Source: Isurus oxyrinchus (Eukaryota). From it: a stretch of 64,000 nt of DNA. The position numbers and the translations under genes were made by a program. The notes under the pieces were generated by a model. It saw only the letters and a list, made by a program, of their open reading frames with translations. It had not been told where the DNA came from and searched no databases. Below, piece after piece: positions 1 to 64,000 of this stretch (positions are counted from its first letter, which is position 1; each line of letters begins with the position of its first letter). The stretch spans positions 18,662,001 to 18,726,000 of the forward strand of contig JANJGN010000008.1 in assembly GCA_026770705.1 (NCBI GenBank), given 5' to 3'.

Positions 1-515
1 CTTGCCTTAGGGCATAGCAAGTTCTAGAGCACAAGTTGTTAACACTATTGCGAAATATTGTCAGGGCCCATAGCCTTTGCAGTGTCTAGTGCCTTCAGCT
101 GTTTCTTGATACCGTGTGGAGTGAATTGAATTGGCTGAAGATTGCATCTGTGATGAAGGGCTCCTCCAGAGGAGGCCGAATTGGATCATCCACTAGGCAT
201 TTATGGCTGAAGATTGTCGAAAATGCTTCAGCTTTATCATTTGCACTGATGTGCTGGGCTCCACTGTCATTGAGGATAAGGATACTTGTGGAGCCTCCTC
301 CTCCAGTGAGTTGTTTAATTGTCCACCACCAGTCATGACTAGATGTGGCAGGGCTACAGAGCTTCAGTCTGATCCGTCAGTTGTGGAATCGCTTAGCTCT
401 GCCTATTATTTGCTGCTTATGCCATTTGTCACGCAGCTAGTCCTGTGTTGTAGCATCACCAGGTTGACACCTAATTGTTAAGTATGCCTGGTGCTGTTCC
501 TAGCATGTACTCTTC
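1..515 (-). mobile_element. LINE fragment (CR1/L2-group family 'A', ORF2 region)
   Basis: Homologous to 29900-30280 (opposite strand), 32270-32800 and 50830-51350. Confidence 0.75.
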
Positions 516-559
516 ATTATTGTGGGATTCTGAATGACTTGGTTGGTTTTCACATGCAA

Positions 560-1930
560 TGTGAATGACTGTTAGTGTTGCAAGGCCTTAAGGCCAACTC
601 AGACATGCATAACTATAAACCGGACAAAAGAACTGGAATAGTTAACCTTAACAAGTGTGACTATATCTGCAAAATGAATGCCATTCTTAATGATGGGCCC
701 AAATTCGTGTCCAATGCCCCTGCCACTCAGCATAACTCTACAGCCTTGCTTGAAAGCAAGCTAAAAAAGCACTTGTTGGATGTGAGGAGGAGCAACAAGT
801 TGCAGGGTGATGTACATGATAGGATTCATCCTCACAGTTCACTGTGTCCATGTACATATGGGCTGCTGAAGACACAGAAAAGTGATGTCCCTTTGCACTC
901 AATCTTATCTATAACTGGTTCTCCACATTATGAATTGGACAATTGGCTGGGTGAGTTGCTACAGCCAGTTTTGAGTAATTTTTCTACATACACGGTGAAG
1001 GACTCCTTTGCTTTTGCAAAGACCATCCAGGACCTGTATATTGACAGCAATGCTGTGTCCATATGCTGCTTTGACATTCCTGGCCTATTCACCAATGTTC
1101 CACTTCAAGAGGCCATAGATATTTGCATTGTAGCACTTTATCATGGTGATCTAGATGCGTCACCATTGCATGAATCAGTATTCATTGAACTTATGAACTC
1201 AGCAACTAGCACAGTTGAGTTCAGTTTTAACAACATCATGTATGCTTAAATAGATGGTGTTGCCACGGCACTTCCTTTTGGTTCAGCTCTTGCAAACATC
1301 TTTACTGGGTTCCACGTGAAATGTGTCTTTGAGGGAATGACTCCTACCCTGGCATATATCCCATATAGGAAAATATAGTGTTTGCTATATTTGAACTTGC
1401 TGCTGCATGTGAGAATTTCCTTACATACCTTAGTGGGCTCCATCCTGCGCTCAAATTCATCTTTGAAAAGGAGCAGTCAAGTGAGCTCCCCTTCCTTGAT
1501 GTGTTAGTTGAGAAAACTGGCAGGGGGCTCTCTACCATGGTCTACCATGAGCCTACCTTCACTGGTCAATAAACTCATTGGGATTCCTGAAGTTCCATGT
1601 GCTGTAAGATTGGCCTTATTGGCAACATTGTAAATAGGGCCTGAGCCATTTGCTCAAAGTGCAAACTTTATGCTGATTTAAGGTGCATCAAAGTTATCCT
1701 ACAGCATAATGGCTATCCAGATCAGATCATTGCCAGCTGTATTTCAGGCAAACATGAATGGGCCGAAGGCCGTCATTTTCGGTCCTGAAAAGTGCCCAGT
1801 CTACCTCAGATTACCCTTTGGCCTTCATCACAATCTCCATAAGGTTGCCAACCTGTGGTAACTGAACGTGTTGCCCCTCCCTCCTGTCAATCACCTGTGA
1901 TGTACTGTGGGGCCTTCAACCTGCGAGCTC
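560..1930 (+). mobile_element. Decayed Penelope-like element, reverse transcriptase
   Basis: PLE RT motifs KPDK.TGIV, YGLLKTQKSDVPL.SILS, VKDSFAF, FDIPGLFTNVPL, FSFNNIMY..IDGVA, LPFLDVLV. Contains stops and frameshifts. Confidence 0.85.
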
Positions 1931-2209
1931 TTAGCATGGGCAATCCGGAGGGTGGGGGGGGGGGGGTGGAGTTTTCCGACGACAGATTGGGTCTAGGTGC
2001 AGGCATTTCTAAATGTCTCTGTAATGAAGTTTTACTGTTTTTTTTAGCAAAACCTGTCTGCTCCATCAAGTCATCACACACCCATTCCATCCTCTTCATG
2101 GTCATTGCCTAAGGAATTTTATGAGACTAGATAAATGTTAATGTTAATAATCAACACTACTAACCCTTAGTACAATCACTAGCTCTAATGCACAGAGAAT
2201 TTTCAGCCC

Positions 2210-2775
2210 CCAGTATCCTTTGATTCCCTTGTTAGCCAAGAATTTATCTACCTCTGCCTTCAATTATTCAATAACCCTGACTCTACCACTTTTTTGGGAA
2301 GAGAGTTCCACAGACCCATGACACTCTGAGAGAAAAGGTTTCTCCTCATCTCCGTCTTAAATGGGAGGCCGCTTACTTTTAAACTGCGTCACCTGGTTCT
2401 GGTCTCTTCCGCAAGGAGAAAGTCCTTTCAGCATCCACTCTGTCAAACTGTCTCAGGAACTTGTTTCAATAAGATTGTCTCTCATTCTTCTAAACTCCTG
2501 TGGATACAAGCCCAACCTTGGCTTGGCCTAAATAGCCAAGTGGTTATAGTACTGGGTTTGTAACCCCAAGATCAAGAGTTCAAATCTCACAATGGCAAAC
2601 TATGAAACAATGTAGCTTCATCTGAAACAGATGGAAACAGGTTTGTACTCGAAAGAGTTACAAGCCCAACCTTTCCTCATAAGATAACCCCCTTTTCACA
2701 GGAACCAATCTGGTGAACCTTCCTCTGAACTGCTTCTAATGCAATTATGTCCTTTCTTATTTAAGGAGACCAAAA
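2210..2775 (-). mobile_element. CR1-type LINE 3' fragment
   Basis: Reverse-complement homology to 39570-39990 and 44515-44930 (…MRRNFFSQRVVNLWNSLP-type C-terminus). Confidence 0.8.
2520..2658 (+). mobile_element. Short tRNA-derived SINE with 15-bp TSD
   Basis: A box TAGCCAAGTGG and B box GTTCAAATC. Flanked by direct repeats TACAAGCCCAACCTT (2505-2519 and 2659-2673). Confidence 0.75.
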
Positions 2776-2894
2776 TTCATGCTGCCACTAACTCTGCCTC
2801 CTTCCACCTCTATAATGTTGCCCAACTTTGCTCAGATCTCAGCTCAACTGCTTCTGGAAGCTGCATTCATGCATTTGTTACTTTCAGACTCAAT

Positions 2895-5800
2895 AGGCAG
2901 AATTTGTCCATCCCGTCCACGGCTGGTTTCGTGGTGGCCGGGAGCGGAGAATCCAGCGGCAGGCAAAAAGTCGCAAATCCGCCGTTGTAAAAACAACGCG
3001 CAATTTTCCTGATGGTGGGTTTATGGCAAGCTGATTATCCCACCGACTAGTGCTGTGAACGCCATTTGCATTAATTAACATCTCATTAATGCTCATTAAA
3101 ACAGCTGCTCGTAGGAATCTTCCTAGGCCTTCCAATCTTGCCAGTGGGAAATTATGTCAGCCTCAAATCCATTTGAAAAGGGGTGGCGTCCCCAGCTCGC
3201 TGGTAACTTCGAGGTGAGTGGAACATACGTAACCCACCAGCCATAGCGCTGTGCTGGTCTTGTTGTGATGAATGCCACTCTGCTGGGGCTGTAGGGTTGG
3301 ACTGGTCTTGCTCTTTGTGCTTTCATTGTCCAGAGGAACGCCACTGTGCTGTGGTACTCATGCAGGCCTCCGCTTTCAGAAACTAGCACTTCAACCGGAG
3401 TTGGGCTATGAGGTGAGGGTGGGGTTGAGGAACATGAGCGGGGCAATGGGTAGGAAAGACTGCGGAATGGCAGTGATGAGGAAGGGCAAACACGAGAGTG
3501 TAATTTATCGTGTCGCAATCTAACTTCTTGTTGCCACAAGAGTGAGCAGAAATCTGCTTAGTGATGAGAGCCACTGAAAGCCAATGGTTTCATTGTTGCT
3601 GTTAAATGGGTTCCTCAGAACTCAGTGGCTTCACATCACAGTCTCTGCATCTCAATAGTAACACACAGGAATGTAGAATTTGGGATTGCAGGCAATAGTG
3701 AGGGTGACACTGCTGTATCACACATGGTATTCCATCAATTAAGTCCTGTCACATATTCACCAGATGTGACACTCCTAACGGGGCAAAGGGCATCCACTCG
3801 TTGACCATGAGCAACTGATTGGTCATTAATATTCCACACCAGAGATTGGAGCACAGAGTTAGGTTGGGTCACTCATCTCACTGACACTTTAGCATTCCAT
3901 GCAGGGCTCAAGATGTTACATATCTGTGACGCCATCTTGGTCACCTCGATGTGTGTGCTAGTGTCTCAGGGACAAGGTGGCATCAGCCACCATGCAAGTA
4001 GGGCAGAAAAAACTATGGACCTTTAGAGTTTCCAAACATGACATCTTCTGAACTTCAAATTCTTGCCCCTTGAATCATTAATGTCTTCAATGTTTCCTTT
4101 CAGAAAGAAGGCAAAAGCACATATGGATCCAAGGCTCAAAGCTGCTTTTGTCAGGGTTCAAATGCAATAGAAGGGTTGAAGGAGGGAGAGGCAACTCTGT
4201 GCCCAGCCCCAGCAGGAGGGACATGGTCAAGCAGAGTCACAGCACGAACAGGAGGTCAGGATGGGAGGCCCAGACAATGGGAGCAACTTGCCAGATCTAG
4301 GATTTATTGTAGAAGAGTCTCCTATTTACAAATGAGTGAGAGGCAATGCTGTGCACGTCTGTGCTTGTCCTGAGCTCTGGTGCATCACATATGCCACATT
4401 CTTCGTGAAGACCTGACTCCACGTGGAGTTGGAGGGTATCCCCTGCCAGTGGCTTTGAAGGTGACTGGAGCACTCAATTTCTTGGCCTCTGGCTCTTTCC
4501 GAGGATCAACAGGTGACCTGTGCGACATCTCTTAGTCCACAACACACTGATTCATAAAGAACGTCACAGATGCCCTTGGACACTGGCTTCCAGTCACTAA
4601 AGCAGCCTTCTGTCATCATACTCTGCCTCCTACAACTAAGCCAATTTTGAATCCACCTTTTCAAATTACCCTGTATCCCATGTGCATTTGCCTTCTTTAT
4701 AAGTCTCCCAAGTGGGACCTTGTCAAAGGCTTTGCTGAAATCCATATAAACCACATCAACTGCATTACCCTCATCTACACACCTGGTCACCTCCTCAAAA
4801 AGTTCAATCAAATTTGTTAGGCATGACCTCCCTCTGACAAAGCCATGCTGACTATCCCTGGTCAAACCTTGCCTCTCCAATTGGAGATAGATACTCTCCT
4901 TCAGAAATGTCTCCAATAGTTTCCCTACTACTGACATGAGACTCACTGGCCTGGAGTTCCCTGGCTTATCTCAACAACCTTCCTAAATAGTGGAAGCATA
5001 TTAGCAGTTCTCCAGTCCACTGGCACCGCCCCCGTGGTCAGAGAGGAATTAAAAATTTTGGTCAGAGCCCCTGCAATCTCCTCCTTTGCTTCCCTCAGCA
5101 GCCTGGGACACAAATCATCTGGACCTGGAGATTTGTCCACTTTTAAGCCTACCAACACCTCCAATACCTTGTCACTCCCTATATCAATTTGCTTAAGAAC
5201 CTCACAGTCTCTGTCCCCGAATTTGATACCTTCATCCTCATTCTCTTGGGTGAAGACGGATGTGACGTATTCATTCAACACTCTAGCAATGTCCTCTGGC
5301 TCCACCCATAGATTGTCCCCTTGGTCCCTAATGGGCCCTACTCTTTCCCTAGTTATCCTCTTCCCATTGATATACTTATAGAGTATCTTGGGATTTTCCC
5401 TACTTTTACCAGCCAGAGCTTTCTCATATCCCCTCTTTGCTCTCCTAATTGCTTTCTTAAGCTCCACTCTGCTCTTTCTGTACTCCACTAATGCCTCCGG
5501 TGATTTGCTTCAATTGTACCTGCTAAAAGCCTCTCTTTTCCTTATCATCATAACCTGAATATCTCTGGTCATGGTTCTCTGGGCTTGTTACTCCTTCCTA
5601 TCACCCTAGAGGGAACATGTTGAGCCTGTACCCTCCCCATTTCCATTTTGAACACTCCACACTGTTCCTCCGTAGGTTTCACCAGAAGTAACTGTTCCCA
5701 GTCTACCTTGGCCAGATCCTGCCTTATTTTACTAAAATCCACTCTCCCCCAATCCAAAACATATTTTTGCAACTTGTCGATTTCTTTGTCCATATCAAAC

Positions 5801-8760
5801 TTAAACTGTACCATGTTGTGGTCACTATCGCTAAAATGATCCCCCACCGCCATCTCAGCCACCTGTCAGGCTTCATCCCTCAAAGTTAAGTCCAGCAATG
5901 CACCGTCCCTTGTTGGATCCTCCACATATTGACATAATAAGTTCTCCTGTAAACATTTCAAGAAATCCACTCTATCCAAGCCCTTAACACTATGTCTATC
6001 CCAATTAATGTTGGGAAAGTTGAAATCACCTCATATAATTACCCTATTGTTATTTTACATATCTCCACAAATTGTGCCCATATTTGCTCCTCAATTTCCT
6101 ACTGACTATCTGAGGGTCAATAATAAACACCTACCAACGTGGCTGCCCCTTTTTTATTCCTAAACTCTACCCACAAAGCTTTATTTGATGCCTACTCCAA
6201 GATATCATCTCTCCTTACTGCAGTAACGACTCTTTAACTAATAATGCAATCCCTCTTCCTCTTTTATCCCCTCCATTGTCTCGTCTGAAGATTCTATATC
6301 CAGGAATGTTGAGCTGCCAATCCTGCCACTCCCTCAACCATGTCTCAGTGATGGCTACTATATCACAATTCCACGTGTCAATCCTCACCCTTAACTCATC
6401 TGTTTTACCTGTAATACTCCTGGCATTAAAGTAGAGGCCATCCAGCCTTGCCTAACTCCCTTGAAGCTTAATTAATTGCGCTCCCTCTGACTTGATTGTT
6501 TTACTGTATTATGATGTGTCCCTGTTCTGCTAACATTCTGTGTCCCCTCCCCCTGCTGAATTAGGTTAAACTCTTCCCAACAGCATTAGCAAACCCGCCC
6601 GCTCTGGTTCAGATGTAGACCATCCCGCTTGTACAGGTCCCACCTTCCCCAGAAACAGTCCCAGTGATCCAGGGATCTAAAACCCTCCCTCCTGCACCAA
6701 CTCTTAAGCCACGTATTCATCTGTGCTATTCTATTTCTGAGTTCGCTAGCACGCGGCACTGGGAGTAACCCAGAGATTACAACCCGAGAGGCCTTGCTTT
6801 TTAGTCTACTGCCTAACTCCCTGAATTCTTGATGCAAGACCTCATCCCCCTCTCTACCTATGTCATTGGTACCAACATGTACCATGACCTCTACTTTATC
6901 ACCCTCCCCCTTCAGGATGCCCTGCAGCCACTCAGTGACTTCCCGGACCCTGGCACCAGGGAGGCAACATACCATCCTGGAGTCACGTTGATGGCCACAG
7001 TAGCACCTTTCTGTTCCCCTGACTATAGAATCCCCCATTACTATTGCTTTTCATTTCTTCCTCCCCTCCTGTACAGACAGGTTGCTTGTGGTGCCAGAAG
7101 CTTGGCTCTGTCTGCACTCCCTGGAGAAATCAGCACCCTCATCAGCCTCCAAAATGGAATACCAATTTGCAAGCGGGACCCCAGGGACTGCTGAACTACC
7201 TGCCTATTTCTCTTGGACTGCCTGGTGGTCACCCATTCCCTTCCTTCCTTAAGTCCCTTCATCTGCGGTGTGACCACCTCTCTAAACGTACTATCCACGA
7301 TGCTCTCAGACTTGCAGATGCTCCACAGTGTCCCCAGTGCTTGTTCCAGCTCTGAAACCTGAGCTTTCAGGAGCTGCAGCTGGACACACTTCCTGCACAC
7401 ATGCTGGTCCCGGGCACTGGAAATGTCCCCAGCTTCCTGCATGGAGCACAAGGAGCACAGCACGGCTTCTGCCATGACTTATCCCTTTAAATTAAACCTT
7501 TTAATCAATTACTCTAGGGCCCCTCTTTCCTGATCCTCATTACTGTAGAATATACAAACTGTAAACCACAAAAAGACCTTAAGCTATAAGCGATTAAAGT
7601 AGTAAATACCTTACCCACTACTTACCAGTGATTCCTTTCCCTTGTAGCCTCTACTGCTGCAGCTCGCTCTGAAGATTTAAGAAGTTGAATAGCAAGGAAA
7701 AAATGCAAAGAGCACCTCATCCCCCATGCACCAAATTCCTGCTTTGCACCAAACTGCCAATACCCACTCTGGCTGTGCCCCACTCAGGATGGAATGGCTT
7801 TGAGGAATCCATCTGCTGGTGCCTAGAAATAGGAAATAGAGTTTCAGTTAATGAGAATGTGCTAGATAAGAGTGCATGTGGCTCAATGTGAACGTCAGGA
7901 TTTGGTGAAGTGATGGAGCTGTGATCCGTATTAGGTTGGTAGGAGAGGCTGATCTCCCATCCCACACAGGAGTGATCCATGTCCTGCCCAGCCAGCTTGG
8001 CTGCAGCCTCCTCAAACTCACTGAGGGCAATGATGTCAGCCATCCCTCCTCTGGTCAGCGCTCTCTCCAGCCTGTTTTGTGTGCCCGTTTGGCCTGTCTG
8101 AAGAAGAAAGAAAGGCAGGTGATGAGAAGGGATGGGGCAGAGGTTGGGTGAGATGCATGTCCACTGTGTGTGGTGAGCCCTCTCCAGAAGGGCCAGAGGA
8201 TGGAGTGTGAGCAGCACGATAGATGGGATGGTGGTGAAGTGAACGTCTCGGTGAGAGAATATACGTTGATATGTGTCCCTGCTCATGGTTGCGTGAGATC
8301 CCTGAAGAGAGTAGCCGTTTCAGTGCACGATGCCATGATCAGAGTTTGATATTGGGGTAGTTGAAGGATGACTTACCCTGGCAGAGTGGATGAGATCATT
8401 CTCTTTCTGCACTGGGTGGTATTTCGGGCACTGTTGCCAGCCGCACTGGCCTGTTCCACAAAGGCCTCCCAGGCCAGAGAGATGAGGCTGCTGTGTTTCA
8501 TGCTGCCACCCCTGGGACAGAGCCTTTGCTTCTGCACCTCTCTGACGAAGACCTGGAGGGCCTGGTGGGTGAAGCAGGGTGCTGCCTTCTTCTTCAGGCT
8601 CTCGGCCTTCCTCTTCTGGCTGGGTAGGTATGATATCTTACATTTGTAATTCCACATTTAAAAATCACGTCACAAATTTCAGTTGAAATGTATGTAATGT
8701 ATGTAACCATGTATGGTTGATAATTCATTTTATTTGGAGGTGCCATCATTCGAATGAGAT
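2895..8760. mobile_element. Decayed PIF/Harbinger DNA transposon (interrupted by CR1)
   Basis: TIR-like start ggcagaattt at ~2895. HARBI1-like N-terminus on + at ~4280-4575 (MSERQCCARL, LPVALKVTGALNFLASGSF). Myb/SANT-like ORF on - at ~8373-8610 (AAPCFTHQALQVFVREV…LAWEAF…RNTTQCRKR). Right end approximate. Confidence 0.7.
4575..7690 (-). mobile_element. CR1 LINE: ORF1 (zinc finger + SGNH esterase) and ORF2 (APE + N-terminal RT), 3'-truncated
   Basis: ORF1 motifs CSLCSM…HVCRKCVQL, GDSIVRG, CCLPGARV, VHVGTND, DGLHLN. ORF2 motifs SDHNMV, KSPGPDD, QHGFVRGRSCLTNL, VYMDFSKAFDKVP. Confidence 0.92.
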
Positions 8761-9106
8761 GCTAATCTGATGCATGCTTCACAGGAGGCCCACCTAGGTT
8801 AGTGTGAGACTAGTCCCACTCAAAGTTATTTGGCACTTCTTACTGCTAACCTTTACCTCTTAAAGGGGAGTGTATTCTGACTGCTGCAGGTGCTGGACTT
8901 GGATGGGAGAGACTTTTTTCAGCAGGGTCTGACACTGATGAGCCCAGGAGACCCGCCAATGAGGTCACTCCCTTGCCCAACAGCAGTCTACACGGCTAAA
9001 GCAGCTGGGCTTCCCATATGGCAATGGCCTCCCCCTGCTACAGATAAAATAGCGATGTGTACATGATGAGGCCCTTATGAATGGGCCACTTGAGGGCCTC
9101 ATTGGC

Positions 9107-11342
9107 TGTTATGGACTTGATTTTCCAGACAGGTTTCTAATTAGAAACATCAAACTTTATTTACAGGCTGCAGCAGCAGTTACATGCTTCCATCAAGCTC
9201 CACAACTAGAAGAAGAGCTCCTACTCTAACGGTCCCCCATGCTCAGAGCTGATTTGTTCACATGTCACATGATACTATATAGCACAATAAGTCTTCAAGC
9301 TATTAGTCACCACGTTTCTTAACGCTACAATTACTACAATCCTCTTCCTTTAAATTTTTTGTACAGTTTGTATTTACAAGATTATCTACCTTCACAACAT
9401 TACAAATATATACAGGGGTCATTGAATTCTAAGTTCAATCTCTCAGGTAGTTTCCTGATCCTGGTGGATCGTCACAGCTCCACGACTTTCGAATCTCTTA
9501 CAGGATCCATATAACCTGGAGCTGCAGCAATGTCAGCTACCTCTTTAGGCTCAGCCAGTTCTGCGTTTTTGACTCCAGCAGAGACATCTGGTATGTCTAT
9601 CCTTGGTTTAACAAGTTGAACAGGGAGCACGATTTCTACAACAAAACAAAAACAGAATTACCTGGAAAAACTCAGCAGGTCTGGCAGCATCGGCGGAGAA
9701 GAAAAGAGTTGACGTTTCGAGTCCTCATGACCCTTCGACAGCACGATTTCTACAATGGTTACAGCTGGAACATCATTTTTGTTCGGGTTTCTTTCTTCTT
9801 CCCAAATGATCCACGTGTTTGCAGGTGATACGGCCCTCCAATTCTACATGATGTGACAGAAACTATTACACCAGGTAACCACTTGCATCTTGGAAAGTTG
9901 TACAACTTTTCCTTTCAATGCCTCTTTAGCTTCATTTAGCTGATTCCTCAGTTGTTTGTTAGACAGCTAGCCTCACTGAGCTGGTACTGCCTTGGATTTT
10001 CTCTGAACTCCTATGTCCTCACTGTATCCAGCTATTTAAGACTCTCAGGACTTTTCCTGAGCCCTCTCCAATTACCAGGCCTTCCCCTGAGCCCTTTTTG
10101 AGTTTCTTCTGCTGTTTCCATTCTACTGTTTAAGACAGTCTTCATTTTTTCATGTTGCTGAATGGTTACACATTCCTTTTGCATTTTATTTTGAAGGAAA
10201 ATCAACTGTTCGCTCAGCTATTTATTTTCTGGTTGCCTCCTTCTGGGGCCTCCTGTTGCCCTTGCTGGGGTTGGCCTCTCTCTGGGCTCTCTGGTTCTCT
10301 TCCGCAGAGTTGCCTCCTCTCTGAGGTCTCTTGTTGCCAATTGGCCTGTATTGCGAGCTGCCCTCTCTCTGGGGCCACTTCCAATTTTCTGTCCACAGCC
10401 ATTTTTTTTGTATTAAATGTATTGCTGCTTTAAGAGCTCTCACTGTTCTTGTTTTTACTCGGGCCATCTCTGCAGCTGGTGGCTTTTCTGGGCTGTTTTT
10501 GAGTTCACCGTGTTTTTTGTGTTTTGGCAGGCTCGCCAGCAAACGTGGCTGCTTTTTATTACGAACTCTGCTGGCTTATCTCATGTTGGACGTCCCTCAC
10601 TTCTGGAGACCCAGTGGCCTCGTGGTCCAATCAGGGCCATTTCTTTTAAATTTAAACCTGTAGCACTGCTTTCAATTCTGATTGCCCTTTTCTAAAACTT
10701 GCAAGCTATCACCTCAGCAACAAACGTTTTTTAAAATATTTTTAACGCTGCATCCTTTTTTTAACTGTGCACTGCAGGTTGTTTTTAAATGTTTCTTTAC
10801 TTGCAGCTGTGCGCCAGCTTCTCTAACCTACTGGGTCAGCAGGACTGCCACCTATTTTGGAATTTATGTACAGATTCTCTTTTTCTTTCATTTTTGCCTC
10901 AGTAGGTCCTGTTTCTTTTTAAATGTTGGGAGTGCTCTGGGAGTTTCCTCAGCTATTTGTCTTGGGGCCCACTTATTTTCTTTAACTTAAAATGTTTGAA
11001 CTCTGCAGTATACTAGATGAGTATATTTTCCTTTTCTTCTGTTTAAGCAAGATACTCACAGTTGCTGGGCGAGGGACAACACCAGACCTGATCCCATCCT
11101 CATCACCAATACTTTATGAACTTGCTTTTCCAAACAGGTTTTTCATTTGAAATATCAAACTTTATTTACAGGCTGCAGCAGCAGATATATGCTTCCATCA
11201 AGCTTCACGACTAGAAGAATAACTCCCACTTTAAGGTTCCCCACACTTAGAGCTGATTGGTTCACACTGTCCTGTGATATGATATACCACAATAAGTCTT
11301 AAAGCTACAATCACTACATTCCTTAAAGATACAATGGCTACA
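9107..11342 (-). mobile_element. Internally deleted Ty3/Gypsy LTR retrotransposon with both LTRs
   Basis: Two ~230-bp direct repeats (9107-9338 and ~11112-11342). 5-bp TSD TTGGC (9102-9106 and 11343-11347). PBS at 11091-11108 resembles the tRNA-Ser 3' end. PPT at ~9339-9354. Integrase-tail remnants KWLPG and KHVD at ~9810-9890. Confidence 0.85.
9642..9739 (-). mobile_element. Young ~98-bp Penelope pseudo-LTR fragment with 16-bp TSD
   Basis: Essentially identical to 14030-14127. Direct repeats AGCACGATTTCTACAA at 9626-9641 and 9740-9755. Confidence 0.85.
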
Positions 11343-11794
11343 TTGGCCCAATTCCGCAAACGGAACCCCCCCCCCCCCCCAATAAAATTTGAGACAGATT
11401 GGCAATGGGTGGGTAGGCAGTAGGTGGGACACCCATTGGATTTTATGAGCCCTCCTGCCTTCAAACCTGCCGGCAGAGGAGAGTATGTTGCTGTGGGATA
11501 AATGTGGATTATATATGGTCCATCGTATGTGAGTATGTATAACTTTTATTTCGCTTATCAGTGGGAGAGGTGGTATCATGACTGAAGAATGTGATTGCAC
11601 GTTTTATATTTCCCAATGAGAATGTGGAAATAATTTGTTAAGATGTTTTACCTCATTTCTTTATTTACACAGTCTGAGTGATAAACATATTGAAGAAATG
11701 TGTCTCAGTTACACTTCGTGTTTTTTTTGGTGCTATATATAATAACTGTATCTAAATGTATATTTCTCACAGGCAAAGAGACTGAATCTGTGAA

Positions 11795-11882
11795 ATGAGT
11801 CTACGAATTTTCTGCAGCAAATTGTCAGCTGGCTCGATGTTCAGTTTCTTTGTGTTTCTATTTCCGCCTGTTTTCACACAAA
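11795..11882 (+). CDS. Leader/signal-peptide exon (MSLRIFCSKLSAGSMFSFFVFLFPPVFTQ)
   Basis: ATG at 11795, hydrophobic core, phase-1 donor A|GTAAGT at 11883. An upstream acceptor (tatttctcacag, ending 11772) implies a further 5'UTR exon. Confidence 0.75.
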
Positions 11883-14800
11883 GTAAGTGTTTTATTTCCA
11901 TCAGTCACACTTATCTTACTTTACGCTATCATAGTGTTTAATGAATTTACATATCTACTATTGTGAAAAGAAATAATGTCTTTATTATTTTGTTCCTGCT
12001 CCTTTTAACAGGACGTGTAAGTTCACTTTTCCGACTCCAGCAATGGAACAATTGAATCAAATGAAAACTGTGAACATATTTCTCATTGCTCTTAACTCAG
12101 TTTCCTGATCTATCTCTGAATTTGCCTGGTCATCTCTACATATACTCTTGCATATAACAAACTTCTATCATATAACTTGCTGTCACATTTCAAAGTATCA
12201 CAATCACTCCGTGGAAGTCTTTCTGGAATCCATATATTTGATATTTAATCATTCAATGGTCAACCGGTTGCATATGTTTCAGAATTCAGGTTTCCAATAT
12301 ATAATAATATTCAAATGTGAATTTATGGTTCTAAAATGAAGAGCAGTTGAAAATAGTTTATTGTTTGAGCCTATAGAACTTATTGTAGCTACGCAAAATG
12401 ATGGAAATACTCTTTCCGTCAGAACTGACGATAAGTCATTGACCTGAAAAGTTAAAACGGGTGAGATTTTAATTCAATTAAAGCTCATTCGCTAAAACAG
12501 AGTTAAAATTGGGCCCATTGCCTCTCTTTCTCTCTCCACAGATGCCGTTGGAGTTGCTGAGTGTTTCCAGCAGATTGTATTTTATCTCAGATTTCCAGCA
12601 TCCCCAACCATATTTGTTTTTTTTACACGATACTGTTCAACTAAAGTTTAACTTGGAACAAGTTCAATAATTTTACACAATTTGGTTTTGCAATCAGAGC
12701 CATTGTGATTCTAGTATTTGTGATGTGAAAATGTAACCAATATATTGGTTTTAGTGAGGATTTTACTATTTCACATTTACCCTTTAAAATAAAGGCTGAT
12801 GATAATTTGAAGGTGGAAATATATTCCAGTGAATGACAAACTATTGACTGAACGATGGGACCAATGTCACCAGGGGCCATTTGGAAATATTCAAATGCAT
12901 TAAGTACATTTTTCACCATCACAGCCATGGATGTCACCTGCACTGATAAGACACAGCACCTGAAATACACTGTCAGTCAGATTCCTAGAACTGGTTTATC
13001 CCCGTCACATTTCAGACACAGTGAAGAGCGGACGCAAGAAACACTTGAACTCGTCCCAATTTGGGAAGCCCCATTACAAGATAAACAGGATGGAGACTCA
13101 CATAACTGTATCCTTCCCCAGTTTCTCTCCCATGAGCTCCTGTCCATCCTGATAATGTGCCCTGTAGACCAGGAGTCACAAGGAGTTCTGGAACCTTTAT
13201 ATTCTGTCTAAGGATTTAACCACATCCCCCTTTTTAATTTTGATTGTTTTTTGTATTTGTGTTGTATATTCAGCTAACTCTCATAATCAATACACTGAAT
13301 ATAATAGGATTGTTCTGTTTTTCTCTGTAATAGTGACTGAAATGAAGACAATATTATGAGCTGAATATAAAAATTATATTCTTAAATTAACAGTGCAATT
13401 ACTAAATCTGCCTCCATATGTATACACTTGACCCCTCCCTTCAGCAGCATACACTCACCCGATCTCAAATCTGTCCTTGTTCCCAGTTACATTTCATTCT
13501 TTGTTTCATCCAACGCATTAACAACAAGTATTTTGTCTTCCTTTCAGGTTTTGAGGAATGCAACAATTTCCTTTATTCTGCTTTTAACACCGGCTTTAGT
13601 CTTTAATGCTATTATTACCATGGTTTTTGCCTTGTGTTCTGTGATATATTTGCCATTTAATCTCTCCAGACCTCTAACCTATCCCTGACCTTCTATTTTG
13701 CTCCACCTGCAACCCCCGACATTTTCAACAGCGTGAAACTCATCACATTTCTATCTAATCACAGTTCTGAAGAAGAACCATATTTGACTCAAAGGGCAGA
13801 ATCATCCCAAATTTGCACTAAGTGTGGTACCGGGTGGAAGAAAGGATGTTTTACCCACCAGCCACAATGATAAATTTTCAAACTGTATCGTAACATTCCC
13901 AGCATGTCCAGCCTCATTAATAATTCAATCCCGGCAAACACGCTGGGTTGGTGGTGGGGTGGCCTCTGATTCGCCTCCCCCACCGCCACCTGAGGCCTTC
14001 AGAAATCCGGGCAACGTATTTAAAAGCCAAAACAAAAACAGAATTACCTGGAAAAACTCAGCAGGTCTGGCAGCATCGGCGGAGAAGAAAAGAGTTGACG
14101 TTTCGAGTCCTCATGACCCTTCGACAGAACTTGAGTTCGAGTCCAAGAAAGAGTTGAAATATAAGCTGGTTTAAGGTGTGTGTGTGGGGGGGCGGAGAGA
14201 GAGAGAGAGAGAGGTGCTTGTGTAGACAAACAAGCAGTGATAGAAGCAGATTATCAAAAGATGTCAGTGACAATGGTACAATAGAACACATAGGTGTTAA
14301 AGTTAAAATTGGTGATATTATCTAAACGAATGTGCTAATTAAGAATGGATGGTAGGGCACTCAAGGTACAGCTCTAGTGGGGGTGGGGGGAGCATAAAAG
14401 ATTTTAAAATATTTAAAAATAATGGAAATAGGTGGGAAAAGAAAAATCTATAAAATTTATAGGGGAAAAAAAAAGGGGAAAAAAGGGGGAAACAGAAAGG
14501 GGGTGGGGATGGGGGAGGGAGCTCACGACCTAAAGTTATTGAATTCAATATTCAGACCGGAAGACTGTAAGGTGCCTAGTCGGAAGATGAGGTGTTGTTC
14601 CTCCAGTTTGCGTTGGGCTTCACTGGAACAATGCAGTAAGCCAAGGACAGACATGTGGGCAAGAGAGCAGGTTGGAGTGTTAAAATGGCAAGCGACAGGG
14701 AGGTTTGGGTCATTCTTGCGGACAGACCGCAGGTGTTCTGCAAAGCGGTCGCCCAGTTTACGTTTGGTCTCTCCAATGTAGAGGAGACCACATTGGGAGC

Positions 14801-17800
14801 AACGAATGCAGTAGACTAAGTTGGGGGAAATGCAAGTGAAATGCTGCTTCACTTGAAAGGAGTGTTTGGGCCCTTGGACGGTGAGGAGAGAGGAAGTGAA
14901 GGGGCAGGTGTTACATCTTTTGCGTGGGCATGGGGTGGTGCCATAGGAGGGGGTTGAGGAGTAGGGGGTGATGGAGGAGTGGACCAGGGCGTCCCGGAGG
15001 GAGCGATCCCTACGGAATGCCGATAAGGGGGGTGAAGGGAAGATGTGTTTGGTGGTGGCATCATGCTGGAGTTGGCGGAAATGGCGGAGGATGATCCTTT
15101 GAATGCGGAGGCTGGTGGGGCGATAAGCTTATATTTCAACTCTTTCTTGGACTCGAAATCAAGTTCTGTCGAAGGGTCATGAGGACTCGAAACGTCAACT
15201 CTTTTCTTCTCTGCCGATGCTGCCAGACCTGCTGAGTTTTTCCAGGTAATTCTGTTTTTGTTTTGGATTTCCAGCATCCGCAGTTTTCTTTGTTTTTATA
15301 TTTAAAAGCCACCCTGGCAAAGAGCTAGTGTCCTTCAAGGGATAGCAGCTGCTGGGGCCTGATGGCTGCCAAAGGGAGGAAACATGCTGCTCCCAAATTT
15401 AGAAAAGCCCCCCTCAAGCACCTACTGGAGGCAGTGGAAGCCCCGCTGTGATGTCCTCTACCCTCGCTCTGGGCAAAGAGCAGCAAGAACGGTCACCAAT
15501 CCAGCATGGGAGGCGTGGCAGTGGTGTTCAGCGCCAATACCCTGCAAAAGAGGACAGCTACCCAATGCCAAAAGAGGATGAATGATCGCCTCTCTTCTGC
15601 TAGGGTGAGTCACTCTTCTCATCTCACAAACCCATCACAAATCCACAAGGATCTCATTCATTGCCAGATCAAGGGACTTCACCATTCACCCTCTCACACA
15701 TGCATTCATTTACCCTGTGGATCATGTTCTTAGCCCACTCATGACACCAATCACCACACACACACACACACACTCACACACACACATGCCAGGCATGCTT
15801 GTTATCTGGCCTGACAGGCATCCTGCTTACATGCATTCATTAGGACAAACCGGCAAACAACAAATAGGAGAGATTGCAGTCTGGGGGAGGAGTGCCTGAA
15901 ATCATGGTCCTCACGGGCTTTGAAAATACAGTCATCCAGCTGGCCAGTGATGATCTGGACTGTTCCTGTTCTGATGGTGAAGTTGGTGTTGCTTTACCAA
16001 GTGAGGATCCAGCAGTACAGCATCTATCAGACAACCATGCTGTGAGGCAGTCCCCCTGATCCACAGTCCCCTGCCATGCACTAATTTTCTCTCCTTGCTT
16101 TCGCTGGTGCATCTGGGAAGTGAGGGGGTCAACGAACGAGGTCCTCGACTCAATCCTTGAAGAAACCTTGGGAGAAGAATCTGATGACACCCTAATTGAA
16201 GGCCCATTGCAGCGCTCACGCTCTCCCTCCACCACTGCAGAAACCCACACCTCGGTGGGGCCTAGTTCTAGAGTAGTCTCGGGATCACAACCTGGTGTGT
16301 AACCTCATACTGTCAGACCCACAGCAGGCAGCGGCAGGGACTTGCCAGGTTACTGGCACTCGGAGGACTGCTGGAAGCCAGAAATTCTGAGTCAGATGAG
16401 GATCCTCTGGGCTTGGCCATGTCACAGTTGCTGGAGCTACAAAGGTCATCTCAGGAACATCTCGCGAGGCGACCATGTTCTCGACTTTGATCAGGTCCTC
16501 ATAAAAGATAGGCAACACCTGCAAGAAACCACAAAGGCGCACCCCCCAAACCCCCCCGCAACACCCCCCCCCCCCCCGGTCTACAAACAGGAGCTGCACG
16601 TCATAATTCAGGCCGTGTACCTGGCGGAAGAAATACATCGCCAGGGCATACCATCTCGGAGGGGACTCTACGTCAAGATATCGATGCAGGGCCAGAAGCC
16701 GGAAAGTCACCATCTGGGTGCGTGGGCACACCAACTCCTGAACGCCCTCCCTAAGCGAGAGACTCAGAACCTCAGCAGCAGCCCAGTGCAGCCTCTTGTC
16801 GCGAGGACCACCCCAATGCCCAGCCAGCGCAGAACCAATCCCTATCACCTCCTCTGCAAGAGGCCCAGGAAAGGGTCCACGAAGATAGAATACAGTTGGC
16901 CAGACAGGGGGCAGCCCCTACACATTCCTCTCCCAAAGTGCCGTCAGCAACCCGTTAATCTTAACTGGACAGCCTGTGGCAGCGTACAGAAGTCGAAATG
17001 CATCCCAAACCTGAATGTTCGCAGAGTCCCGAATAAATATTTGTGACCCACCCTGTCGAACGCCTTCTCCTGGTCAAGAGAAAGGAAGGCGTTTGACAGA
17101 GCAGTCCTCTGGGAAGAGTGGATAATGTCCCAGACCAGATGGATGTTGTCAAAGATAGTGCGTCCCGAGTCCATGTAGGACTGGTCAGAGTGGATCATGT
17201 GGTCCAGCACAGTGCCAAGGCATAAAGACATTGCCCTGGCAACGATTTTGTAATCCGTGCTGAGGAGGGGGACTGGGCGCCAGTTCCTGAGGTGGCAGAG
17301 ATCCCGCTTCTTAGGCAGCAGGACAATCACAGCCCTGCGCCATGGGAGGGGCATCTCCCTGGTCACGATACTCTCCCCCAGGACCCTCGCATTGCTAGCA
17401 CTGCACAGTCATTATTCAGGAATGATGCTAAATGTCTGTAGATGCAGCTGCCTCTGGGCACTGCTAGCTAACCCAGGCGAGGCAAGGGAGGGCAGAGTAG
17501 GGTACAGGTCTCCTCTCCCTTAAAGTTCAGTTTCTCACAGCCCTCCCTGCTCGGACAACCCGACAACCAGACAGACAAAAGACAGTTTTTTACTTTCCCA
17601 GGCACCGACCTCCTGCAGCAAATGTTCTCCCTATCCAGCTGGAGTTGGATCCTCTCCCCTCTGGCCCTCGCCAAAATCCCACTCCCATGCTCTTTGAGCC
17701 TTGCTAGGCCTTACAAGGCCCTGCCTGTAGTAGCAGGTTGTCATACCAGCAGCAACAGCAGCAGCCTTTTGGCAGCGGTTTTCTTGACCCAGTTGAGGAC

Positions 17801-20800
17801 TAGAAGGAAATCCCACAGCAGCAGGAACAGCCACAGGAAATCACACAGCAACAGGAACAGCCACAGGAAAACAGCAGCAGGAACAGCCACAGGAAAACAG
17901 CAGCCGGAACAGCCACAGGAAATCTCACAGCAGCAGGAACAGCCACAGGAAATCCCACAGCAGCAGGAACAGCCACAGGAAATCACACAGCAACAAGAAC
18001 AGCCACAGAAAAACAGCAGCAGGAACAGCCACAGGAAAACAGCAGCCGGAACAGCCACAGGAAATCCCACAGCAACAGGAACAGCCACAGGGCAACAGCA
18101 GCCGGAACAGCCACAGGAAATCCCACAGCAGCAGGAACAGCCACAGGAAATCCCACAGCAGCAGGAACAGCCACAGGAAAACAGCAGCAGGAACAGCCAC
18201 AGGCAGCACCAAGCACAACCACAGCGACAGCCATATCTCAGCTGTAATGAGCTACAGCTGAGACCAACCAGGAAGCAGAGGCTGGGCACGGGTGTGAATC
18301 ACTTGTACATAATGTTCACGACTGTAAATAAACTCCCAAGAATCTCTCCTTGCCTATGGCTCCTTGTTCTGATGAACAGTGTCCGTGTCACTCTGATGTG
18401 AAACCTTGGTTCCTGCACAAGATAAAGGCAGGTGTCTCATCCAGGACTTCTTCCCTGTGCTTATGCAACCTTCCCAGCACACTGATGGTGCGCTTTCACC
18501 ATCACTGTAAACAATAGTCATGCTTGCACCTTACTGGGGCTTATCATTGCTGCCAGAATGTCCTGGGCCGGTGGCGCAGAGTACCATCATTTTCTCTGTG
18601 TGCTCTCAGCACCTTTGAGGTGTGGCTGGCCCACCATCTCGTCAGCATCTGTGTCTGGTGACAGTGTGGTCCTGGAGGCTTCTACTCATGAAGGATGCCA
18701 TAGGAACAGGAGAAGTTAAAGTTTCCCTAGAGCATCCTCATGACATGATCCTGTTCACAGAGCGCAAGAGGGTTGCCATCAACCAGACAGGAGCCAGACA
18801 TTCACATAAGCTATGTGAGGATCTACGGAGTGTCTGCACCGCATGTCATCATCATCCTTCTGGAATGTAGGGACTATGGGCATCCGCTGCCTCTCCATGA
18901 CAGGAGCCTTATCACAGAGGTTATGTGCACTGTCATCAGCCAGGCAGGAGTCAAATGTTCACAGATGCAAGGTGAGGATCTATGGAGCCCCTTCAGGGCA
19001 AGTCAACAACATTCTCCATAAATCTAGCAGCTATGCCTGCCTCACCTGGACAACACGATAGCCTCATCCCTGTCATCCTCCCCTTCTAGCACCTCATCAA
19101 ACTCATCCCTGTTGACGTACTCTTCAATGGAAGAGACAATCATCTTCTCCTCAGGCAGTTCCTCCCCAGGTTGCAGCGCCAGGTTGTGAAGGGCGCAGCA
19201 ATGACGATGATGCGTGAATCCTCTGGAGAGTATATATTGCAGAGTCCAGGCACCACAACCTCACTTTCAACATCCTGATGGTCTGCTCCACCAAGGTGCG
19301 AGATGCAGCATGAGCCTCATTATACCGTCACTCTGCTGTAATCTGAGGCTGCCTCACAGGCGTCATCAGACACGTCCCCTGTGGGTAACCCTTCTCCCCG
19401 AGGAGCCAATCCTGCAGTCTGTGGACCCTGGAAGATGTCAGGGGCCTGAGACCTGCTGAGGCTATAGGTGTTGTGGACACTCCCTGACAATTGCCTGCAG
19501 ACCTGTAGGATGCATTTGTGGTGGTTGCACACCAGCTGAACATTCAGCAAGTGGAAGTCCTTGCAGTTGACAAAGATGTCCACTTGTTGCCATAGAGACC
19601 TGAGTACCCGTCAGTGCTGTCAATGGCAACATGCACCTGTGGAAAACCTGAGACCTGTACAAATCCCAGTGCTCTTTCATCCTGGCTTTCCTGATCTGGA
19701 GCTCATTGCACAAAGCTGTGTGTCTTAATGAATATAGCATCCATGGCATGTTGCATCTTATGTGTTACGAGAGTTTCTGACTCAACCACCCTTACAGACA
19801 CTGAGTTCCAGGCTCACTCCACCCTCTGATGGAAAATGTTTCTCTTCAACTCCCCTCTTATCCTTCTACCTCTTACATTAAATCCCTGCCCCCAATCTAT
19901 GCCTCCTGGATGCCATTGTATGTGGAGGCTTGTGAGATCCCACAGAGATCACCTGAGGACCCCAGAAAGGAGCCACTGTCTTAAAAATTGAGTGCTTCAG
20001 TCACTTTCTAGGCCACTGGCAGTGGATGCCCTCCATGTCTCCATGGCAACAAATCCTGCAGTCACTGGCAGATGTGACTTATCAGTTCCCTGGTCACACG
20101 CAGTCTTCGGCGACACTTTTTCTCACTCATCTGCAGGAAGGACAAGTATCGTCTGTAGACCCTGGGTCTATTTGGATGCCAATCAGCGAGGCTCACTGTG
20201 GCTCATCAGCGCCATGCACAGGACCCCCAGCTGCCTCTTCCTGAGGGTAATCCCCCCCCCCCACTGCCCACCCAGGTACCTCCATCACTCTCTTTTCTCC
20301 TTCGTCCCTGCTCTCTGTGCATCACGAGGTATACAGATAGTTCACCGGACTCCATGCTCCTGCCAGATGAAAGAGAGAGACGTGTGGGTTAGCATGGGTG
20401 TACTAAGAACCTCGCTTGGTTAAGTCTAAAGGCCCCTTAACACGTATCGGAGACTGCTGGCCACCACTTGGATGACCAGAATTCAGTGCATTGCATGGCT
20501 GCCCGAAACACCACCTACGTCCACCCTACTCCACGAGACCAATTGGCGGCCGCTTTGCACACTGGACTGCATGGTGTGCTCTCAGCTCAGGTGCAGGCAT
20601 TCTCCTAACCTGCACTGCAAGGCTGCACTGTTAACTTGAACCATGGGGGAGGCTGGTCCAAAACTGAATGAAGACATTGCAAGGGGCTGTGAGCACCTCC
20701 ACTAGTTACTGCTCCATGACCAGCTTTTGCAAGGAGATTGTATGACTTTCCCAGTCATCCAGTGTTCTGTAGTCCACTAAATTGTCATTTGTTTGCAGTT

Positions 20801-23800
20801 TGTTCCCGAGTGGTGAAAATTTCAGGAGCATTTGGAGCATTTGGTGGCCCTTTCATGCCTCTGCATTGCTTCACTGAGAAGAGAAGCTAGAGGCCTGACT
20901 CCAAGCATGTCAATGTGGCTGCATCTGAACTGTCTCAGCTGTGGAGGAACGGTCACTTCATACAATGTTTCCCTAATGTGTGGCCATCTCTCTCCACCTC
21001 TGCCCCGCTCCCTGCATGTACTTCTACACCACCATCAGACTGTGCTGCTTTCCCACCCTCCACCAACAGCAGCACAGCCCTTGCTCCAGAACCGCACAGT
21101 CAGCCAGTGGGGAAATAGCGAAATGCCTGTGCCCTCGCCTGAATGTGTGGCGCTTGTTTCTTCAAGTCAAGTGGGCGACCCTGGCGAGCGCTGTGTAACG
21201 TTAGTGCACACTCGCCCCCGAGTTCCTTTGGAAATTCAGCTCACCGGGTGCACCATCTTTTACATGTTGCCGTGAAACACGTCGGCGTATAATCTCACCG
21301 ACATTCCCAGATCATCCAGCACGGGGGGATGATTCTATTGGGCAGGGCTTATAATAATATGCAGATGTATGAAAATGACATTCCTGATGTGCGGCAGCAG
21401 GAAACGTGGTCACCCATTGACGGGTGGAGGGGACGTTCGCAAAGTTGGTTTCACAACGGAGTGGAAGTGAATTTTGGCCTTCTCACCATATTGTTCACTC
21501 ACGCCCACCATAGCGCCCGACACCAACGGGGATGGCAAATTCCAGCCAAAATATTAAGTATTTTTCTCTCTTCACAGATGCTGCCAGACCTGCTGAATAA
21601 TCCCAGCATTTTCTGTTTTAATTTCAAATTTTCATCATCTGCAGTATTCTGCTTTTATTATGAATTATTACAGACATTGAATTAAGAACTTGGATTAAGA
21701 ATTGAGGTTTACCATTAAAATAATTACATTTCCTCTTTCTAACAGGTAACACAAATCATATTTATTTTTTGGATGAGGGAGGTGATATCTCACTAAAAGG
21801 ACCAGACAATCCTGGAGATGGTCCTGTTGTCTGGAAATGGAAACCACACTCAGGGCAAGAAATCCAACAGCTGGTTACTTTTCGGAGAGACAGATCATGG
21901 AGGTGGAGTGCAAAATGGAGCAAACAATTTACAACCAGTGAGTTTTTCCAGAGGATAATAAAAGATCGGAATACCATTGATCTGAGAATTCGCAATCCCA
22001 TAATTCAATTTGCTGGATTGTTCACCTTGACTCAGACACAGCCAAGAAATGAAATCCTGAAACGTTATGAAATATTTGGGATCAAAGGTGAGTGGAACAA
22101 AATGTAGAAAAAAAACTATGATTTTCCATGAATAATATCAGGTGTAATGATTAGAAATTGCTGGGATCACATGGTTCAGGATTTTGAATTTTGGGTCAGG
22201 ACGCCGACGTTTGGGTCATATGGGGTTTACAATCCTGCCCCTGTTTGGGCACAGTCACCCAGCAGTGATTTTCCTTCAATTGGTCAATTAGAGGGCAGGC
22301 TGGCCTGATATTTGAGGATGGTGGCCAGACTTTCAAAGCTGAGGACCAATGGGAGGCTCAGATATAACAGCAGTCTGCAGCTCTGGTAAGAGAGAGCGGG
22401 TGCATTCATCTTGAGGTGTCCCTTCTCCAAACTTCCTAATCTATTAAATTAAAATTTTGTCACAGCAATCGGATCACAATTGTGGAAGTGGAACCCTCTA
22501 CAGTGTGGCCTATGGCTGCAGTTGTGGCCGTGCAAGTGGGGAGGACCTGAAAGCCAGTCTTGAGTATTTATCCCCCTGCTCAGACACCGGGTGGTAGCCA
22601 GCAGGTAGCTGGCCTTGTTCCCCCATGCATCAGGAGGCCCACAGACTGACTGGAAAATTTCAGTCTGAGTTTGCTGATTGTCCTTGATAGGCCTTTAACT
22701 CCTCCCACTTTGGGTAGTCTTCCTGACTCCCAAGCCGCCTCCAGGAAAATGGCCCAGGGATGGGATGGTTCCAGGAAACAGGGCTGGGGGTGGGGGTGTG
22801 GCATAAAAATTACCCCAGCAGCTTTATGTCAGCCAGTGCGATGCACATTCCTCATTATAATTATCGGGGGAAAGATTCTGTTCATTGTTTCTATTGAAAT
22901 GGTCAACATGAGTAAAAGAATATTGACAATTTAACCAGGAACAACAAACTGAGGAATCTACGCCATAGATACCATTATGGCCTATACATTGACAGACTCT
23001 CTGTAAGATGTACTGAATTCTGTTACCAAATAGCTCCCTTGTGCTAATAACTCTCATCATTGTGAGATAGAGGGCCAAATCTGAGAATCAAAGGGCAGAA
23101 TTTTGCCTGTCCCCAGGAGGCAGGAATGGTAGCTTTGTGCCCAGAATTTCAGACGGATCTGTGGCAGATTATCTCCCTGACCATGTTCTGCCATGGGGGA
23201 GTTTTACTGCCATGAGGGAGTTTTACTGATGATGGGACCAGAATCAGGCAGGTTGCGGGAACCCCATAGGAATATGTAAATACCCTATTAAACTCCATTT
23301 TACCAGGCCACCAGCATTCTGCCATCAGCGGATCAACTCCCTGCTGTGTGGAGAAACCACCAGCTAAGTGAAGACAGCTTCTCAGTGACAGCCTGGGGAG
23401 GAGGGGTTTTAGTATTAAAAAGGGGGTCACGGCCCAGTTGGCACTGCGGACCCTGCTGGGCTACCAGTCCTCTGACTGGGGGATTCATGCACATTGATCT
23501 TTGAAGTTGGTGGGACATATTGAGAGCAGTTCACAAAGCATATCCGACACTGGATTTCATTTATAAAGTTACTGCCGGAATTTACATTCCCCAGTGGTTC
23601 ATAACCTGGAGGTAACCCAGAAGATGTGCTCGGCAACCCGCTACCCGCTCCCCCGTCCCCCCTCTTCCCCCCCAACCACCTCCAGCTGTCCCCAGACAAG
23701 GACTACACAGGAGTTGCCCAGGAAGTTTAAGCTTCTATTGGATAACAACCCTGTACCTAGAACCATCCGAAACTTGATTTATATCGGAGAATTTGATTGG

Positions 23801-26800
23801 TTCCAAATATTTAAGCAGAATTAAAGCCAAGTCTAACTCCTGGTAAACATTGTACTGAACCCCCAAACATCCTACCTTCTGACTCCCCACCTCCCCTGCA
23901 ATTGTAAGATCACCCTCTCTGGTCTAGAAGTTCTTGTCTCTACTGTTGATATCAATGATACACAACAACTGGGGATACTGTTTCACTCAATGTGAAACAC
24001 CTTTATTAAATCTCTAAGCTATAATACACACTCACAATGATACTGGTTACTTAGGAATCCCATGTCCTCGGGTCCATCTCATGTGGCCAGTCCTTCAACA
24101 GATCTTGCAGGGTGACTTTGGAATGTCTGACTAGGCCTCTCTACCGACTGTAGTAACAAGGTCCTTGAGGGCTGTGTCTTTATATACCTTTCAGACCCTG
24201 GGCCTTGGCATATAAGTCAATTCCTTTAATCAGACTGTCCAATTGGATTATTAATCCCACCCTGGCCATCCATGACCACCCCTACATGGTCATATCCCAC
24301 TCTCAGCAGGTGCAGGGGGTCTCTCCATGCGAACAATGGGTGTAATCACTATAACCTGGGGCAGGAAGAAGGCCATTCACACTTTCTGATTGGGCATCGT
24401 CTAGTTCAGTTTCTGTAGGTGAAGTGTCTATGGCAAACCACCACCTCAGTGACCTGCCTTGATATGTCTGTGTCTGTTTAGTTGAAACTGTTTTTAATTT
24501 TAATGGTCAATATGAGCATCAGCGATGTCTCCGTCAGAATTCTCCCTCCGTAGCTCCACCTTCTCCCACCATGAAACAATCTCTGCCCACAGGTCTCCAC
24601 CATAACCAGTTTACATTCATTAATATGAAAGAAATGAAAGCGGTCACATGATTAAAAATGATTAATAAAATACAATTAAATGATTAATTGGCTTACACAA
24701 CTCCCTCTCAACATCTCGACCACCCCTCCTGAACAGCCCCTCTCAATCAGCCGAACCCCCGCCCACTGGGTGGTCCTACTGTAATGGTGTGGGCACGTTG
24801 AGTACAGGGTAGGACTGGTGCCTTCTCCGTGACAGATATTATGGGTAATACATTTCCAGCACATCCAGTGAGTTGCCAGCACCTGTTGATTTTGTTGGGC
24901 TTCCCTAAATACCATTCCAAACTATGTAAGCTTGGCTTGATGGGCCGAATAGCCTCTGTGTGTTACAATCCCCATGGAGACAAACAATGTGAAAGAATCG
25001 AACTTCCCAAATGATCTTAAATGCAAGAAAGCAATGGACAAGTTTTCACTTTTTAAAAACTTTGAGTGTAAAATAAAACCAAAATATATTAGTCATGAAT
25101 GAAGAGACAAGTTGTATTCATTAGCCATTTTAAATTGCACTTTAAATAGCCAATAAAACAAGGATAGATTGCAAAAATGTCCTGGCAGTTCCCCCCGAAT
25201 GTTTGGCACCATGTGCAGAATCCAAAGTCCCTCATAATTCTGGTTTCCTCAAGTAGGGTTTAACTCCTTTCCCTCATGCAGTGTTTAATCACGTAGCCTC
25301 TGACAACAGCCTTACTCCATCCCAGTTCTGAGTATACAGTTATCACCAAAAAGGCACATTTCAGCTCATGACAGTCCTGATGGCGTAAATTCCCCAGAGT
25401 CACCTTCACCCGGCCACTCCAACACTCCAGGAAATGATACAGCCAGCGCTGGTAAAACTTGTAACAATGGCAGTATCTTTCATTCACTACACTGGCTGCC
25501 AAAATCTAGACTTCAGTTTTTCTTTCTATTTTAGCTACAGTAATTCCTCACTAAATTTAGGTAGGAAACAATAATTCTTTGCCAAACCAAAATTGAGGGG
25601 AGTTCGTTCTGAGACAGCCTCACTTCTCCTCAGCAACTCAAGTTTGTGTAATCAGAACTCATGCTCCATTTGAAGCTTTTTGCTCTTGCTTCCTCTTTCC
25701 CTTCAAGTATGTCACCTCTTTCTGTATCTCTTTGATCATCTTTTTCCTCCCGTGCTGATTTCTCCCTCTCTCAGTCAATCTTTCTTAGTTCTATTCCTTT
25801 TTCAATTCTGGTCAGCTGTACTCAATCTTTAAAGGAAACAATCCTTCCTTGGGCCCCAAGTGCCTGAACAATTCTTCAAGGATCCTGCCCCTGTTAGCTC
25901 CTGATCTTATGTTCATTCTCATGTGCTCTGCTACAGCCTCGAAATGGTCTTTTCTCAAGTGTTTTCAGTCTCTGACAGTTAGACAAGGCTTGAACCTCAA
26001 TGGTGAATTTTCCAATAGAATATAGCAAAAGCAAATGTGAAGTCTTGTTTGTTTAAATGCTGGAAAGTTCCAGTGAATCCCTTTTACAGTCACTGGGTTT
26101 AATTACCGACTTGAGCCCAATTTTCTTACAATCCTGGTGGGGAACCAAAACAACCAAATGTGTCAAATGCCTTCTAAAGAAGAAACTACCAACAAGATTT
26201 CACTTTTTATAACTTTAACACAAATCAGAATCAACATGAATTAAACATGAATGTGTACCATAATAATCACTCTATGACTCCAGGAATGGTAATTGTGCTG
26301 GTGGATGGGGACCGTGAATTGTCATCCCCACTGTGTTGTTCTACTGGTAAGATGCACTTGTGTTTAATCTGGCCAGACCCTTTAATGCAGGAAGGTACAA
26401 GTGCTGATGATGAGCACATCCAAAGATCAGTTAGAACCTAATCACTGGATTGTAAATGCCACTAATTACAATAAATCTTATTGATCTGTCTTTCACAGCT
26501 GAAGCAAGTCCACAGTGGGCTCTGGTGGGCAGTGACATCACTCTCAGTTGTACCATCTCCAGACTCTCAGATACAGTCAGTCTTCACTGGAAACAGAGAG
26601 ACTCATCTCAGCAGAACAGGAGGAAAACTGATCAGATCCGACTAAATGACACAGCCTATCTGATGGTCAAACATGTTACAGTAGAGGATGGGAACTTGTA
26701 TGAGTGTGAAGTGAAGGAAAATGGATCCAATGTTATCACAGGAAATGCAGATATTTCTGTGTCCCAATGTAAGTGCAGTTTCCTCATAGGGGATATTCAG

Positions 26801-29800
26801 AGCTACTAACATAAAACTAGGACAGAGAAACGTAGTCATACATGTGAATCTTGAGCACTTCATACTAACAGTCACAATATGGGGTTCTGATATACATATC
26901 AACATTAAACAAAAAACTGACCTCTCTCCCCTCAATACCACTTCTAGTCAAGTGCTGCTGCTACTTGGTGATTCCAGTTGGTGCAGGTGGTAGGTTTCAA
27001 ATAAACATTGAGTTGGGAACAGAACTAAGGGAAGAGGGAAGGACAGGGAAACAATGAATGGGAAGGGGAAGGATGGAAGTGATAGGAATGTAGAGTAGTA
27101 ATGGTGGACAGAGGGCATGGCAGGGACTGGGATTGGAGCTCTGGGAGTGGACAAGGGGAAAAGATGCGAGTGACAGTGAACAGAGGATCAGAGCTTGTAT
27201 TTACACAACGTACAGAAACAATCCAGGTAACTGAATGGGGAACCAATGACCAGCTACAGACAGAAAAGTCGAGTTTGGGGAATGAGGACATAAGCGATAT
27301 TTGCTTTTCTTGTCTCTCACCTTATTGAGACTGGAATTTTCAAAGTAAGTGAGGCAGTTCAACAGCAGAAGGTAGAAAATCTGAATTGCAGCATGTGTTT
27401 TATAAATGGTGATGCGCTGTTTAATAAAACTAGCAAATTCTTTCAGTCACAGAGCGACTTGAAGAGAGAAAAGATTTTCTTCACTAAAGAGAGAGGAAGT
27501 GGATCTCAGAATTAGTAAGAATGTTCAGAAAGGCGAGTGAAAGCTTAGAGAAAGAGAGAGGCTTTCATCCACGCGAAGACAAAGGAGGAGGTGGAGAAAG
27601 TCAAGAAGGGAGAACTGGAAGTTAGACTGAAGGAAACAGAAGATTTTGATACCAGTTGTGGAATAGAGGGAGGGGACAATGAGAGAACGACAGGGAATGT
27701 GAAGGAGATCATCCTGCAGGAAATTGCAGAGTTAAATTGGGATGAGTCTGTGGAGTGATTTGTTGATGATGTTGAAGATTTCTGATTTAATGCATTGAGA
27801 GACAGTGTCTGTTAGTGAGGATGTTCGAGGAGGATTTAGTGTGGGTTAGAATATGGACAGATAGCATGTGCAAAGTCATCTTTGTGAGATGTTAAAGGTG
27901 CTGCTAATTTATTATTCCCCATTCATGATTGCTCCCTGGACAATAAGTGAAGGATTCCCAACCTTCCAATTTTGCCAGCTGGCACGTGTATTGCTGGAGC
28001 AAATAAATTGACTTTGGGTTAGTCTGGCTGAGGAAATTTGAAAGATGTGATAATAGAGAAATAAAAAATCATGCAGGAATTGCACAGGTATAAATCCTGT
28101 ACAAGATATTAAGTGTAACAGGAGACAGATGTTCACTGTGAAGACAGCAACTCAAGCAGCAGAAGCTGGATTGTTTATGTGGGTCAGGGGCATGGAACAG
28201 GTATCTGCCCATTTCATATTAGTGAGCGGAGAACTAGAGGCAGAATTTTGTCATGATATTCTGCATCGTGCTATTTCTGAATAATTATTACATACAAATG
28301 TGGACTGCACTTGCCTGAAGGGAACCATATTTGGGACATTGCAAAATTCTATGCAAACTGTAGCCCCATCAGCAGGACTCGATGTTGTTGGCAGAACCTC
28401 ATAATATTTGGGCATGTGATGTCATAGTGTCATTCATAGCGAAAAAAATGTTAAAACTCAAAAAGATTTTATGTTATTTTCAGAACAATCTATTGATTTT
28501 TCATTTTGAATTCAGCCAATTTACAATGTTTAAACAACTCTTATCTTTGACAATAGTGTTAGATGATCAAAGCACAAAACATTTTCACAAAGTTATGATT
28601 ACTCATTATTTTTACTGTTTTCTGTACCTCCACATTCAAAAATTCTAACATATTGCTCTCTGTGGCTCTATTACAGATTTATATGGGGAGAGTTACACTC
28701 TTTATCGATCAGGCACAGATCACAGTGAACTCTACCTGATTTGTTTTGTTAAGAGTAATTTTCACTCTGCTGCATGGATTTGGACGTCACATCATCTTCC
28801 AATTTTGGAGGCAACAATAGCATCTGTATCCAATTCCCAGGTCATTAAAGCAAACAGCGTGCACTTTGAGAATCGACTGGTCCCCACAGTGGCAAATTTT
28901 ACTGGTGCGAACTTCAGTATGAGGATTGTCCCTGTTCTGTTTGAAGATGCTGGAGTTTACAAATGTTCTCTGGGACCATATAAAATGGTGACCATTCAAC
29001 TAATCACAGTTAAAGGTAGGAGACAGAATGTTGCTGCTGTTTTCAATGATCAAGTCAGTGTTTAAAATGTAAGTTATTTTCTTGTTTACACAGTGACAGC
29101 TGAACCATCTGATGCGGTGACTGAGGGAGACACCGTTATCCTGACTTGCTCTGTTTCTGATGTCACTGAATCAATGAGACTTGTTTGGATCGATAGTGAT
29201 GGCAAAACTGTTGTAGAGAAGACATTGAATGGATGGAATAGGGAAGAGAAATCATTAAAACTGACTATTCTGAAAGCTGAGAGAGGCAGAGGGAAGTGGA
29301 TTTGTGTTTTGTTTCATCAAAACAAGCCCCAGGTTTCTGCCCCGTACTATCTGGAACCCAGCGGTAAGTGACTCAGGGTTTGCTCTTTATATTTTTGCAC
29401 TTGATAGAAAATTCTTGTAATTTATTGGTCTTATTGCCAGTAAAAAGTGAGCCTTTCTATCCTGCGGATGAGGGTCTACAGTGGTTCTGAGCATCAGAAA
29501 ATTTACCCTGAGGTCACTCAGCACAGCCTGGGATCAAACTTGGAAAATTCCTGCTTTGTGCACCTCAAATCTATTCTTGGTAAACTCACTGAGACAGAGG
29601 AAGCATTTATTTTTAACAGCAAAGTGGAGCCATTTTCAATAGTTTTCTGACCCACAGTCAATCAGAATTCTGAGGCTGAATGCCCAACATGATCACACCA
29701 GATGTTATTCACAGCTGCACACATTGAAATTGAAACTCTCCATTCCTCAGACACAGAGAATCTCTTCTTCTCTCTCTGCCTCAGCTGATCCTGGAAACAT

Positions 29801-32800
29801 CTGAACCTCATCACTCTCGTTCTAACTGAGCGGGGAGTTCTTTGTGAGTGTAACTCACTCCTGGACTTGAACACAAATATCATGCTTGACATGAGGGCTA
29901 CAACCAGTGGATCAGATCTAAGCTCTGCTTCCTGGAACATCCAGTTGTGAATGGTGGTGGACAATTAAACAACTCACTGGAGGAGGAGGCTTCACAAATA
30001 TCCCCATCTTCAATGATGGAGGTGCCCAGCACAGCGATGCAAAAGATAAAGCTGAAGCATTCGAAATGATCTTCAGCCACAAATGCCAAGTGGATGATCC
30101 ATCTAGGTCTCCTCCGGAGGTCCCCAGCATCACAAATGCCAGTCTTCAGCCAATGTGATTCACTCCACGTGATTACAAGAAACAGCTGACGGCACTGGAT
30201 ATTTCAAAGGCTGTGGGCACTGACAATACTCCTGCTATAGTACTGAAGACTTGTGCTCCAGAACTTGCCGCACCCCTAACCAAGCTGTTCTAGTACAGCT
30301 ACAACACTGGCATCTACCAGGTTATTTGGAAAATTGTCCCGGTTTGTCCTGTACACAAAAAGCAGGATAAATCCAACCCGGCCAATTACCGGCCCATCAG
30401 TCTACTCTCGATCATCATTAAGTTAATGGAAGGAGTCATTAACAGTGTTATCAAGTGGCACTTGCTTAGCAATAACCGACTCACTGACGCCCAATTTGGG
30501 TTCTGCCAGGGCCACTCAGCTCCTGACCGCCTTGGTTCAAACATGGACAAAAGAGCTGAACTCCCAAGGGGAGCTGAGTCTGACTGTCCTTGACATCAAA
30601 GCAGCATTTGACCGAGTGTGGCATCAAGGAGCCCCTATAAAACTGGAGTCAATGGGAATCAGGGGGAAACTCTTCACTATTGGAATCATACCTAGCACAA
30701 AGGAAGATGATTGAGGTTGCTGGAGGTCAATTATCTTAGTTCCAAGACATCACAGCAGGAGTTCCTCAGGATAGTGTCCTGGGCTGAACCATCTTCAGCC
30801 GCTTCATCAATGACCTTGCTTCCATCATAAGGTCAGAAGTGGGGATGTTCGCTGATGATTGCACAATGCTCAGCACTATTGGTGACTCCTCAGATACGGA
30901 AGCAGTCCATTTCCAAACGCAGAAAGTCCTGGGCAATACCGAGGCTTGGGCTGACAACTGGCAAGTAACATTCATAACATACAAGTGTCAGGCAATGACC
31001 ATCTCCAACAATAGAGAATCCTACCATCACCCATTGATTTTCAATGGTAATACCATCACTGAATCCCCCACTATCAATATCCTGGGGGTTACCATTGACC
31101 ACAAACTGGACTGGATTAGCCAAATGAATACTGTAGCTACAAAAGCAGGTCAGAGGCTAGGAATCATACGTTGAGTAACTAATCTCCTAACTCCCCAAAG
31201 CCTGTCCACCATCTACAAGGTACAAGTCAGGAGTGTGATGGTACACCCCACTTGCCTGGATGAGTGCAGCTCCCACAACACTGAAGGAGATGGACACCAT
31301 CCACCGCAAAGCAGTCCACTTGATTGGCACCTCATCCACAAACACTCACTCCCTCCACCACCGACACACAGGAGCAGCAGTGTGTACCATCTACAAGATG
31401 CACTGCAGGAATTCACCAAGACTCCTTTGACAGCACCTTCCAAACCCATGACCACTAACACCTAGGAGGACAAGGGCAGCAGGTAGATGGGAACACCACC
31501 ACCTGGAGGTTCCCCTCCAAGTCACTCACCATCTTGACTTGGAAATATATTGCCGTTCCTTTACTGTTGCTGGGTCAATATCCTGGAGCTCCCTTCCTAA
31601 CAGCACTGTGAGTGTACCTACACCACATAGACTGCAGCAGTTCAAGAAGGCAGCTCACCACCACCTTCTCAAGGGCAACCAGGGTTTGGGCAATAATTGC
31701 TGGCCCAGCTGGCGAGGCCTATATCCCATGACTGAATTAAAAAAAAGGTCATTTAAGAAGCAGCTGAAGATGGTGGGGCCGAGCACGACCCTGAGGAATT
31801 CCTGCAGTGATGTTCGGGAACTGAGATGATGAACAACCACAACCAGCTTCCTTTGTGCGAGTTATGACTCCAACGAGCAGAAAGTTTTCCCTCCAATTAC
31901 CATTTACTCAAGTTTTGCTAGGGCTCCTTGCTGCCATAATTGGTCAAATGCTGCCTTGGTATCAAGGGCAATCACTCTCACCTCAGCTCTGAAGCTCAGC
32001 TCTTTTGTCCAGGTTTGAACAAAGTCTGTAATGATGTCCGGATTTGAGCAGCACTGGCGGAACCCAAAATGAGTGTTAATGAGTAGGTTATTGGTAAGCA
32101 AGTACCGCTTAATAGCAGTCTTGATGTCCCCGTCCATCACTTTGTTGATGTTGAAGAGTAGGCTGATGGTGTGGAAATTGGCCATTGGATCTGTCCTGCT
32201 TTTTGTGTACAGGACATACTTGGCCAATTTTCCACGTTGCCAGATAGATATCAGAGTTGTAGCTATACTGAAACAGCTTGGCTAGGGGCACAGCAAATTC
32301 TGGAGCACAAGTCTTCAGTACTATTGCCTGAATACTGTCAGGGCCCAATGACTTTGTACTATCCTGTGCTTTCAGCTGTTTCTTGATATCACATGGAGTG
32401 AATTGAATTGGCCAACGACTTGCTCCGTGATGCTGGGGATCTCTGGCAGAGGCCAAAATGGATCATCCACTCTGCACTTCGGGTTGAAGATGTTTGCAAA
32501 TACTTCAGCCTTATCTTTTGCACTGATGTGCTGGTCTCCTCCATCGTTGAGGATGGGGATAATTGTGGAGGCTCCTCCTCCTCCCGTGAGTTGTTAATCC
32601 ACCATTCATGACTGGATGTGGCAGGACTGCAGAGGTTAGATCTGATCCATTGGTTGTAGAATTCCTTAGCTGTCCATCACTTGCTGCTTATGTTCTTTGG
32701 CACGTAAGTATTCCTTGTTGTAGCTTCACCAGGTTGACACCTCATTTTTTGGTATGTCTTCTGCTGCTCCTAGGATGCCTCCTGCACTCTTCGTTGAACC

Positions 32801-35800
32801 AGTGTTGATTCCCTGGCTTGGCGGTAATGGCAGAGTGGGGATATGCCGGGCTGTGAGGTTACAGATTGTGGTTGTGTATAATTCTGCTGCTGCTAATGGC
32901 TCACAGTACCTCATTGATGCTCAGTCTTGAGCTGCTAGATCTGTTTGAAATCTATCTCATTTAGCACAGTGGTAGTGACGCACAACCCAATGTAACGTAC
33001 CCTCAAAATGAAGACAGGACCTCCTCTCCACAAGGACTGTGCAGTGGTCACTCAAACTGATACTTTCATGGACAGATGCATCTGCAGCAAGCAGGTTGGT
33101 GAAGATGATGTCAAATATATTTTTCCCTCGTTGGTTCCCTCACCATCTGCAGCAGCCCCAGTCTAGTCGCTATATCCTTCCAGACTCAGCCAGCTCGGTC
33201 TGTATGTTGCTGCCGAGCCACTCACAGAGTGCATTTTGTGCCCTTGCCACTCTCAGTGCTTCCTCCAAGCGGTGTTCAACATGGACTGATTCATCAGTTG
33301 AGGGAGGGATGGTACATGGTATGCAACAGGAGGTTCCTTGCCCTCATACAATAAGACTTCATGGAAGTCAGGAGTCAATGCTGAGGACTCCCAGGGCAAC
33401 ACCCTCTGACTGTTGCCGCCAACTCTGCTGGATTTGTCCTGCCGGTGGGACAAGACATATCAAGGGATGGTGATGGTGGTGTCTGGTATCTTACCTCTAA
33501 GGTATGATTGCATGAGTATGAATGGGGCCTAACCAGCATTTTATATAGTTTCAGCATTACATTCCTGCTTTTGTATTCCATACCTCATCTAGAAAAGAAA
33601 GCATTCCACATGGCTTCTGTTATCATGCAGCAGATGATATGTGCCAGGTGGATCAAATCCACGAATGAAACTTGATTGCGCTGTCACAACCTTTTTGCAA
33701 TTTGTATTTATTTTGCGACACGTGCACTGAGTTCAGAAGTAATAATCCACCAAGATTTGAGAGATTTTTTTTAAACTAAAATTAATATATTTATTAACAA
33801 AAGAGAAGATTTGAAGCACATACATGGAACTACAAATTACTGCTATAACAACTCCTGCTTAGCTACAAAATATAACTAAATCACATACAGAGACAGAAGA
33901 ACACAAACTCTCATAAATCCACTTTACAATGAACTAGAAAAGTTATGAAAATTATTAGACTCTCATTGCACTTCTTTACTGTTGTGAAACCTTCAGGGAC
34001 CTGTGAACATGCACTTCAAGGTCTCTCACTTCCTCAACCCCTCTCAATAATTTCCCATTTATTGTGTATTCTCTTGCTTTGTTTCTCATCCCAAAATGCA
34101 TTACCTCACACTTCTCTGGATTGAATTCCATTTGCCACTTTTCCACCCACTCAATCAAACCATGAATATCATTTTGAAATCCACAGCTATCCTCTACAGT
34201 GTCAAATACGCAACTGATTTTTGTGTCATCTGCAAATTTCCCAAACATGCCTCCCACATTTAGGTCCAAACCACTAATATATAACACAAACAGCAAGGGC
34301 CCCAACACTGAGTCCTGTGGAATGTCACTGGAAACCTGTTTCCATTCACAAAAACACCTGTCAATTGTTTCCCTTTGATTCCTGTCATTGAGCCAATTTT
34401 GGATCCAACTTGCCACATCCCCCTGTATCCCATGGGCTTTTACTTTTCTGACTAGACTGATTCAATGAAAGAAAGGTCTTGCATTTATATAGCACCTTTC
34501 ACATCCACAAGGCATCCCAATGTACTTCACAGCCAATGAACTGCTTTTGAAGTACAGTTACTAGTGTGTGTGATGAAATGTAGCAGTCAATTTGTACAGT
34601 CAGGTCTCACAAACATCAGTATGACAAATGGCCAGTTAGTCTATTTTGAAGTTAAGAGTAAAATATTGGCCTGGCCAGCAGGGAGAACTCCCCTGTTCTT
34701 CTTCAAATTGTGCCATGAGATCTCTTACGTCCACCTCTGACAGTGCAGCACTCCCCCCTGTACTGCACTGGAGTGTCGGCCTTGATTATGTGCTCAAGTC
34801 GGCCTTGATTATGTGCTCAGTGAGTCGGCATTTGCAATCTGGCTTCCCGGCTGGTGGATAAAAGTATATTTGTAAGCAGCTAGGATCAGTGCCCACCTTT
34901 GGATGCGTGCAGAAGCAATTGGGGATATTGCCTTATCTTCCCAAACAAGCCTAGTAATGGCTTGTGATCAGATACAATGGTGAAGTGGCAACCATGGATG
35001 CATTGGTGGGACATCTTAATGCCAAATATGATGGATACTCAATTTACGAGTATCTTCATTCTGCAATGCTGAGTCAAATTTGAGACGTAACCAATGGGCC
35101 GTTTGGAGCCATCCACCATCTGGTGGGAGAGTGATGCCCGTATTCCGCAAGAGGATGTGTTTTAGGTGAAAATGATTTCTTTCCTTTGGTTGAAATGTAC
35201 CATCAGGGCCGATGAATGTAGTCACTGCTTTACTGTCGTAGAAGCCTGTCGTTGTGGAGCTTGCCAAGTGCACCTGTGGTTTTTCTTGAGTAAACTATAT
35301 AGTGGAGCCAGTACTGCTGACAAATTTGGGAGAAAACGGCCACAATAGATAATCATTTCCAAGCAGAACTCGAGTTCTATGGTGTTTTTTGGTGTTGGCG
35401 CTTCCCGAGTAGCTCTCACCTGGTCTCCTACTGGGCGAAGGCCCTGCCCAGGGAAACCACTTTTTTTTGCTTGATGATTGCACATTGTTCGGAAATATAC
35501 ATTACTTAAGTAACTTATACATGTATTTAAGTGTATTATGGATAACGTCCATCTTTAAGTTTGACTTTTAGCTTCAATGTTTAAGCCATCCTTCTATCTG
35601 TGGGTTAAAATGTGAAACCTGGGATCAAGTTTCATTTTTCAGTGGAGACAGCAGGTCTAAAGCTCTGTTTATATACCTGCACTTCTAGTGAGATTTTTAT
35701 GACTTGTGAAGGAGAGTTAAAGGCAACAAGAATGGAGAAAAAAACTGTGTCATTGCCTAGCAACAGTTGTCCAGAGATGGAAGCCCTCCCACACAGACAG

Positions 35801-38800
35801 AGAAAGCAAAAGTTTAATTTCAATTGGTCATTATGCTGTAAATTGAACGGAGAACTTTAAGTCTCTCTCTGGCTGACATACCAGCAGACGGCTAAGGGAA
35901 ATAAATCTAAGAATCTGAGATGCGTTTCTCTAAAGTTAAAGTAATGAATGTCAACTCATTAACTGAATCCTGGAAACTTGGTGTCACAAGGAAGTCACCA
36001 CTGTCTGCAACTCTCCGTATCCTTTTTGACTGAAGGATGTTGATGAAATACAAAGGATGCTGTCCAGTATGAGTGCTCAACGTGCTTCCTGCTGGTTTAG
36101 TTCTTTTATGGTATAAATATTGGAACAACGCTGAAGAATTTTAAATTTATTGGAGTCACTCCAGCTTCTCTCAAGGTAAAGGTAGCTGCTGCAATGTAGT
36201 GAGGATAGATCTCCCCTTAATTGGGATAGAGGCATCTTGATGACTCAGTAGCTTTCTACTCAGGGATTTAAGTTAAATATTACTTCAAATATGGATGGAT
36301 ATCTTAAATATCTCACTGAAGCATTAACAAGTCTTGGATTCTCACTATTAGGAATGGGATTATATTAGCTGTCCTAGAACGAGTAATGTTGTGATTGAAT
36401 AGTCATTCAACATGAATTGCATGTTCTATTCTTTTATTAACTTTTATATAATTTAGAAAATATACTGTTTCACATAGTCTTCTGTGTCCAAACTCAGAAA
36501 GCTTTCTCCATATACACTTCAGTGGAGAGGTTGAGGGGGGATGCCCGGATCCTTATAATACCTGAGTTATTGTATTCTAGCTAAAACTTGTTAAAATGGT
36601 TATCTGGAGGATGGTAATATGCTCTGGTGTTTCCATTCCATCAGGGAGAGTTAAATCAGTGTTTCAGACCTATTTAAGTCTCTGTTTGGCCTGTCTTACC
36701 CTACTTTGAGTGAGAGTGTTTATCCAGGAAGTACACCTGATCTGAAATGGTTACATAAAGGGCTAGGATTATAATTCACTTCAGCGGCTCCCCCATCCCT
36801 TGCCATCCCACCACCCCCATCTATATAATCCCCTCGAGCCCCACAACTGCCTGAGCGCTCATCTGATTCTGGCTTCTTGAGCATCCCTGATTTTAAGTGA
36901 GATAAAAACAGAAAGAGCTGTAAAATTCCAGCAGTTCTAGCAGCATCTGTGGAGAGAGAAACAGAGTTAACATTTTGAGACTGATATGAGGCTTCTTCAG
37001 AAATGGAGAGACCAATTTTAACTGCTTCATCATTGGTGGACGTTTCTTCAGCTTCTGAGGCCCCATGTTCTGGAACCTTCTCCCAACACCACTGCCTCTT
37101 TACCCACTTCCTTCTTTTAAGACGCTCTATAAAATCTCTCTCTTTGTCTAAGCTTTTGCCCATGTGCCCTGATATCTCTTCATGTCACTCAGTTTCAAAT
37201 TTTGTTTGATACCACTCCTGTGAAGCACTTTAGGGCATGTTGACATGTTTATGGTCCTGCATAAGTTCAAGGTGTTGCTGAGATTTTTCTCGTTTAATTC
37301 TGTTATATCTTTTTCCACTCTTTGTAACTGTCTTGGAATTTTTTTCATTCAAATTGCTATGGAAATGTGAGTGTTTCTTTTGTTTAAAGGGTTGATGACT
37401 GGGAGCAAGTCTGAGAAACCACAATCCATTATAATAACTGTTTCTTTGGGACAACGACCTTCATTCTTTCAGCTACACAGCACATTATCCTGGTGTGTAT
37501 GTGTTATATCACATCTGAGCTGAATCATAAATAACAACTTATTGAAAACAAATTGTCTACAGGATTAACAGTTACACAAATTGGAATTAAAATTTGCTTT
37601 CTGATTTTGAAATATTTATTCCCTTTCCTTGCAGGAAGTCAGAATAATATTTATTTTTTCCATGAGGAAGGTTTCTTTGTATTGAAAGGACCAGACAATC
37701 CTGGAAATGGCTCCATTGTCTGGGAATGGGGACCACATTCTGGGAACCAAACTACAAAACAATTGGGAATTTTTCACAAAGATGATCAGCGGTGGGCTGT
37801 ACAATGGAGTGATGAGTACATTAATAAACCAGACATTTCTCAGGGGCTCCATGAGGTCTGGGGCACCCTTAATCTGAGAATCAGAAACCCCATGTTTAAC
37901 CTTGCGGGAATGTTCACCTGGAGCCAGTCACAGCCCAGGAAGAAAATCCTGAAACAGTATGAAGTATTTGGGATCAAAGGTAAGTTGAACAAGGAATAGA
38001 ATGGGTTCAAATTGTGTTTTTCTGTGAGTAATTCCAATAATATTCTGAACACAATGTTGGGATCATGTCATTTTGCTCCAGTTCTATCACAAGAACAACA
38101 ACCTATAATTACATAGCACCCTTAATGTGCATAAACCATCACAGCATGCTTCACAGGAGCATTGAGCTACATAAGGTGATATTTGGCCAGACAATCAAAA
38201 CCTTGGTCAAAGAGACAGGTTTTAAGGAGTGTCTTAAAGGAAGAAAGCAAGAGGTTTAGAGTTGAGAGTCATAGGCCAGGACTTAGTTCCTGTGAATGGT
38301 TCTGCCCTGCAGTTGGATGACCAGTGGGAGTCCCGCATCACTCCTGTGGGGGAGGACCGAGGCAAGTAAGTGCTCATTTGGCACTTAATTGGTAAGCATC
38401 GGGCCTTCCACTGGATTTAGGAGCCCAGGGATGGAAATACCACCCGTAACCTAACTGCACTCCAGAGAGTAATGCTTCCTGGGACTTCTCAAGGATCAGT
38501 ATTGGATTCCTGAACACCTGAGTGCAGGAGGGATGGGGGTCGTGGGGTGAAGGTTGCCTGAAGGGTGGGCAGGGACGATCAGAGGCAAAAGCAGAAAGTG
38601 TGGCATTTGGTGCACCCCACCCCCGCTCCCCCCACCCTGCTTCATGATGCCAGGTTCCTCAATCAGGCATAGGGTGTCTGACAACGAATCCCCCAATGAA
38701 GTCACACGCAAACCCAACATTATTGGTATTAACATGAGCATTTGTTCACCGATTAGAGAGCTGCCATTGATTTCTGGTGGGTTTAGGATCATTGGCTTCA

Positions 38801-41800
38801 AGAGCCTCATTAATTTTTCTACTTGACAAACTGCAGTCAGGGAGTGGAAATCCCACATCGTGCCCATCGCACCCTCAGCTTTACTTGGGACAGATTTCCT
38901 GAAACTGGGAATCCTATGCAGGTATTTCAGCCTGACTCCCTACCACTCACAATCGTGCCCGCTCTGGTGGGCAAAGCTAAATTACATTCATAGAATTCTT
39001 AATGGCACAGAATGTGGCCATTCCACTCATCGACTCTCTGCTGGCTCTCCATAGAGCAATACAATTAGTCCCATTCCCTTGCTCAATCCCCGTAGAGCTG
39101 ACAGTTCATTTCCAGAAATTAGGAGCCCAGGAAACTGAAGATGTGGCCATCAATGCTGGAGAGATTAAAATTGTCAATATTTGAGAAACCAGAATTCATG
39201 GAGTGTAGATATCTTGGAAGATTGTGGGACAACGGAAGATTCCATAGGTTGGGAGAGGTGAGTCAGTGGAGGATGTTGAAGACAAGGGTGAGAATTTTGA
39301 AATAGAGATGTTGCTCGAGTGGGAGCCAATGTAAATCAGTGAGCACAGGGATGATAGGGAATGGGACTTAGTACAAGTTAAGACACGAACATGAATGACC
39401 TCTACAAAGGGTAGAATGTGTGAGACCGGGCAGGACTGCGTTAGAATCATTGAGTCCAGAGATAACAAATGCATGGATAAGGTTTTCAGAAGTTGTTGAG
39501 CTGAGACCTGTGCAAAGTTGGGCAACGATATAGAAGTGGAAGTGGGCAGTGTTAGTGACGGCATGAATTTTTGTCTCCTTATTTAAGAAAGGACTTAATG
39601 CCATTAGAAGAAGTTCAGAGCAATGTTCACTAGATTGATTCCCGGGATGAGGGTGTTACCTTATGAGGAGAGACTGGGCAGACTGGGCCTGGAAACCTTG
39701 GAATTTAGAAGAATGAGACGATCTTATTGAAAGATCTTGAGACAGTTTGACAGAGTGGGTGCTGAAGGGATGTTTCCACTTGTGGGAGGGACCAGAAGCA
39801 GGTGACAAAGTTTAAAAATAAGGGGTTTCCCATTTAAGATGAAGATGAGGAGAAACATTTTCTCTCTGAAGGTAATGATTCTGTGGGACTCTGTTCCCAG
39901 GAGAGTGTTAGAGTCAAGGTCATTGAAAACTTGAAGGCAGAGGTAGATAGATTCTTGACTAACAGGGGAATCAAAGGATATTGGGGATAGGCAGGATAAT
40001 GGCGCTGACGCCACAATCAGTTCAGCAATGATAGTGTTGAATGGTGGAGCAGGCTCAAGAGGCCGAATGAGCTACTCCTGCTCCTAATTCATATGTTCAT
40101 CTGTGCATATGGATATCAGTTTGAAGCTCATCTAGGGGTCAAATGTGACACCAATTTGTGAACAGAAAGGCTTAATCGCAGGCCGTTGTCAGGGAGAGGA
40201 ATGGAGTCAGTGCCTGGAGAATGCAGTTTGGAGTGGGGATTGGAAACTACGGCTTCAGTTTTCCCAGTAATTAATCACCCAGCCCAAAGTGAATCTCTGA
40301 CTAAACATGTCAAGTGGCTGAAAATGCTTTGTGCATTACAACTAGTGAACGTACTAAGGGGTTAGTAGTGCTAATTATAAACGTTAGCATTTGTCTAGAA
40401 TCATAATATTACTTAGACAAGGACCATGGAGGGGGATGAAACTGGTGGCCACCTTATGGAGTTGTGGTGAAGGCCGAATATGATGACATCGATTTTTCAA
40501 ATATTTACCTTTCTCGTTCATTACTTCACGGGATGTGGGCTAGCCCAGCCTTTTTATTGGCCATCCCTAATTACCTTGAGAAGGTGGTGGTCATCATCTG
40601 ACTTCTACCGAATTCAAATTTCACCATCTGCCATGGTGGGATTCGAACCTGGGTCCCCAGAACATTACCTTGGATCTCTGGAGCAGCAAAAAGAGGAGGA
40701 GAGGAGGGACGAGGGAGCGAAGGGGAACAAATGAATATTATCCAGAAACTGCCAATTGACAGCACTAAGCACTGCTGGTTGGCATTTGTCTGATTATATG
40801 TGTTCATAGTGAAAGAAAACTCCTAATGCATTGGTTCCACAGCTTAATGAGAAATATCAGCTTCATATATCTGTTTTTACAGTTGAGACCGATTCCCGGA
40901 GGCCTGTAATGGGCAGTGACGTCACCCTCAGTTGTACCATCTCCAGACTCTCAGATACAGTCAGTCTTCACTGGAAACAGAGAGGCTCATCTCAGCAGAA
41001 CGGGAGGAATAACACTGATGAGATCCATCTGAATAACACTGTCTATCTGATAGTCAGACATGTTGGAGCAGGAAATCAGAATCTGTATACATGGGAAGTG
41101 CAGGAAAATAACTCCACTGTTCTCACTGGAAACACAAATGTTGATGTGGATTGGGGTAAGTCCAGAGCTACCTCGCAGTAGATATTAAATAGTTACTGAT
41201 ATAAAACTATTACACACAAAGTACAGTGATCACTGACGCCACTGTGGGATTTTGCTGCAGAATGTGCTCCTTGTTTTTGCTCTTGACATGGGTGTAAATA
41301 GAAAATGGCGACATGAAGAACTGATGGAACCAACCAGGTGGGTTTATTTTAATTCACATCAGTGAAACAAAAATAATCAAATCCTTCAATTGAAAAAGCT
41401 AATGTGATTCCAGTCGATACTGGAATAGAGAAATACAAACAAATTAAAGACACCCAACACAATGATAAAAGATTCGGGTCTTTCCTGAACCATTTTCTCA
41501 GTGAAGCTGGGAACTTACAAATATGATCAGAGTGTTTTACATTTATGGTTGTTCACATACTGGTAACACCTGAATAAATGATACATAACCCAGGGATGTA
41601 AGAATAAGGCCACTTTAATCTAATTGGTAATTTGTGTCCATCACACAGATACCTCTTTAGGCCTTTTGAAAAAGAATCAAAGAATTCCTTGGTTAGACAA
41701 GGTCAATAATGAATTGTTAAACTGATTTCACATTGAGTGAACATGCAGAACATTTATGATCAGCTTCATTTAGTTCAATCACCTGTAACATATCCTTGTG

Positions 41801-44800
41801 AATAATGTGACCATGATGGCCTAGATCTTCCAGTCAGTGACAATGCTGGGCATGTTGCTTCTGCCTCCAAAGTATGACCAGCCCTGTGGGGAGGTGGTGG
41901 CATAGTGGTATTGTCAGTTGACTGGTGTGCCAGAGACTGAGGATAATGTCCCGGGACCCGGGTTTGACTCTCACCATGGCAAATGTTGAAATTTGAATTC
42001 AGTGAAAGTTTGATGATGACCACAGGACCATTGCCAATTGTTGGAAAAAGACATGTGGTCCACTAATGTCCCTTTAGGGGAAGGAAATCTGCTGTCCTTA
42101 CCTGGTCTGGCCTACATGTGACTCCATACACTCAGCAATGTGGTTGATTTTTAAATGCTTTCTGACCAAGGGCAATAATTACTGGCCTAGCTAGTGACAC
42201 CCACATCACAGGAACCAATAAAAAAAAACAATCCTGGCCATTTATTCTGGGATCACACAATTGTAACAGCACAGAAGGAGGCCATTCAGCTCATTGTGTC
42301 TGTACTGGCTCTCCAAATGAGCATTATGACCCTGCCTTTTCCCTACAGCCCTGCACATTGTTTCTATTTAAATAATCATCCAATGCCCTCTTGAATGCTT
42401 CCATTGAACCTGCGTCCACACAGTTCCAGGTGGTGTATTCCAGACCCAAACAACTCATTGTGTGAAATAGATTTTTCTCACACAGGGGTCATGCCCCCTT
42501 CCTCTGACAGTAGCTGCTGTATTCAGGTAATTTCTTAACGGTCCGAGTCCTTTAGTGAATGAGTGTGGGACAATGAATGGGTGAGAAAACGAATGAGTGA
42601 GTTGGGGAGTGGGTGATGTTGGTAATAGGGTCAAGGAGCTAGTCAAGGTGCTAGTCTGGTCTGTTCGGGGCGGGAGAGTGTGAACTAGGGTAGGGTCAGG
42701 AGATAGTTGGGCGTTTGGAAGAATGGTTGGGTTGGGGGGGTGGTGGTTGTCTTGGTTGTGGTGCTCAGTTGAGTTACCCAGCTGTTAGACTAAGTATTAA
42801 ATTGACTAACATTTTCTGGGTAAGCATCCAGGTAAGTCTCGCGTATCTGACACAAGTTCAATTTGGAGACATTTGCAGAGTGTCCCAGCAGCAGGGAATC
42901 AGCCCCATTGGAAGTTTAAAGTTCCTGGGCAACTCTTACATATCTCTGTGCATCAGGACTTCCACAGGGTCTTGCCGCCCATCTCCTGATGTACGTCCCA
43001 TCTCCAACGATCCAAAGAAAGGCTCAAAACCAACATGTCCACTACTTAAACAAATTAACTCCTAACTGCCCAGCAAAATGCTAAACCTCTGAGCTTAGAA
43101 CAAACTTGCCCTTTCAACTTTCTCTTTCAATCTAGACTGACGTTGCAGTGGTTGATGGACTTGTCTTTGCTCTGTCTTTATCTGACCGCCTGGCAACATC
43201 CCAAGGGGACCAGAATTGTCTAATACAATATGTATGAAGCACGTATAGATGCTTCGTTAATGAGACTGATTAACAAGTTGGTTATTACCTGCAGACCTTG
43301 GGGAAACAGCATCACATTGAGAGGGGACATGTTTGGGGCAGATGGATTTTGTGCCATGACCCAGTGTTTAAACAACAGTCAGCCTGGGTCAGCAGCCAGT
43401 TTCTGACCAATTTCCCTGTCCCATTTCTGCACTCCCAGCTGACTTATGCCAGGAGGGTGATGTTTGTCCCTGTGGAAATTCAGAAGATCGGTATCTCAGC
43501 AGCAATAAAAATCAAACACCTTGTCTCCTGTCTCTCTGTTACAGGTTTACACAATAAGAAATACACACTTTATCGGTCAAGCACAGATCACAGTGAACTC
43601 GACCTGATTTGTGAAGCTCATTCTGAGTCCATTAAATCTAAATGGACTTGGTCATCACGTTATTTTCAGAATCAAGAGAAAGAAATATCTTCTGCTTACA
43701 AATCTCAGCCCATTGATGTAAACAGGACCTACTTTGGGAATCGTCTGGTCCCCACAGAGACAAATTTTAATGGCAAGAAATTCAGTGTGAGGATTGTCCC
43801 TGTTCTGTTTGATGATGCTGGAGTTTACACATGTATTTCATGGAATTATAAAATTGTTGCCATTAAACTAATCACAGTTAAAGGTAGGAGACAGAATGTT
43901 GCTGCTGTTTTCAATGATCAAGTCAATGTTTAAAATCTAAATGATTTTCTTGTTTACACAGTGACATCTGAACCATCTGCTGCAGTGACTGAGGGAGACA
44001 CCGTTACCCTGACCTGCTCTGTCTCTGATGTCACTGAATCAATGAGACTTGTTTGGATCAAAAGTGATGGCAAAACTGTTGTAGAGAAAACATTGAAGGA
44101 AAAGAAACAGGAACAGGGTTTGTTACAGCTGATTATTCAGAATGCCGACCGACACAGAAGGAACTGGACATGTGTTTTGTTTCATCAAAACACCCCCAAG
44201 ATTTTAATTCCATATTATCTGAAGGTTAACAGTAAGTGTCTCAGATGATAATCTTTTTAACCCACATCAAGGGTTCTTGTCATTTGCTGATCTTTTGTTC
44301 TGAAATACTCTTATTTTATATATTCTATTGCACTCCATATCAGTGAAAGTTCACAACATTCCTGCAGAAATAAAACTCAAACCACACAATGGAGAGAAAC
44401 TGAAAGGGACTATTTTTTACAGCTTTGATGTCCATGACACTTCTATAAGGAATCCTTTCCACATTAAGTCCCCTCTGTCACTAGTTGACAGTAATTTAGC
44501 CGATTTCCTTGCATCCAGTGTTGCTGGCATTGGAGGCAGTCCAGAGAAGGTTCAATCGGTTGATCCCGGGTAAGGAGGGAATTTCTAATGAGGAGCGGTT
44601 GAGCAGGTAGGGCCTGTACTGATTGGGGATTAGAAGAATGAGAGGCGACCTTATTGAAACAAAGGGTTCTTAGGTGGCTTGACAGGGTCGATGCTGAAAG
44701 CTTGTTTCCCCTTGTAGGAGAGTCGAGGACCAGGGAGCATAATCTCAGAGTAAAGGGGTGCCCATTAAAAACAGGGATGAGGAGGAATTTCTTCTCTCAG

Positions 44801-47800
44801 AGGGTAGTGAATCTGTGGAATTCATTACCACAGAGGGCTGTAGAGGCTGGGTCATTAAGAATATTCAAGGCTGAGACAGACAGATTTTTAATCAGAAAGG
44901 GAATCAAGGATTATGAGGACAAGGCAGGAAAGTGTTGAGGATTATCAGATCAGCCATGATCTCATTGAATAACAGAGCAGACTCGATGGGTCACAAGGCC
45001 TACTTCTGCTCCTATGTCTTATGATTTATGTTGGATAATGATAGAAAATGTGACACTTGACTCTAGTGCTCATTTGAATCTGACTTCGAATTGACCAATG
45101 TCACTTCCACAAGTGGAGGCAATTGGCAGGGATTGGTTGAGGGAAAGGTTTACTACAAATACACGAAGCCCTGGTTAGATCAGACCTGGAGGGCTGTGTC
45201 GAGTTCAGGGAATGACCAGGGATTGGTTGAGTTGAATGTTTGTTGAATACCAGGAAGATTGGTCAAGAACTGATTGGCAGGTTGATGATTGACTGATTGG
45301 CTAAGCATTGATTAATGAGGGAAGTGCTTGGATAATTGTCCAAGGAGTGATTAACTTCCAAATGATTGGTCATGAATGATTAGATGATTGGTTGATTGGG
45401 GAATGATTGGTCAAGAAATGAGTGGATGGTTGGCTAGATATGATTGGTCAGGATCAATTGGTCTGGAGTCAATAGGAATCGGGGGAAAATGCTCCACTGG
45501 TTGGAGTCATACCTAGTTGAAAGGAAGATGGTCGTGGTTGTCGGAGGTCAATCATCTCAGCTCCAGGACATCACTGCAGGAGTTCCTCAGGGTAGTGTCC
45601 TTGGCTCAACCATCTTCAGCTGCTTCATCAATGACCTTCCTTCCACCATAAGGTTAGAAGTGGGGATGTTCACTGAGGAATGCATGATGTTCAGCACCAT
45701 TTGCGATGATGTAGATACTGAAGCAGTCGATGTCCAAACGCAGCAAGACCTGGACAAAATGCAGGTTTGGGCAGACAAGTGGTAAGTAACATTCATGCCA
45801 CACAAGTGCCAGGCAATGACCATCTCCAACAAGAGAGAATCTAACCATCATCCCTTGGGGTTCAATGGTATTACAATCATTGAATCCATTACTATCAACA
45901 TGCTGTGGGTTACCATTGACCAGAAACTGAATTGGACCAGCCATATAAATACTATGGCTACAAAAGCAGGTCAGAGGTTTTGAATCATGTGGTGAGTAAC
46001 TCACCTCCTGACTCCCCAAAGCCTGTTCACAATTTACAGGGCACAAGTCAGCGGTGTGATGGAATACTCCCCACTTGCCTGGATGAGTGCAGCTCTCACA
46101 ACACTCATGAAGCTTGAAACCACCCAGGACAAAGCAGCCCACTTGATTGGCACCATATCCACAAACATTCACCCCCTCCACCACCGACGCAGAGTGGCAA
46201 CAGTGTTTACCATCTACAAGATGCACAGCAGGAATTCACCAAGGCTCCTTCGACAGGACTTTCCAAACCCACGACTACTACCATCGAGAAGGACAATGGC
46301 AGCCACCACCTGGGCTTTTCCCTCCAAGTCATTCACCATCCTGACTTGGAAATATATCGCCGTTCCTTTACTGTTGCAGTGTCAAAATCCTGGAACTCCC
46401 TCCCTAACAGCACTGTGGGTATACCTACACCAAATAGACTGCAGCGGTTCAAGAAGGCAGCTCACTACCGCTTTCTCAAGGGCAATTAGGGATGGGAAAT
46501 AAATGCTGGCCAAGCCAGCAAAATCCACATCCTGTAATTGAATTTAAACAAAATAATTGGAGGATTGTCCATGGAGCGATTGGATGATTGGTGAATGCTT
46601 GTTGAAGGAATGATTGGATGTAGACTGATTGATAAGTAATGAGTGGACAGGGACTAAAATAATGGGCTTTCCATCCCACCTGCTGGGTAGAATTTTACTG
46701 TCCCCTGAGAGTTAGTTTGCTGAACATGGGAGGCTCATAAAATTTCATGGCTGCCTTTCATGCAGCTTACCTGCCCACACCTGTCCATGGTTTAACAGGT
46801 AGCGAGTGAGGCCTTGTGTGGCCCACCGACCCTTGCTCCAATTGAGGCCCTTAAGTGGCCAATTAATGGTCTTTTCCCATCTGGTTGCAATTTTCAACTG
46901 GTGGATAGAGGTTGCTGATGGGCAGGAAGCCCCGCCACCCATTAACCCCTGCTCCACTGGTCCTCATCCATGTAACATCAGGTTGGGAAGGGAGCCGTTT
47001 ACTAATTTAAATTTTATAACTCTTGTTTTCCTGTGTTGGAGTAAGCTTGCCTCTGAATTGTAGCCAGCAATAGAGTCTCAGTGCACAGGACTACAACACT
47101 CAGTCACACGTCATTTATATTGGTCAATTAACTTCAGGGACTACTCTCTGAAAACCTATTGGAAATACAGATGCAATGCTGTTCAGGTGGAAAACAGGAG
47201 CACAGGATTTGCATCCATCAGTTCTGCACCAAGTGCCCATCTTTTAGATTCTAGTTTGAAATTAAGACCAGGAAAATCACCGTATAAAATTGTGGGACAG
47301 AACCTATGGAAGTGAGCTCTGTGAGTTTAAATGGCTTTCTTTTCACAGTGTAATACAGATCAGGAGACCATTCGATCCATCGTGATTGTGCTGGAATCAT
47401 ATTTGTATCATTTTCTGCTGAACTGAATAATAATAATAGGAGGCCATTCTCATTACAAAGTCTTCGATAATTTCTTTAAGCTCTTGACTTGTGATCAAAG
47501 TTAGGAATAAAAAATTATCAAAACATTCATTGTATGGCCGTGTTTATTTAAACAAGCAATTTTGAACAAGAGGGTTACTTTGATAGTTTTTCCCAAACCA
47601 CAATCTGTTCCTTTTTTTTGCTTTCCCGCCTTTTACACCATTTCCCACCTGACACAATGTGAACAGTTGACTATTTCCAGGTCTCTACTGAAGGTCGCCT
47701 CCAACCTGCCCTGATGGTGGTGCATGGGGGGAGCTGTTGCTGATGTATATCTTCACCATCCCAGGGGAATATTTATCCACACTCGCCCCAGCTCCCTCTG

Positions 47801-50800
47801 AAAAGATAAGCTAGATGGTATATTTGGTTAGAGGTGCATCATGGTCATAAATACATAACAGCGTCTTCCTGCTCTAATATGTATTTAGAGCAATTACTGG
47901 AGGAAGCATTATCAAGGACCATTAAGTCTTGTTCAATATTATGGTCAGGAAGATATGGTACAAATTTTTTGTCCTAATTGTCTCTAAGTTTTTGCCTCTT
48001 TCATCTCTGCCTACATGTTGTGGTGGATATTGAAACTGTAATAGTGTGAACAGTTGATAGTGAGTCACCAGCCCATTTTAAATTTTCTCCATTTTTATTT
48101 TGGTCCATTTCTTTCTGTCGCACAAAGTCAAAATCTACCCCATTGAATGCAGCTCTCATTCAAATAGTCATTATTCAAGTATAACCTTGTAAAGGAGCAT
48201 TATTCACCTATTGTACCGCATGAGGTTTCACAGCTGAATCAAATCCTGAGCTTACCAGTCATCTGCACAAAACTCAAAGCAATTGTTGGAATGCAACCAG
48301 GAAGTAGAACCCTGTGTGATTTATATTTTCTGTTCGATAACTGATGGGGACTGAAGACAGTTGTGACATTCCAAAATTCCTGAGTGAGGTCAGTTAACTT
48401 GTATCAGGGATTAAACCTACGATCTACTGGTTTGTATGGTTGGATACAAATCAGGCAGGAGGTTTGTCTACTGGGTCATGAGGGAAGCTTAATGTGTTTG
48501 TTCTGAGTTAAACTATAAACTAAATGCAAAATCTGTGCTTATTCTTCTCACAGATTCTTACACTTTTCAACTCACCAGTGTTGTTATTTTTGCGAGCCTG
48601 GCTTTTCTCCTTCTCATTATCCTGGCAGTGGTGCTGAGGATAAAGTGCAAAGCTGCAGGTAAGATATGAAAATTGTTGCAACCAATTTCAGCTTTCATAC
48701 ATTCAAGTGAATGTGAATGTGGCACATGTTTCAAGAAATTAAGAATTATAATTACACCTTGTTTATAATTTGTTATAACTAATTATAGCTGTACTTATAA
48801 TTATCATTTATAATAAGATGCAATTCACTCGGATTACTCGCAGCAAGTCCTGTCCTCCTATCATCCCTCTGCTTGCTGACCTACATTGGCTCCTGGTCAA
48901 ACAATGTGTTGATTTTAAACGATTCTCACCCTTGTTTTCAAATCACCATGGCCTTGCCCCTCCCTCTCTCTATAATCTCCCCCTTACACAAAACCATTGA
49001 GGTCTCTGTGCTCCTCCAATTCTGGCCTCTTGTGCATTCCCAATTCTAATTGCTTCACCATTTGTTGCCGTGCCTTCAGTTGTTCTGAACTCTGGAATCC
49101 CCTCCCTACATCTCACTGTCTCCCTATGTCCCTTTCCTCTTTTAAGACACTTCTTAAGACCGACCTCTTTGACCAAGCGTTTGGTCATCTGACTGATTGG
49201 ACAGAACTTAATGCTTTCCCCTGAGGTAGGTTTGATGGCAGTGGGGGGGCATTTAATAGGGCAGGAAGTGGACCCCACCATCTTCCTGCCTCTGCTACCC
49301 CCCCGCCCCACCCCCAAAGATTTTGTGGTACAAAAGCTCGAGAGCGGCCTTCCTACCCTGTTGACAATTGAGGTCCTTAAGTGGGCAATTAATGTTATTC
49401 ACCCAGCGGCAGGTGTGGGAAGATCAAAAACCAAACCCTTTAGGGGTTGCTTGGAGGTCTCCCGTTATTGGGTACTGAGTGCCTGCTCAAGGAATCTGCG
49501 GTATCGGGAAGTTGGGGACTCACTAAGAGCCAATTCCTGACCTTGCTGCCGAACATCCTCCACCGCAAACCCCACCCTACAACCCCCCCTACTCCCTCTG
49601 TGCCTGGGTCCTTGTGCAATCCTGGGCTTCGGGTGGGTGCATTACCAGCAGCAGCCACCCCTTCCACAGTGTCACTGCAGAGCAATGCAAAGCCTCCAGT
49701 CTCTAATTAACTGACAGGCAGGATTTCCACTCCAGGTCCTTGAACCAAGGGAAGGCCCAACCGCTGCACAGTTATTTCGCTGGGCCTTCCCAAAAGTAGG
49801 CAATGTGGGTCTCTCACCGGCTCACCAGCTAAAGGTTGAGATCCCTGTTGCGTATCATAAGAACTGCCCAATGTCTTCTTTTGTAGCTTGGTGTCATACT
49901 TTATTTTATAATGCTCCTGTGAAGCACCTTGGGGTATTTCATTAACATTCAAGGTGCTAAATTAATATAAGTTGTTGATGTGGGATTATATAAACAGATG
50001 TGTTTGTGTCTCTGTTCTTATTCATTCATGGGATGTTGGCATCACTGGCATTGCCCATCCCTAATGGCACTTAAGCTGATGGTGGTGAGCTGCCATCTTC
50101 AACCTTTGAAGCCCACTGGTGCAAATACGTGACTAGTGCTGTTAGCAAGGGAGGTGCAAGGTTTTGACCTGGCAACAGGGAAGAAATGGTTACATAGTTC
50201 CAAGTCAGGATGGTATGTGCCTTGGAAGAGAACTTGCAGGTGGTGGTGTTTCCATTCACTTGCTGCTGTCTTCTTTGGTACAGGTCCCAGGTTTAGTTAG
50301 GCACTGCCAAAGAAACTTTGGCCATTTGCTGCATTATAACTTGTACATGGTAGACTCTGTTGTCATGGTGCACCGATAGCAGAGGGAGTATATATTTAGG
50401 TGGTAGATGGGGCACCAACCGATGGGCTGCTTTGTCTTGGATGGTGTTGAGCTCTTGAATGTTGTCCGAGCTGAAATCATCCAGGCAAGTAGAGAGAATC
50501 CTATCACACTCCTGGCTTGTGCCTTGTAGATAGTGGACAGGTTAGGAGAGTCAGGAGATAAGTTACTCTCCACAGAATTTCCAGCCTCTGACCTGTTCTA
50601 GTAGCCACATTATTTTATATAGATGGTCCAACTAAGCTCCTGTACTGAGGCCTGTAGCTCAGTTTCTGATAGCCCTGTCAATAAAGCCTTCCATCACTTT
50701 GCTGATGATTGATTGTAAACTAATGGAGTGGTAATTTTCTGGATTAGGTTTGTACTGCTTCTTTGTGGCCAGAACTTACCTGGGCAATTTTCCACATTGT

Positions 50801-53800
50801 TGGTTAGATGCAGAGGGTATTGTAACTATACTGCAAAAGCTTGGCTTGGAGTGTGACTAGGCCTGGAGAACAAGGCTTCAGTACCACAGCATAATTATAT
50901 CAAGATCCATAATCTTTGTTGTATTCTGTGTGTTCAGTTATTGCTTGATATCACTTGGAGTGAATTGAATTAACCTCATCCTGTTGGGGGCATCAAGAGG
51001 AGGCCGAGATGGATTATCCACTTGGCACTTCTGGTTGAAGATGGTGGCAAATTCTTCAGCCTTATCTTTTTTTCACTGTTGTGCTTGACTTCCCCATCAT
51101 GAGGATGTTTGTTGAGCCTCCTCCTTCAGTTAATTGTCTGATTGTCAATCACCATTCATGTGGCAGAACTGGGGAGATTTGATCTGATCCATTGCTTATG
51201 ATAGAGCTTATCTCAGTATACTGCATGCTGTTTTCCACTCTTTGAAATGCACGCAGCCAACTTGATCAGTAGTGTTGTAGCTTCACTGGGTTGGCAACAC
51301 ATCCTTCGGAATGCCTGGTGCTGGTCCTGGCATGTTCTCCTGTAATCATCATTGAGCCATGGTTGGCCCCTGGTTTGATGGTAATGGGAGAGGCTGCCGG
51401 AACACGAGGCTACAGAATGTTTTTTTATTTGTTCTTGGGATGTGGGCCTCGCTGGCTAGGCCAGCATTTATAGCTTTCCTAATTGCCCTTATTCAGAGGG
51501 TACTTTTAAGAGCCAACAACATTTCTGCAGTTCTGGAAACACATGTCAGCCAGACCAGGTGAGGACAGTAAATTTCTTTCAGTGAACCAGGTGGGTTTTT
51601 ATGAGAAATAACAAGAGTTTCATGGTCATCATTAGACTTTTAACTCCAGGTATTTATTGAATTCCAACATCTGCTGTGGTGGGATTTGAATCTGGATTAC
51701 CAGAGCATTGCCCTGGTTCTCGGGATTACTAGTCCAGTAACAATACCACTACGCTACCACCTCCCTGTAGAATGTGATTGGATATAATTGTCCTGTGGGT
51801 GATGGCCCACAGTGACTCACAGATGCCCAGTTTCCGGCTGCTACATTTACTGAATATATTGCACTCATTGTAACACAATGGAGGGTATGTTCAATGTGAA
51901 GATGGGATTTCATCTTCACAGGGACTGCGTGCTGGTCACTCCTGCCAACATGGTCACGGACAGATGAATCTGCAACAGGTTTTTACGTCCTGTTGAGTCT
52001 CTCGCTCCCTGTCACAGACCGAGTCTGGCAGACATTTCCTTCAGGAATCAGCTAGTTTGATCAGCAGTGGAGCTTCCAAACCACTTTTGGTGACGGGCAT
52101 TGAAGTGCCCATCCAGAGTACAGTCCATGCTCTTGCCACCCATGGTGATTCTTACAAGTGGTGTTCAGTTGGGAGGTATACTGATTCATCAGTTGAATGA
52201 ATGTGGTAATTGGTAAAAGATTTCCTTGTCCATGTTTAACCTGATATAATGAAACTTCATGGGTCTGATGTCAACGCTGAGGCATCCAAGGCCACAACCT
52301 CCTGACTGAATGCCACTGTGCTGCCACCTCTGGTGGGTCTGTCCTTTTGGTGGTGGAAAAATCTGGATCATTTGCTGGAAGACATGATTGATTGAAAATG
52401 ACTATGTCAGGCTATTACTTGACAGGTCCTTGGTAGAGATCCCCAGATGCTAGTGAGGTGAAGTTTGCAGGGATAATTGGACACGAAATGCTTTTCGTTT
52501 CTGGTGCCTAGATCAATGCTGGGTGGCCTGACTGGTTTGATCTTTATTTGATTTTCCTGCAACTGTTTAATATAAATGAGTGGTTTGCTTGGCCATGGGA
52601 CAGGTGAGAGTCACCCACATTGCTGTGTGCCTGGAGACAAAGGCTAGGACTGAATAGGGACAGAAGATTTCCTCTCCTGAAAGACATTCATGAACATGTT
52701 GGGGTTTTACAACAATTGATAGTTCCATGATCACTATGACAGAATCTAGCCTTTTACTTCAGATTTGTTAATTAAATTTAAATTCCTCTTGCTGCCATGG
52801 CCAGATTCGAACGCAAGTTTCCAGACCATTAGCCTACACGTCTAGATTACTCACCCCACAATATCACCACTATGCTACCATTCTCATAGTGATTAGCCTA
52901 TAACTCCATTACTGCTGTAATCCATCACACTACATCCAGGATGGTAGAAGGTGAACTGGATGATCATTAGTAAACAATTTGGATTTTTTATCCAGTAGCT
53001 TCATAGTCATTCTTTTGGTGACAACTCCTTATATCCAGACTTAAGTCGCCAACTGTATTCAAATACTGAAACTGCCATGGTGGGATTTCAACTTGAATTT
53101 TATGGTTTCTGGGTTACAGTTTATGATGACAGTATTATGTCCTCAAGATGTCCTATAGTACTTTACAACCAATTAATTACTTTTGAAGTGTAGTTACTCT
53201 TGTTACCAAGGCAAATAGAGAGTTCATTGACTGAATGAAGATTCAGAACAGTAAATGTGCTGAATCATCAGAGAGTCAGTTTGTTGTTACTATGTTTGAT
53301 GGAGAAACCTTCTCTTGGACACTATAAGAAACCAGTGAGACATCCTAGTGAATGAGATGTGTCATAGTTTAATATCTTCTCCACCTCTGAAATTGCAGTA
53401 CCTGCTCAGAATAGCACTGACATGTTAGCCTGGATTATGTTCTCATGTCCTGGAGTGGGGCTTGTGTCAAGTCAAGTATCACCAGCTCTGGATCTGGTAT
53501 TTGCAGAGATATCTATTGTATCTTGTCACAATGTTTGTCATATCTGGTCTCGTGGTCCATTTTGAAACCGAGTTTATTGATTAGAATGTATGACATTTAA
53601 AAGGAAAGCTGACTGTGGGTTAATAGGTGACCTCTATATGAACAGGTTTGGAAAGTCAAAGACCAAAAGCTCTGCAGCCAGGAGAAAATACAGAAGATGC
53701 ATCTCAGCTTTATTCAAGTCTTCATGAAATTCAGCAAATGCAAGGTGACATTTAAACCCTTAAAGTAAGAATTTTACAAGTGCTGTGTTCTGTTTGTTCA

Positions 53801-56800
53801 TTACAGTTATATATCCCCATTTGTATTTTTCAATTACTCTTCAAAAACACAGCAATTTGCACTTTTATTCTGTTACACCCAAATATCATGTTGAATGCAA
53901 ATGTAATTAATTTTAACCATCCTAATCAGTTCCCAATTTTACTGATTGGTCTTCACTGCAGACTCTTGTAATCCAGGTTCTTTCTAAACCTTAGTTTGTA
54001 GGGCACTGTGTTATACAGACTACTCAAATATTCCAATTAATAGCTCTTCCGAAACAATAGCTGTATTTTGAGTCCTTAACCCTACCCCTTGATATGTGGC
54101 TGTACATTTCCTGAGATATCACCCGACAGCCATTAAAAGCCTCCAACACTTGCCACACTTAATCTAGTGTTTCTAAAACCACTTGTGACAACTAGCACCA
54201 GTGATATAGTACAGCATACAATCCTTTTTAGACAATATTGTTTTTTTCCTGGGGGGTCTGATTCCATTTTCCAGATGATTTCAGTATATCTCATTATTCA
54301 TGTAGCAGTTTTGTAGAAATGCCTGATACAACTTCTTTAAAAATCAAGTGATTGTCATGCCCTAATCAGAAAAATCTTATTTCCCAGGTGATAACAAGAC
54401 TGTGGTGCCTGAGACGAGTGGATTCGATGAACATGCAGTTGTCAGCATAAAGGCAGAAATCGACAGTAAGTAGCTGAATCATATAATGGCTCCATCTGTA
54501 TAGGTATTGTTAAAATAGAGACTGACAGATTTTATTTTGTTAAATTTTGCTTCTAGTTTAATACTTTGAGTGGGAAGCACTTCAGATCTGCAATGATAAA
54601 TACTGAGATATTTTAAGACTCTTTAATAATATAATACTGATCTGCTGCAGCGTTCAAGCACAATACAGAAACATATTTATTCAGCCATCCTGGTCATTGT
54701 ATATATCACAGGTTTACAATAGGAATGGCTGTTTGAAATTAAATATAATATAAAGCACAGAAAGAGACCATTCGGCCCAGCCAGGACATGTCGGCATGGT
54801 TGGTTAAAGCAGCAGTTAATGACCCACTGGGATATTTTAATTACCTACTCGATAGCTCCAAGGAGGGTGGAAAGCTAGTTCAGTGCTTGGACCGTTGCTG
54901 TTCACAATTTATATTAATAATTTAGATTTTACAAACACAACCAATTTCTAAATTTGTGGATTATACCAAATTAGTCAGGGGAGGGAGGGATATTCCATAC
55001 AGAGGAGGACTGCAGTAAAAGACAAGAAGACATTAATAAACTTAAAGAATGGGCATATAATTGACAAATAAGTTTCAACTTAATGAGAGGTTTTATATTT
55101 TGGTGAGAAAAATTAGGCTGAAAATTACTTGGAATGTAATGGGATAGAGGAGCAAAACCCTCTGTGTGAAGACTAGAAATGGGCTGGATGTTGTCAGGAT
55201 CCCAACTCAACATCACTTATTAGGATTTAACTCACATCCGCCTCTCCTTTCCCATTAAAATTCACCCCCCACCCACCTACCCCCCCTCCACCACCCCACC
55301 ACCCCCCCACCCCCACATGTATCTACTCTGTCTAAACCGATTACAATTTTAAAGAAATCTCCATCCCCCCATGCCGGACACCAGCCCACACCCCCAACCC
55401 ACACCAGCTGCACCTCAACCGTCTTATTTCAAGATGCCTGCTGCCTTCCTGCCAACCATTGAATTTTCACAAGTTATAAACCTCTTCCTTTGATCTAATG
55501 CTAACTTTAACGTCTTTGGTTAGCCAAAATTATACCACTTTTTTCTGTGTTGTTTTGTGTGTTAAAGTAGTACGTATTTGAAAATTATTTATTAATTCTT
55601 TAAATATGTTTGCCATCATATAGTTTGATGCTCTTTCCTAATCTACATTAGCCAACATGCTAATCATATCTATGTATTATTTTGCTCTTTAATATTTAAG
55701 ATGCTAGTTGTGGACTTAACTAAACCATTTTCAAGCTCAATATAAAATGTTATCATTCTAAGTTCACTTTAAAAGAAATTCACAACTTGTTTTGGGATGT
55801 GTTCATACACCACATATATAGATACAAATTCTATATTTCTGTCTTATTCTGTGCAGATACAGAGAAAGAAGATATCCATTATGGATCTATTGATTTTCAG
55901 AAAAAAGCAACAGGTAGTAAAACTTAACATTGCAATTTTTTCTCATATTTTCATTTTTGTGTTCTTCAAGGTGAGAAATGTTGCTGCTTATTTAGCCTGA
56001 ATTACCTTGAGGCACCTGATGTCAACATCAAGCAGTCCTAGGGTAAAGCTCCTCATACTCAGCCACGTCAAAGTGCTGAGTAGCTGTGGTTCAGTGGAGA
56101 GCAGTCTTTTCTCTGCGTCAGAGGGTTGTGGGTTCGAATACCACTCTAGAGACTTGAGCACAAAATCTAGGCTGACACATCAATGCAGTTCTGAGGCAGT
56201 GCTGTATTATTGAAAGTGCCGTATTTCATAAGAGATTTTAAACTGAAGCCCTGTATGCTCTCCCTGGTGGATATTTAAACAAAAAGCCATAGCACTAACT
56301 TATTGAATAAAGAGGTGATTTCCTGACTATCTTGGGCAGTGTTTATCACTCAACTAACACCACTGAGAAACAGATGATCTGGTCATTATCACAATGCTGC
56401 TTGTGGAAGTCTGTTGCACACAAATTGGCTGTAGTGTTTCCTGCATTACAACATGGAGTACACTTCAAAAGTAGCCCAATGCAGCAAGACCTGGACAATA
56501 TCGGGCTTGGGCTGAGAAGTTGCAAGTAACATTTGGACCACACAAATGCCAGGTAATAACCATCTCCAGCAAGAGAGAACCCAACCATCTTCCCTTGACA
56601 ATCAATGGCCTTACTATTGCTGAATCCCTTGCTATCAACATCAACATCAACATCCAGAAACTTAGCTGGACCTGTAATATGAATACTATGCTTACAAGAA
56701 CAGGTCAGAGGGTGGGAATTCCGTGGTGGGTAACTGTAGGGGGTGGTTGTGTGTGTCAGCTTCATCTCTGACTTCTGAGCGGTCCGAATCGCTCCCACTC

Positions 56801-59784
56801 CCTGGGTTCTCGACCTTGGACTTATTTGGGGGTTGTGACAAAGTGCAGCAGACAACTGGTTTTGGTGCAAGAAAAAAAAACTGGTTTTATTGAAGTCACA
56901 AATGAACTTATAACATTAGGATTACACCGAGTTTATACAGACCTACAAAGTACACTTAGTTAAGAATGGGGAACACACGGCATAACGAGGGAAAATCACA
57001 CTACTAATCCCCTTACCCTTGTCCCACCCCCAAAACCTAACTAATTTGAACTAGGAGAGGTCGGGGATCATGCTCACCAACCAGGGTTCCTTGACAGTTC
57101 GAAATCCAGCCAGGTAAGCCGGTTGCAGTTTTGGGGTACACTCTTTGTGTCCTCTGGGGCCTGCCATCCCCATGTAGTCCTGGTCTGTGCAATCTGCGAA
57201 AGTTCTTCAGTTGGGTGGAGGGCTCCAGTTGCAGCCTTGTTATCTTCACTTGAGCCTGCCACCCCATGCCCCTCACTGTGATGTTGCCTGCAAACCTCCA
57301 GATCTCTTTCCTCCTCTTGGCTTAGCTCCCTGCTTAAACTCTGCTCACCCTCCTGTGTCAGCTTTCAAAACTGCTCTTCCTTCTGTGTCTGCCTCCCCCT
57401 TCTCACTCCTGGCCCAGTTATATTGTTTTTTCAAATTTCTTATCTAAAACCGAATCAAGGTTAGTTCTTTGTCTGATTTTGGTGGGCTTCCCCAGATGAT
57501 TGTTGTCTCGTTGTTTTTAATGGGCTCTTATGATGTTTATCATTGTCTTCCTGCCCCCATAACTAGTCTTGAACTGAAAGCCATTGTATGTGTGGAGTAT
57601 TGATGGGTTCGCATAATTGCATTGATTGTTGCCTTCCTGCCTTAGTAGTTACTAACAATTATTTATGCAAGATTTTGATGGGCTTTAGTTTCGTGTCTTT
57701 CTCTGGGTTGATTTTTTTAAAGGGAAGGATGTGTATTCTGTCTCCTCTCATTGTCTGGTTTCAGGTAAAAGTCCAAAAGTCATATCCTTGTTGATGATAT
57801 GAAAAATGTGGGAATTTTGAGAACCCTTCAGTAACTCACTTCCTGATTCCCTAAAACCTGCTCACAATCGACAAGGCACTTGTCAGAAGTGTGATGGAGT
57901 ACTCTCCATTTGCCTGGCTGAGTGCAGCTCCAACAACACTCAAGAATCTTGATGCCATCCAGGACAAAGCAGCCCACTTGATTGGCACCCCATCCACCTC
58001 AGTAAACATTCACTCCCTCCACAACCGACACACATTGGCAGCACTGTGTACTATCTACAAGATGCACTGAAGCAACTCACCAAGGCTCCTTTGACAGCAG
58101 CTTCCAAACCCACAACCTCTTGCAGTGGTTGAAGAAAGCTGTTCACCACCATCTCCTCAAAGGTAATTAGGGATAGGCAAAAATGCTGGCCAATCCAGCG
58201 ATGCCCATATCGGTGCAAAAGAATAAATTTAAAAAAAAAACATTCAAGTGCCTCAACAGCTAAGTAGAGTATAGTGGTGACTGAGGTGCTGGGCTGCCAG
58301 CCTGAAAGTCATGACTTCCAATCTGATCATGTTATGTTGAGAAATTGAATTGACTAAATCTCCCCATTTGTAGGCCAGCACCAGAGAACTTGTGGTAATG
58401 TCCCTCAGAGAAAGGCGCCTACTTTGTGGCTTCAGTGAGATGCTAACCTAAACCATGTGGTTAACCTTTAGCCCTCTCTGAGGTATATACTTGCTTCAAT
58501 ATAGAATTCTTAAAGCGGGTGGGGATGAGCAATAAATGTGGCTCTGGCCAGGGTTAGCAACTACCTGAGAACAAATACATTGAACATAGGGACCACATTA
58601 CCTCCTTCACTGACAATGAAGCATGCTAACTATTAGCATTGCTGCTAATTTTATTCATAGCATTGATAATGCCTTTCCATTTGGAAATATTTCCAGAAAG
58701 AAGCTTTTTAATAGGCAAGAATTTTTTTGTAACCATTTTTGAACAAACTATTGAAGTTGTTGACAATGTGGAACCAGAGTCAAAGGAAAATATTTGACAT
58801 TCTTGAATAATATCATGTCAAATATTGAACATGTGGATATAGAAGGAAACTTGTTTCAGCCCTCTGTGTACCAGCTTGTCTCAGGGTCAGCACACTTGTG
58901 TCTGAGAAGCAAGGTCACAGTTTTGAGCCTTGCTACTTGCAGTCTTGGTTGAGAGGATGCTCATTGTTGGTGCGCTGCCGAGCACGGTGAGTAAACTCGA
59001 ACAGTATGCAAGAGGCTTTCACATGTCCTGAAAATGAGAAAGACACTGAAAACTTCTCCCAAATTGATCTAACTAAAGCTAATTTTTATATGGGTATGTA
59101 GCTAACACCTGTTCCCTGGGCATTAATGATAGGAAATGGAGTGGTGATCATTGACACTTGACTTCCAATCCTTTTATCATGCCCATATTGCTTCAGTGGA
59201 AATAAGACTGATGGAGCATTTCCCACTATCTCAGGCTCCATTTTCTTCCAAAAACCCATCCAAAGGGCACCGAGTTCCAACAGCAGCTGAATGAGCCAGC
59301 AATGGGTCATGCAATCTCCCAGCAATGATGGACTGAGCGTTGTGATGTTCCCTGTAGCACATTCTGTAAAAGGCACTTAGTGTGCATGTGAGTAAAACAG
59401 ATCAAACCTGGCTATTGGCTGTATGAGTGAATGCCGTAAATCGAGGATGTTTGTATGCCAATTGTCATTTTTTTCAGCTTGATCTGTCAATATTATTTGT
59501 TAATTGTGATGATTTTGAATATCACAGGGAGCAGCCAGGGAGAAGGGAATACACAGTGTAACACACAATCTTCAGATACTGTAAGTACATTGATTCCTAG
59601 TCATGAAATTGTACCCTAAAATATAAATATCTACAACATTTGTAAAATTATTGATGAGAAGAGATGCAATAATTGATCACATTATTATAAATGGTTAATT
59701 TCTGTCTTGCAGGAACTGGCTCCTTCAGAGGAAGATGTTTCATCTGTCATCTATGCACAAGTAGCACAAGCAGGATATAAATAA
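11795..59784 (+). CDS. Whole gene model (15 coding exons): 8-Ig-domain, CD4/LAG-3-like type I transmembrane receptor with ITIMs, 999 aa
   Basis: Exons 11795-11882, 21746-22087, 26499-26768, 28677-29015, 29094-29363, 37635-37979, 40883-41155, 43545-43883, 43962-44231, 48554-48658, 53646-53744, 54388-54465, 55857-55913, 59528-59580, 59713-59784. All introns are GT-AG with matching phases. The exons join into an open 3000-nt frame from ATG to TAA. Confidence 0.85.
14030..15298 (-). mobile_element. Young 5'-truncated Penelope element with GIY-YIG endonuclease end and inverted pLTR
   Basis: ORF 14523-14852 reads NLVYCIRCSQCGLLYIGETKRKLGDRFAEH…GLNIEF. 14030-14168 is inverted at ~15125-15265. 13-bp TSD TATTTAAAAGCCA (14017-14029 and 15299-15311). 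Confidence 0.92.
15161..15201 (+). ncRNA. Minimal hammerhead-ribozyme-like motif in Penelope pLTR (mirror copy on - strand at ~14091-14132)
   Basis: agtt-CTGTCGA-a-gggtc-atgag-gactc-GAAA-c-GTC-aact gives stem I agtt/aact, stem II gggtc/gactc, the GAAA core and a GUC cleavage triplet. The core is a CUGUCGA variant of CUGANGA. Confidence 0.6.
16460..17390 (-). mobile_element. Tx1/L1-clade LINE RT fragment
   Basis: MPLPWRRAVIVLLPKKRDLCHLRNWRPVPLLSTDYKIVAR…GRTIFDNI…SLDQEKAFDRV. Confidence 0.85.
17805..18203. repeat. Minisatellite of ~26/30-bp units (cagcagcaggaacagccacaggaaa[tccca])
   Basis: About 14 tandem units visible directly. Confidence 0.95.
21746..22087 (+). CDS. Ig domain D1, V-like, no cysteines
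   Basis: Acceptor ttcctctttctaacag, donor G|GTGAGT, 342 nt, phase 1-1. Translation ...DEGGDISLKGPDNPGDGPVVWKWKP...DLRIRNPIIQFAGLFTLTQ...YEIFGIK follows the V-set strand pattern with both canonical Cys replaced. Confidence 0.9.
23903..24697 (-). mobile_element. Solo LTR (~795 bp)
   Basis: Termini TGTAAG…CTTACA, flanks CAAT/CAAC (4-bp TSD with one mismatch), TTTATT at ~24002 (poly(A) signal on -). Splits a repeat that also occurs inverted at ~42520-42960. Confidence 0.7.
26499..26768 (+). CDS. Ig domain D2, C2-like
   Basis: Acceptor tctttcacag, donor T|GTAAGT, 270 nt. GSDITLSC...LHW...EDGNLYEC. Confidence 0.92.
28677..29015 (+). CDS. Ig domain D3, V-type
   Basis: Acceptor ctctattacag, donor G|GTAGGA, 339 nt. 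ELYLIC...AAWIW...NFSMRIVPVLFEDAGVYKC. Confidence 0.92.
29094..29363 (+). CDS. Ig domain D4, C2-like with WxC motif
   Basis: Follows a 78-nt intron, 270 nt, donor G|GTAAGT. VTEGDTVILTCSVS...LVW...GKWIC. Confidence 0.92.
29880..31745 (+). mobile_element. LINE family 'A' (CR1/L2 group), RT region and 3' tail with poly(A)
   Basis: LDIKAAFDRVWHQG, GVPQ.SVLG, MFADD, INILGVTID motifs. A-tail at ~31739. Confidence 0.85.
31746..33510 (-). mobile_element. LINE family 'A' fragment, inverted relative to the adjacent copy
   Basis: ALDTKAAFDQLWQQG and GPDSIQAIVLKTCAPE. Reverse-complement homology to ~29900-30810. Confidence 0.8.
33975..34460 (-). mobile_element. CR1 LINE RT fragment
   Basis: IPQDSVLGPLLF, KFADDTKI, WQMEFNPEKCEVMHFG. 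Confidence 0.88.
34470..34800 (-). mobile_element. Deu-domain-like SINE remnant
   Basis: Reverse-complement similarity to the tRNA-headed SINE at 56080-56470. Confidence 0.55.
35220..35490 (-). mobile_element. Gypsy pol (RT/RNase H) fragment
   Basis: GLRPVGDQVRATREAPTPKN…GRFLPNLSAVLAPLYSLLKKNHRCTW. Confidence 0.8.
37635..37979 (+). CDS. Ig domain D5 (paralog of D1), V-like, no cysteines
   Basis: Acceptor ccctttccttgcag, donor G|GTAAGT, 345 nt. LKGPDNPGNGSIVWEW...LRIRNPMFNLAGMFTWSQ...YEVFGIK. Confidence 0.9.
39180..40260. mobile_element. L2 LINE remnant (-) interrupted by a CR1 3' fragment (+, ~39570-40100)
   Basis: L2-like TAHFHFYIVAQL…LIHAFVISGL on -. CR1 C-terminus and 3'UTR (…ggccgaatgagctactcctgctcctaattc) on +. 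Confidence 0.7.
40883..41155 (+). CDS. Ig domain D6 (paralog of D2), C2-like, F-strand Cys replaced by Trp
   Basis: Acceptor ctgtttttacag, donor G|GTAAGT, 273 nt. GSDVTLSC...LHW...NLYTW. Confidence 0.9.
41885..42230 (+). mobile_element. tRNA-derived SINE sharing its 3' tail with LINE family 'A'
   Basis: Pol III boxes (tggcatagtgg, gggtttgactc) and conserved body (gaaggaaatctgctgtccttacctggtctggcctacatgtgac). Other copies at 60555-60935 (+), 51420-51765 (-), 52560-52880 (-) and ~40500-40680 (-). Confidence 0.75.
43545..43883 (+). CDS. Ig domain D7 (paralog of D3), V-type
   Basis: Acceptor ctctctgttacag, donor G|GTAGGA, 339 nt. ELDLIC...KWTW...FSVRIVPVLFDDAGVYTC. Confidence 0.92.
43962..44231 (+). 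CDS. Ig domain D8 (paralog of D4), C2-like with WxC motif
   Basis: Follows a 78-nt intron, 270 nt, donor A|GTAAGT. VTEGDTVTLTCSVS...RNWTC. Confidence 0.92.
44515..45030 (+). mobile_element. CR1 LINE 3' end
   Basis: RTREHNLRVKG…MRRNFFSQRVVNLWNSLPQRAVEA, followed by a CR1-type 3'UTR. Confidence 0.88.
45463..46550 (+). mobile_element. LINE family 'A' 3' part
   Basis: GVPQGSVLGSTIFSCFINDLP, WADKW, and the shared tail gggcaattagggatgggaaataaatgctggcc. Confidence 0.85.
48554..48658 (+). CDS. Transmembrane exon (NSYTFQLTSVVIFASLAFLLLIILAVVLRIKCKAA)
   Basis: Acceptor ttcttctcacag, donor G|GTAAGA, 105 nt. Uncharged hydrophobic stretch followed by basic stop-transfer residues RIKCK. Confidence 0.9.
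48830..49195 (+). mobile_element. L2 LINE 3' fragment
   Basis: PIIPLLADLHWLLVKQ, RAFSCSELWNPLP, SFKTLLKTDLFDQAF. Confidence 0.75.
50020..52450 (-). mobile_element. Old LINE family 'A' copy with nested SINE
   Basis: Reverse-complement homology to 29900-31700. SINE inserted at ~51420-51765. Confidence 0.7.
53646..53744 (+). CDS. Cytoplasmic exon 1 (GLESQRPKALQPGENTEDASQLYSSLHEIQQMQ), contains YxxL
   Basis: AG acceptor at 53644-45 (weak pyrimidine tract), donor G|GTGACA, 99 nt, open, phase 1-1. Confidence 0.7.
54388..54465 (+). CDS. Cytoplasmic exon 2 (GDNKTVVPETSGFDEHAVVSIKAEID)
   Basis: Acceptor tcttatttcccag, donor A|GTAAGT, 78 nt, phase 1-1. Confidence 0.75.
55857..55913 (+). CDS. Cytoplasmic exon 3 (NTEKEDIHYGSIDFQKKAT), ITIM IHYGSI
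   Basis: Acceptor ttctgtcttattctgtgcag, donor G|GTAGTA, 57 nt. ITIM consensus I/V/L/SxYxxI/V/L at 55874-55891. Confidence 0.85.
56080..56470 (+). mobile_element. tRNA-headed Deu-domain-like SINE
   Basis: A box tggttcagtgg, B box gggttcgaatacc, body acttgagcacaaaatctaggctgacac. Inverted copies at ~34470-34800 and ~53140-53470. Confidence 0.65.
56478..58240 (+). mobile_element. LINE family 'A' 3' part, split by a solo LTR
   Basis: 56478-56734 and 57831-58240 are contiguous when compared with the copy at ~45740-46530. Confidence 0.8.
56735..57830 (-). mobile_element. Solo LTR (~1.1 kb) with perfect 5-bp TSD
   Basis: Termini TGTAGGGGGT…AACCCTTCA. TSD GTAAC at 56730-56734 and 57831-57835. TTTATT at ~56886. 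Confidence 0.8.
59528..59580 (+). CDS. Cytoplasmic exon 4 (GSSQGEGNTQCNTQSSDT)
   Basis: Acceptor atcacag, donor |GTAAGT. Phase 1 in and phase 0 out, which the last exon requires. Confidence 0.75.
59713..59784 (+). CDS. Last coding exon (ELAPSEEDVSSVIYAQVAQAGYK*), ITIM VIYAQV
   Basis: Acceptor tttctgtcttgcag, phase 0, TAA at 59782-59784. ITIM at 59746-59763. Confidence 0.85.
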   Translation, partial: ELAPSEEDVSSVIYAQVAQAGYK

Positions 59785-60040
59785 TCTTCACAGGAGAGGC
59801 AGGAATAGCTTGGAGTCAGATATATAAAATATAACATGTTTCTGTGAATTAATATTTTTAACCACAGAAAAAAACTGGAGCTTTCTTCCTATGTACCTAC
59901 TCTGATTTAATACAATCATTGCATCATACTTTTGAAACATGAAAGTAAATTGCAATAGAAATTGTTCTCTTGATATGGTTTCAACAATCATTTCACAGCT
60001 TCTGCAGGTACTGTGTATAACAAAATGCTTCATTATAAAA

Positions 60041-60046
60041 AATAAA
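60041..60046 (+). promoter_or_regulatory. Candidate polyadenylation signal
   Basis: AATAAA about 260 nt after the stop codon, within an AT-rich 3'UTR-like region. Confidence 0.45.
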
Positions 60047-61055
60047 TTGAATGTTCCATGGTTCTCTGCCCACTCAATTAATATTTCAATTGTAATAACC
60101 AACAATGATGATTCAACTATGCAATGTGTCACTAAACCTTGCGTTTCTCCTTATCTGATTGGGTCACTGTGGAACATTCATCCTTTTAACAGCAACCAAT
60201 ATTTAATCAATTCACTCAGTGATCTTTGGTTACGACTGTGAGTTTCACAAATCAACCTCATGAATGCTTTTGTTATGCAAATATATTTGGGAATATGACA
60301 ATCTTTTCTCAGAAGAAACAAATAACCTGATGAATACAGATACTTAAATATTGTCTGTTGGTTTCAGATTCATATTCTTAGGTGGAAATGATGACAGTAC
60401 ACGCATTAATGCTGTCAATCATATGTAATGGATTCTGAGTGACTGCGCTATTTCCTCATGCCATACTGATGTGAACAGAATTTAACTCCACCACTAGACC
60501 ATCCCCCAAATCTACATTAGCTGATGGTGTTATGTTGGAGTTGAAATCTATAGGTCGATGTTGGTGTAGTGATAATGTCACTGGACTAATAATCCAAGGG
60601 TCCAGGCTAGTGCTTTGGGACATAGGTTCAAATACCACCATAGTAGCTGGTGAAATTTGAATTCAGTTAATAAACCTGTAATATAAAGCCATTCTCAGTA
60701 ATAATGATGGTGAAACTATTATTGATTGTCATAAAAACCCATCTGGTTCACTGATCTCCTTCTGGGGAAGGAAATTTGCCATCCTTACCTTGTCTGGCCT
60801 ACATGTGACTACAGACCCAGAGCAGTGTTGTTGCCTCTTAACTGCCCTCTGAAATGGCCTCGCAAGCCACTCAGCTCAAGGGAAATTAGGGATGGGCAAC
60901 AAATGCTGGTCTTGCCAGTGATGCCCATGAAGGAATACAGAAGAAAAAGATATGTTAACTCCTGGATAATATTAGGAAGCAGCATTGATTCATCCATTCT
61001 TCTGTCCCATTTCCCACCAAAATAGCTCAGGTAAATATGGGATAACAGGGGATTG

Positions 61056-62049
61056 TGTTACGATCTCTGTGGAGACCAATAATTTTAAAAAGGAAATTTG
61101 AATTTCCAGTTAATAGCAGAAAGGAAGATACAACAAGATTTCATGTTTTAATCAGTTTCCTGTAAAAAAAGAGACGAAAAGCACTTTTGAATAAACTCTA
61201 TCTTTTTTGATAACTTATACTTTAAGCCACAGAATGGAAAACTGTCCTTATTTTGGCACAACAGAGATAACACACTTCACAGTTATACATTAACCATTCC
61301 ATTAAGTAGATATTTAATACTCACAAAATCAGTCCAAAGTGATTCTTAGAGATTGAGTTCTATACTTTCCCTTTCTTAGCCTGGAACATTTTAACTCCAG
61401 AAATGCCATTCACGGTACAAGTTTTCCTGGAGATTTTTTCCTCTAGCTAAACCTAGACAAATATTCCAGTCCAGTTTCAACTCCTCATGAATTTGGTATT
61501 TTCAATCTGGGTGTGAATTCTCACCCACATTCCTGCATAATGAACCATCAAGACTTTTAGCCTTTACCTGCTCTCTCTTTCTGGGATCCTAGTAGTCGAA
61601 CAATGTCTATGGGTTTTCAGGGATATTTTAGAAATCCTTCCCCTCTCAAAGCTATTTTCATGGTGACACGAATGACAAGGGCCTTGTATCCAGGTAGAAA
61701 TGCTGATTAGCTTTCCTTAAGTGCCCAACTCTCTTTCACTTTGGATTTAAATAGGCAGGTTAAAGTGCAACTGTTTTAAACCTGACGTTCTAAACATTTT
61801 TCTGGGATTAAAAGAACCACAGTCTATCCACTGTTAGCAAACTGGCTGCTGTCATTGTCTCCAATCGTAAACACCTTGCACTTTCTTCCCAGGAAAACAA
61901 TCTGGGCCCCCTTTAATCTTTAACAATCAAATCACAAAGGTATGAAATCAGGCAGACTTCAGAACAGGTAACGTGACCCGTCCCATTTTACCCTTAAATT
62001 AAAGACACAATTCCAAAGCAACAATCTTAACAACATCATAACTGTAACA
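61056..62049. mobile_element. Probable solo LTR (~1 kb)
   Basis: Termini TGTTAC…GTAACA with flanks ATTG/ATGG. The start resembles the repeat starting at 24961. Confidence 0.55.
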
Positions 62050-62079
62050 ATGGTTAATCACATGTGCAGGAAAGTGGTC

Positions 62080-64000
62080 ACTGAACGTTCAGTGCTCAGC
62101 AGCGGACTCAGTTTCATACTCTTATGCCTTCACCTGCTTAGGGTCACCAGGCACGATGCTGAGCTCTTCTTCCGCTGCCTTCATCTCCGTGCTCACTTCT
62201 TTGGGCAGGAGTCCTCTCCCCGTTCAACAGACACTTTTACCTGCCTTCAATATTCTCCCTCCACCTAGACCCCTCCCCCTGGATTCTTACCTGCTCTCGA
62301 TCTTTTCATTGAGAACTGTCAGCGTGACATCAGTCGTCTTAATTTCTCTGCTCCTCTCACCCACTCTAACCTGTCTCTTTCTGAACTTGCCGCACTCCGT
62401 TCTCTCAGGTCCAACCCTGACTTTGTCATCAAACCTGCTGACAAGGGTGGTGCTGTTGTTGTCTGGCGTACTGACCTCTACCTCACAGAGGCTGAGTGTT
62501 ACCTTGCATACACTTCCTCCTACCTCCCTCTGGACCATGACCCCACCAGTGAACACCAAGCCATTGTTTCCAGGACTGTCACTGACCTCATCTCCTCTGG
62601 AGATCTTCCCTCCACAGCTTCCAAACTCATAGTCTCCCAACCTCGGACAGCCCGCTTCTACCTCCTACCCAAAATCCACAAACAGGACTGTCCCAGCAGA
62701 CTGATCGTGTCAGCCTGTTCCTGCCCCACGGAACTCATTTCTTGCTATCTTGACTTCATTCTCTCTCTCCTTGTCCAGTCTCTTTCCACCTACATCCATG
62801 ATTCCTCTCATGCCCTACATCATATCAACAATTTCCAGTGCCCTGGCCCCAGCCGCCTCCTCTTCACCATGGATGTCCAATCCTTCTTCACCTCCATCCC
62901 CCACTGGCATGGTCAGAGGGCTCTCCACTTCTTCCTCAAGCAGAGGCCCGAACAATCCCCATCCACCAATACTCTCCTCCGTCTGGCTGAACTTGTTCTC
63001 TCACTGAACAATTTCTCCTTTAACTCCTCTCACTTCCTCCAAATAAAAGGTGTGGCTATGGGTAGCCGGTTGGGCACCAGTTATGCCTGTATCTTTATGG
63101 GGTATGTGGAACATTCCTTGTTACAGTCATACTCAGACCCCCTCCCACAACTCTTTCTCCAGTACGTTGATGACTGCTTTGGTGCCGCTTCATGCTCTCG
63201 TCTAGACCTGGAAAAATTTATTAATTTTGCTTCCAATTTCCACCCCTCCATCATTTTCACATGGTCCATCACTGACACTTCCCTTCCTTGACCTCTCTGT
63301 CTCAATTTCTGGTGATAGACTGTCCACTAATATTCATATGAAGCCTACCAACTCCCACAGCTACCTCGACTACAGCTCCTCACACCCCAATTCCTGTAAG
63401 GACTCCATCCCAATCTCTCAATTCCTTCGTCTCCATTACATCTGTTCTCATGATGCCACTTTCAAAAACTGCTCCTCTGTCATGTCTTCCTTCTTCCTTA
63501 ACCCAGGTTTTCTACTCATGGTGGTTGACAGGGCCCTCAACCGTGTCCGGCCCATCTCCTGTGCATCCGCCCTCACGCCTTCTTCTCCCTCCTAGAACCA
63601 TGATAGGATCACCCTTGTCCTCACTTATCACCCCACCAGCCTCCACATTCAAAGGGTCATCCTCCGCCTTTTCTGCCAACTCCAACATGCTGCCCCACCA
63701 AACACATCTTCCCTTCATCCCCCCTGCAGCTTTCTGCAGGGATCATTCCCTCCGGGACACCCTGGTATCACTCCTCCATCACCTCCTACAGCTCAACCCC
63801 CTCCCACGGCACCTTCCCATGCAACCGCAGAAGTTGCACTACCTGCCCCTTTACTTCCCCCCTCCTCACTGTCCAAGGGCCCAAACACTCCTTTCAAGTG
63901 AAGCAGTACTTCCCTCAATTTAGTCTACTGCGTTCGCTGCTCCCAATGCAGTCTCCCTTACATTGGAGAGACCAAACACAGACTGGGTGACCGCTTTGTA
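62080..64000 (+). mobile_element. Decayed Penelope element (RT plus start of GIY-YIG)
   Basis: IKPADKGGAVVVW, FYLLPKIHKQDCP, FTMDVQS.FTSIP, LSLNNFSFNSSHFLQIKGVAMG, QYVDD, LVYCVRCSQC…YIGETK. Confidence 0.9.

Follow-up and report, generated by a model that had tools for sequence, protein, structure and literature searches.

Upstream of an intact receptor gene in Isurus oxyrinchus, positions 1817-2894 of the 64-kb stretch of DNA analysed here (64,000 nucleotides, hereafter the window) form an inverted copy of 39449-40478, which lie in the D5-D6 intron of that gene. We conclude that the segment is very probably a non-coding remnant left by duplication of a D5-D6 intron in this receptor family. 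The reading draws on the homology itself, a nested LINE junction shared by both copies, later insertions in the upstream copy, an empty insertion site in a white-shark paralogue and missing 5' exons.

An inverted copy of a receptor-gene intron

Pooled identity between the inverted copy and the intron is 564/681 (82.8%), spread homogeneously over five blocks (chi-square p 0.90; Table 1). Self-BLAST of the window aligned 2079-2208 with the reverse complement of 40447-40316 (81%, E 9e-27), 2208-2498 with 39986-39700 reversed (84%, E 4e-82) and 2664-2894 with 39679-39449 reversed (81%, E 3e-58). The two copies share the exact position of the LINE-in-LINE junction, with host/insert at 39568/39569 in the intron and 2775/2774 upstream. 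Missing from the upstream copy are the 329 bp at 39987-40315, a deletion that cuts block B1 at 2207/2208 and shows short C-rich microhomology at the join. Private to it are a 139-bp SINE, set between perfect 15-bp target duplications (2505-2519/2659-2673), and a 225-bp solo LTR, whose target site is represented in the intron by one CACC and whose sequence aligns to an LTR at 9107-9250 (100/133; 0/300 shuffles). The preliminary description had paired 2085-2208 with ~40316-40445 in inverted orientation, and 2210-2893 with ~39450-39990 across a common chimeric junction, and had estimated a gap of ~325 bp in the upstream copy; these matches were borne out, the second being interrupted by the 139-bp insertion.

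Homology runs on past ~2080, where 1817-1853 matches 40478-~40442 on the left of the solo-LTR-like insertion (34/38 identical in local alignment, a score reached by 0/300 shuffles), and searching the whole of 1-2078 with 40448-40520 returned the same place (0/100 shuffles). Because homology resumes left of the LTR, the edge near 2080 marks a later insertion and not a breakpoint. Left of 1817, no homology was detected in 400-700 (113/300 shuffles scored as well), and the repeat at 1..507, which we take to be of the LINE class, stops further leftward tracing. Rightward, blastn, nhmmer and local alignment found no homology over 2895-11790, with a planted 60-bp piece recovered in 20/20 trials at 17% divergence and 17/20 at 25%; likewise, block C has no continuation anywhere in 1-11760.

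Identity of 82% is not in itself diagnostic, because 5 of the 19 other dispersed-repeat pairs of at least 200 bp in the window also reach 80%. The block 40316-40447 has exactly two copies within the window (nhmmer E 1.4e-18, third copy absent). A third copy of the inserted LINE (44525-45043; about 70% to block B1 by nhmmer) is ~72% identical to both members of the pair (276/383, 264/369), as against 84% within the pair (307/367), and its 5' flank differs from theirs. The segmental duplication proposed in the preliminary description is thus supported by the shared nested junction, the collinear flank and the uniform divergence.

The names given to the surrounding elements are provisional. We presume from protein motifs that the inserted LINE is CR1 and the host LINE L2; Pfam gave 0 hits for five fragments, a homologue search gave none, and the Atlas returned unnamed clusters only. 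The element at 520..1816 is presumably Penelope-like by its motifs, a label that stays unconfirmed because Pfam gives no hit for its ORFs 569-1246 and 1249-1476. We likewise take the old element at 2895..8420 to be DNA-transposon-like from its termini; it is split by a long RT-bearing LINE (~4550-7480; Pfam RVT_1 and GDSL-esterase hits), and its far end was not located. The boxes of the SINE were assigned against the A-box/B-box consensus, and ARAGORN reported no tRNA in the window.

Table 1. Coordinates of the features at 1-8420, of the receptor gene and of the source region in its intron.
Feature	Position	Strand	Details
Dispersed LINE-type repeat	1..507	.	Runs off left window edge; matches 32277-32777, 30268-29900, 50840-51339
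Degenerate retroelement	520..1816 (start approximate)	+	Abuts left end of traceable homology; basis: sequence and ORFs
Block A0	1817..1853	-	40478-~40442; intron copy beyond solo LTR; 31/36 in block count
Solo LTR-like insertion	1854..2078	+	225 bp; TGT...ACA ends; 4-bp target repeat AACC/CACC
Block A	2079..2207	-	40446-40316; flank with two window copies only; 105/128
Block B1	2208..2519	-	39986-~39684; inserted LINE piece; 245/292 over 2208-2504
tRNA-type SINE	2520..2658	+	139 bp; upstream copy only; A-box-like 2533, B-box-like 2578
Block B2	2659..2774	-	~39684-39569; 5'-truncated LINE end to shared junction; 88/107 over 2670-2776
Block C	2775..2894	+	39568-39449; host LINE fragment, right homology end; 95/118 over 2777-2894
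Old element	2895..8420 (end approximate)	.	Related to 15560-21542; nhmmer E 7.8e-11, blocks 64-73%
Receptor gene	11795..59784	+	Intact; 15 coding exons, 999 aa, 8 Ig domains, two ITIM-type motifs
Leader exon	11795-11882	+
D1 exon	21746-22087	+
D2 exon	26499-26768	+
D3 exon	28677-29015	+
D4 exon	29094-29363	+
D5 exon	37635-37979	+
Source region	39449..40478	+	Host LINE left 39449-39568; inserted LINE 39569-~40104; host right ~40105-40290; flank to 40478
D6 exon	40883-41155	+
D7 exon	43545-43883	+
D8 exon	43962-44231	+
TM exon	48554-48658	+
Tail exons	53646-53744, 54388-54465, 55857-55913, 59528-59580, 59713-59784	+

The receptor gene

All internal junctions of the receptor gene are AG/GT and its single stop lies at the end. 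Pfam recognises Ig domains in six of the eight, with no hit for D1 and D5, which also have no cysteines; WxC is present in the F strand of D4 and D8 and absent from D2 and D6. The ITIM-type motifs of the tail are IHYGSI and VIYAQV. The D3-D4 and D7-D8 introns are identical at 74/78 positions; judging from the sequences, gene conversion is likely in this family and can blur ages. The 64-kb window contains no neighbouring genes.

Other readings of the segment

Transposons account for about three quarters of the matched bases, and the old element begins exactly at the right homology boundary (2895), as might be expected of a dispersed composite repeat (DNA transposon, Helitron or LTR cargo) unrelated to gene duplication; copy number, moreover, was measured within the window only. 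Such an origin nevertheless seems improbable to us: the host LINE of the intron continues past 39449 (39112-39380 matches another copy), the left end was created by later insertions and is not an element terminus, no terminal inverted repeat spans the block, and in a white-shark paralogue the host fragment precedes a D6-type exon.

It is still harder to credit that the copy, which lies 9-10 kb upstream of the gene, has been retained as an enhancer or silencer. It does sit upstream of the promoter, and block A is low-copy in the window, but conservation of this block (82%) does not exceed that of the LINE blocks (80-84%; p 0.90), and an LTR has split it. Rfam gave no match for 1800-4500, no structured RNA or tRNA was found in the segment (Rfam over 1800-4500, ARAGORN on the window), and block A has zero family-protein matches as evidence of a coding role. 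The relic itself most likely does nothing.

The preliminary description inferred a sister gene or pseudogene on the minus strand to the left; its strongest reading, in which the segment belongs to a sister gene that is intact and expressed, perhaps an activating partner, is very unlikely to hold. Lysine-type members do occur beside ITIM-type members in other species, and homology is still open toward the left window edge. Because such a gene would be on the minus strand, however, its leader and D1-D5 must sit to the right of 2894, where 8.9 kb are free as against the 27.7 kb that they span in the intact gene. With 108 family proteins as queries, tblastn returned 913 hits, 0 of them on the minus strand, and the 6 outside exons are all inside introns of the receptor gene. 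Each of the 15 exons matches only itself or its module partner in the window, and neither strand of the window holds an exon homologue outside the receptor gene; in the control for this search, copies of D5 and the leader planted at 17-25% divergence were found again in 20/20 trials. A TM-lysine profile run against 2130 six-frame segments found nothing (best E 0.18). Finally, the copied intron is of the D5-D6 type, whereas the three lysine-type proteins with mapped domains have four domains; one lysine-type protein in the tree has two modules. Within the window, the claim of an intact gene fails for exons that resemble the family, and by the minus-strand order only D6-D8, TM and tail could lie leftward, as a broken remnant, for which the sequence left of the window is a plausible place.

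An assembly artefact, or independent insertions resembling each other by chance in a region rich in repeats, is equally implausible, as a collapsed or duplicated assembly would give near 100% identity and not 83% with private insertions, and independent insertions would not share a target base, a truncation point and a flanking block.

Origin and age of the relic

The relic of a duplicated intron can be placed in the history of the family by the white-shark model LOC121281410 (P0077), which comprises D6, D7 and a partial D8 and has neither leader nor D1-D5 nor TM. The first 'exon' of this model is a translation of the same host LINE (aa 21-78 = 40123-40296, E 3e-13); it reads straight through the insertion site and is then spliced to a D6 that is 93% identical to that of the window gene. 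The host LINE thus travels with the D5-D6 intron of the family. LOC121281410 is ruled out as an orthologue of the upstream copy, as it is without the insert and retains the part that is deleted upstream. Divergence is ~8% (4-15%) for orthologous white-shark intron DNA, ~25% (18-35%) for the host LINE of LOC121281410 and 17% for the pair, in a calibration that uses intron-derived peptides of automatic gene models (53-54 codons) and in which the ranges (17% as against 18-35% and 4-15%) overlap. The relic is probably older than the white-shark split. White and basking shark have several paralogous models each.

We infer the following order of events. A host LINE fragment would have settled in the D5-D6 intron, and the gene would then have duplicated, with the site still empty in the LOC121281410 lineage. 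The lineage of the window gene would next have received a 5'-truncated second LINE within the host LINE, and the region would have been duplicated again, ~17% divergence ago. The copy would have ended up inverted, broken within the host LINE at 2894 and severed from its 5' exons, before losing 329 bp and gaining the solo LTR, further retroelements and the SINE. For the inversion we tentatively favour a break of an upstream tandem paralogue within its D5-D6 intron; a duplicate in head-to-head orientation whose 5' half was lost is a less probable second choice, and a short inverted duplication devoid of exons from the outset is a third, somewhat less probable again. On either of the first two routes, a degenerate D6-D8 would be expected on the minus strand a few kb beyond the left window edge, behind two retroelements. 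The homology ends 405 ancestral bases before the D6 exon would be reached, and no Ig exon of a sister copy was seen in the window.

A precedent is offered by catshark CD4, next to which lie fragments of CD4 pseudogenes in reverse orientation (PMC10768021); there, too, broken paralogous pieces accompany an intact shark Ig-superfamily receptor gene. The catshark fragments are exon-bearing, highly similar and mostly downstream, whereas the relic is intron only, upstream and 17% diverged, and its gene is not CD4.

A family of shark and ray receptors

The 108 protein records retrieved for the family all come from sharks and rays (22 species) and carry one to four modules per protein. ITIM-type members account for 45 of the 108 records, in 20 species, to which the window gene is added; members with a TM lysine and a short tail (0-45 aa) account for 23, in 14 species; and both types are present in 13 of the 22 species. 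The preliminary description had called for inspection of paralogue TMs for Lys/Arg or ITAMs; the lysines are there, whereas the 23 lysine-type tails are free of ITAMs and ITIMs. The two classes have closely similar ectodomains: the class label on 58 membrane-proximal modules needs 15 changes on the tree, as against a shuffled mean of 16.7, and cross-class sister pairs have SH-aLRT values of 98-99.

Consecutive locus numbers on equal-sized contigs (for example chiPu_0019109/110/111 on a 257,200-bp contig, LOC119965406/407, LOC127570086-090) hint at physical clustering of the two classes. They stand in for coordinates as a proxy, and gene adjacency rests on them. Most records are named 'uncharacterized' or 'hypothetical', with a few automatic names such as 'obscurin-like' and 'CD276 antigen homolog', and no description of the family was found in the literature searched (mostly open-access journals). 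The receptor cluster and paired family suggested in the preliminary description gain support from proteins of other sharks and rays, but not from the segment itself; lysine-type members number 0/11 among the lamniform records. On balance we consider it rather likely that this is a clustered paired family with no name in the papers searched.

Comparison with known receptors

CD4 and LAG-3 have a four-domain module in common with the family. The best eight Foldseek matches to a model of one relative (P0035) are to LAG-3 and CD4, with 13-17% identity and TM-scores by query of 0.26-0.34, and the best PDB sequence match for the family is LAG-3. The CD4/LAG-3 ectodomain is of V-C2-V-C2 type with WxC in both C2 domains; the WxC of D4 and D8 fits this pattern, whereas its absence from D2 and D6 and the cysteine-free D1 and D5 depart from CD4 and LAG-3. 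The CD4 tail is defined by the LCK-binding motif Cx(C/H) (PMC10768021), which the tail of the window gene does not have, so that CD4 is ruled out; LAG-3 is ruled out by a tail without (F/Y)xxL(D/E) and encoded by five exons, compared with the single-exon tail of LAG-3. Unlike CD4 and LAG-3, moreover, the family is multigene and has ITIM and TM-lysine forms. Teleost G6f-like (G6fL) is described in PMC3528668 as having four Ig domains. It signals through a cytoplasmic ITAM, whereas the window gene has ITIMs and the 23 lysine-type tails have neither, and the window gene is thereby ruled out as G6f-like. G6fL ranked second and third among the Atlas feature hits (0.96), and this resemblance is a lead only, because CD4 and contactin clusters score equally (0.96-0.97).

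KIR, LILR and CD300 genes are clustered, with ITIM and TM-charged forms, truncated models, pseudogenes and birth-and-death turnover, an organisation that the present family appears to share. The fish paired receptors DICP and NITR likewise combine all of these, as outlined in bioRxiv 10.1101/2021.06.11.448072; neither name occurs among the 108 family hits.

Significance

The relic is an ordinary duplication leftover, a routine finding, yet the state of the insertion site, empty or filled, makes it a useful dated marker of the history of the cluster. One could speculate, at long odds, that it marks turnover in an undescribed shark and ray paired cluster, truly descended from the CD4/LAG-3 clan and still reading MHC or MHC-like ligands. 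Such a cluster would be the KIR/LILR counterpart of cartilaginous fish, its proteins stacking one to four CD4-type modules and its activating and inhibitory tails exchanged time and again under shared ectodomains. The relic is valuable mainly as a pointer to a family, apparently without a name, of paired receptors, inhibitory and activating, that are CD4/LAG-3-like in shape. Across sharks and rays this family shows the full anatomy of paired immune receptors together with a CD4/LAG-3-like module, and it supplies concrete candidates for leukocyte receptors, inhibitory as well as activating, in the oldest lineage whose immunity is based on MHC.

The inverted copy of the D5-D6 intron

Self-BLAST of the window confirmed an inverted copy of part of the D5-D6 intron upstream of the receptor gene, in three reverse-complement blocks of 81-84% identity (Table). 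The upstream copy lacks 329 bp of the intron and, as this piece includes the 3' end of the insert (a second, 5'-truncated LINE within the intron's host LINE fragment), we infer a deletion in the upstream copy. Two features had escaped the preliminary description: a SINE-like insertion, and a resumption of homology to the intron (34/38 identical; 0/300 shuffles as good) to the left of a solo-LTR-like piece, so that the left edge of the match near 2080 is the product of a later insertion. Left of 1817, two further retroelements occupy the window up to its edge. The LTR of a two-LTR element is related to the solo LTR, and two inverted copies of a very young short repeat flank a GIY-YIG-bearing element.

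Table. Features of the window.
Feature	Position	Strand	Details
Reverse-complement block	2079-2208		= 40447-40316
Reverse-complement block	2208-2498		= 39986-39700
Reverse-complement block	2664-2894		= 39679-39449
Resumed homology	1817-1853
Solo-LTR-like piece	1854-2078		225 bp; TGT...ACA ends; 4-bp target repeat, single copy in intron
SINE-like insertion	2520-2658		139 bp; between perfect 15-bp repeats
Two-LTR element	~9105-11345	-	LTR identity 192/228; sequences resembling a primer-binding site and a polypurine tract; TTGGC target repeat; without long ORF
Young short repeat	9642-9750, 14023-14167, 15126-15270		96-99% identical
Receptor gene	11795-59784	+	intact; 15 exons; 999 aa
Tandem low-complexity array	~17750-18260		intron 1; long Gln/Ser/Thr-rich ORFs, several frames
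Intron 1 stretch	21375-21533
D1	21746-22087		no cysteines
D1-D2 intron stretch	26286-26345		followed by GT donor
D3-D4 intron	29016-29093		78 bp
D5	37635-37979		no cysteines
Segment absent upstream	39987-40315		329 bp
D7-D8 intron	43884-43961		78 bp
Third copy of inserted LINE	44525-44918
Tail exon	54388-54465		DEHAVV

The earlier reading of the match as a segmental duplication was borne out by the target base and truncation point common to both copies and by their collinear two-copy flank, which settle the case. The level of identity is not decisive by itself, since 5 of the 19 other repeat pairs of at least 200 bp in the window also reach 80%; within the pair (564/681) it is even across five blocks that differ in origin (p 0.90). 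The third copy of the inserted LINE has a different 5' flank and is 72% identical to both members of the pair, which over its span are 84% identical to each other. As to a dispersed repeat, neither common element termini nor a spanning inverted repeat was found for the matched block, and the host LINE extends in the intron past the matched part. Judged by their motifs, the repeats are presumably CR1, L2, Penelope and DNA transposon pieces; database searches returned no name for the fragments. The upstream copy is very probably a duplication relic.

Probable fate of a proposed duplicated paralogue

A minus-strand gene holding the relic intron, as had been proposed to lie to the left, would have its leader and D1-D5 on the right-hand side of that intron, with D6 and everything after it on the left. 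An intact gene of this kind is excluded: the leader and D1-D5 take up 27,654 bp of the intact receptor gene, the free space to the right of the relic is 8,876 bp, and tblastn of 108 family proteins against the window gave 913 matches, none on the minus strand. The six matches that fell outside exons all lie inside the gene's introns, and each of the 15 exons, searched in the window, matched only itself or its module partner; planted copies of D5 or the leader at 17-25% divergence were recovered in 20/20 cases. The resumed homology ends 405 ancestral bases before D6, and we think it somewhat more likely than not that a broken remnant (D6 onward) lies left of the window.

The white-shark model LOC121281410, whose locus number adjoins that of LOC121281409, the closest match of the window gene, comprises D6, D7 and part of D8, and lacks leader, D1-D5 and TM segment; models without 5' exons thus occur in a related shark, although the truncation could be an annotation effect. 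Its first predicted exon is translated host LINE, in which the insertion site is empty and read through; this exon is joined by splicing to a D6 that shares 93% identity with that of the window. The host fragment therefore belongs to the family's D5-D6 intron, and the insert arrived after that paralogue split. LOC121281410 was rejected as orthologue of the upstream copy. Intron-derived model peptides put the rough nucleotide distance at 8% (4-15%) for the orthologous intron DNA of white shark and at 25% (18-35%) for the host LINE of LOC121281410, compared with 17% for the upstream/intron pair; with overlapping ranges, these values fit the order host LINE, paralogue split, insert, relic duplication, species split.

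We suggest that a duplicated paralogue broke within its host LINE, at 2894 and next to the start of another old element, and that the remainder persists as an inert relic. An inversion cutting an upstream tandem paralogue within the D5-D6 intron would be preferred, because one step accounts for both the orientation and the absent 5' exons; a head-to-head duplicate followed by deletion, or a short inverted duplication without exons, are alternatives that we likewise infer.

The receptor family

The extracellular part of the receptor consists of two modules of four domains each, eight domains in all; its TM segment is uncharged, and it carries two ITIM-type motifs. Two family searches (36 and 88 matches) gave 108 distinct records, every one from sharks or rays; the nearest relatives are LOC121281409 and basking-shark models (D3 84-86%), in which the tail reads DEYA, one tail tyrosine having been lost in the window gene. 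This kinship makes a lamniform shark the probable source of the window. The D3-D4 and D7-D8 introns are identical at 74/78 positions and their flanking exons at 76-80%, reflecting gene conversion or splicing constraint. The D1-D2 intron stretch matches the start of basking-shark LOC144675648 at 20/20 residues and is possibly an alternative first exon, or merely slowly evolving DNA. The intron 1 stretch matches the predicted N-terminus of LOC121281409 at 44/53 residues; that N-terminus is probably a translated repeat rather than a true leader, and the common insertion supports orthology. D1 and D5 gave no match in a Pfam search, and the equivalent region of the family record P0035 is modelled as a confident beta-rich domain.

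The eight best fold matches of a modelled four-domain member (mean pLDDT 76) were all to LAG-3 or CD4, at low identity and low TM-scores; the best PDB sequence match was also LAG-3, and the Atlas clusters contactin-2, g6f-like and CD4 scored nearly equally. The likeness is one of ectodomains: neither the tail motifs by which PMC10768021 defines CD4 and LAG-3 nor the ITAM of G6f-like (PMC3528668) is present in the window gene, which so belongs to none of the three. It is constructed like a DICP/NITR-type inhibitory receptor.

The suggested pairing of activating and inhibitory members is supported, as predicted signalling classes, by sequences of other elasmobranchs, independently of the relic segment. 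ITIM tails occur in 45/108 records and a common TM lysine motif in 23/108, whose tails of 0-45 aa contain neither ITIM nor ITAM; the counts do not represent gene frequencies, as isoforms are included, 30 models lack a TM segment and a lysine-type protein served as the second query. Both types occur in 13 of 22 species, in several with consecutive locus numbers on equal-length contigs, a proxy for clustering. In a tree built from 58 membrane-proximal modules (seven isoform-like records removed, incomplete modules left out), class required 15 changes, against 16.7 with shuffled labels; ectodomains are not sorted by signalling class, as expected of paired receptors swapping exons. Counting against the earlier suggestion, the 11 lamniform records include no lysine-type member (six ITIM, five without TM), and no TM-lysine exon was found in the window. 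Records P0001-P0004 stack up to four modules (about 15 domains), so that module number ranges from one to four across the family, and two ray records (P0095, P0096) have a TM segment that is of the inhibitory type except for an arginine, possibly a second, independent activating form.

No description of the family was found in a literature search that covered mainly open-access papers; it may be described elsewhere, e.g. with the nurse-shark 'obscurin-like' record V9NJF3. The relic segment itself is ordinary; the receptor family is the lead worth following.

What the first reader, a model, noticed from the sequence alone, without database searches (positions are those of the whole stretch)
11795..59784. 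Intact 8-Ig CD4/LAG-3-like receptor with a double-ITIM tail: candidate undescribed inhibitory immune receptor of cartilaginous fish
Seen in the sequence: 15 GT-AG exons join in frame to give SP-(V-C2-V-C2)x2-TM-126 aa tail, 999 aa, with no stops despite ~45 kb of TE-filled introns. Established: V-C2-V-C2 with a WxC F-strand in the C2 domains (here GKWIC and NWTC) characterises the CD4/LAG-3 family. CD4 signals through a CxC/CxH Lck-binding motif, and ITIMs recruit SHP-1/SHP-2/SHIP. Inference: this is not CD4 (no Lck motif) and not a standard four-domain LAG-3. It is a doubled CD4-like ectodomain joined to a classical ITIM tail, so it may be a lineage-specific inhibitory receptor with roughly twice the reach of CD4.
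Basis: partly seen in the sequence, partly recalled or inferred. Interest (0 to 1): 0.92.

Follow-up and report, generated by a model that had tools for sequence, protein, structure and literature searches.

The report
Shark eight-Ig CD4-like inhibitory receptor
This is a real, intact shark gene for a cell-surface receptor with eight antibody-like domains and an inhibitory tail; it belongs to a large, unstudied family of paired "brake and accelerator" receptors whose outer part most resembles CD4 and LAG-3.

Summary
Fifteen AG/GT exons (11795-59784, + strand) join in frame to give 999 codons plus a stop: signal peptide, eight Ig domains, a transmembrane helix and a 126-aa tail with two canonical ITIMs (IHYGSI, VIYAQV). 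Contigs from RNA-like runs cover the three exons laid but not the unique intron DNA. They also carry the D8-to-TM splice at the predicted bases.

The gene is not a one-off. Great white shark LOC121281409 has the same architecture and an almost identical tail. Eight-Ig ITIM forms occur in at least ten shark and ray genera. The family also includes charged-TM (Lys), short-tailed members, which are the activating type, and forms with no TM. All carry the label "uncharacterized protein", and I found no paper on them.

The four-domain unit is closest to CD4 and LAG-3 by profile search and by fold (VIA Z about 17.8). It lacks the CD4 Cx(C/H) motif, the LAG-3 (F/Y)xxL(D/E) motif and WxC in D2, so it is neither gene.

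Domain trees show the doubling predates the shark/ray split. The outer unit evolves faster than the membrane-proximal unit.

Inhibitory signalling and the ligand are inferred, not shown. I did not search with the joined protein; searches were exon by exon.

The parts
11795..11882 (+). Exon 1: ATG and signal peptide (29 codons + 1 base)
   Evidence: GT donor. 83-86% identical to the N-termini of Cetorhinus and Carcharodon proteins. No second copy in the window.
21746..22087 (+). Exon 2: D1, a Cys-free, Trp-rich V-type Ig domain (outer unit A)
   Evidence: No Pfam hit. AlphaFold model has pLDDT 93 and a V-set fold; best matches are 2B4, P0, CD58 and CD48. Atlas features are V-set.
26499..26768 (+). 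Exon 3: D2, an Ig domain with the canonical Cys pair and YxC (LYECEV)
   Evidence: (ig, Ig_3, C1-set, I-set hits).
28677..29015 (+). Exon 4: D3, a V-type Ig domain
   Evidence: The family-profile D3 aligns with CD4 D1.
29094..29363 (+). Exon 5: D4, a C2-type Ig domain with WxC (GKWIC)
   Evidence: WxC aligns in register with LAG-3 D2 and D4.
37635..37979 (+). Exon 6: D5, a paralogue of D1 (inner unit B)
   Evidence: 50% aa identity to D1.. 96% identical to Carcharodon P0177 residues 464-577.
40883..41155 (+). Exon 7: D6, a paralogue of D2 with the second Cys replaced by Trp (LYTWEV)
   Evidence: The same YTWEV is seen in catshark P0001 and manta P0004.
43545..43883 (+). Exon 8: D7, a paralogue of D3
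   Evidence: Covered by contigs of runs X1-X3.
43962..44231 (+). Exon 9: D8, a paralogue of D4 with WxC (NWTC)
   Evidence: Contigs cover it and join 44231 to 48554 (record 13).
48554..48658 (+). Exon 10: stalk, uncharged transmembrane helix (VVIFASLAFLLLIILAVVL) and RIKCKAA
   Evidence: Spliced to D8 in contigs of X1, X2 and X3. Only copy in the window.
53646..53744 (+). Exon 11 (T1): tail segment with LYSS, where most relatives have LYSN (YxN)
   Evidence: tblastn of orthologue tails. Boundaries. Motif comparison.
54388..54465 (+). Exon 12 (T2): tail segment FDEHAVV, where relatives have FDEY
55857..55913 (+). Exon 13 (T3): first ITIM, EDIHYGSIDF
   Evidence: The motif is conserved in 25 of 30 ITIM-tailed relatives.
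59528..59580 (+). Exon 14 (T4): tail spacer that ends in phase 0
59713..59784 (+). Exon 15 (T5): second ITIM SVIYAQV, C-terminus AGYK and the TAA stop
   Evidence: Identical to the C-terminus of Carcharodon P0177.

Best explanation
The locus is an intact, transcribed gene of a lamniform shark. It encodes a type I membrane receptor whose ectodomain is a tandem doubling of a four-domain, CD4/LAG-3-like unit (V, Ig, V, C2 with WxC). The helix that follows has no charged residue, and the 126-aa tail carries two consensus ITIMs 42 residues apart.

It is the long, inhibitory form of an old elasmobranch multigene family. That family also contains four-Ig ITIM forms, forms with a Lys in the TM helix and a short tail (the activating type, expected to pair with a DAP12- or FcR-gamma-like adaptor), and forms with no TM.

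Proposed mechanism (inferred):
1. The fast-evolving outer unit (D1-D4, the type also carried by the four-Ig forms) binds a ligand on another cell or a pathogen.
2. The conserved inner unit (D5-D8) acts as a stalk.
3. On engagement, Src-family kinases phosphorylate the two ITIM tyrosines.
4. The phosphorylated ITIMs recruit SHP-1, SHP-2 or SHIP and dampen activation, opposing the charged-TM relatives.

Shown here: gene structure, splicing of D8 to TM, architecture, family composition, fold and sequence affinity to CD4/LAG-3, and the age of the doubling. Inferred: signalling, adaptor pairing, ligand and expressing cell type.
For: - Gene model: 15 AG/GT exons in frame, 999 aa. There is no second signal-peptide or TM exon between D4 and D5.
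- Expression: contigs of X1-X3 lie on D7, D8 and TM but not on unique intron sequence. One contig joins 44231 directly to 48554. Some contigs match the window with 0 differences.
- Orthologues: Carcharodon XP_041050287.1 (P0177) is colinear D1-D8 with a near-identical TM and tail. Eight-Ig forms appear in many shark and ray genera.
- Family composition: 78 ITIM-tailed, 37 charged-TM short-tailed (consensus GYLFVKL) and 42 without TM among the retrieved relatives.
- Tail: ITIM1 is conserved in 25 of 30 and ITIM2 in 22 of 30 relatives, at a spacing of 39-42 residues.
- CD4/LAG-3 affinity: sequence profile; fold; D3-D4 on rat CD4 D3-D4 at rmsd 2.5 A over 169 of 177 residues; Atlas: g6f-like and CD4 clusters among the nearest named.
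- Age and rates: inner-unit and outer-unit domains of sharks and rays separate with SH-aLRT 97-99. The four-Ig forms carry the outer type of D1. Outer D1-D3 have longer branches.
Against: - No read or contig was laid across D4->D5 or TM->T1, because the introns (8.3 and 5.0 kb) do not fit the 6-kb limit. A single 8-Ig-plus-ITIM transcript from this locus is therefore not shown directly.
- The run type is recorded only as 'RNA?', and all three runs come from one sample.
- One contig retains the 78-nt D7-D8 intron, which carries a stop.
- All Ig exons are phase 1-1, so exon-skipped isoforms are possible. RefSeq lists such isoforms for a great white paralogue.
- This copy has lost two family-conserved tail features (YSN->YSS, FDEY->FDEH).
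- dN/dS between the two units is 0.63-1.04 for D2-D4, which could reflect relaxed constraint as well as diversifying selection.
- No activating partner lies inside this window.
- SHP binding, adaptor pairing and the ligand are untested.
Confidence: 0.75

Rival explanations
1. The gene mainly produces four- to seven-Ig isoforms by skipping phase-1 Ig exons (for example unit A only or unit B only). On this reading the 8-Ig protein is a minor product or an artefact of gene modelling.
For: All Ig exons are symmetric phase 1-1. RefSeq isoforms of great white LOC121281175 lack single domains, with architectures 1234134 and 2341234. The D4->D5 junction was not observed for this locus.
Against: Eight-Ig models are the commonest long form in more than ten genera. 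Inner and outer units have been kept as distinct, orthologous sets since before the shark/ray split, which argues that both are used together. There is no separate signal-peptide or TM exon for a second gene.
Confidence: 0.12
2. It is an ITIM-bearing adhesion molecule in the manner of PECAM-1, CD22 or CEACAM1. It would act in homophilic or heterophilic cell adhesion on blood or endothelial cells, rather than as a ligand-diversified paired immune receptor.
For: It has a long multi-Ig ectodomain with two ITIMs, as PECAM-1 and CD22 do. CEA and NCAM are among the top profile hits. The tail pattern xIxYxxIxF ... SxIYxQV resembles that of CEACAM1 and the CD33-type Siglecs; this comparison is from my own knowledge, not tested. 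The inner unit is conserved.
Against: Charged-TM short-tailed relatives with the same outer unit, many tandem paralogues per genome and a fast-evolving outer D1 are hallmarks of paired immune receptors. CD4 and LAG-3, not adhesion molecules, top the fold searches.
Confidence: 0.08
3. This particular copy is a decaying or non-functional paralogue in a birth-and-death gene cluster.
For: Two conserved tail motifs are lost (YxN, and FDEY->FDEH). dN/dS reaches 1.04 between D3 and D7. An intron-retaining contig exists.
Against: There are 999 open codons across 15 exons, and every splice site is intact. Both ITIMs are intact. YSS is shared with the great white orthologue and so is not a private defect. 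Spliced contigs identical to the window exist. The D6 Cys->Trp change is an ancient conserved feature, not decay.
Confidence: 0.05

Closest known systems
CD4 and LAG-3 (V-C2-V-C2 MHC class II co-receptor family; shark genes described in PMC10768021)
   Same: The four-domain unit has the same fold order. Four-domain CD4 and LAG-3 are the best structural matches. D3-D4 superposes on CD4 two-domain rods at 2.5-3.7 A. Both V-C2 halves of LAG-3 align to D3-D4 with WxC in register.
   Different: - The unit is doubled to eight domains.
- WxC is present only in D4 and D8, not in D2 or D6.
- D1 is Cys-free and gets no Pfam hit.
- The tail has no Cx(C/H) and no (F/Y)xxL(D/E); instead it has two canonical ITIMs.
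- It is a multigene family with charged-TM partners.
- Sharks already have separate CD4 and LAG-3 genes.
Teleost G6F-like (four-Ig thrombocyte collagen receptor with YxN plus ITAM; PMC3528668)
   Same: It has four Ig-like domains of the CD4/LAG-3 type. A membrane-proximal YxN motif is conserved in most family tails (23 of 30). Two 'g6f-like' clusters rank 2nd and 3rd among named clusters in the Atlas feature search, at the same score (0.97) as the first, a contactin-2 cluster.
   Different: The tail carries two ITIMs instead of an ITAM, and this gene has lost the YxN. It is a multigene paired family with an eight-domain form. No alignment with a G6F-like sequence could be made here.
Paired inhibitory/activating IgSF receptor families (KIR, LILR, SIRP, CEACAM, teleost NITR/LITR)
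   Same: The logic is the same: related ectodomains joined either to ITIM tails or to a TM helix with a basic residue and a short tail. There are many tandem paralogues, and the membrane-distal domains evolve fast.
   Different: The domain types differ (a CD4-like V-C2 unit rather than LRC C2 or single V domains), the family expands modularly by four-Ig blocks (8, 12 and about 16 Ig), and it occurs in cartilaginous fish.
CD2/SLAM family (Cys-free V plus C2; Ly9 is V-C2-V-C2)
   Same: D1 alone is closest in fold to 2B4, CD58 and CD48. The D1-D2 region matches NTB-A (VIA-align Z 13.5).
   Different: There is no ITSM (TxYxxV/I). D3-D4 and the whole unit match CD4/LAG-3 better.

Membership tests
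CD4 | Four-domain V-C2-V-C2 ectodomain with rod-like two-domain halves | tested here: met
   Model of the four-Ig relative P0006: CD4 scores Z 15.8-17.8 over 316-329 residues. D3-D4 superposes on rat CD4 D3-D4 at rmsd 2.5 A. In the window gene the unit occurs twice.
CD4 | WxC in the F strand of both D2 and D4 | tested here: not met
   D4 has KWIC and D8 has NWTC. D2 has YECEV and D6 has YTWEV.
CD4 | Cx(C/H) LCK-binding motif in the cytoplasmic tail | tested here: not met
   The tail translated exon by exon has only isolated Cys residues (KCKAA, QCNT).
CD4 | Conserved genomic neighbourhood next to LAG-3 | not testable with these tools
LAG-3 | (F/Y)xxL(D/E) ITIM-like motif in the tail (PMC10768021) | tested here: not met
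   The only YxxL is LYSSLH, which is followed by His. Relatives have LYSN(V/I).
LAG-3 | Sequence similarity of the V-C2 units with WxC in register | tested here: met
   Family profile against PDB: LAG-3 has E 2e-12, and both halves align (i-E 9e-5 and 3e-4). This shows relatedness, not orthology.
G6F-like | Four Ig-like domains, a YxN motif and then an ITAM split over two exons | tested here: not met
   Four-Ig unit: yes. YxN: present in 23 of 30 relatives but YSS in this gene. There is no ITAM; two ITIMs lie 42 residues apart.
G6F-like | Direct sequence or phylogenetic grouping with G6F-like | not testable with these tools
   No G6F-like sequence could be retrieved (one search found none named). 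There is only an Atlas feature lead.
Paired ITIM / charged-TM immunoreceptor family (functional class) | At least one consensus ITIM (S/I/V/L)xYxx(I/V/L) in the tail of a TM protein whose helix has no charged residue | tested here: met
   IHYGSI and VIYAQV; TM helix VVIFASLAFLLLIILAVVL.
Paired ITIM / charged-TM immunoreceptor family (functional class) | Close relatives with the same ectodomain type but a basic residue in the TM helix and a short tail | tested here: met
   37 relatives, most with the GYLFVKL consensus, in sharks and rays. Their D1 is of the outer-unit type. None is shown in this window.
Paired ITIM / charged-TM immunoreceptor family (functional class) | Phosphotyrosine-dependent recruitment of SHP-1, SHP-2 or SHIP; adaptor pairing of the charged-TM forms | not testable with these tools
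   This needs biochemistry.
CD2/SLAM | ITSM TxYxx(V/I) tail motifs | tested here: not met
   No Thr lies at position -2 of any tail tyrosine. Only D1 resembles the family, and only in fold.

The most novel reading that the evidence does not exclude
The family is a separate, ancient branch of the CD4/LAG-3/G6F-like lineage that cartilaginous fish expanded into germline-encoded paired receptors. Its CD4-like outer unit would recognise MHC class II or another polymorphic self ligand. That would make it a shark counterpart of KIR/LILR built on the CD4 scaffold, with reach adjustable by adding four-Ig blocks (4, 8, 12 or about 16 domains).
Probability: 0.12. Interest if true: 0.9.

Novelty: new variant of a known kind. 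Interest (0 to 1): 0.62.

Why it matters
CD4 and LAG-3 are treated as a two-member family (plus G6F/G6F-like) with fixed four-domain ectodomains. This locus shows that the same scaffold was doubled before sharks and rays diverged. It was then multiplied into a large family with opposing ITIM and charged-TM signalling forms, and the family has unnamed relatives in coelacanth, bichir, sturgeon and some teleosts.

That gives comparative immunologists a concrete, testable candidate for an early innate paired-receptor system built on the co-receptor fold. It also provides named loci (for example great white LOC121281409) for expression and ligand studies. The finding bears on how the CD4/LAG-3/G6F group arose in the proposed Ur-MHC region.

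Tried and rejected
- **Joined protein.** Every search used single exons by reference, or database proteins returned by the tools. Scripts computed only phases, junction codons and per-exon translations.
- **Pfam on the eight Ig exons.** It gave only generic Ig families and nothing for D1 or D5. There was no hit to the CD4-specific models I expected from memory (C2-set PF05790, CD4-extracel, Tcell_CD4_C).
- **D4 alone against PDB.** The result was uninformative; LAG-3 had E about 0.3.
- **Two tandem genes?** I looked for a second signal-peptide or TM exon between D4 and D5 and found none.
- **Names for distant relatives.** All are 'uncharacterized', 'hypothetical', 'obscurin-like', 'CEACAM5-like', 'VCAM1-like' or 'CD276 homolog', that is, automatic names.
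- **Reaching G6F-like.** A profile search seeded with bony-fish relatives returned only sturgeon, paddlefish and bichir relatives plus CD22-like noise.
- **Literature.** Searches for CD4/LAG-3 in sharks, G6F-like, obscurin-like nurse shark, and paired receptors in cartilaginous fish found no description of this family. Subscription journals are not covered.
- **Read laying.** It could not span D4->D5 or TM->T1 within 6 kb, so I laid D7-D8-TM instead.
- **Upstream inverted match.** The match at 2079-2894 to the D5-D6 intron is partly a dispersed repeat, so I do not count it as evidence of a neighbouring paralogue.

Full report
**Observation**

One search checked them arithmetically, computing only exon lengths, phases and junction codons.

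- There are 15 exons, and every internal boundary is AG...GT.
- Entry phase is 1 for every exon except the last, which is phase 0.
- No exon and no junction codon contains a stop.
- The total is 3000 nt, which is 999 aa plus TAA.
- The order is: signal peptide (11795-11882); D1-D8 (21746-22087, 26499-26768, 28677-29015, 29094-29363, 37635-37979, 40883-41155, 43545-43883, 43962-44231); TM (48554-48658); and five small tail exons (53646-53744, 54388-54465, 55857-55913, 59528-59580, 59713-59784).
- The tail exons were located by tblastn with the tails of database relatives.
- The tail is 126 aa and holds IHYGSI and VIYAQV, both consensus ITIMs, 42 residues apart.
- The introns carry reverse-transcriptase and GIY-YIG fragments.

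The step of searching with the joined protein was left out.

**One gene or two?**

D5-D8 are paralogues of D1-D4, at 50, 61, 54 and 67% aa identity and 71-84% nt identity. This divergence rules out an assembly duplicate. The signal-peptide and TM exons each occur once in the window, so the two blocks share one start and one anchor.

**Expression**

No run is on record as RNA, but X1-X3 (one sample, organism A, about 100 M letters of contigs each) behave like RNA.

- Contigs lie on D7, D8 and the TM exon and on dispersed repeats, not on the unique intron stretches 44233-44404, 45093-45436 or 46985-48532.
- One 387-nt contig aligns 43973-44231 and then continues directly at 48554-48660. Two other runs show the same joint.
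- Several contigs match the window without any difference.
- One contig retains the 78-nt D7-D8 intron.

**Relatives**

A profile of D4+D8 searched against 1.84 billion representative proteins found 58 proteins at E <= 1e-10. Follow-up searches and name look-ups show a large chondrichthyan family.

- The closest proteins are from great white and basking shark, at 85-97% identity per Ig exon, so the window is from a lamniform shark.
- Great white XP_041050287.1 (LOC121281409, 1025 aa) is colinear D1-D8. Its TM and tail are almost letter for letter those of the window model.
- I classified the retrieved relatives by domain order, TM helix and tail. There were 78 with ITIM tails, 37 with a charged TM helix and a short tail (most with a Lys, consensus GYLFVKL), and 42 without a TM.
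- The architecture 1234-1234 with an ITIM tail occurs in Carcharodon, Heterodontus, Pristiophorus, Rhincodon, Chiloscyllium, Hemiscyllium, Stegostoma and Heptranchias. It also occurs in the rays Mobula, Hemitrygon, Amblyraja, Pristis and Hypanus.
- A 12-Ig form (Heptranchias) and a form of about 16 Ig domains (Scyliorhinus canicula) exist.
- The tail is strongly conserved: ITIM1 (E/D)(D/N)I(H/Q)Y(G/A)xIxF in 25 of 30, ITIM2 S(V/I)IYAQ(I/V) in 22 of 30, spacing 39-42 residues, and a proximal LY(S/A)N in 23 of 30.
- The window gene and its great white orthologue have YSS in place of YSN. The window gene alone has FDEH for FDEY.
- More distant relatives with the same D1 motif (VWEWxPHxG) and four-domain order occur in coelacanth, bichir, sturgeon, tarpon, eel and cyprinids.
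- Every name is automatic: 'uncharacterized', 'hypothetical', 'obscurin-like' and similar.

**Age of the doubling**

Trees of each domain type from 22 eight-Ig proteins, 11 four-Ig proteins and the window were built.

- They put all inner-unit D5, D6 and D7 domains of sharks and rays on one side of a well-supported branch (SH-aLRT 97-99). D8 is less clear.
- The doubling therefore predates the shark/ray divergence.
- The D1 of most four-Ig forms tested (9 of 11), both ITIM-tailed and Lys-TM, falls with the outer-unit type; the two divergent four-Ig rows (Callorhinchus P0280, Heterodontus P0037) fall with the inner-unit set.
- Terminal branches are about twice as long for outer D2 and D3 as for inner D6 and D7, and visibly longer for D1 than for D5.
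- Within the window, dN/dS between the units is 0.36, 0.78, 1.04 and 0.63 for the four domain pairs.
- This fits a variable ligand-binding outer unit on a conserved inner stalk. That reading is an inference.

**What family?**

- *Pfam.* It gives only generic Ig models, and nothing for D1 or D5.
- *Sequence profile.* Profiles of the four-domain unit searched against PDB sequences put LAG-3 at ranks 2-4 and CD4 at rank 8 of about 4700 Ig hits. Both V-C2 halves of LAG-3 align to D3-D4 with WxC in register, and D3 aligns to CD4 D1.
- *Fold.* An AlphaFold model of the four-Ig relative P0006 (pLDDT 82.5) finds LAG-3 and four-domain CD4 as Foldseek ranks 1-4. VIA-align gives CD4 Z 15.8-17.8 over all four domains, against 14.2 or less for any other entry. 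D3-D4 fits rat CD4 D3-D4 at 2.5 A over 169 of 177 residues.
- *D1 alone.* The window's D1 (pLDDT 93) is a Cys-free V domain, closest to 2B4, P0, CD58 and CD48.
- *Atlas.* Language-model features place P0006 next to 'g6f-like' and CD4 clusters. This is a lead only.
- *Defining motifs that fail.* There is no Cx(C/H), no (F/Y)xxL(D/E), and no WxC in D2 or D6. [quoted passage not shown]

The gene is therefore CD4/LAG-3-like in scaffold but is neither gene. A closer tie to teleost G6F-like (four Ig domains, YxN, ITAM; PMC3528668) is plausible but could not be tested.

**Mechanism**

The combination points to a paired-receptor system of the KIR/LILR/SIRP kind. The supporting features are two conserved ITIMs at fixed spacing, a TM helix without charge, sister genes with a Lys in the TM helix and short tails, many paralogues per genome, and a fast-evolving distal unit. 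The window gene would be a long inhibitory member. Phosphatase recruitment, adaptor pairing, the ligand and the expressing cell type are all inferred.

**Novelty**

I found no paper on this family (subscription journals are not searchable here). Public annotation lists the genes without a function. An earlier first-reader note of this scan reports a similar tandem family 250 kb downstream in the same genome, which I did not check.

I rate the finding a new variant of a known kind.

Noticed in passing
window 29016-29093 and 43884-43961: The 78-nt D3-D4 and D7-D8 introns are 74/78 identical, while the flanking exons have dS of about 0.33. One contig from an RNA-like run retains the D7-D8 intron, which carries a stop (X1 record 3). 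Possible causes are a gene-conversion tract or a constrained, regulated intron.
   Followed up: partly
window 40883-41155 (D6): The second canonical Cys is replaced by Trp (LYTWEV). The same YTWEV is in the inner unit of catshark P0001 and manta P0004. It is therefore an old feature of the inner unit, not decay.
   Followed up: partly
window 53646-53744 and 54388-54465: The family-conserved LYSN (YxN, a Grb2-type motif) reads LYSS here and in the great white orthologue. The conserved FDEY reads FDEH in the window only.
   Followed up: partly
window 2079-2894 vs 39449-40447: An inverted copy of part of the D5-D6 intron lies upstream, at 81-84% identity. Part of it also matches 44605-44911 at 70%, so at least some of it is a dispersed repeat rather than a trace of a neighbouring paralogue.
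   Followed up: partly
window 44405-46640: Repeat elements in the D8-TM intron, including a reverse-transcriptase fragment at 45444-45785, are covered at very high depth by contigs of all four runs, with many internal joints. This suggests an abundantly transcribed or multi-copy retroelement family.
   Followed up: no
window 17622-18401: A long low-complexity stretch in intron 1 is open on both strands and encodes QQQEQPQE-type repeats. It is probably a tandem repeat, not a gene.
   Followed up: no
window 14523-14852 (-), 16944-17366 (-), 33976-34416 (-), 62707-63291 (+): These are GIY-YIG and reverse-transcriptase ORF fragments from Penelope-like and LINE-type elements, lying in the introns and in the 3' flank.
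   Followed up: partly
relatives P0151 (Heptranchias, 1404 aa) and P0001 (Scyliorhinus canicula, 1710 aa): Family members have three and about four copies of the four-Ig unit on the same ITIM tail. The ectodomain length therefore varies in four-domain steps. They could also be fused gene models.
   Followed up: no
family D2 domain (window 26499-26768): D2 scores against Pfam C1-set (E 3e-6), and the family-profile D2 aligns with antibody light-chain constant domains. This is unusual for a CD4-like position-2 domain.
   Followed up: no

Follow-up and report, generated by a model that had tools for sequence, protein, structure and literature searches.

The 64-kb window, that is, the whole stretch of DNA analysed here, carries eight Ig exons, which raises the questions of whether they belong to one receptor or two, how such an ectodomain arose, and to which receptor family it should be assigned. 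We found that the window holds one intact 15-exon gene on the + strand, encoding 999 amino acids (Table 1), and no neighbour gene was found within it. The leader exon matches residues 1-30 of white shark P0010 at 83%, and all eight Ig exons are of phase 1-1 with GT-AG splice sites. A Pfam search gave no match for D1, the most variable domain across the family. The cytoplasmic tail is encoded by five exons after the TM exon and contains two ITIM-consensus motifs, and an AATAAA is located at 60041, after the last coding exon. On the strength of its sequence, we propose, with a probability of about 0.72, that the eight exons encode one type I receptor, likely inhibitory, of a CD4/LAG-3-related paired-receptor family.

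Table 1. Parts of the gene in the 64-kb window (positions in the window; lengths in nt).
Feature	Position (length)	Strand	Evidence or remark
Leader exon with start codon and signal peptide	11795..11882	+	ATG...GT, phase 1
D1, V-like domain, no cysteines, cassette A	21746..22087 (342)	+	model of relative P0043 has a V fold
D2, C2-like domain, cassette A, YxC in strand F	26499..26768 (270)	+	sequence, Pfam
D3, V domain, cassette A	28677..29015 (339)	+	sequence, Pfam
D3-D4 intron, 78 nt, cassette A	29016..29093	+	inside putative homogenised tract ~28985-29230
D4, C2 domain with WxC, cassette A	29094..29363 (270)	+	sequence, Pfam
D4-D5 intron, 8,271 nt, LINE-like fragments	29364..37634	+	missing from a public contig
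D5, cysteine-less V-like domain, cassette B	37635..37979 (345)	+	sequence
D6, C2-like domain, cassette B	40883..41155 (273)	+	strand-F cysteine lost
D7, V domain, cassette B	43545..43883 (339)	+	sequence, Pfam
D7-D8 intron, 78 nt, cassette B	43884..43961	+	sequence
D8, C2 domain with WxC, cassette B	43962..44231 (270)	+	sequence, Pfam
TM exon, uncharged helix	48554..48658	+	tblastn with full-length relatives
Tail exon 1	53646..53744	+	YxxL, off ITIM consensus at position -2
Tail exon 2	54388..54465	+	
Tail exon 3	55857..55913	+	ITIM-consensus motif IHYGSI
Tail exon 4	59528..59580	+	phase 1 to 0
Last coding exon	59713..59784	+	ITIM-consensus motif VIYAQV, then stop

The initial annotation attributed the ectodomain to a four-exon cassette duplicated in tandem, and our comparisons bear this out; the cassette has the order V-C2-V-C2 and is related to CD4/LAG-3. 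Protein identity was 50% for D1/D5, 61% for D2/D6, 54% for D3/D7 and 67% for D4/D8, as compared with 12-24% for the remaining 24 of the 28 domain pairs, and the paired exons are of near-equal length (342/345, 270/273, 339/339 and 270/270). The 78-nt introns between the third and fourth exons match at 74 of 78 bases, and positions 26528-26610 in D2 are 90-100% identical to D6. The strand-F cysteine is missing from D6 and from all 29 B-position rows. The similarity of intron sequence beside the donors, also claimed at the outset, held only in part: over 100 nt it exceeded shuffled sequences for D2/D6 (reached by 2 of 300), was marginal for D4/D8 (17 of 300) and was absent for D1/D5 (60 of 300). 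In the acceptor flanks, the observed similarity was reached by 9, 107 and 174 of 300 shuffles, and outside the exons and exon edges the long introns have only scattered repeat fragments in common. Duplication of a cassette is by itself ordinary for Ig genes. The doubling had further been read as a second round, following the 2-to-4 doubling of CD4/LAG-3; the cassette doubling stands, and an origin of the four-domain unit in that same 2-to-4 event is plausible, the tree leaving it unsettled, with D1/D5 devoid of both cysteines and D2/D6 of WxC.

Counting Ig exons in relatives, a check suggested with the annotation, revealed that the eight-domain state is common, with 8-Ig models in 17 of the 23 cartilaginous species retrieved. 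The cassettes cluster by position (A vs B) across sharks and rays (AU p≤1e-4), the single-domain trees comprising 89-115 columns with A/B support of only 91-93. As judged from the sequences, the cassette duplication predates the shark-ray split and is neither local nor recent. Four-domain genes are represented by 53 proteins from 17 species, and cassette number in the family ranges from 1 to 4, giving 4-, 8-, 12- and 16-domain members; most of the database proteins counted are automatic gene models, isoforms included. Relatives reach sturgeon, bowfin, eels, characins and one frog. Both ITIM-consensus motifs were present in 60 of 154 family proteins. TM-lysine siblings, which have a charged TM residue and a short tail, made up 25 of the 154 (13 species); charged-TM siblings were present in bowfin and sturgeon too, and the TM lysine was absent from all 12 lamniform proteins retrieved. 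Family members are likely to come in inhibitory and activating forms.

Since genes with four domains are frequent in the family and no other intron between Ig exons is as long as that between D4 and D5, D1-D4 and D5-D8 might be regarded as two adjacent genes, or as joined by an assembly or annotation fusion, but we consider this hardly credible. In tblastn searches of the window with full-length relatives, a single leader exon and a single TM exon were detected, with neither type of exon between D4 and D5, among the matches listed for 5 of the 11 queries, in agreement with the earlier one-gene proposal. The proposed check of the D4-D5 junction also gave a positive answer, in a near relative or paralog: a contig from a public run whose RNA nature is only guessed links D4 directly to D5, with the junction at the predicted splice sites, and its 30 mismatches to the window gene over about 336 bases indicate that it came from a paralog or a related species. 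Moreover, the C2-to-V1 junction occurs in gene models of 21 of 23 species, and the cassettes, at 72-80% DNA identity, are too distant for a haplotype artefact. A separate issue is why two tracts, picked from the window's own identity profile, are so alike between the cassettes, one at the start of D2/D6 and the other spanning the end of D3/D7, the 78-nt intron and the adjoining part of D4/D8. Purifying selection combined with slow shark substitution could account for them, the longer genes having then arisen by independent duplications; the tracts span C2 core strands A-C, which are conserved family-wide, the short intron is largely splice signal, and the excess values are small (0.04-0.06). 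This explanation seems unlikely to us, as in all 8 lineages A and B share lineage-specific residues, the nearby exon parts are only 55-70% identical in contrast to the intron, and the 4-, 12- and 16-domain relatives are chimeras whose cassette type switches at the tracts in four genera. Outside the tracts, the exchange signal was 0.027 (CI 0.009-0.048) in the rest of D4/D8 and 0.023 (CI 0.000-0.049) in D3/D7 residues 61-112. We therefore infer that the near-identical 78-nt intron reflects later exchange between the cassettes; lying inside a later homogenised tract, it gives no date for the duplication. Exchange would keep the two short tracts alike, and unequal crossing-over at them would add or remove whole cassettes, yielding 4, 8, 12 or 16 domains.

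To place the family, a fold was predicted for the four-domain relative P0043 rather than for the window gene. CD4 and LAG-3 were the closest solved folds to this modelled family unit, LAG-3 being the top Foldseek match, and other V domains trailed CD4 by no more than about 2 Z units in the structure ranking; a sequence-only ranking placed CEA above LAG-3. Among the named proteins looked up, the nearest were coelacanth, caecilian and sturgeon CD4/LAG-3 (E 2.5e-26 to 1e-18), and a collinear profile match to CD4/LAG-3 covered 334 columns (E 5e-25), from strand D of domain 1 to domain 4. The V-C2-V-C2 order was apparent in exon sizes, Pfam, the P0043 model and this profile match. The fourth domain has WxC in its strand F in D4 and D8 (29/29 A rows, 27/28 B rows), and the second domain has it there in 0/57 rows. 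The P0043 model also predicts that strand G of the V domain runs on into strand A of the C2 domain, at 132-147 and 335-350 (pLDDT about 90). The same four-domain unit, fourth-domain WxC, multi-exon tail and continuous V-C2 strand, together with a D1 uninterrupted by an intron in sharks, are described for CD4, including shark CD4, in PMC10768021. In contrast to CD4, the family has ITIM motifs, repeats the unit 1-4 times, is multigene, has a cysteine-less first domain, and lies on a different chromosome in both species compared: catshark cd4/lag3 are on Chr16 (144,966,053 bp) and the family on a separate 244,324,502-bp chromosome, and white shark cd4 is on a chr40 scaffold and the relatives on a 178,954,087-bp sequence. 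The Cx(C/H) LCK-binding motif was absent from the window tail, and of 102 family tails just one, from an aberrant model, had it; the LAG-3 motif (F/Y)xxL(D/E) was likewise absent from the window tail and present in 1 of 102. The window gene was thus ruled out as CD4 by the lack of Cx(C/H), and as LAG-3, whose tail lies on a single exon, by its multi-exon tail without (F/Y)xxL(D/E). LAG-3 has the same ectodomain unit and an inhibitory-type tail, but the window tail has two tyrosine ITIM motifs and the family includes TM-lysine siblings. The window gene is an ITIM-type receptor of a multigene family separate from CD4 and LAG-3.

These fold and profile matches could also be taken to indicate an MHC class II-binding checkpoint receptor of T cells, similar to LAG-3 and lengthened by duplication. 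We consider this quite unlikely, given the highly variable, cysteine-less D1, the multigene paired layout unlike LAG-3, the chromosomal separation in catshark, and an eight-domain length about twice that of CD4, which is too long for the TCR-MHC gap. Furthermore, sharks already possess both CD4 and LAG-3, according to PMC10768021. We prefer the paired-receptor reading. KIR, LILR, SIRP, CD300, CEACAM and teleost NITR are paired families with ITIM or charged-TM members, and the family resembles these and skate MDIR in its clustered paralogs, ITIM tails or charged TM residue, and variable membrane-distal domain; it differs in being built on a CD4/LAG-3-type four-domain unit whose copy number changes in whole units. 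That it is simply MDIR, or some other fish receptor family that already has a name and is hidden behind automatic labels, appears very unlikely. In skates, MDIRs form a multigene family of Ig receptors with activating and inhibitory members (PMC3031540), and pIgR was among the structure-database matches; however, comparison by name found no protein called MDIR in sets of 68 and 89 matches, three skate species included, and CD4/LAG-3 ranked above pIgR, whereas that source describes MDIRs as CD300/TREM/pIgR-like. The 4Ig-B7-H3 ectodomain was likewise lengthened by exon duplication, and zebrafish CD4-2.2 has five Ig domains, as stated in PMC10768021. Both resemble the window gene in that a set of V-C exons was duplicated in tandem, but here the unit comprises four exons, its duplication is older than the shark-ray split, and copies still vary from 1 to 4.

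In ITIM receptors, Src-family kinases phosphorylate the ITIMs and SHP-1/2 are recruited, and the motifs in the window tail may act in this manner. The variable tip (D1, D3) would bind ligand, with cassette B as a conserved spacer, and TM-lysine siblings may signal via a DAP12-type adaptor. More tentatively, and at somewhat less than even odds, the family may be a third ancestral CD4/LAG-3 branch of jawed vertebrates, not yet described: a cluster of paired activating and inhibitory receptors that persists in cartilaginous fish as well as in sturgeons, bowfin, eels, carps and frogs, and whose ectodomains are tuned in length, by whole CD4-sized units, through recurrent unequal exchange at the two tracts. 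If so, CD4 and LAG-3 would have branched off, as specialised forms, from an older paired-receptor system. This widespread, apparently unnamed multigene family, with ITIM and TM-lysine forms on a CD4/LAG-3 scaffold, offers concrete candidates both for the origin of CD4/LAG-3 and for the identity of shark innate/NK-type paired receptors, and its natural 4-, 8-, 12- and 16-domain versions would make it possible to test directly what effect the length of the ectodomain has on inhibitory signalling.

Our literature search found no paper naming the family, nor one citing any of the six accessions searched. The family may account for the additional 'CD4/LAG3-like' transcripts of sharks behind the confusion in a 2014 study, which reportedly claimed that sharks have no CD4; the supplement of Venkatesh 2014 is said to list 'several CD4/LAG3-like' shark molecules, and nurse shark AGQ17915.1 may be one of them. 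This protein, recorded as 'obscurin-like protein', belongs to the same family, has the same eight-domain order and is 62% identical to the window gene, but its record stops before the ITIM motifs. White shark LOC121281409 (RefSeq 'uncharacterized') has the same order and is 88% identical; both carry automatic names only.

The eight Ig exons proposed in the initial annotation, D1-D4 forming cassette A and D5-D8 cassette B, were recovered at their positions, all in phase 1-1 with GT-AG ends, and the near-equal lengths of D1/D5, D2/D6, D3/D7 and D4/D8 (342/345, 270/273, 339/339 and 270/270) were borne out. These pairs shared 50, 61, 54 and 67% amino acid identity, respectively (72-80% at the DNA level), as compared with only 12-24% amino acid identity in the remaining 24 domain pairs, in agreement with the proposed paralogy. 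When the window was compared with itself, matches between the cassettes were confined to the exons and the short intron. This 78-nt third intron, between the third and fourth exons, was present in both cassettes, as claimed. The similarity claimed for the donor flanks held for D2/D6 (2/300 shuffles) and not for D4/D8 (17/300) or D1/D5 (60/300).

Coordinates of the gene and other features in the window
Feature	Position	Strand	Basis or description
Leader exon	11795-11882	+	Sole leader in the window; tblastn, full-length relatives
D3	28677-29015	+	
Stop codon, end of coding region	59784	+	Gene model
High-identity tracts	26528-26610; 28985-29230		A-B identity ~90-100%
Intronic segment	21375-21536		Contains a stop codon
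Tandem array	17805-18224		Leader-D1 intron; ~30-nt units, 14 copies, 86% match
LINE-like fragments	29898-30817; 31745-32659		D4-D5 intron; opposite orientation, 77% over 934 nt
Retroelement fragments	62269-64000; 14526-15128; 569-1246		Reverse-transcriptase-like and endonuclease-like; longest open stretch 340 codons, at 62269

The gene comprised 15 coding exons encoding 999 amino acids with no internal stops; downstream of D8, a TM exon without charged residues led to a tail encoded by five exons, whose motifs IHYGSI and VIYAQV both match the ITIM consensus, with an additional looser YxxL. The closest proteins were two from white shark, XP_041050287 (88%) and XP_041049860 (82%), and one from basking shark, P0005 (82%), which points to a probable lamniform source. 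The N-terminus of XP_041050287 matches the intronic segment that carries a stop codon in this window, and the true leader exon is probably absent from that model. The tandem array adjoins retroelement-like fragments.

The initial annotation had favored one gene over two, having seen no TM or leader exon between D4 and D5. Consistent with this, tblastn with full-length relatives revealed a single TM exon, besides the single leader, in the whole window. The D4-D5 junction was found in a 342-nt contig of run X1, which is presumably RNA: bases 1-153 aligned to 29212-29364 and bases 160-342 to 37642-37824, and the seven-base offset corresponds to the opening seven bases of D5, placing the join of the two exons at the predicted sites. 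The contig differs from the window by 7 plus 23 mismatches and thus represents a paralog or a related species. The D2-D3 and D6-D7 joints were visible in run X2. Nurse shark AGQ17915.1 ('obscurin-like'), which we infer to derive from a transcript, carries a leader, eight domains and a TM within a single record. The duplication is real, contained in one gene, and ancient. Pairing within the pre-mRNA is conceivable for the two opposed LINE-like fragments between D4 and D5.

The age of the doubling was assessed in single-domain trees of 87-88 rows, to which each locus contributed one of the 154 family proteins and from which partial domains were excluded. In the D1/D5, D2/D6 and D3/D7 trees (support 91-93) a single change sufficed to separate first from last cassettes, as against four in the D4/D8 tree. 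A tree of concatenated sequences from 14 eight-domain genes gave an A/B split with an SH-aLRT of 100, and rejected separate doublings in lamniforms (p-AU 1.2e-4) and in rays (p-AU 1.3e-11). On these sequence comparisons, the doubling is older than the shark-ray split. The C2-to-V1 junction is also present in an elephant shark model with long branches, which may reflect the same event or a separate one.

Identity between the cassettes was uneven, falling to 55-80% outside the two tracts, the second of which includes the 78-nt intron (74/78 matches). In a four-point protein test of within-gene against cross-lineage A-B distances, within-gene cassettes were closer in each of the two tracts, with excesses of 0.041 and 0.056, entirely positive intervals and agreement across 8/8 lineages. 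This test gave a smaller excess in the remainder of D4/D8 and the end of D3/D7, and none in D1/D5 or the remainder of D2/D6. Long genes carried chimeric extra cassettes, of the form B,A,A,A in Hemitrygon and two catshark cases and of the form B,B,B,A in Mustelus and Heptranchias; A,B,B,B was seen in a skate gene with four domains. Such chimeras are the products expected of unequal crossing-over within the two tracts, a mechanism that would generate the extra cassettes.

Two protein searches (68 hits of 102 candidates; 89 of 6063) and a cluster look-up yielded 154 family proteins, a count that includes isoforms; they represent 23 cartilaginous species, and almost all bear the name 'uncharacterized'. 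The eight-domain order occurred in 34 of them (17 species) and a single unit in 53 (17 species), while six had 10-15 detected domains, including four-unit proteins of ~1,710 aa in catshark and Mustelus. Both ITIM motifs were found in 60/154, and a short tail with a TM lysine in 25/154 (13 species); the two types occurred together in 11 species. The lysine was missing from all 12 lamniform proteins. Divergence was 0.48 for D1-type versus 0.28 for D5-type domains, with variation focused mid-domain. By analogy with paired receptors, the product would be an inhibitory receptor whose variable D1-type tip would contact ligand, with cassette B as a likely spacer; the ITIMs would likely recruit SHP phosphatases, and the TM-lysine siblings likely activate via an adaptor.

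The doubling by itself is unremarkable, and automatic annotations already contain it; of greater interest is that the gene belongs to a family of paired receptors, apparently undescribed, in which a CD4/LAG-3 scaffold is repeated a variable number of times. The accessible portions of PMC10768021 and its supplements cover shark CD4 and LAG-3, with no mention found of this family. PMC3964593 is said, in the portions available of PMC6238376 and PMC6795676, to list 'several CD4/LAG3-like molecules', and its main supplement may bear on novelty. No name for the family turned up in the literature searched, including the accessible parts of PMC3964593, PMC10751288, PMC11372145, PMC3031540 and PMC8813856, a scope mostly outside the subscription journals where fish receptor families often appear.

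Searching 1.84 billion representatives with a profile gave 846 hits at E 0.001; among the best 150 of these, 20 were looked up by name, and the members among them belong to elephant shark, sturgeons, bowfin, eels, tarpon, a sucker, a characin and a frog, Mixophyes. Their tails are ITIM-like or their TM helix has a lysine. Six (P0190, P0195, P0202, P0208, P0216 and P0238; characin, frog, unnamed) lack the first V domain and begin at the second. In Anguilla rostrata P0156 and P0159 the repeated unit has three domains (V1-C2a-V2), so this expansion is a separate one; the 2,139-aa eel model has internal repeats of its own as well as TM segments in its interior, and may be a fusion of several genes. 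The divergent single-unit paralogs P0142, P0143, P0161 and P0162 (sawfish, horn shark, sevengill shark, elephant shark) are an older branch, the first three on contigs equal in size to those of the main cluster. P0194/P0207 (XP_078461712.1, auto-named perlecan-like), a receptor whose V-C2(WxC) unit is repeated several times and whose tail is rich in tyrosine, was placed near CD4/LAG-3 first pairs and is possibly an independent accordion on that scaffold. In bamboo shark, the locus numbers of two HPGD-like genes, LOC122556487 and LOC122556492, flank that of family member LOC122556491, which hints, from numbering only, that they are neighbours.
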